Shown here: positions 1-64,000 of the stretch, piece after piece
How the letters are laid out: the number at the start of each line of letters is the position of its first letter
Numbering within the stretch: position 1 is the first letter of the stretch
Virus record (IMG/VR): IMGVR_UViG_3300031419_000529
Location: 1 to 64,000 of that record
From: a virus
Strand: one strand, 5' to 3'
Length of the DNA stretch: 64,000 bases
Position numbers and translations under genes: made by a program
The notes under the pieces: generated by a model
What the model saw: only the letters and a program-made list of their open reading frames with translations
Databases searched by the model: none
Told to the model about the DNA's origin: nothing

Positions 1-9113: not shown

Positions 9114-10556
9114 GTGAACGAAAGCCAAATGAAACAGCAGCGTGCCAGTAACTCATCCATAGAGAAGGCACGAGTGAATGCGCTTGCCTCGCTATTCAAC
9201 GGAACCAGCAACACCAAGCGCCAGCGCCTTTATCAGGAGTTTGGTTACCCCGTTGACCTGTGTTTTGACGATTTCTATCGGGCGTTTGCTCGCAATGCTC
9301 TGGCCGGCGCCGCGGTGCGCCGCATGGTTGATGGCTGCTGGGAGGACTTCCCCGAAATTTACGAAGGGGACAAGACGAAAGATGCCACGGATCTTACCTC
9401 ATGGGATAAGCGGATAAATAAGCTGATGAAGCGCTGCTGGAAGCAGATTAAGGGTGCTGACCGGCGCAACCTGGTGGGGCGCTACTCTGCACTGTTATTG
9501 CAGCTCAAGGATGGGAAACCATGGCGTGAACCGGTGGACCGTACTGTGATTGGGCGGCTGTCAGAACGTGGCTTGGTAAAACTTATCCCGGTATGGGAGG
9601 CACAGTTAGAGCCGGTTGAGTGGGATAGTGATGCTGAAAGCGAGACGTTTGGCGATGTGAAAATGTACTCCTTCACCGAATTGAACGTTGACGGCGGCAA
9701 CAACCCACAGCCAGGCCGGATCATCAATGTTCATCCTGAGCGGGTGATCATCCTTGCTGAAGGTTCCGACGATGGCACGCTTTATTCTGGCAAATCGATG
9801 CTGGAAGAGGGCTTTAATAAACTGCTGGATATCGAGAAAGTCAGCGGTGGCGCGTCCGAAGGTTTCCTGAAGAACGCCAGCCGCCAACTGAATTATTCGT
9901 TCAGCGAGAAAACAAATTTTGCCGCGTTGGCGAAAGCACTTGGGGTGCCTGAGGGCCAATTGGCTGAGGCACTCGACATGCAGGTGCGGCGCTTGAACGA
10001 CAGCACCGACAGCGCCAGCTTCATGCAGGCAGGTACTGCCGAGGTGTTGTCTGTCACGGCAGCTGACCCAGAACCCACCTGGCGTACCGCAGTTAACGAA
10101 TTCTGCGCGACGATCCCCATGCCAGTGAAAATCTTGATCGGGATGCAGACAGGTGAACGTGCCTCGACCGAGGACAGTAAAGATTGGTCGCGCACCCGTA
10201 TGTCGCGGCGCAATGGCTTCCTAACAGAGGTGATCACTGACCTGATTACCCGTTTCTGGACCTTTGGCATTATCCCGGCACCAAAAGGCGATGAGATCAG
10301 CGTCGGTTGGTCCGACTTAATGGCGCCAAGCCGGGCAGAGAAAATTGCCAACATGGCAGCCATGGCCGATGTCGGCGTTAAATCCGCGAATGCCCTCGGC
10401 CGGTCTGCTATCACTGAAAACGAAGTGCGCGCAGAGGGTGAGCTTCAGCCGATAACCAATCTGGATGATGACGATGGCAAACCAAAACCGAAACGGCCTG
10501 ACCCTTTGGTCGACGACCCAGAAGCCGAAAAGTCCGGTGGTGCCACGGTCACGTAG
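9114..10556 (+). CDS. Portal protein (DUF1073 type)
   Basis: 480 aa directly after terL; RLYQEFGYP and VHPERVII motifs. Confidence 0.85.
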   Translation: MNESQMKQQRASNSSIEKARVNALASLFNGTSNTKRQRLYQEFGYPVDLCFDDFYRAFARNALAGAAVRRMVDGCWEDFPEIYEGDKTKDATDLTSWDKRINKLMKRCWKQIKGADRRNLVGRYSALLLQLKDGKPWREPVDRTVIGRLSERGLVKLIPVWEAQLEPVEWDSDAESETFGDVKMYSFTELNVDGGNNPQPGRIINVHPERVIILAEGSDDGTLYSGKSMLEEGFNKLLDIEKVSGGASEGFLKNASRQLNYSFSEKTNFAALAKALGVPEGQLAEALDMQVRRLNDSTDSASFMQAGTAEVLSVTAADPEPTWRTAVNEFCATIPMPVKILIGMQTGERASTEDSKDWSRTRMSRRNGFLTEVITDLITRFWTFGIIPAPKGDEISVGWSDLMAPSRAEKIANMAAMADVGVKSANALGRSAITENEVRAEGELQPITNLDDDDGKPKPKRPDPLVDDPEAEKSGGATVT

Positions 10557-11505
10557 TGATCCGACCATGTCCGGCCGTGCGGTCAACCGAATGGCTAAGG
10601 ATATTGATGAACGGTATTACCAGATAAAGCTGGCTTTGAAGGCGCTTATTGACGAACGCATGGTTGGGCAGGAACGCCAGGGAAACGGCCATAAATGGAA
10701 CTTCCTCTGCCACCAGTCCGGCGACATGCCAACACTCTACGAGGTCAACGCGGCGACCTATGTCTACGATATGTCGTCTGCACAGCTGGCTGAGCTGCTA
10801 CGCAGGGTGCAGGCCATTCTCGATGATAATCTGCTGGCTGGTGGCGAACAGGATATCTGGTCACTTGAATACGTCACCGAAGAAATACGGCGCGGCACAT
10901 TCGAGTCGTTCAACAATCTTTCCCAGCAGTCGGCTGTATATGCTCAGCAAACCACGCTAACGCAACTGCTCAGCAGCGCTCCGTACCTTAACCAGGTCGG
11001 TGCCGCAGCAGTGACCACCTATAGCAACTGGAAAGCACTGAGCGATGCAGCACGCGCCGATCTGGCGAACATCATTACCGATGCAGTGGCTCGCGGGGTG
11101 AACCCGAAAGAAACAGCCCGCGTGATCAGCAAGCGCCTGGACATTTCCCGCTCCAGGGCATTGAACATTGCGCAGAGCGAACAGGTGGGTGCGCTCCGCC
11201 AGGCACAGTGGGCTGAGACTGACTGGGCATCCGAACGGCTTGGCCTGCGTACCGCGTTGTTGTGGATTTCAGCGCTCAAGCCCACTACCCGAACATGGCA
11301 TGCAGCCCGGCACGGTGAGGTCTACACGACTGAAGATGTGCGTACCTTCTATGCCGAGAACGGTAACCGCTACCGCTGCTATTGCAGCCAGCTCCCTTGT
11401 CTGCTGGACGAGAATGGCAAGGTAGTGAATCAGGGCCTTATTGACCGCCTGATCGAAGAACGAAAGCAGTGGAAACCGGCTTCCCGACCACAAAAAAACA
11501 CATGA
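10465..11505 (+). CDS. Head morphogenesis protein (SPP1 gp7/Mu F-like); start uncertain
   Basis: RALNIAQSE, TRTWHAARHG, YRCYC. Confidence 0.85.
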   Translation: MMTMANQNRNGLTLWSTTQKPKSPVVPRSRSDPTMSGRAVNRMAKDIDERYYQIKLALKALIDERMVGQERQGNGHKWNFLCHQSGDMPTLYEVNAATYVYDMSSAQLAELLRRVQAILDDNLLAGGEQDIWSLEYVTEEIRRGTFESFNNLSQQSAVYAQQTTLTQLLSSAPYLNQVGAAAVTTYSNWKALSDAARADLANIITDAVARGVNPKETARVISKRLDISRSRALNIAQSEQVGALRQAQWAETDWASERLGLRTALLWISALKPTTRTWHAARHGEVYTTEDVRTFYAENGNRYRCYCSQLPCLLDENGKVVNQGLIDRLIEERKQWKPASRPQKNT

Positions 11506-11514
11506 GGATCGAAC

Positions 11515-12900
11515 GTGAAACTATCCAGTATCCACGTTAAATCCTTCGCCGTTAACGCCTCCAACATCTCAACCACGACCATCGACGGTGACGAGCATTA
11601 TGTCATCCGCGGCGTTGTGCCCGTCGTCGATGACGTGGTGATGAATGGCGGTCTTTATCCGGCCGAGGAAATTAACACCAGCTACAGCAGCATTGAGGGG
11701 AAACTGACTCCGCTGCCGCACCCTAAAGTCGATGGCAAGTTTGTCAGTGCCAACGACGCCCGGGCGCTGAACAAGTTCCACGTCGGTGCCTGGGCACAGA
11801 ACGTCACCAAAGCGGGTGACAAGGTGGTGATGGACGTTTATGTGAATAAGCGCGTCGCCGAACAGTCGCCCGACGGTAAACGCCTGGTAGCCCGTCTCGA
11901 CGAGATGATCGCCGGGAACAACGTCGACCCGATCCACGTTTCCACTGGCCTGCTGCTCAATAAAGAAGACAGCAAAGGCGAATCTAAGGGAAAAAAATAC
12001 AACTGGATTGCCAGAAATTTGCGCTTTGACCACGTGGCGATCCTGCTGGATGAACCGGGTGCCGCCACGCCGGCCGAAGGCGTCGGCATTTTCGTGAACG
12101 CTGACGGGCAGGAGGGCGAAGTGGAGGCAGCAAGCCTGACAGAGACCGCCAACAACATGAAGGACGGCCTTTGGAACAAGGCGAAGTTCTTCTTTACCAA
12201 TGCCTCCAACTACTCATTCGATGATATCCAGCGAGCCCTCAGCGACAAACTACGCGAAGGCCGCACCGATGATTCGTGGCTGTGGCCGGAAAGCGTCTGG
12301 CCGGACAGTTTTATCTATCGCGACAGCAGCAGTTATTTCAAACAGAAGTATGTGATCGACGAAGACGGCAAGGCTGTTTTCGTGGGTAGCCCAGTAGAAG
12401 TTGTTCGCAAACCCACTGAATACGAAATCAAAACCAACGGAGATACTAACCCGATGAAAGAGAAGATGATCGCCGCGCTCAATGCCGCAGGCGTTAAAAC
12501 CGAAGGGCTAACCGACGATCAGGTCTGGGATGCCTACAACCAGCAGGCGGTGAAAAAAGAGGGGGGTGGTGATCCAGCAGGCGTACAGCAGACCAATGCT
12601 GATGCTATTACCGCAGCCGTTAATGCTGCAATTGCTCCGCTGACTCAAAAACTCACCGCACTGGAAACTCAACTGACGGCCAACTCGGAAAATGAGCTGA
12701 ACCAGAAGCGAGCTGCAGTGAAATTGGCAATGAACATGAGCGATGAAGAAGTGGCTGATTTGCAGGGTAAGGCGCTTGACCGCCTTTATGCCAACTGCCA
12801 GAAGTCTCAGGGGCTGCATGGCGGCTTCCAACTCAACAGTCAGACCGCAGACGACCAGTGGAAAGACTACGACCTCAACGCTGAAATGGAGGCGAAATAA
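11515..12900 (+). CDS. Prohead protease/scaffold (DUF2213-like)
   Basis: VSTG and [13 protein letters not shown] motifs, helical C-terminus, position before capsid genes. Confidence 0.75.
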
Positions 12901-13346
12901 TGGTTGCTCATGTCATTTATCGCGGTCCCGCCGAGCGCGAACCGGAAACCATCAACCTGCCCGTCGCGGGTGATTACCTGCCGGGTGTGGTTGTGAAGAA
13001 AAACACCACCGGTGGTGTGACCGTTGCCACCGATGCCACTGGCCGGCTGCTTATCCTGGGTAACCGCCGCTTCATTGGGCAAGACATCAATACGGCCTAC
13101 GCTGCTAACGAAACGGGCGTCCAGTACCGCGTCGAAGTCGATCAGGAATACAACGTGCGCCTTGCGGCCGCGGCTTACACCATTGGTCAGGAACTGACAG
13201 TTGGTGCCGGTGGCGTGCTCAAGGCGGCGTCCGCCGACGACATTGTTGTGGCCACCTTTGACGAAAAAGCAGGGCGCACTCTGGCTACTGCCGGATTTGC
13301 TGATGTGGTTATCGTCAACTCTTACGCTAAACCGGCTTCGGCCTAA
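12900..13346 (+). CDS. Head decoration/cement protein
   Basis: Small Gly/Ala/Val-rich protein between scaffold and major capsid. Confidence 0.7.
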
Positions 13347-13357
13347 GGAAACACAGA

Positions 13358-14389
13358 ATGCTGAAGTTTACTAAAGAGCAGCAAATGCTGATCCTCAACG
13401 CCCGCCGCCGTTGGGAACAGTCACATCGCATTATGGCCGCTCAGAACGGCTTTGAAGTGAACAGCGCGAATGGTGCTCTTATCGCTCATAACGAGATGAT
13501 GGGCAATGCCTCTACGCTGCCCAAAGACGTCTGGGGCGAGTGGGACCGTTCTGCTATTACCGTTCAGCGCGATGTTCTGTCGGTGTTTAACGACCTGGCC
13601 GCATCAGTTTCACGCCCGATGCGCCTGGGTAAAATTATCCACTACTTCATGACGCTGTCAGATTCCGGTGATGTGAATATCAGCCTGGACGGCCGCGGCA
13701 AGGCCAAGGTCGATTCACCTGTGATGAATTATGAAGGCACGCCGCTGCCGATCATTGATTCAGAACTGGGCTTCGGCTGGCGCCAAATGTTGTCTGCCCA
13801 GACTGAAGGCTACTCGCTGGACAGCGACGCCATCGGTAACCATCAGCGCAAAGTGGCCGAGAAAATGGAAGATATGGTGCTGAATGGTGATCCTTCCATT
13901 CGCGTCGGTGAATCCACCATCTACGGCCTGCGTACCGCGCCGCAACGCGCTACCGGTACCCATGGCTTCACCCTGGCGTCGGCCACTGGTGCAAACTGGG
14001 TGAGCGTCGTCACAGCGGCTATTGCAGCGCTGCAAGATAACAATTTCTATGCGCCAGTTACGCTTTACGTGAACTACAAGGACTGGTTCTACGCCTCGGT
14101 CACTGATTATGCTGCCAACTACCCGAAAACAATTCTGACGCGCCTGATGGAAATTCCCGGCCTGGCTGGGATTGTTCCTGCATCGAAGGTGCCGGCCAAT
14201 GAGGTGCTGGGTGTGGTTAAGCGTTCTGACGTGGTGCAGATCCTGAATGGCATGCCGCTCACCATCCGCCCGAAAGCGCGACTGAACCCTGAAGATGATT
14301 ATATCTACACCGTTCTGGCCGCCGTGGCGCCGCAGTTCAAACACGATGATGAAGGTAACGCCGGTTACGTTCAGCTGACCAAAGCATAA
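13358..14389 (+). CDS. Major capsid protein (HK97 fold)
   Basis: 343 aa, gene position, VLNGD...IYGL motif, followed by a terminator. Confidence 0.85.
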
Positions 14390-14409
14390 GGGGTTTCAGC
14401 CCCTTTTTT
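14387..14409 (+). terminator. Intrinsic terminator after the capsid gene
   Basis: AAGGGGT-TTCA-GCCCCTTTTTT. Confidence 0.7.
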
Positions 14410-14427
14410 CTTTCTGGAGATTGACCC

Positions 14428-14754
14428 ATGACCGACAAAAAACAGAAGTGGCTCCTCACCCATGACAGCCATGAGCTGAAAAAGGGTGAGGTGTTTGAAG
14501 GTGTTACCCTGCCAGCCTGGTTAAATGGCAAGGTTACTCCGCTATCGGCAGATTCATTCGAAGTGGCCACGCCTGGTGGTGCTGAACTGGAAAAGCTAAA
14601 AGCTGAGCTGGCAGCGCAAACCCAGCGCGCCGATGCAGCAGAAGCATCCTTGACCCAGGCTAAAGCAGATCACGTCGCTGAGCTGGCGGCAGAGGCCAAG
14701 CGCGCCGATGAAGCAATCGCGGCGTTGGCTGAAGCAACCAAGAAGGTGAAATAA
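14428..14754 (+). CDS. Phage hypothetical protein (coiled-coil C-terminus)
   Basis: RBS GGAG; packed in the head operon. Confidence 0.75.
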   Translation: MTDKKQKWLLTHDSHELKKGEVFEGVTLPAWLNGKVTPLSADSFEVATPGGAELEKLKAELAAQTQRADAAEASLTQAKADHVAELAAEAKRADEAIAALAEATKKVK

Positions 14755-14756
14755 CG

Positions 14757-15137
14757 ATGGCAGCCCAGATCACACCAGCGGAGGTAAAGTCACTGCTCAC
14801 TGAGCTGGGCTACACCATCCCTGACGCACTGTTGACGCCGATCCTGTGCAGTGTCGGTAAAATCGATGCGTGTTTGGACGGTGCCGGTTACGACGACTGT
14901 ACGAAGACGCTGATCAAACTGTACGCCGCGGCGCTAATGTCGGCTTCGTCCGGCGCGAGGCGCATTAAATCGCAAGGTGCTCCGTCAGGTGCGTCTCGTT
15001 CATTCGATTATGGCGAGGACAGCACTATTTGGCTGCGTCAGTCACTTTCGGATCTGGACACCGCGGGGTGTACCGCCAGCCTGCCGATTAGCGCCGGTGC
15101 GAGTGTCGGTTTTTTCATGGTTGCTGGAGGTTGTTAA
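14757..15137 (+). CDS. Head-tail adaptor protein
   Basis: IKSQGAPSGASRSFDY motif; gene position. Confidence 0.7.
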   Translation: MAAQITPAEVKSLLTELGYTIPDALLTPILCSVGKIDACLDGAGYDDCTKTLIKLYAAALMSASSGARRIKSQGAPSGASRSFDYGEDSTIWLRQSLSDLDTAGCTASLPISAGASVGFFMVAGGC

Positions 15138-15232
15138 TGTCTGAGAAAAAAGACGACGACGAAAAACCAGACTGCGAGAAATGCCCGGGCTGCCCCGGTT
15201 GCCCTGACCAGTATGAGGATTATCTCTCATGA
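15137..15232 (+). CDS. 31-aa Cys-rich peptide MSEKKDDDEKPDCEKCPGCPGCPDQYEDYLS (not in ORF track)
   Basis: RBS GGAGG; TAATG overlap upstream and ATGA overlap downstream. Confidence 0.7.
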   Translation: MSEKKDDDEKPDCEKCPGCPGCPDQYEDYLS

Positions 15233-15570
15233 GCGCAGCAGCTAACTGGAGCTACACCGCCATTGCCACCCTGTGGCGCAAGCTGGGCAGTAATGATGAT
15301 GGCGAAATCTGGTCAGAGCCCATCAAAATTTGGTGCGACTATGGTGGTGATGCATCCGGCCGGCTGGGTGATGTCGGTCTGGAACTCGTGGTTAAAAACA
15401 CGTTCTGGACCGAATACGCTGAGGCGCGGCAGGGGGATTACATTCTCATTGGTGAGTCATCCGTGGTTAATCCATTGGAGGCGAATGCGGACGAGGTTCG
15501 GCACGTTATTCGAGATGCCGACACTTTCGATCGCATTGCAGATGATTTCGCGATAATTACCGGAGTCTGA
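15229..15570 (+). CDS. Head closure/joining protein
   Basis: Position and size in the neck cluster. Confidence 0.7.
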   Translation: MSAAANWSYTAIATLWRKLGSNDDGEIWSEPIKIWCDYGGDASGRLGDVGLELVVKNTFWTEYAEARQGDYILIGESSVVNPLEANADEVRHVIRDADTFDRIADDFAIITGV

Positions 15571-15571
15571 T

Positions 15572-15940
15572 ATGGGGGTGAAGGTTAAAGGCATTGAACA
15601 GGCACAACGCAAGCTGGACGCGCTGGTGGGTGATGTGCAGGGACGTAAGGCCGTCAGGGCCATGCAGTCAGCCCTGTTGATTGGTGGGGCGCAGGCGGCG
15701 TTGTATACCCCAATTGACACATCCACGCTTATCAACTCTCAGTACCGTGAAATAGAAATCAAAGGCACGCGCCTAACCGGCCGGGTTGGGTACTCCGCAA
15801 ATTATGCTGTTTATGTCCACGATCCTAATGTTCATCAGAAATTCCGCAGGGCCACAGCGCAGAAGGAATTTTTGAAAAAAGGGTTTGAGGAAACAAAGAC
15901 GCAAATTGACGCTGCTATTTACCGGGAGCTGAGTCTATGA
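15572..15940 (+). CDS. HK97 gp10-like neck protein
   Basis: TPIDTSTLINS and GYSANYAVYVH motifs. Confidence 0.8.
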   Translation: MGVKVKGIEQAQRKLDALVGDVQGRKAVRAMQSALLIGGAQAALYTPIDTSTLINSQYREIEIKGTRLTGRVGYSANYAVYVHDPNVHQKFRRATAQKEFLKKGFEETKTQIDAAIYRELSL

Positions 15941-16323
15941 CACCCGCGATGCATTACCGCGTAAAAGACCTGTTAGAGGGCGCTGGTCTTACCGATGGGT
16001 TCACTGTGCAAAGCCTCCTGTGGGAGGACAACGGGAAGATCACTGACCGTTTTATCGTTGTTCGGCCATCGGGGGGCAGCAACATTGATCCCACGCTCTC
16101 GTCTGATTATTACGTGTTGGTTGACGTGATCTCAGCCAAGGGATTAGCGGAGTACAAAAAAGCCGACGAAACCGTACAGCGAATTATTGAGTTCGTGCAG
16201 CAAAATCCCGTGAGTCCGTGTGTTGGCAAAATTGACAATCTCGGCGGTATCCCATCGCCAGTGACAACAACAGAAAAGCGGCTTGTGTATCGCCTGCAAT
16301 TCGTATGCACCTACGGCGAGTAA
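15937..16323 (+). CDS. Tail terminator protein
   Basis: Position just before the major tail gene. Confidence 0.7.
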   Translation: MTPAMHYRVKDLLEGAGLTDGFTVQSLLWEDNGKITDRFIVVRPSGGSNIDPTLSSDYYVLVDVISAKGLAEYKKADETVQRIIEFVQQNPVSPCVGKIDNLGGIPSPVTTTEKRLVYRLQFVCTYGE

Positions 16324-16382
16324 CTGCCAAATCACCCAACAAGCTGCCAATCGGCGGCTTTTTTAATTTATGAGGTATACAA

Positions 16383-17120
16383 ATGCAAGGTTGCTCATCC
16401 AGCTTTGACCGTTTAATTGGCCGAGCGAAGACGCTTGAGTTGGCATATGGCTGCCCGGGTCTTGTTCCTGGGGATGCGGATTGGAAACTTCTTGGCCTGC
16501 CAACGTCAGCAACATGGGACATGAACCCCGAGGCGCTGAACTCCGACGCAGACGATGGTGGTTTCACATCAACCATGATCGCCAGCCTCGACCCAACGTA
16601 CTCAATCGATGGTGAGGTTCGGGTTAACGACCGTACTGACGAGTTTGGCATTCAGCAGTTCCTGCAATACTTCGTCAATGAAGTTAAAGCACGACGCCAG
16701 CCGACCGTGTGGATGCGATTCCACTGGGGTAATTTTTACCACATTGGCTATATGGTTGTTTCTGGCTTTAGCGATGGCGGTGGCGTTAAAGAAATTGTCA
16801 CCTACAGCCTGGAGCTAAAACTGAACGAAGGTACGACCTTCCAAATCACCCCAGACGGCGAAAATATTTTCGTAACGGGCGTGACGGTAACGCCGGCCAC
16901 ATCCAGCGGCGCTGTTAATAGCACGGTTCAGCTCACGGCGAACGTTCAGCCGGCCAATGCCACGGACCAGTCCGGTGTGTGGAAGAGCTCAGATACTGCC
17001 AAGGCAACGGTAAGCAATACGGGGCTGGTAACCCGCAAGGCGGTGGGCGGTGCTGATGTTACCTTTACCACCAATGACGGCGCAAAGGTTGGCACTTCCG
17101 CCATTACCATCACTGCGTAA
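16383..17120 (+). CDS. Major tail tube protein with C-terminal Ig-like (Big_2) domain
   Basis: VQPANATDQSGVWKSSDTAKATVS Ig motif. Confidence 0.88.
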   Translation: MQGCSSSFDRLIGRAKTLELAYGCPGLVPGDADWKLLGLPTSATWDMNPEALNSDADDGGFTSTMIASLDPTYSIDGEVRVNDRTDEFGIQQFLQYFVNEVKARRQPTVWMRFHWGNFYHIGYMVVSGFSDGGGVKEIVTYSLELKLNEGTTFQITPDGENIFVTGVTVTPATSSGAVNSTVQLTANVQPANATDQSGVWKSSDTAKATVSNTGLVTRKAVGGADVTFTTNDGAKVGTSAITITA

Positions 17121-17172
17121 TCAAACCAAAGGGTAGCGGAGCTGCCCTTGCTTTTGCTTATGGAGAAAAACA

Positions 17173-17847
17173 ATGACGCCATTTAAAGAGATCGGCGAGA
17201 GCGTTATCAGCGACGGCGATAGCGATTATTTCTTTCGCCCAAGTTTTGCCGCTATGACAAAAATCGGCGATCCGCAGGAAATCGTACAGGCGTTTTATGA
17301 CTTGCATAACGATGAAGCGACACCGCTACTCACCAAGGCATTAGAAGCCTACGGTTACGTTCCCGCATGGCTAATAAAATTCATTGGCAAGCCGCAGTTT
17401 TCCAGGCAAGCCATCATGGCGGCAATGAAAGTGCTGGTGGCCTGTTGTGACCGTGACCCGGTCACACTGATTGGTGAGATCGTGCCGGGCAAGTCTGGAA
17501 AGTGGGCCTTTGTCTACCGTAAGGGGAAGATGGAACTGTTGGATATGATCCTGGTTGCACAATCCCTGATGACCCATGGGGTGATCGGTAAGGCCAAAAT
17601 ACGGCAGCTACAACGTCATGAGGCAGGCGAGGCGACGAGCGAATTTAAAGCCATTGAGTATATCAGTTCGGCCCGAAATCACTTCGGCATGAGCCGCGCA
17701 GAGGCCGAGCAGTTAACCATGACCGAATTCACCATGCTGATCGCCAACAAGTACCCGGACCAGAAGGGATACACCCGGGAAGAATACGACCAGGCCGCTG
17801 ATGATTTCTTTGAGCGCAGAAAGCGGCGACTGGCAAAAAGGAAATAG
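17173..17847 (+). CDS. Tail assembly chaperone (DUF6246-like)
   Basis: DYFFRPSFAAM and EAEQLTMTEF; between tail tube and tape measure. Confidence 0.75.
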   Translation: MTPFKEIGESVISDGDSDYFFRPSFAAMTKIGDPQEIVQAFYDLHNDEATPLLTKALEAYGYVPAWLIKFIGKPQFSRQAIMAAMKVLVACCDRDPVTLIGEIVPGKSGKWAFVYRKGKMELLDMILVAQSLMTHGVIGKAKIRQLQRHEAGEATSEFKAIEYISSARNHFGMSRAEAEQLTMTEFTMLIANKYPDQKGYTREEYDQAADDFFERRKRRLAKRK

Positions 17848-17852
17848 CCCAT

Positions 17853-18557
17853 TCAGGTGGGCTTTTTGTCATCATCCATAAATTTTGAAATGTCTATAGA
17901 GATTGATGCTGAGGCGCCATTAAAGCTGATTTCATACAGGTCGTTATGTTCAGTTGTGGGTTCAGGGTTAGTATCTATAACTTTGATATTATCGGCATTG
18001 AAAAAAGGGCACCAATTAACTCCCATATCAACAGCGTGAGCCTGATATTGTTCATTGATTGGGACGTCCAATGAAGGCTCGTAGAACCCATAGCTAGCGA
18101 GCTTGCACGGCAGTAATAAGTCAAAGTTGCATATTTTATAGTCTACATATCTATAATCTTTAATATATGAGTTTCCCCTGACCATTTTTGAACAGTGAGC
18201 CTTTTTGCTTTCGCACTGCATGGCATCGGTTATGCACGGCAACACCTGATAGGATAAGTGAAAGCTCGATAACGTCCGCCCCTTAAAAACTATAGAAAAC
18301 CCTTTCCAGTTTTGAGATACGCTTATGATCTTCGAGGCTATTTCGCAATCTCTAGCACTAGAAAGGTCTATGTAACAAATAGTGAATAGCTGCTCCTCGA
18401 CGTACACTTGGAATGATTCTGTAAGAGATGCAAATTTCAACGCGAGTGAGTGATTTTTTGATCTACTTTTGGGAATAAGAAGAGCTAATTTTGTTGATGA
18501 TGAGCGGTATAACTCTGCGTCTGACATGTTTTTTACTGCCAGTTCACTTGTCACCAT
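17853..18557 (-). CDS. Hypothetical Cys-rich accessory protein
   Basis: ATG 18557 with RBS AGGAG; overlaps the stop of the Arc-like gene; AT-rich. Confidence 0.75.
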   Translation of the reverse strand: MVTSELAVKNMSDAELYRSSSTKLALLIPKSRSKNHSLALKFASLTESFQVYVEEQLFTICYIDLSSARDCEIASKIISVSQNWKGFSIVFKGRTLSSFHLSYQVLPCITDAMQCESKKAHCSKMVRGNSYIKDYRYVDYKICNFDLLLPCKLASYGFYEPSLDVPINEQYQAHAVDMGVNWCPFFNADNIKVIDTNPEPTTEHNDLYEISFNGASASISIDISKFMDDDKKPT

Positions 18558-18789
18558 TTCTCTCCTTGATTTCACGCACTTCATTTTCTAGTTCAGTAAG
18601 ACGCCTAGACAGAGAAACCAGATCTATTACTTGAATATGCTTGTTTTTTTCTGTCCAAGCCTCTATTGCAGCAACCATCTCTGCGTTAGCTGATCGTCCA
18701 TTGGCTTCCGCAAGCTCATTGATTCTCTTTTTAAGGTCATCCGACAGGCGAAGGTTTACCTGTGGGTGCTTGTATTTCCGTTCTGACAT
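18544..18789 (-). CDS. Arc/Mnt-family ribbon-helix-helix regulator
   Basis: HPQVNLRLSDDLKKRINELAEANGRSANAEMV. Confidence 0.9.
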   Translation of the reverse strand: MSERKYKHPQVNLRLSDDLKKRINELAEANGRSANAEMVAAIEAWTEKNKHIQVIDLVSLSRRLTELENEVREIKERNGDK

Positions 18790-18853
18790 GCCAGGCTCCA
18801 AGTTTTTCTGGACAGATTATGTAGGTATGTATTGACATTCAATGCGTACATTG

Positions 18854-18871
18854 TGGTATGCACACATACCA
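18854..18871. promoter_or_regulatory. Palindromic operator in a divergent promoter region
   Basis: TGGTATG-CACA-CATACCA; TTGACA at 18832. Confidence 0.55.
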
Positions 18872-18889
18872 AATGCTAAAGCGGTCAAT

Positions 18890-18931
18890 ATGAAAGTTAA
18901 AACACTGCGCATGCCTGAGTGGTTGATGTGA
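18890..18931 (+). pseudogene. Remnant of a divergent Arc-like gene (MKVKTLRMPEWLM*)
   Basis: Beta-ribbon start TLRMP typical of RHH proteins; stop after 13 codons. Confidence 0.55.
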
Positions 18932-19094
18932 TGACGTAACACCTTCAAATTGTGGTGTTCAATCCATGCTTTGCTGTGTTCCATGCTTACTGGACAACCG
19001 GGGGAGGTAAACCTCGCGTCAACGTGGTTTTTTCGTTGTCACTGCCGCCCCCTCTGCTAATATCTGACTATCTTTTACTGATGGGGAATGATAA

Positions 19095-19517
19095 TTGAAA
19101 GCTATAACTTTTTTATTTGTGTTTTTTATCACGCTAACCTTGTCCGCATGCGATGATAAATCGAAATTTGATGGTGTGTATATTTGCATTGTTAGTGATG
19201 GGCTTAATAGATATTCCATGAATCATGGGGCGGAACATTTCCCATTGGGAACGACTACGGCAAGAGTGAGTTTTCATGACGGTAAGTTCACAATATATGG
19301 CATGAGTAGTGGTGACTATACATCCATGAGTTTAAATGACGCATCTGATGATGATAAATTAAATTTGAATCATGACGAAAATCTCCAGGCTAAAGATGCG
19401 ATGATTAAAAGACATGATGATAGAGTCGATACATTCTCTCCCAGTGGAAAAACATTTGGTATAACGAATAAGTCGAAAGGTTTAGTACAACAGTTTAGTA
19501 ACTGCGAAAGAACTTAG
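19095..19517 (+). CDS. Lipoprotein moron (candidate superinfection exclusion)
   Basis: Signal peptide with lipobox LSAC; AT-rich; own terminator at 19535-19558. Confidence 0.8.
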   Translation: MKAITFLFVFFITLTLSACDDKSKFDGVYICIVSDGLNRYSMNHGAEHFPLGTTTARVSFHDGKFTIYGMSSGDYTSMSLNDASDDDKLNLNHDENLQAKDAMIKRHDDRVDTFSPSGKTFGITNKSKGLVQQFSNCERT

Positions 19518-19575
19518 GTTCAATATACTATTTTAACCCCGCTAGTCGGGGTTTTTTATTACCCGGAGAAAAGAA

Positions 19576-22500
19576 ATGGCAGAACAGGGTGGCGGTAAGC
19601 TTGTTTACGAGGTCGACATTGATGTTGCCCCCTTATTAAGCGGCAGCAACAAAGCAAAGGCTGAATTAGGTTCGCTGGGTGAAGCTGCACAAGAGGTTGC
19701 ACCAGGATTCGAAAAGCTCAGTAAAGGTGCGAAAGGTGTGTCATCAGCGCTGGTAATGCCCGAGGTTAATAAACTGTCAGCAAAACTTGCTCAATTATCC
19801 GGTAAAATTGGGGTTTCTACCGATGCCGCTACCGACGCTGTTATTTCTCAGAATAAGTTTTCTGGTGCGCTGAGCACGGTCGCTAGCACTTTGGGTGCTG
19901 GCTATGTATCGAACGTGGGGTCGGCAACAAACGCATTAATCAAGCACGCCAAGGAAGCCGTAGCTGCTACCAATGCGCAGCTTGAAAACGCTGTTGCGGC
20001 ACAGAAAGAAGCTGCTGCATTACAGGCATCAGCATCTCAGCTTGTGGTAAATGCTGCTGGTGAAAAAAAGCTAGCTGAGGCTGCTGCACAGGCAGCGGCT
20101 GCTGAGTTGCAAGTTGCCGAGGCGGTTTTTGCTCGAAAAGAGGCTGATATAGCTTCGCTTGAAGCATTGCTTTTACGCCAGAAGGAGTCTCTGCGCCAGT
20201 CAGAAGCAAATTTGCAGATCACTAATTCAGAGAAAGCTGTTGCCCAGGCTCTGCGCGACAGGAATGCAGTTGAGATCACGCAGAACAAAATACTGAAACA
20301 GTCAAACCAAGCGGTGAAGGAAGTAACCAATGCTGAGGACAAAGTAAAGGCCGCCAAAACCGCATCATTCGCCGCGAGTGAAAAGTTAACGCAGGCGATG
20401 GCACTGGAAGCTGTTGCGGTTGCCACTGTGGCTAAAGCTAATGATGCTGCAGTTATAGCAACAGAGAAATTAACATTTGCCGCCAAAGCTCAAGCCGTAG
20501 CCGTGACTGGAGCCAGAAACGCTTTATCTTTGCTTGGTGGCCCATCTGGAATCTTATTGTTGGCTGCTGCTGGGGTTTACGCCCTCTACCAAGCAATGAA
20601 AGATAATACATCGATAGATGACTATCGCTCAAAAGTTGATGAGGCGGTTAAAAAACTTGACGAATTAACAGCCAAGCAAGCCAAAGCTGCGTCAGGTCAG
20701 GCAAGCATAGTTATCAAAGCCGACACAAAAGAACTGGATAACGTTGGTGAGAAAATATCAGTAGTTCAGGCTCAAATATCATACATGGAGCAGAATCCCT
20801 TTGACTGGATGCAAAATAATCCTTTCAGGAATTACGATAAAGTTCTTGATGGTTTAAAAAGCAAACTAGTAATTTTGGGTGGTGAGCAGGATGACTTAAC
20901 AGTAAAAATAGGACAGACATCCGTTAGCCAGGAAAAACTAAATAAAGCGGCTGAGGCTGGCCCTGTGGCGACAGGAGATGCAGCGAAATCAGCAAGAATC
21001 TTATCAGATGTATTTAATACCTTGGCAAAGCAACAGGAGATTGTCACTTCAGCTGCAAATGATGGCGCTGAAGCTGCTGAGTTATTAGCGTATAAGCAGG
21101 AGCTTGAAAATAGGTATCTACAACAGGGTGTTGAAATAACCGATGATATAGCTTTAGCCATACAGCAAGCTGTAGATAAGAAGAGGGATCTATATGCTGA
21201 TGTAAAAACTACCGGATTTAAAAAATCATTAAAAGACATTCAGGACAATGTTGAAGCCTTAAAAATAGAAATGACTCAAGGAGCTGAGGCAGCTGCTGTT
21301 TATAGAGCTGAACTTGCCTTAAAGTCGGCAGGAGTAACCGACCCAAAGGAGGCTAAGGAATATACTGACGCAGTCCGTGAACAATACAAAGTACAGAAAA
21401 AACTGTCAGAAAGTAAAAGGAAGGAAAGCGGTGCAAGTAAGAGTACTGGTGGTTTAGCCAAACAGCAAAGTCAGGCTGCATCACTGCGCCGCGAATATGA
21501 ACTGCTGACATCTGGAACCGTGGATGTCGCACGCTCAATGGCGATATTCAACGCCGTTCAGAGTTTGGGGGCCAAGGCTACAGCCAAGCAGAAAGAGGAG
21601 GCCGCTGCTGAGGCTGCAGCGGTATTTGACCTAAAGCAAAAGGTCGATGATTTCCGTAAGGCTGCTGAGATTACGCCTGAGCTGAAGCTATCGAAGGCCT
21701 TCTCTGATGAAGCCAAAGAGCTGCAACGCCTATTTTCAGAAGGACTTATTGATGAGGAGGCGTTTAAAGAACTTGGCGCCAAGGCTAAGGCGAAGTTTGA
21801 CGAAGGAATGGCAGAGGCCAAATCTAATGCGGTTGTAAGCGCTAAGCAGGAAGCAGCAGCCAAGGTTGACCCGGTTCAGGCTCTCGCCAATGAGCACGCA
21901 AGAAAGCTCGAATTAATCAAACAGTTCGAAGCCAATGAGACACTCACACACGACCAGGCGCTTGCAATACGTAACGCCTCGGATACTGAGTACGAACGGC
22001 AAAGAATTGAGGCGCAGTGGGAGATATTCCGCAACCAAAACACGGCCAATGAGCTATTGGCAGCATCTCTTGATGGTGTGCAAAGCAGCGCATCAAGCGC
22101 CATTACTGGCCTACTCAATGGCACCCAGAGTCTTCAAGAGGCTTTCGCAAATATTGGATCAACCATTCTGAATAGTGTTGTTAGTAGTCTTGTTCAGATG
22201 GGCCTTGAGTGGGTGAAAAGCCAGGTTATGGGGCAGGCAGCTGCAACGGCCGGTTTGGCGGCAACGCTGGCACAGGCTACAGCAGCGGCATCAGCTTGGG
22301 CCCCAGCGGCAGTAAGTGCCTCAATAGCCACCATGGGGACAGCTTCATCAGTTGGCTCTACGGCTTATGCGACATCCCTGGCGGCAGCGAAGGGGCTTGC
22401 GCTGGCCGGCGCTCGTTATAATGGCGGCCCGGTATCTGCTGACTCCATGTACCGTGTTGGCGAGAAGGGCAAGCCAGAAATCTACCAGGCCAATAATGGC

Positions 22501-22731
22501 AATCAGTTCATGATCCCCGGCGATAATGGGCGCGTGATCAGCAATAAAGACATGCAGGGTGCTGGTGGTGGGGCTATTTCCCTGAGTCAAACAATGAATC
22601 TCACGATTCATACCACCGGGGGGATTGATCAACAGACCATTCAACAACTCCGCCAAGTGTGGAAAAGTGATATGATATTGATGATCAAGGATCAGCAGCG
22701 TTCTAAAGGATTATTATCCAGAACTAAGTAG
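19576..22731 (+). CDS. Tape measure protein
   Basis: 1051 aa Ala-rich helical protein; LLGGPSG and GARYNGGPV...VGEKGKPE motifs. Confidence 0.93.
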   Translation: MAEQGGGKLVYEVDIDVAPLLSGSNKAKAELGSLGEAAQEVAPGFEKLSKGAKGVSSALVMPEVNKLSAKLAQLSGKIGVSTDAATDAVISQNKFSGALSTVASTLGAGYVSNVGSATNALIKHAKEAVAATNAQLENAVAAQKEAAALQASASQLVVNAAGEKKLAEAAAQAAAAELQVAEAVFARKEADIASLEALLLRQKESLRQSEANLQITNSEKAVAQALRDRNAVEITQNKILKQSNQAVKEVTNAEDKVKAAKTASFAASEKLTQAMALEAVAVATVAKANDAAVIATEKLTFAAKAQAVAVTGARNALSLLGGPSGILLLAAAGVYALYQAMKDNTSIDDYRSKVDEAVKKLDELTAKQAKAASGQASIVIKADTKELDNVGEKISVVQAQISYMEQNPFDWMQNNPFRNYDKVLDGLKSKLVILGGEQDDLTVKIGQTSVSQEKLNKAAEAGPVATGDAAKSARILSDVFNTLAKQQEIVTSAANDGAEAAELLAYKQELENRYLQQGVEITDDIALAIQQAVDKKRDLYADVKTTGFKKSLKDIQDNVEALKIEMTQGAEAAAVYRAELALKSAGVTDPKEAKEYTDAVREQYKVQKKLSESKRKESGASKSTGGLAKQQSQAASLRREYELLTSGTVDVARSMAIFNAVQSLGAKATAKQKEEAAAEAAAVFDLKQKVDDFRKAAEITPELKLSKAFSDEAKELQRLFSEGLIDEEAFKELGAKAKAKFDEGMAEAKSNAVVSAKQEAAAKVDPVQALANEHARKLELIKQFEANETLTHDQALAIRNASDTEYERQRIEAQWEIFRNQNTANELLAASLDGVQSSASSAITGLLNGTQSLQEAFANIGSTILNSVVSSLVQMGLEWVKSQVMGQAAATAGLAATLAQATAAASAWAPAAVSASIATMGTASSVGSTAYATSLAAAKGLALAGARYNGGPVSADSMYRVGEKGKPEIYQANNGNQFMIPGDNGRVISNKDMQGAGGGAISLSQTMNLTIHTTGGIDQQTIQQLRQVWKSDMILMIKDQQRSKGLLSRTK

Positions 22732-22759
22732 ATAAAGTGAAATAGCTAAGGAGATGTAA

Positions 22760-22978
22760 ATGCACTATCAAATTGAAGACATTGCAGCTTTTAATTATCA
22801 AGAAGACAATGATTCAGGTATCGTTGCTACTGTGGTATTTATGTTCGAAGATCATAACCGTAACATTAAAGTAAATGTGAGAATTGATCTTGATAGAGAG
22901 GCGCCACTCTCGGTTATTGAGCAACGTCTTTTTGATAAAGCAAAAGCTCAACTGAAAGAGTTGGTATCAGAGATTTAA
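22760..22978 (+). CDS. Hypothetical protein
   Basis: RBS TAAGGAG; terminator at 23000-23020. Confidence 0.7.
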   Translation: MHYQIEDIAAFNYQEDNDSGIVATVVFMFEDHNRNIKVNVRIDLDREAPLSVIEQRLFDKAKAQLKELVSEI

Positions 22979-23038
22979 TTTCAAGACCGCACATCAATAG
23001 ACCCGCTCCGGCGGGTTTTTTAACGCCTGGAGTATTCT

Positions 23039-23389
23039 ATGGCAGAAACATTCAGATGGGTTCCGCAAGCCGGATTCCAGGTTTCGCGTGCGCCGGATGT
23101 GGCCGTAGTGAAACTTGGCGACGGCTACGAACAGCGGCAGGTCAAGGGTATCAATCCACTGCTGGATAAATACTCCCTGACATTCAAAGGCACCAACGGC
23201 GCATGTGACAGGCCAAATCCTGCTGTCGATGCAGAGTTATTTTTAAAGGCCAGGATGGCGGTGGAGTCATTTTATTGGACGCCACCGGATACCGAGCGGC
23301 TAGCGTTGTTTGTTTGTCGCAGTTGGTCAATGACCAAGAGTCGCGGCTATTACGAATTAACAGCCGATTTTGAGCAAGTAATACGATAA
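23039..23389 (+). CDS. Minor tail protein M-like (distal tail)
   Basis: VKLGDGYEQRQVKGIN, FYWTPP. Confidence 0.9.
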   Translation: MAETFRWVPQAGFQVSRAPDVAVVKLGDGYEQRQVKGINPLLDKYSLTFKGTNGACDRPNPAVDAELFLKARMAVESFYWTPPDTERLALFVCRSWSMTKSRGYYELTADFEQVIR

Positions 23390-23410
23390 GCCGAAAGGCC
23401 GGAGCGAATT

Positions 23411-23863
23411 ATGGAAAAATATGATTGTAGTATGCGTATTGGCATAAATGTTGATGCATCTGAGCTTGATAAAACGGAAGCGCAGTTAAAACGTATCGTC
23501 GATTTATTAGAGCGTATCAATAAACCGGGCCGAATTACCACTACTTATGGTGAACAAAACTTGCGTTGTGTATTGGGGTCGCTGTCGGTCGAGCATAGCT
23601 CTGTTTTTATCAAGAATGCCACCATTCAAGAGGCGATTTTTTCTGCTAATAATTTTCAGATCGCTGGCGGGGCGGAGACGAGCAGTTCAGCCAACGATAA
23701 AGGTGCAATTGACGAAAATGTTGAGTCTATTTTACAGAGTGCGCTTGCCAATAAAAAAGATGCTGCCAACGACATTAAAACCAACAATGTCGACAGCCAT
23801 TATGACGAGCTGAACAAAAAGCTTGATTACATTATTTCTTTGATGTCATCACCACAGCTTTAA
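23411..23863 (+). CDS. Hypothetical protein inserted between M and L
   Basis: 150-aa ORF with RBS GGAG. Confidence 0.65.
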   Translation: MEKYDCSMRIGINVDASELDKTEAQLKRIVDLLERINKPGRITTTYGEQNLRCVLGSLSVEHSSVFIKNATIQEAIFSANNFQIAGGAETSSSANDKGAIDENVESILQSALANKKDAANDIKTNNVDSHYDELNKKLDYIISLMSSPQL

Positions 23864-23890
23864 TTGCTGGGTTGTTTTTATAGGTGCGAA

Positions 23891-24595
23891 ATGCGAGACA
23901 TACCAGCAGAACTTATCATCGAAAGCGTCGATGCCGGTGTGGGGGCGATGATTGACCTGTTTGAGGTCGATTTGCAGCCCTTTGGCGGTGACGTGGTGCG
24001 CTTTCAATCTGGCGTTAATGCCAATTACAGCGATGTTATTTGGCAAGGAAAGCGATATTCAGCCTATCCGATAAAGGTAGAGGGATTCGAAACCAAGTCG
24101 GAGGGCGTTTATTCCCGTCCTTCAATGTCAGTGGCTAATATCACTGGGCTTATAACCGGCATTAACAGTGACTTTGACGACGCGCTTGGCGCAATAGTCA
24201 CCCGCCGTCAGGTTCTGGTTAAGCACCTTGATGCGGCTAATTTCCCCAATGGCAACCCTGATGCCGATAGCACGATGGAGGCGGTGTCCAGGTACGTTAT
24301 CGAAGAGATGGCAGAAGAAACCTTTGAAGAGGTGACGTACAACCTTGCTACCCCGGTGGATTGCGATAACGCCATTATTCCAGCTCGCACCATTCTGGCT
24401 GACGTTTGCCAATGGATCTACAGAGGTGACGGGTGCGGGTATAGCGGACCGCCTGTCGCTGATGAAAAGGATAACCCAACAACCGATCCCGCCAAGGATA
24501 AGTGCTCGAAGTGTCTGCGTGGCTGTCGATTCCGATACCCGAAGCCAACTCCGTTGAAATTTGGCGGATATCCCGGTGCTGCCAAGGTGTCATGA
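23891..24595 (+). CDS. Minor tail protein L-like
   Basis: CQWIYRGDGCGY, DKCSKCLRGC, FGGYPG. Confidence 0.92.
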   Translation: MRDIPAELIIESVDAGVGAMIDLFEVDLQPFGGDVVRFQSGVNANYSDVIWQGKRYSAYPIKVEGFETKSEGVYSRPSMSVANITGLITGINSDFDDALGAIVTRRQVLVKHLDAANFPNGNPDADSTMEAVSRYVIEEMAEETFEEVTYNLATPVDCDNAIIPARTILADVCQWIYRGDGCGYSGPPVADEKDNPTTDPAKDKCSKCLRGCRFRYPKPTPLKFGGYPGAAKVS

Positions 24596-25320
24596 TGATT
24601 GAACAGGAATGCATAGCGTACGCGGCCAGCGCGTCACAAGAGGTCTGTGGACTGATCATCGACAATCGCCGGCTATGGCGCTGCCCAAATGGGCACCCAG
24701 AACCGGGTAAGCACTTTAGGATAGATGACAGAGACTGGCTGAAGGCTGAGACGGCGGGAGAAATCACCGCCGTTTTTCATTCTCACCCTGGGAATAATTT
24801 AACGCTCTCGGGGGCCGACCGAACTGCACAGATTGCTACCGATTTGCCCTGGTGGTTGGTGAGTGCTGGGAAGCTGCGAAAGTATCGACCTGTGCCGCAT
24901 CTGTTGGGGCGCAAGTTTGAACATGGCGTGATGGATTGCTACACGCTGTTTCGCGACGCCTATCACCTGTGTGGCATTGACCTGCCAGATTTCGAGCGTA
25001 CCACTGGCTGGTGGGTGAGAGGGGAAGATCTCTATATCAAAAATATGGTGAAAAACGGTTTTTACCCGGTCACGCCAGCAGACATTATCCCCGGTGATGT
25101 GATCATACGTCGTGCATTCCCTGAGTCAGATCCCTGCCACGCCATGATTTACCTCGGCGAAAATACCGTTTTGCATCACGAGAACGCCGGTTTATACAGC
25201 CGCCGCGAGCCATACCGTCAGGCTTATGTACGGTTGACACATTCCATCTGGAGGCATCAGCAATGCTCGTCTTTAAATTTGCAGGCGCTTTACGCCGACA
25301 TTTCCGCCAGGTCGCTCTGA
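24592..25320 (+). CDS. Tail assembly protein K-like (JAB + NlpC/P60)
   Basis: EVCG, HSHP, LSGAD; GVMDCYTL. Confidence 0.92.
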   Translation: MMIEQECIAYAASASQEVCGLIIDNRRLWRCPNGHPEPGKHFRIDDRDWLKAETAGEITAVFHSHPGNNLTLSGADRTAQIATDLPWWLVSAGKLRKYRPVPHLLGRKFEHGVMDCYTLFRDAYHLCGIDLPDFERTTGWWVRGEDLYIKNMVKNGFYPVTPADIIPGDVIIRRAFPESDPCHAMIYLGENTVLHHENAGLYSRREPYRQAYVRLTHSIWRHQQCSSLNLQALYADISARSL

Positions 25321-25790
25321 ACGTAGAAACCCCATCCCAAGGCCTGCGCCTGCTCCTCTCTCAAAATCCGGCATTTAAACGCGATTTCTATCGCTCTCGA
25401 TTACGTATGCGCGTTGCCGGTACTGATATACAGGCTGACGGGGTGGACTTTCACCTGAACCGAAGGCTGCCGGATGGCTCAACGGTGTTATTCGTGCCGG
25501 TGGTTGAGGGGGCTCTGGGGCTTACTGTGGCTGCGTGGGTGGTAATCGGTTTAACGGTGGCCGCCACGGCTTATTCGCTGTATCTGACCTCAACAATGAA
25601 AACCAAAACATCGGCGGAGTCTGCTCAGGATAATTCCATAACCAATAACTCATTCACCAGCGCAGAAAATAGAGTTGGCCAGGGTAGACCTGTGCCGATA
25701 CTGCTGGGGGAAATGGTGGTGGGGAGCAACGTGATTAGTCTCGGCATCGATACATCAAATAATAAAGATTGGACTGAATCCATCAGTTAA
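25263..25790 (+). CDS. Tail assembly protein I-like
   Basis: VPVVEG; GQGRPVPILLGEMVVGS. Confidence 0.9.
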   Translation: MLVFKFAGALRRHFRQVALNVETPSQGLRLLLSQNPAFKRDFYRSRLRMRVAGTDIQADGVDFHLNRRLPDGSTVLFVPVVEGALGLTVAAWVVIGLTVAATAYSLYLTSTMKTKTSAESAQDNSITNNSFTSAENRVGQGRPVPILLGEMVVGSNVISLGIDTSNNKDWTESIS

Positions 25791-25799
25791 GGTGAAGGC

Positions 25800-28700
25800 A
25801 TGAGCTCAGGCGGCGGTGGGGGCAGCACCCCTACACTTATCAACGACAACCTCACTTCGAAGCAATTCTACCGCGTTCTTGATCTCATATCCGAAGGTCC
25901 TATCTACGGGCCGGTCGACCAGGAACATCTTTCTTCATTCATGCTGAACAAAACGCCGGTTACTGATACGCAGGGCAATGCGACTATCAACGGTGTCAGC
26001 GTAGCCTGGCGCCCAGGCTCTGAAGGTCAGCAACCGATAAATGGTTTTGACGCCATTGAAGCAACAACCATTGTTAACAACGAAGTGAAATTTGATACCC
26101 CGTTGGTCCGCACGATTACGGATACGGATGTCGACCGTGTGCGGGTCAACCTCGGCGTAACAAGCCTGGTAGAGCAGGATGATAAAGGAAATCAGAAACC
26201 CAACACATCCGTTACCATGGTCATCGAGGCACGCTCTGACAACAATGCTTTTCAGGTAATCAAAACCGTCACTATCACCGGGAAAATTTCCGGCCAGTAC
26301 TTGGAAGCGCATGTGATCGACGCTCCAGAGCGCAAGCCATTTGATATTAGGGTGCGTCGAATCACGCCAGACAGCACCAGCGACTTGCTGAATAACGGCA
26401 CTATCTGGAACAGTTTCACGGAAATTTCAGATTACAACCTGTCCTACCCCTATGCGGCGATCGCCGGCGCAGTGATTGACCGCGACCAATACACCGATAC
26501 GCCAGCGAGAAATTATCACCTTCGCGGCCTGATCGTTGACGTTCCGGATAATTACGACCCGATTAACCGCACCTATACCGGGCTATGGCAAGGTGGTTTT
26601 AAATCAGCCTGGACGAACAACCCAGCATGGCTATTCCGGTCGCTGGTGAAAAGTAACCGTTTTGGCCTGGCAAGGCGTGCCGGCTATGTCGACATTGATG
26701 ATGGCAGCCTGTACGTACTGTCCCAATTTTGTGATCAGCTCGTTAACGATGGCTACGGCGGCAAAGAACCTCGCTTTACCCTGAATGCCTATATCACCGA
26801 GCAGAAGGGCGCTCGCGATATTCTGGACAGCATCGCCAGCATGTTTCGCGGGATCGCGTTATGGGACGGCATGCGCTTTTCTATCATGCTCGATCATCCG
26901 CAAGACCCAGTAATGGCGGTGACCAACGCCAATGTGGTTGATGGCCACTTTGCTTACAGCTCGATGAAGCGTTCCGAACGCTACAATGCCGTGGTCGTAT
27001 CATGGACAGATCCCAATAACGGTTGGGAGCAGGTGAAAGAGTACGTGTCTGACGATGCGATGATAAGCAGCAGTGGCGCCTATAACGAAACCACCACTGA
27101 GGCCTTTGGCTGCACCTCACGCGGGCAGGCGTGGCGTACCGGTAAATGGCTGCTGGAAAGCTGCAAGCGCGAGGCCCGCAAAGTCACGTTCCAGATGGCC
27201 CGTGATGCTATCGGCTTTATGCCTGGTGACATTATCGAGCTGATGGATAATCGCCGTGCAGCGACCCGTTTAGGTGGCAGGATCATCAGCCACAATGGTG
27301 CTGATATTACTGTAGATGCTGACGTGTCTGAATTGGCCAGCAGTAGCGACACCATGGCAATCATGGGGAGCGATGCGAAGCTCGTTCACTATGACATCGC
27401 CAGAGTGTCAGGCTCGGTTATTACGCTCAAAACTGCGCCTGCCTGGGTGAAAGACGGCACTATCTTTGTTATCTCGACCCGCTCGGTAGTTGCTCGCCTG
27501 TATCGCATCATGGGCGTAAAAGAAGATGACAATAACTCCACTTACTCAATTTCTGCGACGTTACATGATCCGAACAAGCAGGCCATTGTTGACGATGGCG
27601 CAGTGTTCGACATTCCTGACGATACGATGAATGGCTATCGGGTCCCCAATGTGGAAAACCTGAAAATCATCAACACCAACAATGAAACGGTGCAGGTTAC
27701 GGCGACATGGGAAACCTCCACCGCGACCAAAAAGCTGATGTTTGAACTGTACGTCTACACCGAGAATGGCAAGCTGGTTTCGCAGTACGAAACAGACCAG
27801 TTCCGTTATGAGTTTTATGGGCTGGATGCCGGGTCCTACACGCTTGGTGTGCGTGGCCGTAATGAGAACGGAATGAAAGGTGCCGAAACTCAGGTTAGCC
27901 TGGTTATTGGCGCGCCGTCTGTGCCCTCCAGTGTTATCTGGACCCCGGGCATATTCTCGGCTGACATCGTGCCGGTCATGCGCGTTACGGCCACTACGGA
28001 CACGACCTTTGAGTTTTGGTATTCCGGCACCACGAAAATTACCAACCCTAACCAGATTGAAGATAACAGCCAGTTCCTCGGTCGCTCCAGCCAGTGGACG
28101 CTGCACAATCTTAAAGGTGACACCACGTACTACATGTACGTCCGCACAAAAAATGCTTTCGGCATGTCGCCATTCATTGAAGCATCCGGACAGGCATCAT
28201 CAGAAATTCCCGGCATGATTGATTATATCGATAATGCCATCAGGGATTCTGAGGCGTTCGAAAACGTCAAAAACGGTGTTGATACCAATATTGAAGGTAT
28301 TTTGCAGAATGCGTTGGCAAACGATGCGACCGTCAATCACCAGTGGAAGCAGTACGGTGAAGTTCGGGCAGACGTTATCACCATCCGCACAACCGTTGCC
28401 ACCGTTGAAGGTTCGCTTGCCGATCTGACCGATATTGTGCAGGCGCAGTACGGCGAACTTACCGCAGCAGTAAACCAGAAGCTTACTGCCGAGGTTAAGG
28501 ACGATGGTACAGCCAAAGCATCTTACACGCTCAATCTCGGCATTGAGCGCAATGGCGTCATGTACAACACCGGTTTTGGCATGAGCATCGAGCCAAACGG
28601 CAGTGGGGGGTATAAATCAACGGCGGTGTTTGCCGCTGACCAGTTCGGGATTTATACGGGGAGCGATCCGGGTAACTACGAAGCCGCGTTCTTAGTCTAT

Positions 28701-28979
28701 AACGGGCAAGTGTTCATCAACTCAGCATTTATTCAGGATGCCTCGATCACTTCGGCGAAAATCAAGGATGCCGCGATTACCAACGCCAAAATCAGCGGTT
28801 TTATTCAGTCTGACAATTTCAATGCCACCAACGGATGGTACTTAGGTAAAAGCGGCTCCGGCGCTGGACAGTTTCAGGTAAACGGCGGTGACGGCAACGG
28901 GCGCATGGAGATACGCGGTGATCGAATTAATATTTATGACGCCGGCGGTAATCTGAAAGTGAGATTAGGGAGGTTGTAA
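25800..28979 (+). CDS. Central tail fibre / host specificity protein J-like
   Basis: LISEGPI, WTNNPAW, AFGCTSRGQA, VFINSAFIQDASITSAKI. Confidence 0.93.
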   Translation: MSSGGGGGSTPTLINDNLTSKQFYRVLDLISEGPIYGPVDQEHLSSFMLNKTPVTDTQGNATINGVSVAWRPGSEGQQPINGFDAIEATTIVNNEVKFDTPLVRTITDTDVDRVRVNLGVTSLVEQDDKGNQKPNTSVTMVIEARSDNNAFQVIKTVTITGKISGQYLEAHVIDAPERKPFDIRVRRITPDSTSDLLNNGTIWNSFTEISDYNLSYPYAAIAGAVIDRDQYTDTPARNYHLRGLIVDVPDNYDPINRTYTGLWQGGFKSAWTNNPAWLFRSLVKSNRFGLARRAGYVDIDDGSLYVLSQFCDQLVNDGYGGKEPRFTLNAYITEQKGARDILDSIASMFRGIALWDGMRFSIMLDHPQDPVMAVTNANVVDGHFAYSSMKRSERYNAVVVSWTDPNNGWEQVKEYVSDDAMISSSGAYNETTTEAFGCTSRGQAWRTGKWLLESCKREARKVTFQMARDAIGFMPGDIIELMDNRRAATRLGGRIISHNGADITVDADVSELASSSDTMAIMGSDAKLVHYDIARVSGSVITLKTAPAWVKDGTIFVISTRSVVARLYRIMGVKEDDNNSTYSISATLHDPNKQAIVDDGAVFDIPDDTMNGYRVPNVENLKIINTNNETVQVTATWETSTATKKLMFELYVYTENGKLVSQYETDQFRYEFYGLDAGSYTLGVRGRNENGMKGAETQVSLVIGAPSVPSSVIWTPGIFSADIVPVMRVTATTDTTFEFWYSGTTKITNPNQIEDNSQFLGRSSQWTLHNLKGDTTYYMYVRTKNAFGMSPFIEASGQASSEIPGMIDYIDNAIRDSEAFENVKNGVDTNIEGILQNALANDATVNHQWKQYGEVRADVITIRTTVATVEGSLADLTDIVQAQYGELTAAVNQKLTAEVKDDGTAKASYTLNLGIERNGVMYNTGFGMSIEPNGSGGYKSTAVFAADQFGIYTGSDPGNYEAAFLVYNGQVFINSAFIQDASITSAKIKDAAITNAKISGFIQSDNFNATNGWYLGKSGSGAGQFQVNGGDGNGRMEIRGDRINIYDAGGNLKVRLGRL

Positions 28980-29968
28980 TGGCTTACGGGCTGATGATGA
29001 ATGGTAGGGAGTTGATAGCAGTAAATAGCCCGTCACTGTTAGCCAACGATAAAGAACCCTGGGCCGACGGTAATAGGCAAAAGATATATACTCCCCCGGA
29101 TTATGTTCCGGGGAACCCGGTTTTTATCGTTGGGCAGACTGGCTATATCTTTGGGAGCGCGACCAATCCGCCATTTTACGGAGGGATCACAGGTTGGCGA
29201 ACCGATGGGAATCGAATCATCGTTGATTTTTCCTCGGCAAACAATCAGGCTCTTTTTACCGAGTTCAGCATATATCAGGTTCAAACTCCGCAATCAGTTT
29301 CCGGGAATTATGGGATCATGATTCAAAACTCAGTTGACTGGATGAGCATTAACAGCGAGCAACGCCTTGGTTTTGTTGCTTGGAAAGGGATAGTGACAAT
29401 AAACGGGCAATGGACTTTGCCAACTGTTCAAAATGACAATACGAAAGTAGTTTATGTTCGTTGTGATGATCCCGGCGTGTCTGTTTATCACTCAGTTGAA
29501 TATAACGAATTAACGGTGTCGCGTGATAATGGGAGTGGGGAACCTTTCCGCACCACTGCTAACGTACAAGTTGTGATTATGAATAGTGGGTATTATCCGC
29601 CAACTCCCAGCGGCTTCGGCATGGTGATTAAAAATGACAATGGGAACAATACATTTACGAGTGATTGTGAGCCGTTAGTCTGGGATGGCCGTTCGGTAAG
29701 CGTGGGGGCTAACCCGGATGATTTAGTCAATACGGGCATTGCGAGGCCCATGATACCCCTTGCCGTAAATGCATTCATGCGCGGTAACTCGGAAATGAGC
29801 GGGGGATATTATAACTATTATAGTTGTGGCTATAGATTTAACGGCTCGGCGGTGCAATTCTGGCGTGCTGATTCAGGGCGTAAAATACAGACGAAATGGA
29901 ATGTATCAACGCGATGGTATTCATCCCAGATGCCACTCATGGTTATAAACGCTGACCACTACTTCTAA
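28979..29968 (+). CDS. Tail-tip associated protein (candidate receptor-binding protein)
   Basis: Coupled to J; three (Y/F)G(L/I/M)xI-type repeats. Confidence 0.7.
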   Translation: MAYGLMMNGRELIAVNSPSLLANDKEPWADGNRQKIYTPPDYVPGNPVFIVGQTGYIFGSATNPPFYGGITGWRTDGNRIIVDFSSANNQALFTEFSIYQVQTPQSVSGNYGIMIQNSVDWMSINSEQRLGFVAWKGIVTINGQWTLPTVQNDNTKVVYVRCDDPGVSVYHSVEYNELTVSRDNGSGEPFRTTANVQVVIMNSGYYPPTPSGFGMVIKNDNGNNTFTSDCEPLVWDGRSVSVGANPDDLVNTGIARPMIPLAVNAFMRGNSEMSGGYYNYYSCGYRFNGSAVQFWRADSGRKIQTKWNVSTRWYSSQMPLMVINADHYF

Positions 29969-30017
29969 CAACCGGCCATTGAGCCGGTTTTTTTATATCT
30001 GAATTCAGGAGAACATC

Positions 30018-31160
30018 ATGCCAGCAGGCACTCTAACCCTAACGAATAACTCCGCTGTAGTTAAGGGGGCGGGAACGGCATTTAACACTGAGTTGAAAGC
30101 CGGCGATATGATTGTGAGCATCGTTGGCGGCGATACCTATACGTTGCCGGTGAAAACCGTTGATAGCGCCACACAGGTCACGTTAATTAAAGCGTATGAC
30201 GGACCGGCGCAAGCCGGCGCAGCGTGGTATGCCGTACCGCGTGACACGATGAACGCTATTACCGCTCAACTGGCGGCTGAGACGGCCAAGGCAATGCGCG
30301 GGATGAATTACGACAAAGCAAACTGGCAGCAGGTGTTCAGCGGTACCGGAAACATTACGGTAACGCTTCCCGACGGCAGTACATATACCGGTCCGGCCTG
30401 GAATAGCTTTACAGCGGCACTAAATTTAAAAGCTGATAAAACAGACCTTGATAAAAAAGTCGATAAAACATCGCTTGGCAACTCTGCAACCCGTGATGTG
30501 GGAACTGGCCCAGGAAACGTTGCGGTGGGGAATGATAGTCGTTTTAGTTCAATCGATGGGAATAGTGGTGGGGAACTATCTAGAGGTTCTGGAATATCAT
30601 TAGCTATCAATGGCTCTAATGATACCGGCGGATATAACACTACGCCAAGATTTGAAACAATAATCAGGGGGCGAGGAGCCACTTCTGACCCCCGTGGAGC
30701 TAAATTCTCATTAATTGCTCAGGAGTTTATAGGCACAACTGCTGCGGGCATCCTTGAATTTGATGGGTTTGGGAAGAATTATACGTGGAGGTTTAACCTC
30801 GAAGGAAATGGAACAGCACCAGGCTCATGGATTGGAAACTCAGACCGTCGGATAAAAACGGATCTTGAAGTTATCGACAATGCCCTTTCAAAAGTTGGAA
30901 GACTTACCGGATACACAGGGCTTAAGGATGGACATCCATTTACGGGATTAATAGCCCAAGATGTTAAAGACGTATTGCCTCAGGCAGTATCCATAACAGG
31001 CGATTTAAAGTTACAGAATGGTGAGATTGTCAAAGATGTTTTAGGCGTTAGTTATGGTGAGTTGGCGGGGCTGCTCGTTGAAGCAATTAAACAGTTATCG
31101 TTAAAAATTAGCCGTCAGGATGAAGAGGTTAGAGAATTAAAAGAGTCAATGAATCGTTAA
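30018..31160 (+). CDS. Tail fibre with C-terminal S74 intramolecular chaperone
   Basis: SDRRIKTD, GLIAQDV, YGELAGLLVEAIKQL. Confidence 0.9.
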   Translation: MPAGTLTLTNNSAVVKGAGTAFNTELKAGDMIVSIVGGDTYTLPVKTVDSATQVTLIKAYDGPAQAGAAWYAVPRDTMNAITAQLAAETAKAMRGMNYDKANWQQVFSGTGNITVTLPDGSTYTGPAWNSFTAALNLKADKTDLDKKVDKTSLGNSATRDVGTGPGNVAVGNDSRFSSIDGNSGGELSRGSGISLAINGSNDTGGYNTTPRFETIIRGRGATSDPRGAKFSLIAQEFIGTTAAGILEFDGFGKNYTWRFNLEGNGTAPGSWIGNSDRRIKTDLEVIDNALSKVGRLTGYTGLKDGHPFTGLIAQDVKDVLPQAVSITGDLKLQNGEIVKDVLGVSYGELAGLLVEAIKQLSLKISRQDEEVRELKESMNR

Positions 31161-31222
31161 TTAAAACGAAATAATACAACCACTAATTCCGCTTTGGCGG
31201 TTTTTTTTAATGGAGAAATGCG

Positions 31223-32569
31223 ATGGTTTTAATCAGTGGAGTATTAAAAGGACCTTATGGTGATGTACGTTCTGACGTGACAATCACCATGCGCTCGGTT
31301 AAAACATCCGCGACGGTATTGGGCTTGCTTAGTTCAAAATCTACAACGGATGAAAGCGGCCGTTATTCTTTGACCGTTGAGTCTGGCGCATATGAAGTAA
31401 TTGTTTCGGTCAGGGGGCAAGCTGATTTTTCAGTAGGTACAATTCAAGTATTCTCAGACTCGCTACCCGGCTCGCTCAATGATTTTCTGCGTCGTCCAGG
31501 GGAAAGCGACATCACGCCGGAGATTGTTCAAACCGTCGATCGCATGCGTGTAGATGCCGCCGCATCAGCGGATAAGTCAGCCGCATCTGCTGCAGCGGCA
31601 AAACAAAGCGAAGATAACTCGGCGTCTACGTTAGCAGCAGCTGTAAAAGAAAGTTCACGTGCTGTTATCGTCCCTGCTGTAGTCAACGCGATTGGTAACT
31701 TTCAGGGGTATTTGAAGTTGGCCACGCTGCCGATAACCAACACAGGCGTGAACGGTGTGCACTTTATGGTTGCAGCGGGGAGAACGTACGGAACCCCAGG
31801 TATGGATATAAAGTTTGTTCAGTTCTCGGCACGCAACGCATCGACGACAGCACTCGATAGCAGAGGGCTAAAAGTTGCATCGCTGGGGCCAGCGGGGCAA
31901 GACGTTAAGTTTGGCGCAATTTATAACGCCCAAACAGCGCGATGGGAACTATGGATGTTAGGGCCAGCATACAGCATGCCATCGGTAACAATACTCGCAA
32001 GCAGCAGCTCAAATGCCATGTCAGGAATTGAATTGCTGAAAGATAACACATGGCAAAAAACCAAGCCTGATGGTTTTACCCCCGTAGTAGAAGATAAAAT
32101 TTATTCTGGTTATAACGTAACCGTGGACGCGAACGGATTTTTGAAAGCAGCATCGCCGATCGTTAAGTTGTCCCGCGATGGCTCATGCGACCTTAACGAC
32201 GAAAGCCAGGGGGTAACTACCGAACGTGTGAGTGAAGGAGTTTATCGCGTATCCGGCACGTTGGGGTTTAACGCTGATGCTGAATGGGGCGGCCCTGATG
32301 GTGGTATCGAGGTTCCGCTCGACCGCAACAAACAGCCGCTGATCTGGGTGGATTACGAGGTAGAGCCAACCGGTGATCTGCTGATCAAAACCTACCATCG
32401 CACGCACCCGACAGCGCCGGCATTCGCCCGCAATGAAGTGATGGGATATGACGAAGGGATGCCGATCGATATACCGGAGGGGCGCTGGGTGGACCTGCGC
32501 GTTGAGATGCCTGCCGTGGAAGAGTCTTCTCCAGAAATTGCAGTAGAAAAACCTGAGTTGGAGAGTTGA
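31223..32569 (+). CDS. Second tail fibre (lambda Stf-like N-terminus)
   Basis: ISGVLKGP...PGSLNDFL N-terminus; VDANGFLKAASP...PIDIPEGRWVDLRV C-terminus. Confidence 0.85.
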   Translation: MVLISGVLKGPYGDVRSDVTITMRSVKTSATVLGLLSSKSTTDESGRYSLTVESGAYEVIVSVRGQADFSVGTIQVFSDSLPGSLNDFLRRPGESDITPEIVQTVDRMRVDAAASADKSAASAAAAKQSEDNSASTLAAAVKESSRAVIVPAVVNAIGNFQGYLKLATLPITNTGVNGVHFMVAAGRTYGTPGMDIKFVQFSARNASTTALDSRGLKVASLGPAGQDVKFGAIYNAQTARWELWMLGPAYSMPSVTILASSSSNAMSGIELLKDNTWQKTKPDGFTPVVEDKIYSGYNVTVDANGFLKAASPIVKLSRDGSCDLNDESQGVTTERVSEGVYRVSGTLGFNADAEWGGPDGGIEVPLDRNKQPLIWVDYEVEPTGDLLIKTYHRTHPTAPAFARNEVMGYDEGMPIDIPEGRWVDLRVEMPAVEESSPEIAVEKPELES

Positions 32570-32784
32570 ATTTAAGCCGGGAGAGATCCCGGCATTTTGC
32601 TGACCGGTCAACATTAATGGCGGTGAAGAGGTCGGCTGTCCGAATTAATTTCGAATCGATCCGAGATTTTTAATAAGTGTTTGAATGTTAAGGACGGTTA
32701 ACGAAGGTTTTTTTGATGGGTTCTTAATCTTTTTTGGTGTTATCTATCTGAAATTAAATGATTTATTTTTCTGTGTGCGATTAA

Positions 32785-32808
32785 AGGAATCGTATTCGGT
32801 CTTTTTTT
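32785..32808 (+). other. att core at the prophage 1/prophage 2 junction; matches the 3' end of SdsR/RyeB
   Basis: AGGAATCGTATTCGGTCTTTTTTT, recalled as the SdsR terminator 3' arm; the 5' arm (GACCGAATAC) is absent; 80 bp from the int stop. Confidence 0.8.
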
Positions 32809-32843
32809 GTGTGCTTGATTTATAAGGTAAAATTTCACCCACC

Positions 32844-32871
32844 CACGAAAATACACGAAATTTCCACGAAA
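32844..32871 (+). repeat. Integrase arm-type sites (CACGAAA x3)
   Basis: Direct repeats at 32844, 32854, 32865 between the core and int. Confidence 0.7.
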
Positions 32872-32888
32872 ACCTATATCCGGTCTTT

Positions 32889-33974
32889 TTAGACAAGTAC
32901 GTATTCCTTGCCTCTGGGATCGAGATATTTCTTCGTCATGATTGCTGATTTGTGGCCCAATAGGCGCTGTGCGAACTCTTCCCCTTTTTCCATGCTGTAT
33001 AGCCGTGACGCGAGACTGCGAATCTCGTGAAATGTTGGTGGATTGTCACCAAGATCCAACGTTGAGGCATTCCTGGCTTTCACAAATGCTTTGGTTAAAG
33101 CGTCAGGGTGTAACGATGTATCACCTTTCTTAGAACGCCGCGTGGTGTTGATGATGTAGTTTGAAGAATGCGAGGCTCGGCAGCGCTCTATTACATCCCC
33201 CAAGCGAAGATTTGCCGCTTCAAGATGTAGGCTTAAAGGGATGGCGATGCGCATACCTGTTTTACCCTGTTCGACATGCAGTCGATCGTCGATGATGTCA
33301 GTAAAACGCAGGAGAACAACATCCTCTCTCCTTTGGCCGGTGATAAGGGCCATATCCATAGCAAATCCCACCCATTGAGGGTGTTCACTCGCTGCTAAAT
33401 ATATTTTTGTGTACTCATCATAATTTAGACGCTCACGTTTAACTTTAATGCGAGGGGCTCTAGTTGCTGCCACTGGGTTTGTTTTTATTCTACCTTCCAC
33501 GATTGCTTCCCTAAATATATCAGACAAAACTGAACGCATTGCTGTTGACATCGAATTTTTCCCCTGAGCGTTAAATGACTCCAAATACTCAGCTATCTGG
33601 CGAGTGTCTATTTCTGGCAGCAAACAGTTTCCCATTAATGACCTAATCATTTTTAACTGGTTAGTTCGAATTTTTATAGTGTTTGGTTTTAACTCTCGCC
33701 GGCTAAGTATTACCTCGTACCTATCTAGCCACGCATTAAGTGTTAAAACGTCTTTGCGGCTTTTAAGGCGATCTATGAGTGCATTGGGCAGATAGTTTTG
33801 CTCAAGGTAGTTGTTCGCTTCGATTGCCTGCGCAATGGCATCCTTTCTTGCAATCTGCCCCAAGGGAAGCTCTCGCTGCGTGATAGGGTGGCGCCAGTAG
33901 AACGATTTATATTTCTTACGATAAGTGAGATTCTTAGGTAAGTTAGCGTCGTACTTTTCTGGTCTTTTCGCCAT
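32889..33974 (-). CDS. int: Tyrosine integrase, lambda family
   Basis: TGQRRED, FHEIRSL, LLGHKSAIMTKKY; N-terminal arm-binding domain. Confidence 0.96.
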   Translation of the reverse strand: MAKRPEKYDANLPKNLTYRKKYKSFYWRHPITQRELPLGQIARKDAIAQAIEANNYLEQNYLPNALIDRLKSRKDVLTLNAWLDRYEVILSRRELKPNTIKIRTNQLKMIRSLMGNCLLPEIDTRQIAEYLESFNAQGKNSMSTAMRSVLSDIFREAIVEGRIKTNPVAATRAPRIKVKRERLNYDEYTKIYLAASEHPQWVGFAMDMALITGQRREDVVLLRFTDIIDDRLHVEQGKTGMRIAIPLSLHLEAANLRLGDVIERCRASHSSNYIINTTRRSKKGDTSLHPDALTKAFVKARNASTLDLGDNPPTFHEIRSLASRLYSMEKGEEFAQRLLGHKSAIMTKKYLDPRGKEYVLV

Positions 33975-34218
33975 TAATTATTCTCTCTATCAGCGGTGGA
34001 ACTTCTATTGCTTCGGTTTTCTGCAATGCTCTGGCAAGATTAAATGACTTGGGTTGTATATAAATCGCGTTCGGTTTTACCCTGTATTCTCGCCCATGTT
34101 TTTCCGGCGCTGGGTAAATGTTCCCACTACGAGCCCAGCGGCGTAATGTTTTTATTGATGGCTGTTTACTCTCATAGGTTTTTTCACTCCATTCTTCTAG
34201 GGTGAGTAACTTTGTCAT
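33943..34218 (-). CDS. xis: Excisionase
   Basis: LTLEEW...TLRRWARSGNIYPAPEKHGREYRV; overlaps the int start. Confidence 0.92.
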   Translation of the reverse strand: MTKLLTLEEWSEKTYESKQPSIKTLRRWARSGNIYPAPEKHGREYRVKPNAIYIQPKSFNLARALQKTEAIEVPPLIERIINGEKTRKVRR

Positions 34219-34350
34219 TATCTTCTCCTCAAAAGAGAAGGGCGTAACACTGTTACGCCCTTATTATGGTTTATCTAATGTGATTAGGAAGGGGCTATGG
34301 TCGATCGTGTGTGGGCTATAATTTTCCTACTATCACTGTGAGGTTTTTGT

Positions 34351-35049
34351 ATGTGCGGCCGCTTTACCCAAGTACTAACAAGGGCTGACTATCTCGATTA
34401 TTTAGCATCAGAGCTCGAGTATGCAGATGCTCTGGATACTGTGCCTATTGGAAGGTATAACGTTGCGCCTGGTACCCATGTACTGCTCATCAATCAGCGC
34501 GATACCCAGCTCCATATGGATCCGGTTCTATGGGGATATGGCCCTGATTGGTGGCTTGAGATGAAGCGCCCGCCCGTAATCAATGCACGGGTTGAAACTG
34601 CAGCGAGTAGCCGGATGTTTAAACCGTTGTGGGAGCATGGCCGCATGCTGGTGGCTGCCGACGGTTGGTATGAGTGGAAGAAGTCACCGGATGATCCGAA
34701 GAAGAAACAGCCGTATTTTATCCATTCGGATGGGCCGATATTCTTTGCTGCCATCAGTCGATTTCATACCAAAGAGGCTGAGCAGCACGATGATGGCTTT
34801 GTCATTATCACGGCTGCTAGCGACTCCGGCTTACTGGATATCCATGATCGGCGGCCGGTAGTCTTGCCGCCGGCGGCGGCCCGCGAATGGCTAAACCCCG
34901 AAACTTCTTCTGCGCGTGCTGAAGAAATCGCCACGCGTGGAGCCACACCTGCCGATAAATTCTCGTGGTATCCCGTTTCAAAGGCCGTTGGCAGCATTAA
35001 GAACGACAGCGCGGATCTCTTGAAGCCTATCGATAATCCGCTACTGTGA
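34351..35049 (+). CDS. SOS response-associated peptidase (SRAP/YedK family)
   Basis: MCGRF N-terminus, INARVET, ADGWYEW, IHDRRP. Confidence 0.93.
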   Translation: MCGRFTQVLTRADYLDYLASELEYADALDTVPIGRYNVAPGTHVLLINQRDTQLHMDPVLWGYGPDWWLEMKRPPVINARVETAASSRMFKPLWEHGRMLVAADGWYEWKKSPDDPKKKQPYFIHSDGPIFFAAISRFHTKEAEQHDDGFVIITAASDSGLLDIHDRRPVVLPPAAAREWLNPETSSARAEEIATRGATPADKFSWYPVSKAVGSIKNDSADLLKPIDNPLL

Positions 35050-35051
35050 TG

Positions 35052-36320
35052 TCAGTAAACGCGGGCGCGCGGCAAGTCCGTCACTCGTGTGGTATATGCG
35101 GGGGAGAGCAATTCTCGCTTCATCGACCATGCCTGGTGATTGCCCTGGCCGGCGAACCAGACTTTTGCACGCCCAGACTTGTTGATTTGATCTAAAACTG
35201 TCATCAACCGTTCGCTATTAGGCCGTGGCTGGAATTCATCAAACAGATTCAACTGGGCGATACCTTGTGAGTAGAAGTCCTGCAGCATGACGCCTGCTTT
35301 CTGATAGCGGTGGCCCGGCTGCCAGATTGTATCTAAACATCGAATAGCCGCGGCTATAATGTCTCGAGTATCTTGCGTTGGTGTGCTGAGCTTGATGCTT
35401 GCAGTGTTGCTGTAATAGTCCTCGTTGATCGAGAACGGACTGGTCTTAACCCAGGCATTTATATACCGGCAATATTGATGCTCTTCGCGGAGTTTTTCCG
35501 CCGCGCGCGTCGCGTACATGCAGATCGCCTGGTGCATTTGGTCATACTCCGTGATGCGGTCACCGAAGCTGCGGCTGCAGATAATCTGCTGCTTCGTCGG
35601 TGCAAATTCCTCGAGCGACAAACAGGGTTCACCACGCAGTTCTCGCACCGTGCGCTCAATCACGACACTGAAATGCTTTCTGATCATTGTGGTGCTTGCG
35701 TCAGCCAACTGAAGTGCAGTCTCTATCCCCATGACCTGCAGTTTTTTCGATATCCGCCGACCAATACCCCAGATCTCCGCTACCGGCACTAGCGCCATCA
35801 ATTTTCGCTGCCGTTCCAAATTAGAAAGGTCAACCACGCCGCCGGTCTTATCCCATTTTTTCGCAGCGAAATTTGCCAGTTTTGCGAGTGTCTTGGTTTG
35901 GGCAATGCCCACACCTACGGTGAGCCCCGTGTCGCGCAGCACTTTGGCACGAACCTGCCGACCGAACTTATCAAGATCAATGCAGTTACGAACGCCGGTC
36001 AGATCGAGAAAACTTTCGTCAATTGAATAAATTTCGACGCGTGGTGCCATCTCTTCCAGCACTGCCATTACTCGCATCGACATATCGGCGTACAACTCGT
36101 AATTACTGCTGAACGCTATGCCGCCGGCGCGCTCAAAGTCCCGCTTAATTTTGAAATAGGGCTCTCCCATTTTGAGCCCCAATAACTTGGCTTCTTTACT
36201 CCGCGCCACTACACAGCCGTCATTATTCGATAGAACAACCACTGGGCGTCCGCGTAGATCCGGACGCCACAGCGTTTCGCAGCTTGCATAGAAGCTGTTT
36301 ACATCGGCCAGGGCATACAT
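35052..36320 (-). CDS. umuC: DNA polymerase V subunit UmuC-like
   Basis: [29 protein letters not shown] clamp motif, LSPAYTT. Confidence 0.96.
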
Positions 36321-36742
36321 TATTTCAGCCTCGTGATCGTTGAAATGACTACCCCAACGATGTCCAGGTCTTCGCCACCGTCAGGAAGGGGAATAGGGCT
36401 GAATTTCGGGTTCATTGGCTCGAGCTGTGCAACAGGGTTTAGGCACAGCCGCTTAACCGTGAACTCGCCTGCGATGCTGGCGATCACGATATCGCCGTGA
36501 CAGGCACTAATGCTTCGATCGACTACCAGCATAGATCCGTCGGTGATCCCGGCTTCGATCATGCTTTCTCCTGAAGCGATCAGAAAGTAAGTTGCCGAAG
36601 GGTGGCTTATGCAGTACTCGTTGAGGTCGATCCGCGCGTGCACGTAATCTTGCGCAGGGCTGGGGAAGCCTGCTGGGACTTTGTCGGAGTAAAGCGGAGT
36701 GAGTTGTTTCTCGGGTGTTGGTGTTGGAAAAAAGTGCTTCAT
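36320..36742 (-). CDS. umuD: DNA polymerase V subunit UmuD-like
   Basis: [22 protein letters not shown]; ATG 36742 downstream of the SOS box. Confidence 0.95.
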
Positions 36743-36758
36743 GGTGCATTTCTCTATA

Positions 36759-36774
36759 CTGTTTTTATATACAG
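36759..36774 (-). promoter_or_regulatory. LexA box of umuDC
   Basis: CTGT-TTTTATAT-ACAG. Confidence 0.9.
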
Positions 36775-36927
36775 TATAATCCCGTTTTAGACGTTGCAAC
36801 CATAAAGAAAGGGAGGGATAGAAGGATCTAAAGCTATCCCTTTGTTGAGCAAGATGATCCTCTCGGAAAAATTTTACTTCGCTAGCTGGGGATACACACA
36901 GGCTGTGAGCCAGTTTCTTAAGTAAGG

Positions 36928-37215
36928 CTAAAAAGCCGGTACAGGTTTTTTTGTTTTTATAATCAACTCGATATCTTCGTCTTTTAGGCTAGCGCGACCA
37001 TCGTCTTGAGTTGCTAAGTAATAGGTATTTCCATTCACACTTGTAAATTCTGATATAGAAAAAGACTCATATAGATCAATTGGTTCAACAGGATCTTTGC
37101 TTTCAGTATTACGTCGTCTTACAAGATTACCTGTGATAAAGGTAGCTATACCGTCTTGCATAGAACCAGACAAGATGCTTCCTTTATGACCAGCACCATA
37201 GACAATAAAATCCAT
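36928..37215 (-). CDS. Hypothetical protein (AT-rich)
   Basis: RBS AGGAGG overlapping the upstream stop. Confidence 0.75.
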   Translation of the reverse strand: MDFIVYGAGHKGSILSGSMQDGIATFITGNLVRRRNTESKDPVEPIDLYESFSISEFTSVNGNTYYLATQDDGRASLKDEDIELIIKTKKPVPAF

Positions 37216-37227
37216 AATCCTTCCTCC

Positions 37228-37470
37228 TTATATTTTGTTTACATCTAAACCAGCCTTGACCAACCTATCAACAATGTTGCGCATTTTGCCAATTTCGGCA
37301 GTGTATGTTTTTGATATTCCAAGTTCTTCACATATTGCTTTTCGGTCAACACTAGATAAATCTTGAGCATATTTTAGGAACTGGAGATGAAGTTCAGCTG
37401 TTTTTTCACCAACTGGAGCTTTACTTCTGGCGGATTTTATTGCCTTGTAAATTTCTTGTTCTTTCTTCAT
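37228..37470 (-). CDS. Small HTH-like protein
   Basis: AICEELGISKTYTAEI helix-turn-helix pattern; RBS AAGGAG. Confidence 0.75.
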   Translation of the reverse strand: MKKEQEIYKAIKSARSKAPVGEKTAELHLQFLKYAQDLSSVDRKAICEELGISKTYTAEIGKMRNIVDRLVKAGLDVNKI

Positions 37471-37592
37471 AACTTACTCCTTCATAAGAAAATTATTGCT
37501 TGAAATGGTAATGTTAATGAGTACAATCTAACCACAGTTTTTTCTTCTTAGGCAATCATAAGGAGGCTAATTTTGGCCAACTTTTTGAATTG

Positions 37593-37744
37593 CCCCGCGG
37601 AACCTGTTTAGTTTTTTTAAAGGTTCCCCCTTCCCGGGGAAGATATCAAAAGAAGTACAGAGAAGGGGGCGCGAAAGCGTTCGTCAGCAAACTGGGCGCC
37701 GGAGAAATCCGGCGTTTTAATTTGTCCAGTTACATCATGACGGA
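37593..37744 (+). ncRNA. Candidate pseudoknotted structured RNA
   Basis: Six helices, two GAAA tetraloops, G-U pairs consistent only with the + strand; folded by eye. Confidence 0.45.
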
Positions 37745-37763
37745 TATTTTACGAATTTGCCTA

Positions 37764-38102
37764 TCAGTCGTTCCAACAGTCAATTTCGCATTCAATGTTC
37801 TCGTCGATTTCAATATTTGATGCTTCTTCATTGAGTGTATCTCGGGCTTCTTTTTCGTACCTAACTCTACAACTGCCGAACCAACTGCTAAATTCTGGTG
37901 ACCAGCCGTCGATCCCGTAATCGACCTTTGCGTTACGTTCTGCCATTTCCGACACCATGCAATCGGCGGTAATGATGGCTGCACGCCGGATGTACCCCTT
38001 GAGGTCACGTTTGCGCCAGTATGGAGAACGCTTGGAATCGCAGATAGGTTTAAAGTGAACCTTCCAGCGCTGGATGCAGCGCCCTGTCAGTGTTTTGCTC
38101 AT
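37764..38102 (-). CDS. Phage hypothetical protein
   Basis: 112 aa, coupled to the upstream ORF (TAATG). Confidence 0.75.
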   Translation of the reverse strand: MSKTLTGRCIQRWKVHFKPICDSKRSPYWRKRDLKGYIRRAAIITADCMVSEMAERNAKVDYGIDGWSPEFSSWFGSCRVRYEKEARDTLNEEASNIEIDENIECEIDCWND

Positions 38103-38281
38103 TATTCCACCTCTGACATCAGTGCTACGGCATCGAGCGGCTGGCAGGCGTAATCCGCTGCGAGCAGCATTTGGTCCTCGATATCGAGATGACAGTTCAC
38201 CTCGTCGGGGTACACCACGCCTTCAAAGCGGTAACACTCAGGCTGCCCGCTCAGGCAGAACAGGAAAAAAAGTCCGTACAT
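38102..38281 (-). CDS. DUF1482/YebW-like small protein, 59 aa (not in ORF track)
   Basis: MYGLFFLFCLSGQPEC...VYPDEVNC...YACQPLD four-Cys pattern; RBS TAAGGA. Confidence 0.7.
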   Translation of the reverse strand: MYGLFFLFCLSGQPECYRFEGVVYPDEVNCHLDIEDQMLLAADYACQPLDAVALMSEVE

Positions 38282-38320
38282 AGGGATCCTTAACCGCGCA
38301 GGTATGCGGCGAGAGGGGAA

Positions 38321-38617
38321 TTAATAGAGGTAATTTCCGATAGAGATAGGCTTGATACCGAGTTTTTCAGCGATGTGACGTGGGCGAACACCCGCAGCGT
38401 AAAGCTGCCTGGCAAGCTCAGTATCTTCTTGGGGGTACTTTGTGCTGTGATGGTAATCACCGCGTTTTTGCAGGCTGATATGAAGTTTGTGTGCTTGGCT
38501 CTTAACCGCGTGTTTAGTGCGTCCTATCAGCAGGCCAATATCTTCAGCTGTGAGCTTTGCAGCGTATTTTCGAAGGATGTTTATCTCTGATTCTTGCCAC
38601 TCCGGGAATATTTGCAT
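38321..38617 (-). CDS. Putative DNA-binding protein (two HTH-like motifs)
   Basis: WQESEINILR...IGRTKHAVK; IAEKLGI. Confidence 0.75.
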   Translation of the reverse strand: MQIFPEWQESEINILRKYAAKLTAEDIGLLIGRTKHAVKSQAHKLHISLQKRGDYHHSTKYPQEDTELARQLYAAGVRPRHIAEKLGIKPISIGNYLY

Positions 38618-38641
38618 AAATCCTCCTTTCTTGGTGGGGGG

Positions 38642-38866
38642 CTATTTGCGCCGCCCCCAGACCAAACGGTCATAAGCCAGGCAGATCAGCTCGCAGATTG
38701 GTATCGCTACGTAGAACGCAATTAGCAGCAGCGGCCACACAATCGCCTCACAGGCGACAAAGCCAGCACTGTCTTTTTTTGCATTGACTGGGCGACGGAG
38801 CATGCAGCCGATCACGAAAGCGGTCGGCACACCGATGAGGTAGATGATGAGTGTGATGATCCACAT
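38642..38866 (-). CDS. Small membrane protein
   Basis: Two hydrophobic segments; translationally coupled. Confidence 0.7.
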   Translation of the reverse strand: MWIITLIIYLIGVPTAFVIGCMLRRPVNAKKDSAGFVACEAIVWPLLLIAFYVAIPICELICLAYDRLVWGRRK

Positions 38867-39168
38867 TAGGACTGCTTCCTTGGGGCTTTCGCGCTTTTGT
38901 CACGCCAAGTACGAGCATTGACCTTGAAGGATTTCCCCTTGCCGCCACTGAACAGCATGTTTTTCTGCACGGCGCGCTTAGAATATCCATGGGTTAGGAC
39001 ATCATTAGGGAAGCCGTGGCGCACTAGTACGTAAACGCTGTGGCGCTTGCCGTTCTCCACCATCATCTTGGCAGCCGCGAGGCCCATGGCAGACATAAAG
39101 CTGTCGCACTTGTCGTCGGGCTGGATATGGCGGATATAAAGCACGCCCTTAAGGTATTTGCTGCTCAT
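38866..39168 (-). CDS. Phage hypothetical protein
   Basis: 100 aa in the leftward operon. Confidence 0.65.
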   Translation of the reverse strand: MSSKYLKGVLYIRHIQPDDKCDSFMSAMGLAAAKMMVENGKRHSVYVLVRHGFPNDVLTHGYSKRAVQKNMLFSGGKGKSFKVNARTWRDKSAKAPRKQS

Positions 39169-39172
39169 TACA

Positions 39173-39406
39173 TCAATTTTCCTTGGCGCTAATAGCGCCG
39201 GTAATAGGGTTGATCACCACGTCGCTTTGCAACGGGCAAATTCGTTTGTATTTGACGGGTTTGTTCTTGAGGTAGGTCAGTTTGCCAGGGGTGAAAATGG
39301 CGATGTCATCGATATCGAAAATGGCAGCGATTTTCTTTATCGCGTCCTGCATATTGGCTTCGACCGCATGCTGCCAAACTTCCCGGCGGCCCTGCTTGAC
39401 CTCCAT
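39173..39406 (-). CDS. Phage hypothetical protein
   Basis: Internal ATG 39406 avoids overlap with the upstream gene. Confidence 0.6.
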   Translation of the reverse strand: MEVKQGRREVWQHAVEANMQDAIKKIAAIFDIDDIAIFTPGKLTYLKNKPVKYKRICPLQSDVVINPITGAISAKEN

Positions 39407-39411
39407 AAGAG

Positions 39412-39834
39412 TTAAACTTCGCGGGAAAGGCGGCTCAGGATCTCTTGCTTTGACGGGATCCGGATCTGGTGGGCAAGCATCCACGCTTTGCGCTGCGTCT
39501 GCGTTTTGTGTTCCAACATTTTGCGGATGTCCGGCAGCGGAATACCGGTATCACCGGAGATCGTGTGTTCGTTATGCCCAGCACGGTGGAACTGGTAAAC
39601 GGCCAGCATTACCGTTGATGAATAGCGCTGGCGCATGCCGATGTTCACCGAGTCCAATTTGCGCTTGGCCGGCGGCAGGCCGTTTCCCTGATATATGGGC
39701 TTGGGTTCATGTTGGTATGGCATGCCGCTGCGGATCGCGGCGCGGGCACGCATTCGCCAGATAATCACCGCGATATAGCAGCACTTATCATCCTCGGGCT
39801 TGTAGATTTTGCCGTAGTTCAATTTATCATCCAT
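39412..39834 (-). CDS. Phage hypothetical protein (possible HTH)
   Basis: 140 aa, packed in the operon. Confidence 0.7.
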   Translation of the reverse strand: MDDKLNYGKIYKPEDDKCCYIAVIIWRMRARAAIRSGMPYQHEPKPIYQGNGLPPAKRKLDSVNIGMRQRYSSTVMLAVYQFHRAGHNEHTISGDTGIPLPDIRKMLEHKTQTQRKAWMLAHQIRIPSKQEILSRLSREV

Positions 39835-39835
39835 A

Positions 39836-40990
39836 TCAGGCCGCCTTCTGCTTTTCTTCGGATTCCCACTCTTTCACCGTTTTCATGCAGGCCGCGTGCA
39901 CCTGGCGCGCGGTAGCGATACCGAAGCCTTTAACGGTTTCTGATAGTTCTTCCGGGGTGAGGCTGACGGCGGCATAAAGTGAATTGAGGCCGGAGGTATT
40001 CAGCAGATCCAGCCACTGGGGTTTTAGCTGCGGTAGCGAACTGAGCGGGATACCTTCAGCCCAGTCGGCACGCAGGACAAGGTGAGGGTGGCTGCGCTCG
40101 AGTAGCTCGCTGATACGGTTGCAAATCGCTGAACCAAGTTCTTCCGGCCAAGCCTGCTTGAAAACGTCCAATGTTGGGTAACGCGGCCGGCACCATTCAG
40201 TTACTGAGACGATGACGCCGATCCCGGTGTTGGTTCTGACCTCAATGTGCCAATCGATGTCCTGCAGGATCTGCAGTTGCACATCGCGGTCATCTGAACC
40301 GAACGATAATCGCCAACCGAAGGTATAAAAGTAAAAGTGGATGCCGCTGCTGTCGCTGGCGCGGTACCAGACTGGCGCCACATCACCGTCGATGTTTTGT
40401 AAGCGCGACTGTAATTCCCCAACGGTATCTTCCAGCACGGAATTACTGTGCGCGGCTTGAGCTAGCGATGTTTTTAGATCCGCCGCTTCGCCGCGGGCTT
40501 TACGTATTTCCGCTTTTTGTTGGTCGAGCAATTGCACCTTGAACTTCAAATCTTCTTTCAGCCTGATGATCTGCTTTTGCAGTGCCTGCGGGTTGAGGGA
40601 TTTCAGGGTGTTGTTGTCTTTGACGAGCAGATTATTATCGCTGGTGAGCTGCTTCACCCTGGCGCGCGCTATCTCTGAGTTAGCATTGGCCTCTTTGGCG
40701 ACAACGGTCTGCTCATCCAGTTGATCCTGTAGGCTGGTGATCTGCAATTGTTGCGTGGTTATGTCGGCTTGTAGCGCCTCGTGCCGGTCGAGCAGTTCGT
40801 TAAATTCATCGACATCAACGTTGTGCTGCTCGATACACAGGGACTGTGCTTGGTTTAGCAAAACGCCTGCGCTCTCAACGGAGCGCTGCGCAGTCCCTGT
40901 GGTCTGTTCGGTTGCAAGGTCGAGCTGCGCCCGAACGGGGCGCAGGGCTGATTCCAACACGCTGGCAACGGTTGTTAGTGTGGTACTCAT
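39836..40990 (-). CDS. Coiled-coil protein with C-terminal HhH-like motif
   Basis: Long heptad region; ELSETVKGFGIATA. Confidence 0.8.
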   Translation of the reverse strand: MSTTLTTVASVLESALRPVRAQLDLATEQTTGTAQRSVESAGVLLNQAQSLCIEQHNVDVDEFNELLDRHEALQADITTQQLQITSLQDQLDEQTVVAKEANANSEIARARVKQLTSDNNLLVKDNNTLKSLNPQALQKQIIRLKEDLKFKVQLLDQQKAEIRKARGEAADLKTSLAQAAHSNSVLEDTVGELQSRLQNIDGDVAPVWYRASDSSGIHFYFYTFGWRLSFGSDDRDVQLQILQDIDWHIEVRTNTGIGVIVSVTEWCRPRYPTLDVFKQAWPEELGSAICNRISELLERSHPHLVLRADWAEGIPLSSLPQLKPQWLDLLNTSGLNSLYAAVSLTPEELSETVKGFGIATARQVHAACMKTVKEWESEEKQKAA

Positions 40991-41030
40991 GGATGTTCCT
41001 TATGCGGGTCTGCTGGCGCAGGGTGCTCGA

Positions 41031-42629
41031 TTAAACGTTGGCAGAGATGTGGCGAATGCGACCGGCGATGATTGCAGGAATAAGCTGGTTCAACGCTGCC
41101 GCGCTGATCTTGATGCCTTCGGCGGCCAGATCGGCTTTAACATCATTGATGATCTCCGTGATGCCCATACCTGCTGGCTTTAATTCTTCAGTGGCCACCG
41201 CCGGAGCGCCGCCCAAAGTTTCGGGATACTTGAACGCTGCAGCCGAGTGAAGCGGGGCATTAGCAACAGGCTCAGGATCTTCAATTGGTGCAGCCTTTGC
41301 CGGCAGTAATGCGGCGGCTGCCTGTCGTTCCCGCTCAATACGTTCGTCATCAAGTTTCTTCTGGTTGCTGATCCGCTGTTCAATCAGCAGCTTCAGATGC
41401 TCGCTGTCGTTCCCAATGAGTTGGTTGATATCGGCAAATAACGGTTTAAACGCCGGTTCAATCACGTCGAACAGTTTCAGATTCGCCTGGTACTTATCGC
41501 AGATCTGGTTGGCTTCGATTTTTGCGCGTGCCAATTCGTCGTTTGCGGCCCCCTGTAGTGATGTCAGGGTTTTCTTTCCCTTGATGGCGCTGACAAAGTC
41601 CGCAGGGATAATCGGCAGGTGGACGGCACCGAGCTGGACATTTAAAGCACTAATATGTTCATTCAGCGCTGTCTTGGCCTTGCTGATGATTTCAGCGCGG
41701 AGCTCATCTTTACGTGACTTCACCAGCTTTGTGAGTTCCAAGCGTTTGGCGCGCATCGCTTCGCGCAAGGTGTCGATTGTGCGGAATAGCTCATCAATCT
41801 CAACTGTCTGCGACAACGCCTGCTGTTTGATGAGGTCGAGTTCGGACTCAGCCTTGTCGCAGAACTTCACTGTTTCCTCCGCGTCGGCGAAGTCCTGATC
41901 TGTCACGAGGCTAGTATTGATAGATTCAATGAAGGCCAGAGCTTTCCCTTGGTAAACGGTGAGGTTTGACTGTTTTACTGCGCCTTCAATCTCCACCATC
42001 AGTGCTGGCAGTCGCATGATCGATTTGCCCTGCGGTGGTTCTTTCAGCGTACCAGGCTCGTAACCGTCCAGATCCTGCTTGAACTGCTGCCAGCCGGCTA
42101 TCAGTGCATCCGCGCGCCCCGGCACTGGGGTGTACTCCATGGAAGCAAAGTTTTCCTCGGTACCGTCGGAACAAACGAAAATTACGCGCTCCGCACCGCT
42201 TACCAGCAACTGCTGCTCCAATTGCCAGTAATATTCTGGTGGTAACTCCTGCTGCCGCACGGATTCCGCCAGGCCGGTATTCCACATTTTATGTTCGAAC
42301 AGCGTGTCTTCCATCATGGTCATGCCGTCGAAGGAGGCCAACAAACACCCCATGTCATCAATAGCTGTTGCCGGATAAAGTTCGTCGCCGATCATGCTCT
42401 CGACGATGACACGCGCGGTTGCCTCTTGCTGGTGGCCTTTATCGAAAAGGTTGGTTTGCACCCAGTCGCTGATCTCCCGTTCGGTACCGGTGGCTTTCAT
42501 GCTCAGCAGTTCGTCGCGGCGCATTTTGCTGGACGCGGCCATCATTACTGGTGCTTCGCTGGCGGTGAAGTGTTTGGCACGCAGCGCGTGCCATTCAGCA
42601 GAACCCTGCTGTACGTTAATGATTTGCAT
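41031..42629 (-). CDS. YqaJ/lambda-exonuclease-family nuclease with long helical extension
   Basis: QGSAEWHALR, TASE, ASFDG, EHK, YYWQLEQQL. Confidence 0.92.
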   Translation of the reverse strand: MQIINVQQGSAEWHALRAKHFTASEAPVMMAASSKMRRDELLSMKATGTEREISDWVQTNLFDKGHQQEATARVIVESMIGDELYPATAIDDMGCLLASFDGMTMMEDTLFEHKMWNTGLAESVRQQELPPEYYWQLEQQLLVSGAERVIFVCSDGTEENFASMEYTPVPGRADALIAGWQQFKQDLDGYEPGTLKEPPQGKSIMRLPALMVEIEGAVKQSNLTVYQGKALAFIESINTSLVTDQDFADAEETVKFCDKAESELDLIKQQALSQTVEIDELFRTIDTLREAMRAKRLELTKLVKSRKDELRAEIISKAKTALNEHISALNVQLGAVHLPIIPADFVSAIKGKKTLTSLQGAANDELARAKIEANQICDKYQANLKLFDVIEPAFKPLFADINQLIGNDSEHLKLLIEQRISNQKKLDDERIERERQAAAALLPAKAAPIEDPEPVANAPLHSAAAFKYPETLGGAPAVATEELKPAGMGITEIINDVKADLAAEGIKISAAALNQLIPAIIAGRIRHISANV

Positions 42630-43455
42630 CGATAGGCTCCAATTTACGGATAGCTTCGGTTTGAGCTTCTGAAAGGATGAATTTGGTGCTGACGGTCGCG
42701 ATCACGGCATCGGCTTTTTTACTGCCGGATTCGATCATCCTTTGCCAGCCAGGGAGGTTTTGATTGAATTTGTCAGCTGGGTAATGTGGCAACGTCAACG
42801 GCGTTTGGGTTTCTTTGTGGGGCGTCACATCCTTGGCGTCGCTGATATCCAAGGATTTACCTTCCATTTCTTCAGCCGTAGGCTGCTGGCCGATTTCGGG
42901 CCATGCTTTGCGTAGTGCCTGCGCTTCGGCGCATTTCGCTAGCTGGCCATAAGGGCGTTTCTTCCACATAGCGTTCGGCGCGGAGCTATCACGGCCAGCA
43001 GTCGCGTAATTCTCCATCCAGTATTCTTTGGCGCTGAATTCGACGATCTTGCCGTCGGGCATACTCTTGCAAACGGTGTACTTGCACCAGGCGGGAAAGG
43101 TGATTTCAACGCCATTTAGCGTTTTTGTAATGTCGTCACCAAATTCAGGCTCATTTGCACCCGCATAGCTCCCTGAGCGATCGGCCTGAATGCGATAAAG
43201 GCCGATGCCGGGCATCACTACGTCGCGCCATTCGTTTTTGCCTGATTGGGCATCTTTAACGCTCATCGGTACCAAGTGAACCGGCTTCATCAGCGGATCC
43301 AACTGACGAGCGATGCAATAGCTGACAGCCATGACAACAGAGTCATCCCGCGCGCCGGGATAAATGGAGTTTTTCAGCGCGTTCCAGGTAGGCTCATCGA
43401 TCCCCATGGCCGCGACAGATTGTGGCAAAGTGCCTGTTGTTACCATGTTGCTCAT
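42616..43455 (-). CDS. bet: Single-strand annealing recombinase Bet
   Basis: LDPLMKPVHLVP, GIGLYRIQA, WKKRPYGQLAKCAEAQALRKAWP. Confidence 0.92.
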   Translation of the reverse strand: MSNMVTTGTLPQSVAAMGIDEPTWNALKNSIYPGARDDSVVMAVSYCIARQLDPLMKPVHLVPMSVKDAQSGKNEWRDVVMPGIGLYRIQADRSGSYAGANEPEFGDDITKTLNGVEITFPAWCKYTVCKSMPDGKIVEFSAKEYWMENYATAGRDSSAPNAMWKKRPYGQLAKCAEAQALRKAWPEIGQQPTAEEMEGKSLDISDAKDVTPHKETQTPLTLPHYPADKFNQNLPGWQRMIESGSKKADAVIATVSTKFILSEAQTEAIRKLEPIDANH

Positions 43456-43610
43456 TGGTCAGCCCTCACGGAGTTACGGATAGATAAGCGGAAAACGCTG
43501 AGAACGACGGCGCAGGCTTTCAACGGATGGCGGCGGTGCTTGAATTGGTGAATATTGTGGCTGCCGATCCGGTGTTGGTACTGGATCTGTTGGATAGGGT
43601 TATGGCTCAT
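43452..43610 (-). CDS. 52-aa hypothetical protein MSHNPIQQIQYQHRIG... (not in ORF track)
   Basis: RBS GGAG; stop overlaps the bet ATG (ATGA). Confidence 0.55.
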   Translation of the reverse strand: MSHNPIQQIQYQHRIGSHNIHQFKHRRHPLKACAVVLSVFRLSIRNSVRADQ

Positions 43611-43671
43611 GGTATTCTCCGTGTTGATCGGGGGTGGTTCCCCGGTCAGCTAGCTGGTGGCCTTTGGTCAT
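43600..43671 (-). CDS. 23-aa mini-ORF MTKGHQLADRGTTPDQHGEYHEP
   Basis: Preceded by TAAGGACTGGCCA (variant of the shared RBS motif); overlaps the next start. Confidence 0.45.
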   Translation of the reverse strand: MTKGHQLADRGTTPDQHGEYHEP

Positions 43672-43750
43672 TGGCCAGTCCTTATGATTTGCGGTTTGGT
43701 CGCCGCATTTCGGGATAGCCCCGCTTGCGGGGCTTTTCTCGTTTATGGGG

Positions 43751-44083
43751 TTAGTGAATTTCGTGCAGTTCCGGATCATGTGCTGCTTCCAGCTCCATCG
43801 CTCGTTCGGCTTTTGCGATCCGTGTAAGGATTTCGGTTTGCACCGAGTAAAGGTATTCCTCCATATCAGGCGACTCGGTCAGTGCGACAAGAGGGCGCTT
43901 GTCTAACCCCGCGATGTGGCAGCGTTCCGCAATCAGCTTTTGAAACACTGATACCCGCAGGCTTTTCCGCATCCCTTCAATACGCGCATCGAGCAGCGTT
44001 TTTTCATCAGGATCCGCCGCTAGCGTGCGGTCATACTGCTCTAGCGTCTCCTCAACCATCCGCTGATAGTTATAGTCATGCAT
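43751..44083 (-). CDS. Phage hypothetical protein
   Basis: 110 aa; hairpin terminator at 43717-43737. Confidence 0.75.
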   Translation of the reverse strand: MHDYNYQRMVEETLEQYDRTLAADPDEKTLLDARIEGMRKSLRVSVFQKLIAERCHIAGLDKRPLVALTESPDMEEYLYSVQTEILTRIAKAERAMELEAAHDPELHEIH

Positions 44084-44216
44084 TTATTTACCTAACTTAT
44101 AATGTTAATTGATATAAATTTAAGTGATACTATTTGCATTAAGGATTTGTTTTCTAGGTGAAAAAACAAATAATGGATGTATAATAAAGAAATTAATATT
44201 TTAAAGTGATGAAATA

Positions 44217-45596
44217 ATGGACGAGTTAAATATATTAAATAATCTTAATAAATTGCGCAGACTTATTTCTGATATAGAGTCTTCAAATGTAGGTAGTAAG
44301 AATGACTTGCACTTCGAGGCTAGAGAAAATGTAAAGCAATTGTTAGAGGGGAATGTTTTTATTATTCGTGGAGCTTTATCCTCTCTCGAATCTAGTAATA
44401 AAAGAGTTCTCAAGAATTCTGAGATTGAAGATGTCAAACACACTTTATCGTTTGTGAGTAAAATTTGCTCAGATATTAACGATTTAAATGCAAAAAGTCC
44501 TTTGTACATAGCCGCTGTAAGAAATAACTTAACTAAAATGGATGAGTTATTAGAGCAAATAAAGCCTATTGTTAGGTTTTTTGTTACAACAGGCAGTGGG
44601 CTAAATGATAGTAGTGCAATGGTCGAGCGAGTTAAAAATACACTAAAAGATGCATCAATTCTCCATCATACAATGACGGTAAAACTAGCAAAATTAGATG
44701 AGAAAATAGATTCAGCCTCTAAAATAATTGGTGCTTCTTCGGCTAAGTTTGAAAAAATATCAAAAAACTTAGATAACCTTGAAGAATCTAATAGCAAATA
44801 TCAAAAAACAATCTCATTATTGGATTTAGAGTCTGATTTGATTTCTGAAAGGAAAAGTGAGTTAACTGCAGCATATGAACTTCTTTCTAGTGTAAAAAAA
44901 ACATATAGTGAAAATAACGAAACTTTAAAAACTATAGGTGACAACCTATCAAGTTTAGAGAGTAGTGTTAGTGACATAGAGTCTAGGGCGACAAATGCTA
45001 AAAACGATCTTGATAGTAAAACAAGTGAAATTGACTCTATAATTGCACAGGCAGCAGCTGCTTTAGAAACGACAACTACTGTATCGGTTGGGACTTTCTT
45101 CAAAGAGCAGTATGACATTTCTAAAAACCGCATGTTTATTTGGCCATCTTTTGCACTTGCATTCTTAATTGGGGCAATATGGATTTGCTATGATACCTTA
45201 AGCGATATTCGTCATGGGGTTGTTGATGGTGGAGCTGAACTGCCTTATATAATTGCAAGGTTTTGTATTGCGCCATTATTCTTATTAGGTGTTTGGTTCT
45301 GTACTAATCAGTATATTAAACAAAAAAATATAACTGAAGATTACGCATATAAGAAAGTTTTATCTTTATCATTAATTGGCTTCAAGTCCGAGATACAGAA
45401 AACTGGCGAGGCCAATACGACAGGATTTATAAAATCACTACTAAAAGAAATCCTTCGCTCTCCTTTGGAAACTTTAGATAAAAAGCATTACAAGAGAGAG
45501 ACAAAACTATTAAAATTAGCGCATGATGAGATGATTTCCAATATGTTTAAAAAAGTGTCTCCGCAAAAGACCGAAGTTGACGAAGAAAAAAAGTAA
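44217..45596 (+). CDS. AT-rich coiled-coil protein with two C-terminal TM helices (moron, candidate defence)
   Basis: ~300-aa heptad region, two TMs, EDYAYKK tail; antisense to the pL operon; bidirectional terminator at 45616-45646. Confidence 0.85.
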   Translation: MDELNILNNLNKLRRLISDIESSNVGSKNDLHFEARENVKQLLEGNVFIIRGALSSLESSNKRVLKNSEIEDVKHTLSFVSKICSDINDLNAKSPLYIAAVRNNLTKMDELLEQIKPIVRFFVTTGSGLNDSSAMVERVKNTLKDASILHHTMTVKLAKLDEKIDSASKIIGASSAKFEKISKNLDNLEESNSKYQKTISLLDLESDLISERKSELTAAYELLSSVKKTYSENNETLKTIGDNLSSLESSVSDIESRATNAKNDLDSKTSEIDSIIAQAAAALETTTTVSVGTFFKEQYDISKNRMFIWPSFALAFLIGAIWICYDTLSDIRHGVVDGGAELPYIIARFCIAPLFLLGVWFCTNQYIKQKNITEDYAYKKVLSLSLIGFKSEIQKTGEANTTGFIKSLLKEILRSPLETLDKKHYKRETKLLKLAHDEMISNMFKKVSPQKTEVDEEKK

Positions 45597-45658
45597 CTTA
45601 ATACTTTTTATCATAAAAAAAGCCACAGCATTGAGCTGTGGCTTTTCTATTAGTGTAA

Positions 45659-45922
45659 TCAAAAGACCCCATGGGGTACGCGGCTGCAACCGCGCATTTT
45701 CTGGCGGCCGGCGGCGCTGATTTGCCCTGGTGCAAGAAGTTCGCTCTCAACCGTGCGGCGTTTGCGTGGCTTCGGTGGTGCTGGCATATCCGGCATCGTT
45801 TTACAGCGGGTGATCACCAACGTTGTTTTTTCGATACGGTCGCTGCTGCGTTGGATACGCTCTTGAAGTTCACGAGCGCGGCGGAGTGTTGCTGATTTTG
45901 CTTTTGCTGTAATCATGGTCAT
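45659..45922 (-). CDS. N-like antitermination protein (Arg-rich)
   Basis: SATLRRARELQERI Arg-rich motif; early position in the pL operon; boxA upstream. Confidence 0.55.
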   Translation of the reverse strand: MTMITAKAKSATLRRARELQERIQRSSDRIEKTTLVITRCKTMPDMPAPPKPRKRRTVESELLAPGQISAAGRQKMRGCSRVPHGVF

Positions 45923-46060
45923 TGGTCAGTCCTCGGGTGGTACTTTGTGTCGTGAGCATTTTGGTTATTAATGCTTTTTGAATGATTAGGTTACCTGCTT
46001 TTTTCCACATCAGGCGAGGTGGTATCTTGGTGTTTCCACACAACCAAGAAGGCAAAACAG

Positions 46061-46339
46061 ATGGCATCTTTTACTGTTCGTGTTGAACTGAAGAATTCTG
46101 ATTGGGATACGTACAATAAACTCCATGAAAAAATGAGGTTGTCCGGCTACTCGCGCCAGATTAGGGCGGACACAGGAGTTATCTATCAGTTGCCTGATGC
46201 GGAGTATGTGGCAGAAAAAACACTTACGGTTGTGCAAGTTCACGGGGAGGTAAAAGCTATAGCGTCATCTCTCAATAGCGATCCTCATGTGTTTGTCACG
46301 GAAGCTGTTCGTTGGTACTGGAACTTAGATCGAGCCTGA
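46061..46339 (+). CDS. GhoS/DUF2622-like (Cas2-fold) putative endoribonuclease
   Basis: FTVRVEL...YNKLHEKM..GYSRQI...YQLPDAEY. Confidence 0.75.
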   Translation: MASFTVRVELKNSDWDTYNKLHEKMRLSGYSRQIRADTGVIYQLPDAEYVAEKTLTVVQVHGEVKAIASSLNSDPHVFVTEAVRWYWNLDRA

Positions 46340-46528
46340 TGCACCGTTGGTTTCGTTTACAGCGTTATCGTTAGGAAGTTCGACTATGCAAAGCATCAAA
46401 CCATCTTGATTCATCCGCTTATTCAACTGTTGGAAAACGAAGTTAGGGTTATTTTCCAACAGTTGTCTTAACTGCCGTTTATCTTCTTCCGTAGGTTTTT
46501 GGCGAGCAGTCTTCTCTGATTCATTCAT
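46325..46528 (-). CDS. Hypothetical protein, first gene of the pL operon
   Basis: RBS GAGGA, 67 aa. Confidence 0.6.
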   Translation of the reverse strand: MNESEKTARQKPTEEDKRQLRQLLENNPNFVFQQLNKRMNQDGLMLCIVELPNDNAVNETNGASGSI

Positions 46529-46679
46529 AGCAGTTCCTCGTTTAGTGGTCTTAGTCCTGCCGCCCCGAAATGGCAGCGGCAGGGTAAAAACACTACAGGC
46601 TTAGCGATCAGTGGACATCATCCGACTGAGTTGCGCCGCGACGGGTGCTGGGTACCCTGTGTTGCTGTCGCTACCTGTT

Positions 46680-46690
46680 TGTTAAAGAGC
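46680..46690 (-). promoter_or_regulatory. boxA of a nutL-like site
   Basis: GCTCTTTAACA on the - strand just downstream of pL. Confidence 0.75.
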
Positions 46691-46711
46691 AATCCCGGTT
46701 GGGATGGCTTT

Positions 46712-46765
46712 AATGTAAGTTTTTCTACAATGAGCGGTCAAGTGATTTTTGTAAGTTTTTCTACT
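46712..46765 (-). promoter_or_regulatory. pL promoter with OL operators
   Basis: TTGACC-N18-TACATT; TGTAAGTTTTTCTAC repeated at 46714 and 46750. Confidence 0.75.
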
Positions 46766-46798
46766 TTTCAGGGCGTGTGAGATCTGAAGGTGGGATGA

Positions 46799-47116
46799 TT
46801 AGTTGTGGGAGAACAAGAGATAGGCCACGCTACTAAAACCAATTGCTGTTACAAAATAGTGAGATTTGTCAATAACAAAGCTCTTTGTGGAGGGACTGAG
46901 TTTTATGAAAGTGGACAAAAATGGGAAGAGTACGAGAGTAATTACAGCACCTACAAATATTGACCATGCAAACATGAAGCCGCCAGTTACAAGATCATGA
47001 AAAATCCCCTTATTTTCTTCCGAGGCAATAATACAGAGTATTACATAGTAGGTAATGTAAATATATTTAATTTTATTAGTGTTTTTTATATTATTTATCT
47101 TAGAGTTCATCTTCAC
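46799..47116 (-). CDS. Three-TM membrane protein downstream of cI
   Basis: Hydrophobic segments; overlaps the upstream gene. Confidence 0.7.
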   Translation of the reverse strand: MKMNSKINNIKNTNKIKYIYITYYVILCIIASEENKGIFHDLVTGGFMFAWSIFVGAVITLVLFPFLSTFIKLSPSTKSFVIDKSHYFVTAIGFSSVAYLLFSHN

Positions 47117-47495
47117 AAAGCGCCTTGAGCAAGTTAGGAGTCACACTGTTATTAATTCTTTTATTAGCAGATAAATAACCTATTATTTGACCTTGCTTAA
47201 TAATCATGGGAGGGTTACTGGAATAAGCATTGAAAGGTGAATATTGGCTGTATTCACTTCCAAAGGTGCCGTATTCATTCCAAATGGAGCTTGAGCTATA
47301 TTGACTTCCATATGTGCCATATTCATTAAAAATAGAGTCGGAATCGTAGCTATTTGTCACATTACCCAGTTTGGTGTTTTGAGGGTCCTGCGCGATCAGT
47401 ACTGCACCGCTTACAACATTGCATAGCTGATTTGCACCGAGTGATGGGAGCGCAAGAGAAAATAAGGCGACCCCAAGGAAATTTCTTACCATCAC
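47100..47495 (-). CDS. Exported protein with NxYGxxGSxYS repeats, downstream of cI
   Basis: Signal peptide; SIFNEYGTYGSQYS / SIWNEYGTFGSEYS. Confidence 0.8.
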   Translation of the reverse strand: MMVRNFLGVALFSLALPSLGANQLCNVVSGAVLIAQDPQNTKLGNVTNSYDSDSIFNEYGTYGSQYSSSSIWNEYGTFGSEYSQYSPFNAYSSNPPMIIKQGQIIGYLSANKRINNSVTPNLLKALCEDEL

Positions 47496-47500
47496 AAATC

Positions 47501-48175
47501 CTATATTGGTTTTATATGACAGATTACAGTTCCAATTATACGACAGTTACTATCAAATTTAACAAACCTCATTTCTTGAGGGTAGTCAGGGTTTGTTGCC
47601 TTTAGATACCCAATGTTGTCTATTAATTGAAATTGCTTAAGTCCAACATTATTAGATGTATTAAATGCTGATATAATATACTGCCCGTTCATTGGAGTGC
47701 GAAGTGCTTCATCAACAAAGACTGTGTCGCCCATCTCAAATCGCGGAAGCATGGAATCATCATTAATCTCTATCGAAAAAGTATTGTTGCTGCAAGGGAC
47801 TGGGCAAGGAATATGTTTATCACTTCCTGAGGAAGAAACGGTAGCGCTTTTCGAGTTAACAATAGTTTGCCAAGTTACATAGGGGACAAGTCGAAGGTCT
47901 ACCTTGTCACTGAGGGGGGAAGAGCTAATGGCCTTTTCCTCGATAGAACCAACATTGTTTACCAACCACTCCGCAGAGCACTTGAGCACTTGAATTACTG
48001 CCAATAGCACTTTGTCCTTCATGCTTTCTTGGCTGCCATTTTCGATGTTGCTGATCGTTACGCGCGTGAGTTTCCGCTCGCCTTGCAGCAAGCGATTTAT
48101 CTCTTTTACGGCCTCCTCTTGAGTCAGACCAAGCTGCTCACGGCGCCATCTAAAACGTTCACCGAGTGTTTTCAT
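47501..48175 (-). CDS. cI: CI-like repressor (HTH + S24 domain)
   Basis: N-terminal XRE HTH; DSM and LKQ catalytic motifs; divergent from cro. Confidence 0.9.
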   Translation of the reverse strand: MKTLGERFRWRREQLGLTQEEAVKEINRLLQGERKLTRVTISNIENGSQESMKDKVLLAVIQVLKCSAEWLVNNVGSIEEKAISSSPLSDKVDLRLVPYVTWQTIVNSKSATVSSSGSDKHIPCPVPCSNNTFSIEINDDSMLPRFEMGDTVFVDEALRTPMNGQYIISAFNTSNNVGLKQFQLIDNIGYLKATNPDYPQEMRFVKFDSNCRIIGTVICHIKPI

Positions 48176-48223
48176 ACGTATACGATACGGAAAACTAACG
48201 TAGGTTTCATGACGTCAATTTTC

Positions 48224-48252
48224 TTGCTATAAAATGTAGAATAACTTACATT
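48224..48252 (+). promoter_or_regulatory. pR promoter with OR operator
   Basis: TTGCTA-N17-TACATT; TGTAGAATAACTTACA (48235-48250) matches the OL repeats in inverted orientation. Confidence 0.75.
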
Positions 48253-48270
48253 TCGAGATTGGAGGTGCCT

Positions 48271-48510
48271 ATGACTACGACAGGCAAGACGCTGTATCAG
48301 ATCCTGAAAGAAAAGTACGGGAATGACAATGGCATCGCGAAGGCGTTCAGTGTTGAACGACCAACTGTTTTTACCTGGCGGAAAACCACGCCAGAAAAAA
48401 TCGCTTTGCTTTGCCATATTTCCCCCGAAATCCCATACACCTACAACCCAGCGGACTACGGCCGCAACCCTGAGAATTTAAGCCTGGTTCTGACCAAACC
48501 AGCCTGTTAG
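48271..48510 (+). CDS. cro: Cro-like protein
   Basis: GIAKAFSVERPTVFTW HTH; RBS GGAGG before ATG 48271. Confidence 0.75.
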   Translation: MTTTGKTLYQILKEKYGNDNGIAKAFSVERPTVFTWRKTTPEKIALLCHISPEIPYTYNPADYGRNPENLSLVLTKPAC

Positions 48511-48530
48511 CAACGCATAAGGACTGACCA

Positions 48531-48893
48531 ATGACCACAATTTACCAGCCAGGCAATGGAACGGCAGGGGCCGCGATAGCCTCCGGCGTTCGCCGTGAGC
48601 TGCTGTCACGCAAGAAGGTAGGCAAAAACGGCCTACCATTCGCTGCTGTACGCGAAGACCAGATCAAAACGCGATGGACTGAGAGCGAGGCAGTGACGAT
48701 CAAAAGTGCTGCCGATGCCATGGCGTCCAACCCCGCAGTTGAAACCAACGTCGCCGCGATCCGGGGCTTTCTGGCTATGTTCGCTGAAGCCCCTGAGATG
48801 TTGGTTCACGTCCACAACGAACTGAAGGCCGCCGGCCTGTCTGTTCCTGAATGGCTGCCACCACTTCCATCAACAAAGGAGCTGCCACTATGA
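48531..48893 (+). CDS. Regulatory protein in the CII position
   Basis: Position after cro; carries the shared RBS motif. Confidence 0.65.
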   Translation: MTTIYQPGNGTAGAAIASGVRRELLSRKKVGKNGLPFAAVREDQIKTRWTESEAVTIKSAADAMASNPAVETNVAAIRGFLAMFAEAPEMLVHVHNELKAAGLSVPEWLPPLPSTKELPL

Positions 48894-49072
48894 GCCAGCA
48901 ATCAACCACCCAATCCGTAGAACTGATATCCAGCCTCATTGGTAAGAAGCTGGGTATCGCTGGGCATGAAGCCCGGCGTTTGGCTATCACAGGGATACTG
49001 TCAGGGGTAACGCAGGCGTACTACTCACGGGAAAGTGACAAACATGGGGCCTCTGCTTCGAGGTCTGAGTAA
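48890..49072 (+). CDS. Hypothetical protein
   Basis: RBS AAGGAG; ATGA/TAATG overlaps. Confidence 0.7.
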   Translation: MSQQSTTQSVELISSLIGKKLGIAGHEARRLAITGILSGVTQAYYSRESDKHGASASRSE

Positions 49073-50124
49073 TGGCAATTGTCAGAACCAACCGCCAGCG
49101 TGGATTCACCATGATCGACAATGCGGCTATCGGCAATAAAACGCTGAGCTGGGCGGCTGAAGGAATGCTGCATTATCTGCTGTCCAAGCCTGATGGCTGG
49201 TCAGTCAATCCGTCACACCTGTGGCAGGAGAAGAAGGGCGTTCGCGGCTGCGGCCGTGATGCCGTTTACAAGCTGCTGAACGAACTGATCCAGGTCGGTT
49301 TTATTCATCGTTTCCAACTGCGCGATGCCAAGGGTGTGACCGATGGTTTCGATTATTTCGTCTTCGACACGCCGCAACCGCATCCTGAAATTCAGGAAGT
49401 GGATGAACCCCAAGCGCCGCAAGGCTTGGCTCCGAATCCTGAAAATCAGGAAATGGACGAACCACCGTATCCTGAAAATCCGTATCCTGAAATTCAGGGC
49501 ATTAGTAAAGACGGATCTGTAGTAAATACTGATCTCTCTCTCTTAGGCGATGCTCAAAATTCAGCCGGTGATGAAACACCGCTAAACCCACACCTGAATG
49601 CCATTTTGAATAACCGCCCACCGGCGCCACAACCTGCACCGCAATTCGGCATGTTCCCGATGTCGTTCGACTGGGTACCTGGTGACGACTTTGCGCAAAT
49701 CGCGCACCTGTCCGGTTTGACCGCGGCGGAATTCACTCCTGAGCTACTGAACGAGTTCCGGATCTTCTGGAAGCCGACAGGCCGGGTGTATTACCACTCC
49801 CAGTGGCAGCAAAAATTTATCAGCTCACTAAAACACGAGCAATTGCGAGGGCAACGCTATGCGCGACCGCAACGGGCCGAAGCCGGTAACGGCGGCGGCA
49901 ATGCAACGGATCGCTTCCAGCAGGGCGTCGCCGCAATACGAGCCGTACAGGAAAAATACGGCTACGGCGGCGGAACAGAAGACGATTCAGGGGATTGTCT
50001 TGACGGTGATTTTGCCCATGTATCCGATCCACTGGCCAACGTGGGTCAGTCGAATGAATACGACGGTACTGATGGAGGCATTTGGAACGGAACTGACGCG
50101 GGTTCTGTTGCAGGACGCAATTAA
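49072..50124 (+). CDS. Replication initiator (O-analogue) with DnaT-like domain
   Basis: FTMIDN...YLLSKPDGW wHTH; internal iterons; FPMSFDW...EFRIFW. Confidence 0.85.
   Translation: MAIVRTNRQRGFTMIDNAAIGNKTLSWAAEGMLHYLLSKPDGWSVNPSHLWQEKKGVRGCGRDAVYKLLNELIQVGFIHRFQLRDAKGVTDGFDYFVFDTPQPHPEIQEVDEPQAPQGLAPNPENQEMDEPPYPENPYPEIQGISKDGSVVNTDLSLLGDAQNSAGDETPLNPHLNAILNNRPPAPQPAPQFGMFPMSFDWVPGDDFAQIAHLSGLTAAEFTPELLNEFRIFWKPTGRVYYHSQWQQKFISSLKHEQLRGQRYARPQRAEAGNGGGNATDRFQQGVAAIRAVQEKYGYGGGTEDDSGDCLDGDFAHVSDPLANVGQSNEYDGTDGGIWNGTDAGSVAGRN
49383..49499. repeat. Replication origin iterons
   Basis: TCCTGAAA(T/A)TC-type 15-mers at 49383, 49437, 49470, 49485; two are perfect TCCTGA-N3-TCAGGA palindromes. 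Confidence 0.8.
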
Positions 50125-50614
50125 CCCGGAACAGCTGAACTACGCCATCAGGGCGGCACCGGGACGCAAGTTTTATCCGTTCCCTGCGCCACCGGACTGG
50201 CTGTCCATGGCGAAAGAGCTGATCGACGCCAGACTGCCGACAGTGGATAGCGTGATGGAGGAGTTTGACCGTTACAGCGCAAGACGGGGCTATTTCGACA
50301 GCCCTGAAGAGTTCAGATGGAAAGCGCCGATCTTGTACTGGATTGTCACCGATATGCGCAAGGCTATGCAGCAGTACAACCATGGCGTTGCTGAGCTGCG
50401 AAAAGTGGCAGAGCGGCTGCTCCGTCAGTGGGAAAAGAAACTACAGGATGGGGAGCAAATCCCGGAACCAGCAATCAGGCTGGGTTACACGGAAACGCCG
50501 ATAGGTGTTGGAAAAGAACGGGGATTGACCACCCCCGAAACAGAGAAAAAAGGCGCGGCGCTTCTTCAGGCAATTCGGCTGAAGGTGGCCCTAGCAAAAA
50601 CAAGTAAGGACTGA
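49859..50614 (+). CDS. Replication protein P-like (helicase loader); start uncertain
   Basis: PFPAPPDW, LPTVDSVMEEFDRY, LYWIVTDMR; follows the initiator. Confidence 0.75.
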   Translation: MRDRNGPKPVTAAAMQRIASSRASPQYEPYRKNTATAAEQKTIQGIVLTVILPMYPIHWPTWVSRMNTTVLMEAFGTELTRVLLQDAINPEQLNYAIRAAPGRKFYPFPAPPDWLSMAKELIDARLPTVDSVMEEFDRYSARRGYFDSPEEFRWKAPILYWIVTDMRKAMQQYNHGVAELRKVAERLLRQWEKKLQDGEQIPEPAIRLGYTETPIGVGKERGLTTPETEKKGAALLQAIRLKVALAKTSKD

Positions 50615-50617
50615 CCA

Positions 50618-51760
50618 ATGACCATTTGTATCAAAAACGCACTGATTTACCGCTTGTCCCGAGGTGTGGATCTGAGCGGGATGGAAGAGCAACTGGCTGC
50701 ATTTGCGTTCACGCCATGCGGTAGCCAGGACATGGCAAAAACCGGATGGGTGGCACCAATTGGCGATGCGCTCGTGCACACCGCCAACGGCCAGCATCTG
50801 CTGGTGGTACAGCGCGAAGAGAAACTGCTCCCGCGTGAAGTTATTCAAACCGAGCTGAACGAGAAAGTCGCCAAACTTGAAGCCGAACAGCATCGGAAAC
50901 TGAAAAAATCAGAGAAAGACGCTCTCAAAGACGAAGTGCTGCATAGCCTGCTGCCGCGTGCTTTCAGCAAACACCATAAAACACAGATCTGGATTAACGA
51001 AGGGGCCGGGTTAATCGTCGTTGACGCCGCCAGTGCCAAACGCGCCGAAGATGCGCTGGCGTTACTGCGCAAAAGCTTGGGTTCCCTCCCAGTGGTGCCG
51101 TTGGCCATGGAAAGCCCGATCGAGCTGACCGTGACCGAATGGGTACGCTCTGGCCAGCCGCCAGCGGGCTTTACTCTGCAAGATGAGGCCGAGTTGAAAG
51201 CGGTTTTGGAAGAGGGCGGGATCATCCGTTGCAAGAAGCAGGATCTGGTCGGTGATGAAATCGCGTCAAACCTGCAGGCGGGTAAGTTGGTCACGAAGTT
51301 GGCGCTGAGTTGGCAGGATCGAATTGATTTCGTGCTGAGCGATGACGGCACGCTGAAGAAACTGAAATTTAGCGATGTGCTGCTGGAGCAGAACGACGAT
51401 ATTGATCGGGAGGATTACGCCCAACGCTTTGACGCGGACTTTATTCTGCTGACCGGCGAGCTGGCGGCGTTGATTGCCAACCTGGTTGCAGCGCTCGGCG
51501 GGGAAGCGAGCCATTCTGCCAATAGCAGCGGTTCAACGGCTAATGAGGATGACGATTCGCTGAATGATGAACGTTATCCTGAAGCTGTCCAGTTTGTTCT
51601 GGCCAAGGGCAGCGCTTCGATTTCAGGCCTGCAGCGTCAATTCCGCATTGGCTATAACCGCGCTGCGCGGCTGATAGAGCAGATGGAGGCTGGTGGCGTG
51701 CTGTCGGAGCCCGGTGTCGATGGCACACGGACAGTGCTGAGTACAGGGGCCGAGCAATGA
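50618..51760 (+). CDS. rdgC: RdgC with C-terminal FtsK-gamma winged helix
   Basis: [22 protein letters not shown]; [24 protein letters not shown]. Confidence 0.92.
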
Positions 51761-52104
51761 TGCAGAAACCTCAAACCTCCGAAAAGGAGCGTAGTTGCAT
51801 CAACGAGGGGATCCGCAAGCTGCGTAAGGCGGGCCGGTTCGATGAAGCAAATACTCAAATGAACCGGGTTATCACGGCAGCCAGCGGTGCTGATTGGCAT
51901 TCACTGCGCGATCTGGAAAACCTGCTGGCGCAAATGTTCCCTGATGAGGGCGATACCCAGACGGCGATCAGCGCGCGTCTACGTGAAATCTCTCCGATCC
52001 TGCATGGCCTGGTGAAGCAGGTAAGCAAAGTCCGCAACGAAGAATCAGGAAAAACCACCTGGTTCTATCGTCTTGTGCCTTCTCATCAGGAGGCGCGCCT
52101 GTGA
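51757..52104 (+). CDS. Phage hypothetical protein (wHTH-like)
   Basis: [12 protein letters not shown]; coupled to neighbours. Confidence 0.75.
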
Positions 52105-52766
52105 TCGACTTTTCAAACACGCCTTATGTTCAGGCGCTGGCGGCGCAAAAACTGGCCCCGACACACGAGCTTAAGGAAATTGGTGACCAGTGGCGCACGC
52201 CGGATCCGTTGTTCTGGGGGATCAATGGCATGTTCGGGCCATTTGTGTTGGATCTTTTCAGTGACGGCGAAAACAGCAAGTGCGCGGCGTTCTATACAGC
52301 CGAAGATAACGCGTTGGTTCAGGACTGGTCAGCGCGTCTGAAAGATCTGAACGGCGCCGCGTTTGCCAATCCGCCATACAGCACAGCGAAGCAGCATGAG
52401 GGTGAATATATCACTGGCATGCGGCACATCATGCGCCATACGAAGGATATGCGGGAGTTCGGCGGGCGTTATGTGTTTCTCATCAAATCGGCGACAGCGG
52501 AAGTATGGTGGCCGGAGGATGCGGATCACGTTGCGTTTATTCGTGGCCGTATTGGTTTTGACGTGCCGCTTTGGTACCGGCCGGCGGATGAAAAACAAGA
52601 GGCCACCAGTGCCGGTTTCGGCGCGGCTATCGCTCTGTTCGATAAAACATGGCGCGGCCCGGTTTCAAGTTATGTCAGCCGTGACCGGCTAACTGCCCAA
52701 GGTGATGCTTTCATGGCACAAATTCGCAGGGAAGCTGAGCGATTGTCGGTGAGGAGTGTCGTGTGA
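52101..52766 (+). CDS. Phage DNA N6-adenine methyltransferase (Dam-like)
   Basis: DQWRTP, NPPYS, FIRGRIGF. Confidence 0.92.
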   Translation: MIDFSNTPYVQALAAQKLAPTHELKEIGDQWRTPDPLFWGINGMFGPFVLDLFSDGENSKCAAFYTAEDNALVQDWSARLKDLNGAAFANPPYSTAKQHEGEYITGMRHIMRHTKDMREFGGRYVFLIKSATAEVWWPEDADHVAFIRGRIGFDVPLWYRPADEKQEATSAGFGAAIALFDKTWRGPVSSYVSRDRLTAQGDAFMAQIRREAERLSVRSVV

Positions 52767-53413
52767 CGGCTACTACCCGGACTAAATCTTCGCGTAAGCA
52801 CAAGACGGAAGCATTAGGTGTATTGCTACCAGGTGGTGGTATCAAATATGCGACAGATCACGACAGGGACACGATGAAAGGGGTGCCTACGGGCACTCCT
52901 ATCGCCATGCGTCCGATCGGCGACCGCAGGAACCTGAAGCATCACCGCAAATTCTGGAAGCTGCTGGAGTTGGGTTTTTCGTATTGGGAGCCAGATTGGA
53001 CGTTCGTTAGCGATCCGGAGAAGTGGATTGCGCATGAGGTGGCGAAGACACTGGCGATACAGGCTGGCGATCCGCTGCTTTATGACAACATCACAAAGCT
53101 GATCGCCGACAGTGTGCTGCAGCGTGTTGCGGCACAACGGCAGCGCCGCTTTGACGCCGAAGCTGTGAAAACGACGGAGGCTTATCTCAATCACGTCATG
53201 GTTAAAGCCGGTTTCTATGATCTAGCCGCTAACCCGGACGGCGGAACGTTGAAGCAGCGTTGGAGCATCGCTTTCGTCAACATGAGCCAGGAGAAGTTCG
53301 ACAAGGTTTATAGCGGCGTCGCCGGCGTCATCTGGAATGAGACACTGCAGCAACACTTTGCCGATGAGTTTGAGATGGAACAGGCCGTTAATCGGCTGAT
53401 TGAGTATGCTTAG
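52763..53413 (+). CDS. DUF1367-family protein
   Basis: RNLKHHRKFWKLLELGFSYWEP; SIAFVNMSQEKF. Confidence 0.85.
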   Translation: MTATTRTKSSRKHKTEALGVLLPGGGIKYATDHDRDTMKGVPTGTPIAMRPIGDRRNLKHHRKFWKLLELGFSYWEPDWTFVSDPEKWIAHEVAKTLAIQAGDPLLYDNITKLIADSVLQRVAAQRQRRFDAEAVKTTEAYLNHVMVKAGFYDLAANPDGGTLKQRWSIAFVNMSQEKFDKVYSGVAGVIWNETLQQHFADEFEMEQAVNRLIEYA

Positions 53414-53467
53414 CTGAGTATTTTCATTATAATTTCAACCACACTAACTTAAATAGAGCTGTTAAAA

Positions 53468-54490
53468 ATGCTTGATGTTCTTTCCTCAGGAAAAATCACT
53501 ATTGATCTTCAGTTAATCGCTATCATTGTTGGAGTGGTAGTCACGCTGGCTGCATTTTATTTTCGTAAGGGACTATCAAAGGTTGAATTATTTGTTTCGA
53601 GTAATGAAGTTACCTCTGAGGTTGACGTAAAATCACTTCAAAGAAAGCTCGATGAATTGGTAACCATTGTTGAAGGGGCGAAGGACGATGGCATCGTAGG
53701 GTTATCTGAAAGTGTCCAAAAGCTTAGGGCAAGAGTGTCAGAGCTTGAATTGCCAGGTCTTGATGTTAATTATAAAGAAAGAATCGAAGGTGATATTCAG
53801 TCTATAGTTGATTCTCTCTTGGAAAATAATCTTGAAAATAATGATGAAATAAACAACAAAATAACCAATGTTATCGATGGAATGATAAGTGAGAAGGTGG
53901 CTCTCAATGTTGCCGAAAAGGATAAGATTGCACTTGAAAAAGACAAAAACTTGATCTCTTTGATGCTTAATTCTAAAGATGATTTCGATTCGTTATTACG
54001 GCGCGAGTATGATTACTCATTGAGGTATAAAGGTGTTGTTTTGAATTTATTTATAATAATAAATATTGGGTTGTTGTTTATTGCGTTATTATATACTCTT
54101 TCGATTGCTTTATCCACTTCAGTGATAAATAACGGATTCCCAAGGGAACTGGCGCTGACCATTTCAGGTCTATATATTGGATTTGCGTCCTTTGTTATAT
54201 ATGTAATAAAATTTTCAAATGCAAGAATTCTTACGATAATTGCATTGAGGGAGGATATGTCAAAAGAGAATGTTCTATCTCATTATGTAGATGCCTTTTC
54301 AAACAAACCAGAATTGAATGAAAATGATGTAGCAGTAATGAGAGTGTTAACAGTAAATCGCGCACAAAGAGAACAGAAAACAAATCACCCATATGAAGTA
54401 ATACTCCAGGGTATTAGTGGCTCAAATATCCAGTTTAAAGGCGGAAGACTGCAAGTGGGCAAAGATAACAACAAGAGTGATCGGGATTAA
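53468..54490 (+). CDS. AT-rich membrane protein (TM - coiled coil - 2 TM)
   Basis: Hydrophobicity pattern; inserted between DUF1367 and DUF1364. Confidence 0.85.
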   Translation: MLDVLSSGKITIDLQLIAIIVGVVVTLAAFYFRKGLSKVELFVSSNEVTSEVDVKSLQRKLDELVTIVEGAKDDGIVGLSESVQKLRARVSELELPGLDVNYKERIEGDIQSIVDSLLENNLENNDEINNKITNVIDGMISEKVALNVAEKDKIALEKDKNLISLMLNSKDDFDSLLRREYDYSLRYKGVVLNLFIIINIGLLFIALLYTLSIALSTSVINNGFPRELALTISGLYIGFASFVIYVIKFSNARILTIIALREDMSKENVLSHYVDAFSNKPELNENDVAVMRVLTVNRAQREQKTNHPYEVILQGISGSNIQFKGGRLQVGKDNNKSDRD

Positions 54491-54795
54491 TGCGAGCGTA
54501 CCGAAGCAAGGCTCTGCGCGATTCGGCGCGGGGCCGCTGCTGCACATTGCAGATCCCAGGAATCTGTAATGGGAACCCAGAAACAACGGTTCTATGCCAT
54601 CTTCCCAGCAGCACCCAAGGCATGGGGTATAAGAGCGATGATTTTTGGGCGGTGTTTGGATGTTCCTGTTGTCATGATGTGATTGATGCGAGAAAATCGT
54701 ATGATTGGGAAAACGGCGAAAAAGAAGAGCTGCTAATTAATGCTCTTTATTTGACATATAAATATTGGCATTCACTGTCATTATTTAATTATTAA
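54490..54795 (+). CDS. DUF1364/YbcO-family putative nuclease
   Basis: SARGRCCTLQIPGICNGNPETTVLCH, CSCCHD. Confidence 0.85.
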   Translation: MRAYRSKALRDSARGRCCTLQIPGICNGNPETTVLCHLPSSTQGMGYKSDDFWAVFGCSCCHDVIDARKSYDWENGEKEELLINALYLTYKYWHSLSLFNY

Positions 54796-54825
54796 TAGTT
54801 AATACGTGAATTATTAGGAGATGTA

Positions 54826-56097
54826 GTGACTTCGTACACAGACGATTTTGTTAAGAAAAATATTGATGAGTGTGACTCGTTTATTCAAATAAAATATAAA
54901 GAGTCTGTATTTAATATACAAGGAGATAATGAACTAAACGATAGGGAATTTATTTCCAGCCTAAGTTATGATGAGGTTTTTCAAGTGGCTCTTTATTGCG
55001 CCTGGTTGGATTTTTTCTCTAAGTTTAGAAATGACGCAGTTCTCCTTGACAAAAACACAATTTTTAACAGAAAGAAACTAGGCGATAGAGTTTTATTTTC
55101 CGCAGATCAAGTAAAGGATGATCCTGTCTTATTCTTGTCAAACTTATTAAGGGTAATAATAGAAGCTAATTTTTGGGAGGGCTCACCTGGTCTTTTTTAT
55201 AATAGACGTGATGTTTTGACGATCTTAGCAAGTAATTACGAGAGAAGGGAGTATCAATTCGAATGGATAAGAGATACTTTGCAGATTTCATTAGCACAGT
55301 TCTTACTACATTCCGATGCTTTTAAAATGGCATTGCAACTTGGTTCCAATATAACTGAGCAGTCTAATACTATAAAGAATGAGTTAAATAAAGATGTGGG
55401 AATACTAATTGGAACTCTAACTTCAGAAAGTGAAAGTATAAAGAAAGATTTCGATACAAAAAAAGAAGAGATTTCAGAGTTATTAAACGATAAAGAGAAA
55501 GAGTTACGCAATATTTTTGAAGAGATAGACTCTAATGTTAAAGGGATAGATGAGGTTAGAGAAAGATTAAGTAGTTACCATTCTGAATTTAACTTTGTAG
55601 GTCTTTATGCTGGGTTCAAAGAATTAAAGAAAGGTAAAGATGAAGAGCTAGACTCGGCAAAAGGCAGTTATCATCTCGCCATGATTATTGCAATAATGTT
55701 ACCGTTGTTAAGTATAGGGATGCATATATTATTCCCTGGGCTGGTGAATGGAAAAACTTTAGTTGAATGGGTGTCGTGGGCAGCTCCGTTCGCTGCAATA
55801 GAACTTCTTATACTATATTATGCAAGGGTAATTTATTCAGAAGTTAAGTCGTTGAGAACGCAACTTGTACAAATAAATTTAAGAGGGGCGTTATGCCAAT
55901 TCATAGAAGAATATATGAATTATAGAAAGAAAATGAAAAATGAAAAAGGTGAGCTGAATGATGCAGCGTTGGATAAATTTGATTCATTAATCTTCAGTAC
56001 AATACAAATGGATAGCGATAACATTCCTGGGGCTCTGGATGGAGTTAATGCTATTGCTGAGTTGGCGGGAAAAGTTTTAGCAAAAAGTAAGCCTTAG
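54826..56097 (+). CDS. AT-rich coiled-coil/two-TM protein (candidate defence effector)
   Basis: Globular N-terminus, heptads, 2 TMs, LCQFIEEY...KFDSLIFS tail. Confidence 0.85.
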   Translation: MTSYTDDFVKKNIDECDSFIQIKYKESVFNIQGDNELNDREFISSLSYDEVFQVALYCAWLDFFSKFRNDAVLLDKNTIFNRKKLGDRVLFSADQVKDDPVLFLSNLLRVIIEANFWEGSPGLFYNRRDVLTILASNYERREYQFEWIRDTLQISLAQFLLHSDAFKMALQLGSNITEQSNTIKNELNKDVGILIGTLTSESESIKKDFDTKKEEISELLNDKEKELRNIFEEIDSNVKGIDEVRERLSSYHSEFNFVGLYAGFKELKKGKDEELDSAKGSYHLAMIIAIMLPLLSIGMHILFPGLVNGKTLVEWVSWAAPFAAIELLILYYARVIYSEVKSLRTQLVQINLRGALCQFIEEYMNYRKKMKNEKGELNDAALDKFDSLIFSTIQMDSDNIPGALDGVNAIAELAGKVLAKSKP

Positions 56098-56165
56098 ATA
56101 TAATGAAAATTATGTAGTTTAGATTGTTATTTAATTTATGATAATTTTGATTAACAGGGGGTATA

Positions 56166-57701
56166 ATGAAAAATATAGTGGAAATGTCTTTTGAATGGCA
56201 GAACGAGAGTAATGGATTTCCAGCGGATAATCTGGATCGGGCCAAATATGCTAGATTCTTAACGGATTTCTTGGTTGCTAAAGGCAGTGAAAAAAATTAT
56301 GTTTTGAATGTAAATGCTTCATGGGGCGCTGGGAAAACATGGTTTTTGAGACGTTGGTCTGAAGAGATTAAAAAGAATTATCCTGTGGTATTTGTTGATG
56401 CATGGAAAAGTGACCATTCAAAAGATCCTTTTTTGTCTGTTGTATCTGCAATTTCTAAAGATCTAGAGCCATTAATAGATGTGAGATTTAAAGATAGCGC
56501 AATAACGAAAAAAAGCTGGCTATTATTAAAAAGTATAGCCCCCGAAATTACAAAAGGAATTGTGAAAAAATATTTGAGCTTAGATATTGATGAGGTATCA
56601 AAAGCAATTAATAATAATGATGCATCCTCCATTGCTGGTGTGGGCGCCAAAGCAGTTGAGAAATTAATTAAGTTTCATGATGAAACTAATAGTTCCATTG
56701 ATGACTTCAAAGAAGCTACATCAAAATATTTGGATTTAATTGTCAATAAATCAGATAAAGAGTTACCTCTGTTTGTTTTCATAGATGAATTAGACAGGTG
56801 CAGGCCAACTTATGCAATAGAAATGCTTGAAACAATAAAGCATATATTTGATATGGAGAACGTGGTTTTTGTTATTGCTACTGATAAAGATCAGCTGCAA
56901 CACTCAATAAAAGCTGTATATGGAAGTGGATTTAACTCAACAAAATATTTGGATCGTTTTTTTGATAGATCAGTTACTTTGAGAAAAACCTCGCTCTTTG
57001 ACTACATAAGTAACATGATTTCAAATAGTAATATTTTAACCGATTATTTTAGCAGGTCAGATTGTAGTTGGATGATACCAGTTAATAATTTGGATCAAAT
57101 TTCTGATAGGGTTGAATGGCTTTCAGCAATGTCACAATGTTTTTATATGGATTTAAGAACGACAAAACAATGGATTGAGCGATTGGAAGCATCAATATTA
57201 TCCTCGGGTGATCGTATTGATTTTATATTTCTTTCATATTTACTGGCATTAAATAGTGTTAATGGAATCACATATGCAAATGTTGCTAACACAACATCAA
57301 TTATGGGGGCTGACTTCAAAGGTAAATACATTTCTGAATTGTATCGTGACATTGTAAATCCAGATGTTAAACTGAATTTTTCTTTTGATTGCTCTGTTTT
57401 AGGTGATAAATTAAACATTAAAAACTCAAGTTCATACACCAGAAACCCATTTAAAATCGTAAATTTTTCGTTAGGTGTTCATGAGTTGTTTTTCAGTCTC
57501 CACTGTTGTGTGAATACAATCGACCCACAGAGGGTAATTGATGAGCAATGCTTTTCTTTATCTCAACGCTTAATGGAAGGTGGTCAAGATACAAGGATGA
57601 TTGATATAGGATTGATGCAAGCTGTCATAATGAGGAATAATAATGGGGTGAGTTTCCATGATTATATAGATATAGTAGAGCTAGCAATGATATTAGAATG
57701 A
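56166..57701 (+). CDS. KAP-family P-loop NTPase
   Basis: WGAGKT Walker A, DAWKSD, FIDELDRCRP, YLDRFF. Confidence 0.93.
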   Translation: MKNIVEMSFEWQNESNGFPADNLDRAKYARFLTDFLVAKGSEKNYVLNVNASWGAGKTWFLRRWSEEIKKNYPVVFVDAWKSDHSKDPFLSVVSAISKDLEPLIDVRFKDSAITKKSWLLLKSIAPEITKGIVKKYLSLDIDEVSKAINNNDASSIAGVGAKAVEKLIKFHDETNSSIDDFKEATSKYLDLIVNKSDKELPLFVFIDELDRCRPTYAIEMLETIKHIFDMENVVFVIATDKDQLQHSIKAVYGSGFNSTKYLDRFFDRSVTLRKTSLFDYISNMISNSNILTDYFSRSDCSWMIPVNNLDQISDRVEWLSAMSQCFYMDLRTTKQWIERLEASILSSGDRIDFIFLSYLLALNSVNGITYANVANTTSIMGADFKGKYISELYRDIVNPDVKLNFSFDCSVLGDKLNIKNSSSYTRNPFKIVNFSLGVHELFFSLHCCVNTIDPQRVIDEQCFSLSQRLMEGGQDTRMIDIGLMQAVIMRNNNGVSFHDYIDIVELAMILE

Positions 57702-57724
57702 GAAACATTAATAAGGACTGACCA

Positions 57725-58537
57725 ATGACCAACGTAATAGAACAACTTATAAAAATGCACGATCCGCGCTGTGTAAGCGCGGAGTCAATGAATGTAGGCC
57801 GCGGGCGAGCTTCCCTGACCAGGGAGCAAATTCTCGGAGCATTCGCAGCCGCGCAGCACCAGCACTCAGTTGGCCTCGACCTGCTGATGACTAAGTACCG
57901 CAGCGACTTCAAGGCGGAGCAGCGGCTACGTGCAGCGATCAATGAATGGGTACATCAACGCCCGCATCCCGAACGCGCGGCTGCTGCATGTCAGTTAGCC
58001 CTGAGTATTGTGCTTGAGCGTAACCTGCCGGCACAGATATCACACCTCGCGTCATTATTACGCAGGTATGGCCCACGTACTGCTCAAACCCGAAAGAACA
58101 TTGAGGCGCTGCAGTCAGAGATTAAGGCTTTAGACAAGCGCCGATGCCAGGTGCAAATCAGCGATACTGTTTACGTTGAGGCTGGATTAGAAATTACCGA
58201 TTTGAATACACGGATTGAGCGGGAACGTGCAGCATTGCGCGCCTGGTCTGAACGCCACGCAGCCACAACCAATATTTGCCCACGATGCTCAGGCACTGGC
58301 CGTACTGTTAGACCGCACCCGGTAGAGTGCGAAGAGTGTGGTGGTAAAGGTAAGATACCCGCCAATATGGAACACTTGCGTAACTCTATGCGTATCATAG
58401 GGGCCGAGGTAGCTCCCGGGAAGTGGGTTACTGAATATATCTCATTGGTTGGAGCTTGTATCAACTGGCTGTATTGTAAAGAGGAGCAAGCAGGTAAGTG
58501 CATAAAAAACAGGATTATAAGCGAATTATACGACTGA
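57725..58537 (+). CDS. Q-like late antiterminator with Zn finger
   Basis: CPRCSGTG...CEECGGKG; position before the late promoter and lysis genes. Confidence 0.75.
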   Translation: MTNVIEQLIKMHDPRCVSAESMNVGRGRASLTREQILGAFAAAQHQHSVGLDLLMTKYRSDFKAEQRLRAAINEWVHQRPHPERAAAACQLALSIVLERNLPAQISHLASLLRRYGPRTAQTRKNIEALQSEIKALDKRRCQVQISDTVYVEAGLEITDLNTRIERERAALRAWSERHAATTNICPRCSGTGRTVRPHPVECEECGGKGKIPANMEHLRNSMRIIGAEVAPGKWVTEYISLVGACINWLYCKEEQAGKCIKNRIISELYD

Positions 58538-58603
58538 GTGTTATGGTACCATTAGTGTACTGAGATTTTTTAGGATTAAGAAAATCAATCAAAAGGGGAA
58601 ATA

Positions 58604-59098
58604 ATGAGCAATCCTGCACTAGCGTTAATAAATTGGATCGAGGGATTCCCTTTGGAAACCCAGGACGAAATTACTTTTTTGGTATGCGCATCTCACCCCA
58701 GTTTCAGCGCCGATATTGACAACATCTTTAAGTCTAAAGAGTATTCGTCAAAAATCCTTGAACTTTTAAAGGGTTCCACTAGTGGTGATTTTAAAGATAT
58801 TGGAGTAATTGTCTCATTTCGTGCGCTGTTCGATTATTTTTTCTTGGCAAAACGCGGAACTAAAGAAGGATGGGATGAGACGGTTAAGCTATTTGACAGC
58901 GTAATCAATGACCCATCTGAGAAACCTGCTGGTGTTGTTGAGCAAGCTAAAGAAATGAAAGATAAGGTGCCAGAAAGAATGGCGCAATGGATTGCGATAT
59001 GTGATTCATGGAAGCAACTTAAACTAACATCGCTCTCAGATGATGAAATTGAACAGTGGCATAACGCTCAAGCTTTCTCGACCTATAAGCCTGTTTGA
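58604..59098 (+). CDS. Hypothetical accessory protein between Q and pR'
   Basis: 164-aa ORF with RBS AGGGG. Confidence 0.75.
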   Translation: MSNPALALINWIEGFPLETQDEITFLVCASHPSFSADIDNIFKSKEYSSKILELLKGSTSGDFKDIGVIVSFRALFDYFFLAKRGTKEGWDETVKLFDSVINDPSEKPAGVVEQAKEMKDKVPERMAQWIAICDSWKQLKLTSLSDDEIEQWHNAQAFSTYKPV

Positions 59099-59124
59099 TA
59101 TTACCAATTCATCGATGTTAGGAG

Positions 59125-59153
59125 TTGCTTATAGTTCTATAACGCGCTAAATT
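59125..59153 (+). promoter_or_regulatory. Late promoter pR' of prophage 2
   Basis: TTGCTT-N17-TAAATT; -10-like TATGCT at 59171. Confidence 0.65.
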
Positions 59154-59159
59154 TCCGAA

Positions 59160-59243
59160 AGATGCCGGAGTATGCTTAAAGCTACTTCGGCTTTTTTATT
59201 GGTCAGTCCTAAGCCTGCATGGTTCGCCCAGCAGGCTTTTTTT
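59160..59243 (+). ncRNA. Candidate ~85-nt antisense sRNA from the pR' leader
   Basis: Hairpin 59164-59191, unpaired TTATTGGTCAGTCCT 59196-59210, terminator 59211-59243; the seed is complementary to six RBS/start sites. Confidence 0.65.
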
Positions 59244-59269
59244 ATTCCCCCAAGCAGGGGAGGTGGAGT

Positions 59270-59512
59270 ATGAAAATGCAGGAGAAAGCAAGCCTCGCGG
59301 CCTACCTCTCTTCAGGGTTTCTTGTGCTGGTGGGGAAGGTGGGGAAATTACTTAACGATCTCACTCTGAACGATTGGGCGATCGTCATCGGTATCATCAT
59401 CGGTATCGCGACGTTTGCCGCAAACCTGTACTTCCAGAATCGCCAGACACGAGCTATTGAACGCGCCTCACGCGCCGGCGCCACAATCATTAACCCGGGG
59501 CGTGCCAAATGA
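59270..59512 (+). CDS. Holin (two-TM, pinholin-like) with dual start
   Basis: Met-Lys-Met; LTLNDWAIVIGIIIGIATFAANLYF; upstream CCCC/GGGG hairpin. Confidence 0.85.
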   Translation: MKMQEKASLAAYLSSGFLVLVGKVGKLLNDLTLNDWAIVIGIIIGIATFAANLYFQNRQTRAIERASRAGATIINPGRAK

Positions 59513-60057
59513 CGATTAAAAAGAAGGTTAGCGCTGTCGTTTGCTCTGTGTCCGTGATTATCGGGCTGGTATTGAACCAGGCGGGGGATTTCAAATCCGC
59601 GAATGGTAATCCCCTCCGATTTTCCAAGGCGGCGATGGAAGTCATGGGGAATGCGGAGAGTTGCCGCCGGGATCCGTATCTATGCCCTGCCCAAATCATT
59701 ACGCAGGGAATCGGTCATACCGGGAAAGGTGTAGCCGCCGTCAGCAAAGCGAGTGATCAGCAGATCGCTAAGTGGTTTGCCGAAGACCAACTCGATGCGC
59801 AGAACTGTATTGAGGTGAACGTTGAACGTAAGCTGGGGAAGCAACTCCCCCAGGGTGTATTCGATGGGATAGGGAGTTTTATTTTTAACGTCGGCTGTGG
59901 CCAGTTCACCCGCTCGACGATGTACCGATATCTGCTGGCTGAAAAAAACGTAGATGCCTGTGAGCAGTTGCCCCGATGGATTTATGCCGTGGGAAAGGTG
60001 CTTAAGGGACTGGTAATTCGTCGCGACAAAGAGAAGGCGCTCTGCCTGGCTCACTGA
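59509..60057 (+). CDS. SAR endolysin, GH24 lysozyme
   Basis: N-terminal weakly hydrophobic anchor; ESCRRDPYLC...TQGIGHT; FNVG; GLVIRR. Confidence 0.9.
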   Translation: MTIKKKVSAVVCSVSVIIGLVLNQAGDFKSANGNPLRFSKAAMEVMGNAESCRRDPYLCPAQIITQGIGHTGKGVAAVSKASDQQIAKWFAEDQLDAQNCIEVNVERKLGKQLPQGVFDGIGSFIFNVGCGQFTRSTMYRYLLAEKNVDACEQLPRWIYAVGKVLKGLVIRRDKEKALCLAH

Positions 60058-60189
60058 AAACAGGCCGATTCTGGCCGATATCTACATGAAAACCCCCGAA
60101 TCGGTAACGCTACGTGAAATCTACAATCACGGTGATTGTCGTTACCCACACATTTTTCATAGCAAACGGCGTTAAGCCCGGATCCTGAC

Positions 60190-60726
60190 ATGACCAACAA
60201 AATACTGCTCACCATTGCCGGTGTATTGCAGGCGGGGATCCTTGCGCTTGGCTGGATGGCATTCCATTTCTACGGCGTATCCGTTGCGAAGGATGGGGAG
60301 TTGAACCAGGCGAAAAGCGATCTGGGTGTGGCCACCGCGACGAATGTCCAGCAGGCATTCCAGTTCCAGCGCGCCAATGAGATATCAGCCGCAGCCGGTA
60401 AGTACAACGTCACCATCTCTGCCAAGAGCGAGGAACGGCAAATTGAAAACCGCAACGACCTTAAAACTGAGGAATGCGCTGATCGCTATATCCCTGACGC
60501 TACTGCTCAGCGCCTGTACGCGTACACGAACGGTCTACGTGCCATCGCAATGCGTGATTCCGGCAAGCCTGACGGAGCCGCTACTAATTCCACTGCCGCC
60601 GGCCGCCTGACATACCGCCAGGCGGTTCTCTGGATCGACCCGTTGCTCACCTTACTGGACAGGGCGAACAATGACCGCGCTGGGATCCGCAGCCTTCCAC
60701 ACCAACAACCAACAGAGCCTCGGTAA
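60190..60726 (+). CDS. Inner-membrane spanin (Rz-like)
   Basis: N-terminal TM, helical periplasmic domain. Confidence 0.8.
   Translation: MTNKILLTIAGVLQAGILALGWMAFHFYGVSVAKDGELNQAKSDLGVATATNVQQAFQFQRANEISAAAGKYNVTISAKSEERQIENRNDLKTEECADRYIPDATAQRLYAYTNGLRAIAMRDSGKPDGAATNSTAAGRLTYRQAVLWIDPLLTLLDRANNDRAGIRSLPHQQPTEPR
60443..60610 (+). CDS. Embedded outer-membrane spanin (Rz1-like)
   Basis: RBS GAGGA, TTG start, lipobox LSAC, +1 frame inside Rz. Confidence 0.7.
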   Translation: MKTATTLKLRNALIAISLTLLLSACTRTRTVYVPSQCVIPASLTEPLLIPLPPAA

Positions 60727-60765
60727 TCACCGGGGCTTTTTACTATCAGAAGCAGGAGAAGCAAC

Positions 60766-60978
60766 ATGTTCACCATTAAGTTGAAGTACGCCACCAAGCA
60801 AGAGCGGTTAATCGGCGGCAGTGAAGTTATCTGGAATGGGGAGAGCAAGACCCTTTCAGTGATCGGTACCGGCGGTGACGAGAAGTATCAACTGTTACCC
60901 GGTGACGACGCCTATGTAACGAATGCCGCTGGCAAGACGGTTGCGACTTACACCAACTCAACACAGCCTGTTGCATAA
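60766..60978 (+). CDS. Small hypothetical protein
   Basis: RBS AGGAG; AYVTNAAGKTV. Confidence 0.75.
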   Translation: MFTIKLKYATKQERLIGGSEVIWNGESKTLSVIGTGGDEKYQLLPGDDAYVTNAAGKTVATYTNSTQPVA

Positions 60979-61048
60979 GCCATCACACAGCTCATCCACC
61001 AGTGTGGGCTGTCTAATGGTCAATGGAAGAGAACAGTAAACACATCAC

Positions 61049-61894
61049 ATGGCAAAGCATGACTGGAAAGCGCTGCAGACTGAGTTCCTCAGGGACAATG
61101 CAGCTACAGGGATAACAGCTCAGCAGTGGTGTGAGAACCATGGGTTGAACTACCAGTCAGCCCGGCGTTACATCAAACCTCGTGCTGCGCAATCTGCGCA
61201 AAACAAACAGCGCAATACTGCGCACAGTGCGCAGCGCAATGAGAATGCGCAAAACTGCGCAGGTGGTGATGATTCAGTAGATGACGATGAACATGTATCA
61301 GCAGACGCAAGCGACAAGACTGATACAGCTCCGGATCAAGACGCGAAACCGCACGGAAGAGACGGCAAGGGCCGGTTTGCTCAGGGTAACGCGGGCAATA
61401 CGGGTATTCCATCTAATGCTTTTGCACCGCGCAATCAGACCGCCAGAAAGCACTCAGCGTATTCGAAGTACCTCGATGCTGATGAGTTATTTGATGCGGT
61501 CGCCGATTCTGATCTGCATGACGAACTGATATTCACTCGCGCCCGGGCATTGTCAGTCACCAAGACAATGAAGCAGATCATGGAGGATTTGCAGAAGGCC
61601 GAGAGCGTTGAAACGCGCATTGAGCTTTACGACAAATTTCTCAAAGCTGAGCAGGGGCTCGACAGAAATATCGGGCGAATTGAGTCCATCGAGCGCACGC
61701 TCAGTAGTCTGCAACTGAACGCAGTTAATGTTCCGCGGCTAAGCGAAGACACACTGCGTATTATTGCGGCCACTGCCAAGTTGAAAGCTGAGACTCAGAA
61801 GCTCACGGCAGAAAGCAAAGACGTCACTACGCCACTGTCTGGCATCGTCTCTGATATTCAGGGCATGACCGATAACGGGTTGATGTCCAAATGA
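61049..61894 (+). CDS. Terminase small subunit
   Basis: N-terminal HTH (WCENHGLNYQSARRYI), GRFAQGN; precedes terL. Confidence 0.85.
   Translation: MAKHDWKALQTEFLRDNAATGITAQQWCENHGLNYQSARRYIKPRAAQSAQNKQRNTAHSAQRNENAQNCAGGDDSVDDDEHVSADASDKTDTAPDQDAKPHGRDGKGRFAQGNAGNTGIPSNAFAPRNQTARKHSAYSKYLDADELFDAVADSDLHDELIFTRARALSVTKTMKQIMEDLQKAESVETRIELYDKFLKAEQGLDRNIGRIESIERTLSSLQLNAVNVPRLSEDTLRIIAATAKLKAETQKLTAESKDVTTPLSGIVSDIQGMTDNGLMSK
61186..61261. repeat. Eight (T/A)GCGCA repeats inside terS (candidate pac region)
   Basis: Copies at 61186, 61195, 61209, 61219, 61228, 61233, 61246, 61256. Confidence 0.7.
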
Positions 61895-63606
61895 CGGCGC
61901 CACACTACGACTCGGCAAGCGTTGACGACGAACTGAGTGGAATGTCAGCGGCCCAGCAGCGTTTGTTCATCGTGACCAAGCTATCCAATCCTTGGTGGCG
62001 GCTGAACAACCTCTACAAGATCGAGAATGAGAAGGGCGAACTGGTCACGTTCCGATTGCGCCCAGCGCAGCGCACACTGTTCGAGTCGATGCATTACCGC
62101 AACATTATCCTGAAGGCGCGGCAGCTCGGTTTCTCAACAGCAATCGATATTTACCTGCTGGATCAGGCGTTGTTCAACAAGAACTTGAAGTGCGGGATTA
62201 TCGCTCAGGACAAGTCAGCGGCTGGCGAGATATTCCGTACCAAGATAGCGATACCTTTCGACAACCTGCCAGGGTGGTTGAGGGCGGACTTCAAAATTAC
62301 TGAGCGGCGCAGCGGGGCAAACGGCGGCTACATTCTATTTGCCCATGGTTCGAGCATTCAGGTGGCAACCTCATTCCGTTCCGGTACCGTTCAGCGCCTG
62401 CACATTTCCGAGCATGGGAAGATCTGCGCCAAGTATCCGGCTAAGGCCAAGGAAGTGCGAACCGGTACGCTCAACGCCATTCACGACGGCTGTATTGCCT
62501 TCATCGAAAGCACGGCAGAGGGCGTCGGCGGCGACTTTCACGAAATGAGTACCCGCTCAATGGAGCTGGGGCAGACTGGTATCGAGCTGACCACTCAGGA
62601 TTGGAAGTTTCATTTCTTCGCCTGGTGGCAGGATCCGAAGTATGTGGCGCAGGTTCCAGCTGCTGGCCTACGCCTCAGCAAATACCTCAGGGAATATTTT
62701 TCAGGCGTTGAGCTGTCGATGCAGATCACGCTCAGCGCCGAGCAGCGCCAGTGGTATATCAACAAAGAAATCGAGCAGCGCGACGAAATGAAACAGGAAT
62801 TCCCCAGCACGCCGCTCGAGGCGTTCCTGACTTCTGGCCGCCGCGTATTCGATGCTATCAGCACGATGAAAGCGCAAGGCCACTGTACGCCGCCATTGCT
62901 GGTGTACGACATGGATCCGGTGACCGGCACCAAGACCAAAGCTCAGGGGCTGCGCGGCGGTGAAACAAAAGAGCTTGTCCGCACCCTGCTGAATCATCTG
63001 CTGGTCTGGGAGCTTCCAGATCCGGAAGAAGACTATGCCATTGGCGCTGATATCGCGGAAGGATTGGAAAGCGGCGACCGATCATCGTTTGACGTCATCA
63101 AGAAGAGCAGCGGCGAGCAAGTGGCGCATTGGTTCGGCTATCTCGATGCTGAGTTATTCGCGCAACTGCTGGCACACGTCGGCAAATGGTACAACACCGC
63201 CTACATCGGGCCTGAGCGTAACAACCACGGTCACGCGGTGCTGCAAAAGTTGCGTGATATCTACCCGCTGCGCGCTATCTACGCAGAGCAGTACCTCGAT
63301 CGTGAAGACGATGACGAAACACCAAAGCTCGGCTGGCTGACTACCAAGCAAAGCAAGCCTGTCATCACTGAGGGATTGAAAACCCTATTACGTAACGGTG
63401 TCAGCGGCATCCGCTGGATCGGCACCGTCAATGAAGCGAACACCTACGTGTATGACCCCAAGGGTGCAATGGGCGCGCAATCCGGTTGTTACGATGACCA
63501 GGTGATGAGCTATGCCATTGCCCAAGAGATGCGCACCCGCATGCCAGCCCGTCCGAAGGTCACACCTATCGACAGATCTAAACCCACACACTGGATGTCT
63601 CACTGA
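61891..63606 (+). CDS. Terminase large subunit
   Basis: LKARQLGFST, LHISE, IESTAEG, IGADIAEG, YDDQVMS. Confidence 0.95.
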   Translation: MTAPHYDSASVDDELSGMSAAQQRLFIVTKLSNPWWRLNNLYKIENEKGELVTFRLRPAQRTLFESMHYRNIILKARQLGFSTAIDIYLLDQALFNKNLKCGIIAQDKSAAGEIFRTKIAIPFDNLPGWLRADFKITERRSGANGGYILFAHGSSIQVATSFRSGTVQRLHISEHGKICAKYPAKAKEVRTGTLNAIHDGCIAFIESTAEGVGGDFHEMSTRSMELGQTGIELTTQDWKFHFFAWWQDPKYVAQVPAAGLRLSKYLREYFSGVELSMQITLSAEQRQWYINKEIEQRDEMKQEFPSTPLEAFLTSGRRVFDAISTMKAQGHCTPPLLVYDMDPVTGTKTKAQGLRGGETKELVRTLLNHLLVWELPDPEEDYAIGADIAEGLESGDRSSFDVIKKSSGEQVAHWFGYLDAELFAQLLAHVGKWYNTAYIGPERNNHGHAVLQKLRDIYPLRAIYAEQYLDREDDDETPKLGWLTTKQSKPVITEGLKTLLRNGVSGIRWIGTVNEANTYVYDPKGAMGAQSGCYDDQVMSYAIAQEMRTRMPARPKVTPIDRSKPTHWMSH

Positions 63607-64000
63607 TGAATACAGCCATGATTGACGCTGAGGACACACAATCTCAGCCGGACAACCGCGACCGATTTACGCTGCAACAACTACTGAATATCTCTGCTGA
63701 TATAGATTCACAGCCTGAGTGGAGAACCACAGCCAATACGGCCTGTGCCTATTACGATGGCGATCAGCTACCGCCGGAGGTTGTTTCCAAGCTAAAAGAG
63801 CGTGGGCAGCCATTAACCATGCACAACCTGATCGCGCCGACTATCGACGGCGTGCTCGGGATGGAAGCAAAGACACGTACCGATCTGATGGTCATTGCTG
63901 ATGACCCAAGCGAAGAGATGGAGCAGATGGCGGAAGCGGTCAACGCTGAATACTCCGATGCCTGCAGGCTCAGCAACCTAAACAAAGCGCGTTCCGATGC
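63606..64000 (+). CDS. P22/933W-type portal protein, partial
   Basis: TGATG overlap with terL; QPEWR...AYYDGDQL...RGQP...NLIAPTIDGVLG; open to the window end. Confidence 0.88.
   Translation, partial: MNTAMIDAEDTQSQPDNRDRFTLQQLLNISADIDSQPEWRTTANTACAYYDGDQLPPEVVSKLKERGQPLTMHNLIAPTIDGVLGMEAKTRTDLMVIADDPSEEMEQMAEAVNAEYSDACRLSNLNKARSD

Follow-up and report, generated by a model that had tools for sequence, protein, structure and literature searches.

An initiation block shared by early genes of a Serratia lambda-like prophage, and two predicted RNAs complementary to it

In the window analysed here (64,000 nt, positions 1 to 64,000 of the IMG/VR record IMGVR_UViG_3300031419_000529), a 20-nt block, TAAGGACTGACCAATGACCA, occurs in six copies with zero to three mismatches, all in the early region of one prophage, which raises the question of what keeps one and the same ribosome-binding sequence in front of unrelated genes. 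The block consists of a Shine-Dalgarno sequence (AGGA), a 7-nt spacer (CUGACCA), the AUG and then ACC, and its orientation and distance to the ATG are constant among the start sites. The three extended copies reported in the initial annotation were recovered as exact matches by the 20-mer search (Table 1). The ATG in each of the six copies opens an ORF, and the second codon yields Met-Thr (ATG-ACC) at five of them, as had been noted, the exception being recT (ATG-AGC). The annotation saw no copy in the first prophage of the record, and this holds: a scan of the whole 91-kb provirus record returned the same six 20-mer copies only, with none in the upstream prophage or the late genes. A seventh copy, lacking the ATG, lies on the minus strand at 59195-59209 and is the complement of the seed of RNA L described below.

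Table 1. Positions, in the window, of the block copies and of the predicted RNA features
Feature	Position	Strand	Details
Motif copy at recT	43449-43468	-	TGAGGGCTGACCAATGAGCA, 3 mismatches; translation start of recT (42616-43455)
RNA A gene	43590-43745	+	predicted antisense RNA within the leftward early operon; 43608-43740 in a narrower delimitation
RNA A promoter	43590-43618	+	extended -10, TTGGAT-17-TG-n-TATTCT
RNA A stem-loop 1	43626-43647	+	
RNA A core	43665-43684	+	complement of the motif; read on the minus strand, the sixth motif copy (1 mismatch)
RNA A stem-loop 2	43690-43707	+	loop UUUGGUC
RNA A terminator	43717-43734	+	followed by a U tract
Motif copy at N-position gene	45916-45935	-	2 mismatches; start of an 87-aa basic N-position gene (45659-45922)
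Junction hairpin	48484-48502	+	cro/cII-position junction; loop CUGACCA, the same as the motif spacer
Motif copy at cII-position gene	48518-48537	+	exact; start of a 120-aa gene (48531-48893)
Motif copy at rdgC	50605-50624	+	exact; start of the rdgC-FtsK-gamma fusion gene (50618-51760)
Motif copy at Q	57712-57731	+	exact; start of the Q-like antiterminator gene (57725-58537)
RNA L	59125-59243	+	predicted leader of the late promoter
RNA L promoter	59125-59153	+	sigma70-type, TTGCTT-17-TAAATT
RNA L hairpin 1 and U tract	59164-59197	+	
RNA L seed	59196-59210	+	UUAUUGGUCAGUCCU, complementary to AGGACUGACCAAU(GA) over 13-15 nt
RNA L terminator 2	59211-59243	+	

Five of the copies mark genuine translation starts of early genes in this Serratia lambda-like prophage. 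The recT product belongs to the RecT family (Pfam PF03837, 2.5e-27; phrog_2449, 6e-125), the rdgC-FtsK-gamma fusion matches both Pfam RdgC (8.5e-116) and FtsK_gamma (2.2e-23), and the Q-like gene matches phrog_127, ‘Q-like’ (4e-9); in two sequenced phages, distant homologues are flanked by RusA and holin. The N-position gene is followed by a terminator at ~45615-45645, seen in the alignment, and its orthologues (MTKPRKKRR...) carry the block in 23 distinct instances. For the cII-position protein, no Pfam or PHROG family was found, and Atlas gave weak ribbon-helix-helix leads only. The copy at 43665, by contrast with the five, is not a gene start, because the ORF behind it has 23 codons here and only seven or eight in two groups of relatives, and in the commonest relative group the complement of the A core has ATA for ATG (G>A), a change after which a G.U pair is still possible in the RNA sense. 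Neither strand of this core contains an ORF conserved among the relatives. The earlier count of six ORFs is thus corrected to five genes and one RNA core.

The relatives compared were 46 Serratia prophage records, picked by Q homology. The 13-mer (at most one mismatch) is present in 46/46 records; the near-complete ones hold six to nine copies each, grouped within ~20 kb, with a reversed-pattern control near zero, and the exact 13-mer is confined to one prophage cluster in the three whole genomes of Serratia or Symbiopectobacterium that were scanned. About ten gene families are preceded by the block, and the genes that bear it (Q, cII-position, N-position, rdgC, recT, P-type loader, KTSC, phrog_2600 and phrog_1621) are all early. 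Among Q orthologues, pairwise identity is 93% in the block compared with 38% in the 20 nt upstream, 81% in the coding sequence and 61% at third codon positions, which indicates selection on the block; the spacing between block and ATG varies by -1 to +2 nt. Loss of the motif at orthologous genes had been named, jointly with ineffective synonymous RBS swaps, as evidence against a regulatory role; the motif is kept, for example in ~41 of the 46 Q orthologues, which are 51-87% identical. When the region, A and L were searched against 50,697 phage records with megablast and blastn, no match was obtained.

Two predicted RNA genes of this prophage carry complements of the block. The first, RNA A, would be a structured antisense RNA of ~120 nt with its own promoter and terminator, the latter also picked up by a terminator scan. 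The region folds with z = -4.6, and 39/46 related records, including 20/21 of the near-complete ones, contain a match to model R1. Across its three helices, 9/21 pairs are changed on both sides, with compensatory changes in the stems, and 92% of the alignment cells are paired, compared with 37-53% when the partners are slid. The UUGGUC hairpin loops, which are complementary to GACCAA, are invariant among relatives. The G.U pairs and the U tract assign A to the plus strand. In two of the four variant groups, a single central position of the core is mismatched with the consensus start site. No relevant Rfam family was returned for 42-61 kb at E <= 1. Judged by its predicted signals, fold and covariation, A has the properties of an independent transcription unit for a structured non-coding RNA.

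The second, RNA L, lies 3' of the Q-like gene, and the holin-position ORF begins just past it. L is predicted to be the terminated leader of a Q-dependent late promoter, in which the 13-15-nt complement of the block would be exposed between two terminator hairpins. Both hairpins are G+C-rich, are followed by a U tract and show compensatory changes in their stems (fold z = -5.6). Model R2 has a strong match in 45/46 related records, and the -10 region and a downstream box are conserved in 45/46 relatives; no Rfam family was found in 59.1-59.3 kb at E <= 1. Paralogous late leaders in the same genomes keep the promoter, hairpin 1 and mostly the second terminator, but their spacers are unrelated and the seed is absent, so that the seed is dispensable for the promoter, the Q-utilisation site and the terminator. 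One variant of L with a C>U change in the seed retains a G.U pair. In the relative L183, a perfect Q start site coexists with a single-terminator leader that has no seed, and in a diverged lineage (G033 and G034) the Q start site and the L seed have both drifted, with no obvious compensation. The first terminator is strong and its U tract already includes the beginning of the seed, so that transcripts of L carrying the seed may be scarce unless read-through occurs. Double-hairpin leaders are also present beside the distant Q homologues of Pasteurella phage Pmp11 and Aeromonas phage phiARM81mr, but neither contains a complement of its own Q start site, and the predicted pairing is thus specific to the present lineage rather than general to this Q family.

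The A core is complementary to 19-20 nt of the block and, at the five start sites, to 17-20 of 20 nt; for A and L alike, these starts take ranks 1-5 among 337 ORF starts. For L, the predicted duplex energy at the five starts is -25 kcal/mol; for A it ranges from -35 to -48 kcal/mol, the best partner of the A core being the cII-position start (-47.7 kcal/mol). At recT, where the duplex with the L seed is predicted at -25.2 kcal/mol, an A>G change retains pairing with both RNAs as a G.U wobble. Among relatives, both the seed and its target hardly vary. Transitions in the motif copies include 16 that preserve wobble pairing and 8 that disrupt it (6 vs 4 sites), a difference that is not significant and comes from non-independent instances. 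Concerted evolution of the repeated copies through recombination predicts much of what is seen in the block and its complements.

We propose that the block is the common target of A and L and that it defines a phage-internal post-transcriptional regulon, a reading to which we assign a probability of about one half. Because exposed complements of the block occur in two conserved RNA genes, the block is most likely the mark of genes that would be silenced jointly, as a set, by RNA pairing. The suggestion in the initial annotation that the motif defines an sRNA regulon is retained as the reading best supported by selection on the block, by the two complementary RNA genes and by the top-five target ranks; the regulation itself is what we infer. 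The block would be a portable translation-initiation cassette for early genes in one lineage of Serratia lambda-like prophages, kept constant as the common pairing site of the two RNAs. Transcribed A and L could pair with it in vivo through the A core and the L seed, masking the Shine-Dalgarno sequence and the start codon, so that the five genes would be repressed together. Late-promoter leaders are constitutive in lambda and Stx phages, and on this basis pairing by A and L might damp leaky early and Q expression in the lysogen. After Q has acted, an abundant late leader could help to shut off the early genes.

A more far-reaching version, which we consider quite unlikely on the sequence evidence at hand, is an RNA-level switch combined with RNA-based cross-immunity. 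L would repress Q, RecT, RdgC and the N- and cII-position genes, while Q would alter the output of the late promoter; this loop between L and Q could set a threshold for commitment in the lytic decision and turn off the early genes late in infection. Immunity regions differ between relatives and the block is kept, so that resident A and L could potentially silence superinfecting heteroimmune relatives independently of CI.

Among the alternatives, the one that survives best, although we hold it to be rather unlikely, is that the block is merely a good portable ribosome-binding cassette, spread and homogenised by module recombination through linkers or microhomology and the phage RecT, with the complements in A and L as by-products. 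RecT is indeed encoded by the phage itself, and of 100 homology breaks to six relatives, eight fall within 25 nt of a motif ATG, compared with 1.65 expected, although they are not independent and come from two sites, the N-position gene (45933) and Q (57710-57714). The Q copy was said to lie at the edge of an AT-rich insert, which is the case (GC 0.33-0.43 over 53-58 kb), and homology to the six relatives restarts at 57710-57714, at this copy; yet any gene start beside a variable insert resembles a junction. Further breaks, at 45933, 48540 and 57714/57725, are seen in contigs from other relatives. In four public RNA runs, 5-8% of sampled words were accounted for, all by contigs of 85-95% relatives, and these runs are informative on homology breaks only. 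Three relatives (L019, L082 and L085) share the end of the upstream gene and then the block, followed by unrelated genes. Furthermore, the complement in A is collinear with the cro/cII-position junction: the junction hairpin with the motif 16 nt 3' of it mirrors stem-loop 2 and the core of A, and a partial R1 match at 48495-48552 on the minus strand spans model positions 43-104, which suggests an origin by (inverted) duplication.

However, most junctions lie elsewhere (44084, 46722, 48400, 53407, 54505, 58410 and 59140), and at three of the five start sites no junction is seen in the six relatives. The suggestion that the motif could serve as microhomology for module exchange finds partial support: breaks do fall on the block at the N-position gene, at Q and at the cII-position gene of one relative, so that mosaic boundaries coincide with the motif at two or three of six sites, and the remainder of the junctions do not follow it. 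Moreover, exchange of modules by itself gives no account of the absence of the block from the late genes and the neighbouring prophage, nor does it explain the promoter, terminator, covarying stems and invariant loops of A or the restriction of the seed to the Q-proximal late leader.

Alternatively, the block could be an RNA site of a protein, either a translational repressor or start-site nuclease in the manner of T4 RegA or RegB, or an N-like protein, the latter being suggested by the identity of the spacer CUGACCA with the loop of the junction hairpin, located where nutR boxB is expected. Lambda N represses its own translation via nutL. The fixed orientation and ATG distance of the block would suit such a site, as would the invariant CUGACCA loop on a stem that changes in a compensatory manner among relatives (CTGGTT/AACCAG to CTGGCT/AGCCAG), and on a leftward transcript the A region would form two hairpins whose loops read GACCAA. 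Nevertheless, the G.U pairs assign the structure of the A region to the plus strand rather than to this leftward transcript, the block at the start sites is not within a hairpin, and the complementary L seed is left without explanation. No RNA-binding family was found among the ORFs scanned, several of which are small and have no family at all. We regard a protein site as very unlikely.

An operator acting at the DNA level was rejected, given the constant orientation of the copies, their fixed spacing from the ATG and their location within operons, and extended pairing of the spacer with the 16S rRNA 3' end found no support beyond UAAGGA. Chance, or plain conservation of a Shine-Dalgarno sequence and an ATG, is refuted, for although any gene start should have AGGA and ATG, the spacer and the second codon are kept over unrelated genes and 46 prophages, the reversed pattern is nearly absent and 0/100 dinucleotide shuffles contain a match to the 20-mer.

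Decisions of temperate phages are textbook cases of control by proteins and antitermination, and the RNA regulators described to date target a single transcript (OOP, sar and c4) or mainly on host genes (StxS and PreS). If the regulon proposed here exists, the key early genes of a whole prophage lineage (N-like, cII-position, Q and recombination) all have one pairing site in their ribosome-binding regions and are controlled as a set by two dedicated RNAs, one of which is a late leader regarded as a ‘by-product’. This would provide a clear phage-internal function for a lambda-type 6S/PR' leader, explain the unusually conserved spacer and offer a compact natural system, with one seed and many start sites, in which coordinated translational control could be studied or engineered.

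Several known systems resemble parts of this arrangement. The modular theory of lambdoid phage evolution holds that short conserved ‘linker’ sequences lie at module boundaries, and the block resembles them as an identical short sequence at gene boundaries on which some mosaic junctions fall; unlike linkers, it is found at early genes only, most junctions are elsewhere, and it is matched by two complementary RNA genes. Like LPR1/PreS of lambda, A would be a phage sRNA from the leftward early operon, but PreS comes from the sense strand, as the 3' end at terminator tL2a, and its target is host dnaN, whereas A runs antisense from a promoter of its own and its predicted targets are start sites of the phage. 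The c4 RNA of P1 and P7, sar of P22 and OOP of lambda are phage antisense immunity RNAs, and c4 shows its complementary segments in loops. A shares with them a small structured form, a promoter and terminator of its own, a location in the early or immunity part of a temperate phage and complementarity to a ribosome-binding site, with loop-presented segments as in c4. It differs in its number of targets, with complementarity to five or more scattered start sites instead of a single transcript, and in its position on the antisense strand of an intergenic spacer in the leftward recombination operon, and no sequence relation to these RNAs was found. For L, the closest counterparts are StxS, the PR' leader of Stx phages and an antitermination by-product that has become an Hfq-dependent base-pairing regulatory sRNA, which represses the phage gene stx1B (PMC7547250), and lambda 6S RNA, which is Hfq-bound and found in lysogens (10.1101/2024.10.31.621285). 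All three are located just 3' of the Q gene and have a sigma70-type promoter and intrinsic terminators, although L has no sequence similarity to the other two and no Rfam match. While StxS targets mainly host rpoS and stx1, the seed of L is predicted to act, via a multi-gene cassette, on the early regulators of the phage itself, including Q.

We identified six copies of a shared 17-20-base ribosome-binding block (Shine-Dalgarno AGGA, spacer CUGACCA, AUG, then ACC) in the window in a 20-mer search that allowed three mismatches, compared with none in 100 dinucleotide-preserving shuffles, and no further copies, beyond the seven in the table below, were found in the whole 91-kb provirus record, including the upstream 40 kb and the late genes. 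The ATG of each of the six copies is the start of an ORF, and the statement of the initial annotation that five of these ORFs begin with Met-Thr is borne out. In two sequenced phages, distant homologues of the Q-like antiterminator are flanked by RusA and holin; for the cII-position protein, no family could be assigned, with weak ribbon-helix-helix leads only. Directly 3' of the N-position gene, in the expected place of tL1, lies a strong intrinsic terminator (45615-45645, -; AGCCACAGC...GCTGTGGCT followed by U7). In one group of relatives (L009:6588-8387, +), the motif is followed by a gene for a 599-aa RecT-family protein that matches RecT in two separate stretches, with weak ribonucleotide-reductase and thymidylate-synthase-like matches between them; the gene may contain an intein or other insertion.

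Motif copies, associated genes and predicted elements of RNA A and RNA L
Feature	Position	Strand	Details
Motif copy	43449	-	3 mismatches
Motif copy	43665-43684	-	1 mismatch
Motif copy	45916	-	2 mismatches
Motif copy	48518	+	exact
Motif copy	50605	+	exact
Motif copy	57712	+	exact
Seventh motif copy	59195-59209	-	no ATG; found by 15-mer search
recT	42616-43455		motif 43449(-); Pfam RecT at 2.5e-27
N-position gene	45659-45922		motif 45916(-); ORF, 87-aa basic protein
CI-type repressor gene	47501-48175	-	family search
cII-position gene	48531-48893		motif 48518(+); ORF, 120-aa protein
RdgC-FtsK-gamma fusion gene	50618-51760		motif 50605(+); ORF
Q-like gene	57725-58537		motif 57712(+); phrog_127 at 4e-9
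RNA A promoter (predicted)	43590-43618	+	extended -10, TTGGAT-17-TG-n-TATTCT
RNA A first stem-loop	43626-43647	+	
RNA A core	43665-43684	+	centre of compact unit
RNA A second stem-loop	43690-43707	+	
RNA A intrinsic terminator	43717-43734	+	followed by U tract
RNA L promoter (predicted)	59125-59153	+	TTGCTT-17-TAAATT
RNA L hairpin 1	59164-59197	+	with U tract
RNA L seed	59196-59210	+	UUAUUGGUCAGUCCU
RNA L second terminator	59211-59243	+	

The copy at 43665-43684 does not mark the start of a gene. The ORF that follows it comprises 23 codons in the window and 7-8 codons in two groups of relatives, and in the commonest group its counterpart carries ATA instead of ATG. On the opposite strand, this stretch forms the core of a predicted antisense RNA gene, RNA A (predicted fold, z = -4.6). 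Four sequence variants occur among related prophages, with compensatory stem changes and UUGGUC kept in the loops, and when 44 copies, 20 of them distinct, are aligned on a model, both sides are changed in 9 of 21 pairs and 92% of cells are paired, against 37-53% with the partners slid. Because of the recurrent G.U pairs and the U tract, RNA A was assigned to the plus strand, antisense to the leftward operon; in the relatives without the ATG, the coding-strand change is G>A, and a G.U pair is still possible in the RNA sense. The core is complementary to 17-20 of the 20 motif bases, with a central mismatch to the start site in two of the four variant groups. Furthermore, the reverse complement of the second stem-loop and core is collinear with the cro/cII-position junction, where a hairpin (48484-48502, +) with the loop CUGACCA precedes the motif, which suggests that RNA A originated by inverted duplication of this junction; the predicted energy of -47.7 kcal/mol suggests the cII-position gene as its best target. 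The loop of this hairpin, at the end of cro, is the same as the motif spacer, and the version in relatives has a compensatory stem change (TT/AA to CT/AG); the hairpin could be a boxB-like nutR element or a kissing partner of the UUGGUC loops. The start codon of a 52-aa ORF (43452-43610, -), whose N-terminal part (…QYRHR…) is similar in relatives, overlaps the RNA A -10 region on the opposite strand, and promoter and ORF start may constrain each other.

RNA L, a predicted late-promoter leader 3' of Q and of a 164-aa ORF (predicted fold, z = -5.6), carries between its two hairpins a seed complementary to AGGACUGACCAAU(GA), that is, the Shine-Dalgarno sequence and AUG, which begins within the U tract of the strong first terminator. 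The leader is nearly invariant among relatives, with a few compensatory changes in both hairpins; one group has a partial duplication of the seed, and one relative (L183) lacks it. In the late region of the same genomes, the promoter and hairpin 1 occur a second time, in most cases together with a second terminator; the spacer of these second copies is absent or unrelated. The promoter, the Q-utilisation site and the terminator thus do not include the seed. In our provirus record, a second late promoter box, GCGCTAAATT...AAAGATGCCG, lies outside the window at 74725-74794 (L232:1500-1560), ~15 kb into the late region; it has a single hairpin-terminator, lacks the seed and is possibly a second Q-dependent promoter; relatives are alike, often with a different second terminator. 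The L model also weakly matches 3299-3389 (-; 16 bits, E 0.13), where a TAAATT-type box is followed by a hairpin-terminator without a motif complement; this may be the neighbouring prophage's late leader.

The host is Serratia, and the L element is present on chromosomes of Serratia sp. and S. quinivorans as well as in a Symbiopectobacterium MAG. A seed-bearing L element was also found on a 17.9-kb contig (L138) assigned to a Nitrospirota MAG; the contig is probably enterobacterial prophage DNA that was mis-binned. The exact motif 17-mer occurs in at least 119 IMG/VR stretches, many with several copies. Among 46 prophage records selected only by homology to Q (51-87% identity), all contain the 13-mer with at most one mismatch, 45 contain RNA L and 39 contain RNA A (20 of the 21 near-complete ones); near-complete records have 6-9 13-mer copies clustered in ~20 kb, with a reversed-pattern control near zero. 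In one complete record (G019), the Q-L module is present, RNA A is absent and the copy at Q is the only one, suggesting two linked pairs, the Q start site with RNA L and the other early starts with RNA A. Within the three whole genomes scanned, exact 13-mers are confined to one prophage cluster, and hence there are no exact host targets. Clustering of the proteins behind 224 distinct motif instances grouped them into ten recurrent families, every one of early genes (Q, cII-position, N-position, rdgC, phrog_2600, phrog_1621, recT, an 83-aa protein, KTSC and a P-type helicase loader); the numerous singletons, which come from unrelated GC-rich contigs, resemble chance 17-mer matches. Among Q orthologues, pairwise identity is 93% in the 11-nt block, against 38% in the 20 nt before it, 81% over the first 84 coding bases and 61% at third positions, and the distance of the block to the ATG ranges from -1 to +2 nt, so that the block itself is conserved, not merely a correctly spaced Shine-Dalgarno sequence.

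We propose, with a probability of about 0.5, that the block is a shared target of RNA A and RNA L, whose pairing would cover the Shine-Dalgarno sequence and AUG and repress the early genes as a set. Predicted duplexes with the five motif-bearing gene starts reach -25 kcal/mol (z = -5) for the L seed and -35 to -48 kcal/mol for the A core, and the diverged recT copy keeps full predicted pairing through G.U wobble. These starts are the five best predicted partners of both RNAs among 337 ORF starts in the window, a ranking that follows from complementarity and is not independent evidence. As with lambda 6S (10.1101/2024.10.31.621285) and StxS (PMC7547250), constitutive transcription of RNA L from the late promoter is expected in lysogens and would keep leaky expression of Q and the early genes low; after Q action, the seed would be carried in the abundant late-mRNA leader, possibly shutting off the early genes. 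Since the start site of Q itself is among the predicted targets, RNA L and Q would be linked in a feedback loop. The central mismatch of the A core in two variant groups, the start of the seed within the U tract of the first terminator and the relative without the seed count against this proposal.

A less likely explanation is that translation efficiency and recombination alone keep the block. As for recombination, 17-20 nt of identity could serve a phage that encodes RecT, and the earlier suggestion of microhomology for module exchange holds in part: 8 of 100 homology end-points against six relatives lie no more than 25 nt from a motif ATG (1.65 expected), all at the N-position gene (45933) or Q (57710-57714), and in contigs of further relatives the breaks are at 45933, 48540 and 57714/57725, but the other junctions at 44084, 46722, 48400, 53407, 54505, ~58410 and ~59140 have no motif. 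A junction does not require the block, nor does the block suffice for one. All six relatives compared have other DNA in place of the AT-rich stretch that separates the nin-type genes from Q (53468-57701, GC 0.33-0.43), the junctions being at 53407 or 54505 and at 57710-57714; the stretch behaves as a moron insert. It is improbable that the block is a protein site, including CUGACCA loops as boxB-like sites for an N-like protein, and chance similarity is next to impossible.

The predicted RNA A is comparable to the c4/sar class of phage antisense RNAs, from which it differs in having several dispersed predicted targets. RNA L is similar to StxS and lambda 6S in position and architecture, with no sequence shared with either, and is predicted to act on early genes of the phage itself. 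In Pasteurella and Aeromonas phages, distant Q homologues are accompanied by a double-hairpin leader with no complement of their own Q start site, and the predicted start-site pairing is thus an innovation of the Serratia lineage. If the proposed pairing holds, the late leader would have a phage-internal function and would define a regulon of one seed and many start sites.

Follow-up and report, generated by a model that had tools for sequence, protein, structure and literature searches.

Results

A structured leader between the Q-like gene and the lysis genes

The window, i.e. the whole 64-kb stretch of DNA analysed here, is part of a 91-kb IMG/VR provirus record (G000) of a lambda-like prophage. 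A leader lies in it between a Q-like gene (phrog_127) and the lysis genes, with a holin gene (PF16080/PF04971) from 59270. In the following, cassette denotes a 15-nt sequence at early gene starts and anti-cassette its complement. The features of the leader are:

59125..59153, + strand: late promoter, with TTGCTT at 59125-59130, a 17-nt spacer ending in GCGC, and TAAATT at 59148-59153
59158..59163, + strand: AAAGAT, putative -10-like element at the transcript start, invariant in all units
59164..59197, + strand: hairpin 1 with a U6 tract (T1), tR'-type intrinsic terminator (fold; compensatory changes at three stem pairs)
59196..59210, + strand: anti-cassette seed UUAUUGGUCAGUCCU, predicted to be unpaired (fold, complementarity, conservation)
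59211..59245, + strand: terminator 2, a UUCG-type hairpin (core GCAUGGUUCGCCCAGC) with a U7 tract (fold, comparison of class A leaders)

A sequence-only reading of the same DNA had described four elements here, namely a promoter, hairpin 1 and its U6 tract, an unpaired UUAUUGGUCAGUCCU and a further terminator, and all four are present where it placed them. Folding of the RNA from 59160-59246 gave a hairpin, whose stem spans 59164-59191 and is followed by the U6 tract, then the unpaired seed and then the terminator (-33.3 kcal/mol, z -3.9). In relatives, the -35 element of the late promoter is TTGACC or TTGACT, and the core GCGCTAAATT is kept in 41 distinct leaders, followed by four bases, AAAGAT and hairpin 1 with its U tract. 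The AAAGAT element presumably corresponds to the AACGAT sigma-dependent pause element of lambda PR', which it recalls.

The 91-kb record holds four late units (59144, 66595, 74725 and 82750), each with an immediate terminator. Because hairpin 1 is present in all four, its most plausible reading is a tR'-type terminator belonging to a Q-controlled unit. With its U6 tract, hairpin 1 should act as a strong terminator that halts most unmodified polymerase before the seed; thus, the seed probably enters RNA mainly by read-through or Q antitermination. This agrees with the earlier suggestion that the U6 tract of hairpin 1 may make read-through necessary for including the seed, a tR'-type terminator probably being present in all late units. 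Three of the units (66595, 74725 and 82750; loci L202-L203) lie beyond the window end; the one at 66595 holds part of an anti-cassette (GGUCAAGGUCAGUG, which scores -20.6 kcal/mol with the cassette), and the other two are without one.

In class A and class B leaders (see below), the seed adjoins an intrinsic terminator with a U7 tail and is unpaired or looped, while the stems covary. We considered terminator 2 as an sRNA-specific scaffold and rejected this, because the same UUCG-type terminator (core GCATGGTTCGCCCAGC) is widespread as an intrinsic terminator in many unrelated viral contigs; being generic, its conservation is no evidence for an sRNA scaffold. Downstream, the translation initiation region (TIR) of the holin gene (59247-59278) has a dual start encoding Met-Lys-Met, with ATG codons at 59270 and 59276, and a CCCCC...GGGGAGG hairpin that could sequester the Shine-Dalgarno sequence (SD), an arrangement that recalls the dual-start control of lambda S.

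A cassette supplies the starts of early genes

The 15-mer AGGACTGACCAATGA occurs exactly four times in the window, at 45919-33 (-), 48520-34 (+), 50607-21 (+) and 57714-28 (+), and with one mismatch at 43452-66 (-), 43668-82 (-) and 59196-210, the last being the reverse-complement copy in the leader, which matches the 13-mer exactly. At up to two mismatches there are eight matches where 0.12 are expected, a number reached in 0 of 100 shuffles. Real ORFs take their SD and ATG from five of the copies:

57714..57728, + strand: cassette at the start of the Q-like antiterminator gene (phrog_127; 57725-58537)
50607..50621, + strand: cassette at the start of the RdgC+FtsK-gamma gene, holding the TGA that ends the ORF before it
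48520..48534, + strand: cassette at the start of the 120-aa cII-position gene
45919..45933, - strand: cassette at the start of the 87-aa N-position gene
43452..43466, - strand: cassette variant AGGGCUGACCAAUGA at the start of RecT

The sequence-only reading had counted six copies in ribosome-binding sites; these five stand, while the sixth, at 43668-82 and assigned to a mini-ORF, is not a conserved start. In relatives, the ORF at this copy has 23, 6, 17, 7 or 4 codons, or no ATG, and the copy at 43668-43682 is the opposite strand of a second RNA gene, described below.

In total, 154 of 201 distinct motif contexts, a count that includes unrelated single metagenome matches, start ORFs of at least 40 aa, and the genes concerned recur in relatives, i.e. 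those for the N-position protein, the cII-position protein, RecT, RdgC and Q, and a few others. The cassette is an asymmetric repeat found at starts of non-structural genes only, with none in the host chromosome outside the prophage and with rare reverse copies; it holds the direct repeat TGACCA-A-TGACCA. Moreover, two reading frames meet a stop within it (an internal TGA and an ATGA overlap), and a TAA or TGA frequently lies ahead of it. In 30 of 87 family contexts, the ORF upstream terminates within the cassette, at position -1, 6 or 13, through a TGA that shares the A of AGGA, through the internal TGA or through the overlapping ATGA. Because upstream ORFs often end in this way, the block also works as a portable stop-SD-start coupling junction.

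Two other roles for the cassette were rejected. As an rRNA enhancer, it would be expected to pair with 16S rRNA, but the cassette scored -13.6 kcal/mol against Serratia 16S rRNA and shuffled sequences on average -16.5 kcal/mol. As a CII-type antisense promoter, in which its complement would serve as a -35 or activator site, it is without a conserved -10 element at a suitable distance, as judged by reading the flanks of the G000 cassettes rather than by a formal test.

Two further observations concern the surroundings of the cassettes. An element, GACCAAACC, lies about 10-20 nt upstream of the cII-position cassette (48491-48519) and of non-coding cassette copies (43683-43702 (-)), and recurs in relatives as CGACCAAACCG. 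An AT-rich ORF of 459 aa (44217-45596, +), which runs against the pL region that encloses it, has the look of a moron; strong promoter-like sites (44158-44185) closely precede it, and its PHROG match is weak and to a tape-measure-like coiled region.

Cassettes and leader occur together in prophages of four genera

Pattern scans for the leader and cassettes identified dozens of related proviruses in Serratia, Yersinia, Pectobacterium and Brenneria, and both elements were matched in many isolate-derived proviruses and also in genomes carrying these names. In more than 40 related proviruses from the four genera, the anti-cassette lies directly upstream of the lysis genes. In eight of eight whole host genomes (4-5 Mb), all exact cassettes (13-mer or 12-mer) fall within a single prophage stretch, with none found elsewhere; the 12-mer search covered four of the eight. 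A ninth, fragmented assembly, that of P. fontis, has exact 12-mers as single copies on two contigs. In Brenneria rubrifaciens, the sole late unit is seedless and cassettes are absent.

Among 50,697 phage records, no cultured relative with more than 30% identity was found for window positions 57600-59600 (blastn) or for Q (tblastn). Rfam 15 gave no family at gathering score anywhere in the window, and the leader is without homology to a described RNA family. A literature search with the motif returned chance matches in unrelated papers only.

The anti-cassette is kept through leader rearrangements

Of 46 Q relatives, 42 have an identifiable lysis leader, and all 42 have the anti-cassette together with a cassette-type TIR at the Q start. 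This TIR is the exact GGACTGACC in most of the 42 and a one-base variant in a few, and the spacing from cassette to ATG varies by 0-3 nt. The anti-cassette occurs in three leader layouts, with Q proteins down to 32% identity, and is always predicted to be single-stranded or in a hairpin loop in these proviruses.

Class A, the type in the window, has a contiguous 15-nt anti-cassette between terminators 1 and 2; across 12 distinct class A leaders, the seed varies only by one C>U and one terminal U>A change, and the stems change with compensation. In class B, the spacer AUUGGUCAGUUCC GGUCAGUCCUGAC is rearranged and contains GGTCAGT twice, 11 bp apart; folding places GGUCAGUCC in a 12-nt loop. The third leader type has a different promoter and holin, and its Q is 32-35% identical; it keeps GUCAGUCC(U), followed by a hairpin with a UUGGUC or CUGGUC loop, a terminator and the holin gene. 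Because the supporting genomes are all related, the co-occurrence of cassette and anti-cassette partly reflects shared ancestry; however, this objection is countered by the retention of the anti-cassette through three leader rearrangements. The leader copy is non-random and lies unpaired in a promoter-terminator unit directly after the Q gene, as first proposed, and it is kept with the cassettes across rearranged leaders.

When 44 distinct late-unit spacers were scored against the cassette, lysis-operon spacers reached -21 to -27 kcal/mol while most others were equal to shuffled sequences. Late units that do not precede lysis genes are mostly without complementarity, and a few keep partial GGUCAG repeats. 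The outgroup pair of Q relatives, L236 and L237, showed no leader pattern up to 3 kb from Q; L236 has cargo genes after Q. Late promoter, hairpin 1 and terminator 2 also occur with an unrelated spacer at L170/L180 (Pectobacterium fontis and Pectobacterium sp. B1J-3) and L339-L340, in chromosomal regions without homologues of the window prophage within +/-20 kb; such units may belong to a satellite or island that borrows a helper's Q-dependent promoter. The class E unit is weak as a negative control because its region is without homologues of the window prophage.

The provirus G001, which is rated complete, keeps the cassettes and the second RNA and has different late genes; a Q homologue, a holin homologue and a recognisable leader copy were all not found in it. 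The sequence-only reading had held that relatives keeping the ribosome-binding-site motif without the antisense copy would speak against its proposal, and G001 is such a relative with respect to the leader copy only, as it retains the second RNA. We conclude from G001 that the leader copy is dispensable and accessory, and is not the reason why the cassettes exist.

A second candidate anti-cassette RNA gene

A further candidate gene for an anti-cassette RNA is found in a non-coding stretch of 150 nt, where it runs antisense to the pL operon:

43590..43745, + strand: second candidate anti-cassette RNA gene, with an extended -10 element, three hairpins (UUGGUC-type loops), a central GGUCAUUGGCCAGUCCU and a terminator at 43717-43734

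This candidate RNA has no Rfam match; every subgroup keeps it, and its stems show many compensatory changes. In each lineage examined, it has one or two central mismatches or wobbles against the canonical cassette. Its complement reaches over ATGACCA, where the leader has UUUUUU; the second RNA, and not the leader, may therefore account for the partial conservation of cassette positions +4 to +7. The second RNA, which is separately promoted, has an anti-cassette similar to that of the leader and probably shares the targets of the leader seed.

Predicted pairing of seed and cassette

The predicted duplex of seed and cassette has 15 bp, covers the SD and AUG, and has an energy of about -25 kcal/mol. 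When duplex energies with the seed were computed along the entire 91-kb record, six sense sites stood at -24.5 to -25.2 kcal/mol; the next-best site in the scan scored -20.1 kcal/mol and the background was -7.5 +/- 2.6 kcal/mol. The class A leader copy is a perfect match to the canonical cassette, and the C>U change in the seed of L166/L221 keeps a wobble pair.

Two variants in the window whose changes preserve G-U pairing had been taken as an argument for RNA-RNA pairing. This argument fails family-wide: only 8 of 23 cassette substitutions preserve pairing and 15 break it, position 7 varies freely, becoming A, C or T, and among the 23 substitutions no bias towards pairing-preserving changes was seen.

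Discussion

On balance, and by a modest degree, we favour the view that the 15-nt stretch in the late leader is a functional anti-cassette that pairs with the early mRNAs carrying the cassette and thereby causes a late-to-early shut-off. The transcribed seed would base-pair with the SD-to-AUG cassette of the mRNAs for the N-position protein, the cII-position protein, RecT, RdgC and Q; pairing would block binding of the 30S subunit and probably expose these mRNAs to RNase. Because hairpin 1 is probably a tR'-type terminator, the seed would enter RNA by two routes. By one, read-through of hairpin 1 would give a minor product of about 85 nt that ends at terminator 2 and has the usual layout of an Hfq-type RNA, with a hairpin at its 5' end, then a single-stranded, AU-rich seed and finally a U7-tailed terminator. 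By the other, which would account for the bulk, late transcripts antiterminated by Q would all carry the seed at their 5' ends. Because polymerase modified by Q should pass terminator 2 as well, a discrete sRNA is not assured.

If every late transcript made after Q starts with the seed, feedback from late transcription onto N, Q, cII-position, RecT and RdgC mRNAs is favoured. Most likely, then, as far as can be read from the DNA, late transcription switches off early-gene translation through RNA pairing, and a weaker constitutive dampening in the lysogen is possible. The sequence-only reading had also proposed superinfection immunity. An immunity weapon of the arms-race type is disfavoured by cassettes and seeds that are near-identical across four genera, because escape would be selected, as with P1/P7 c4; internal timing control, or a frozen multi-component circuit, fits better. 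We also entertain, more tentatively and at somewhat less than even chances, a wider scheme in which stop-SD-AUG cassettes on both antiterminator genes, the cII-position gene and the recombination genes would form a phage-wide translational regulon that is read by two anti-cassette RNAs, the onset of late transcription silencing the early programme including Q.

The same elements can be explained in other ways. The cassette may be mainly a portable stop-SD-start junction that spread by recombination among mosaic phages, with the leader copy as a hitch-hiking or relic inverted copy that regulates nothing. The 30 of 87 family contexts in which the upstream ORF stops within the cassette, the variation of 0-3 nt in the spacing to the Q ATG and the retention of cassettes in G001 without a leader copy all agree with such an origin; however, a relic would not persist intact and single-stranded through three leader rearrangements and divergence of Q to 32% identity, its confinement mainly to lysis-operon spacers would be unexpected, and the second conserved RNA would be left unexplained. 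We consider this explanation unlikely. It is equally conceivable in principle that the motif is read by a protein, either an RNA-binding translational regulator akin to T4 RegA or RegB or a binder of duplex GGTCAG/CTGACC in either orientation, for which the leader site would be a further binding site or a decoy. A protein could account for the direct repeat TGACCA-A-TGACCA, for the two GGTCAGT copies 11 bp apart in class B leaders and for the tolerance of change at cassette position 7. That nearly all copies are in the sense orientation exactly at start codons is, however, unexpected for a DNA operator, and a binder of single-stranded RNA would not recognise the complement; moreover, no candidate protein was identified, the antisense side of the G000 cassettes shows no conserved -10 element, and we regard a protein reader as quite improbable.

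Pairing could also be real but occur in cis. N-type antitermination would carry pR transcripts through Q, the late promoter and both terminators, such that the cII-position, RdgC and Q cassettes and the anti-cassette would reside on one molecule, and long-range intramolecular pairing, or the RNase III sites that result from it, would tune translation of Q and the early genes. Indeed, three cassettes (48520, 50607 and 57714) and the anti-cassette (59196) point the same way on the + strand of one operon, and hairpin 1 would limit an independent seed-bearing sRNA. By contrast, the pL-operon cassettes (N-position and RecT) are on the other strand and can be reached only in trans, and the second RNA, with its own promoter and terminator, suggests that anti-cassettes act in trans in this phage family. 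Pairing confined to one transcript therefore seems improbable to us, and we retain late-to-early shut-off by the leader seed as the preferred reading.

If this reading is correct, the temporal control of lambdoid phages would gain a post-transcriptional layer, in which one leader-borne seed co-represses N, Q, cII-position and recombination genes via a shared portable cassette, and the 5' ends of late mRNAs would offer an example of such ends as regulators. One cassette and one anti-cassette would make a compact engineerable switch. Because prophages of Yersinia, Serratia and the plant pathogens Pectobacterium and Brenneria carry the system, ordinary lysogens are usable for its study.

Comparison with known systems

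Several phage systems lower cII or Q, or many early genes, post-transcriptionally. The c4 RNA of P1/P7 and the CI RNA of P4 are phage small RNAs, of which c4 pairs with ribosome-binding regions of phage regulatory genes; each has one operon as its target, is processed from the transcript of that target, and diversifies into heteroimmunity. The leader resembles both in showing its complementary sequence in loops or unpaired regions; in contrast to them, it has its own promoter, and its proposed targets are many, dispersed and marked by one cassette that scarcely differs between genera. Lambda OOP and PaQ, both transcribed in cis as antisense RNAs, restrain cII or Q, and T4 RegB, which cuts GGAG, and T4 RegA, which binds TIRs, are proteins that shut off early genes through their SD regions. 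The likeness to all of these would lie in the post-transcriptional outcome; OOP and PaQ each have a single cis target, and RegA and RegB are proteins whereas the leader is an RNA.

StxS, an sRNA from a PR' leader, binds Hfq and represses stx1B translation by pairing (PMC7547250), and lambda 6S is listed as Hfq-dependent (PMC12197685). Like these RNAs, the leader is predicted to be a short structured RNA just downstream of a Q-dependent late promoter and to end at intrinsic terminators. Unlike them, it is without a sequence or Rfam match; its seed is placed after the first terminator, and its proposed targets are at least five early regulators of its own phage that share one identical built-in cassette.

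The sequence-only reading regarded the system as undescribed. This holds in part, a partial precedent being the start-associated sequences (SAS) of Cluster K mycobacteriophages, which also have a single reverse copy (PMC3203893). The SAS is an asymmetric repeat of about 13 bp that includes the SD, lies a few bases from the starts of non-structural genes only and is absent from the host genome; its single copy in the opposite orientation stands apart from any gene start, and a partner, either RNA or protein, has been proposed (PMC3203893). The cassette is likewise an SD-containing repeat at early gene starts with rare reverse copies, but it differs in that it includes the start codon and that its reverse copies sit in defined non-coding units, i.e. 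the late leader and the second RNA gene; sequence, host phylum and phage type are unrelated. If anti-cassette pairing takes place, it would provide a testable mechanism for the SAS, the function of which has been open since 2011. Among the systems compared here, none has both a TIR cassette shared by many early genes and, in a late leader, a seed complementary to it. Of the known systems, the cassette most resembles the Cluster K SAS, a likeness of kind and not of homology.
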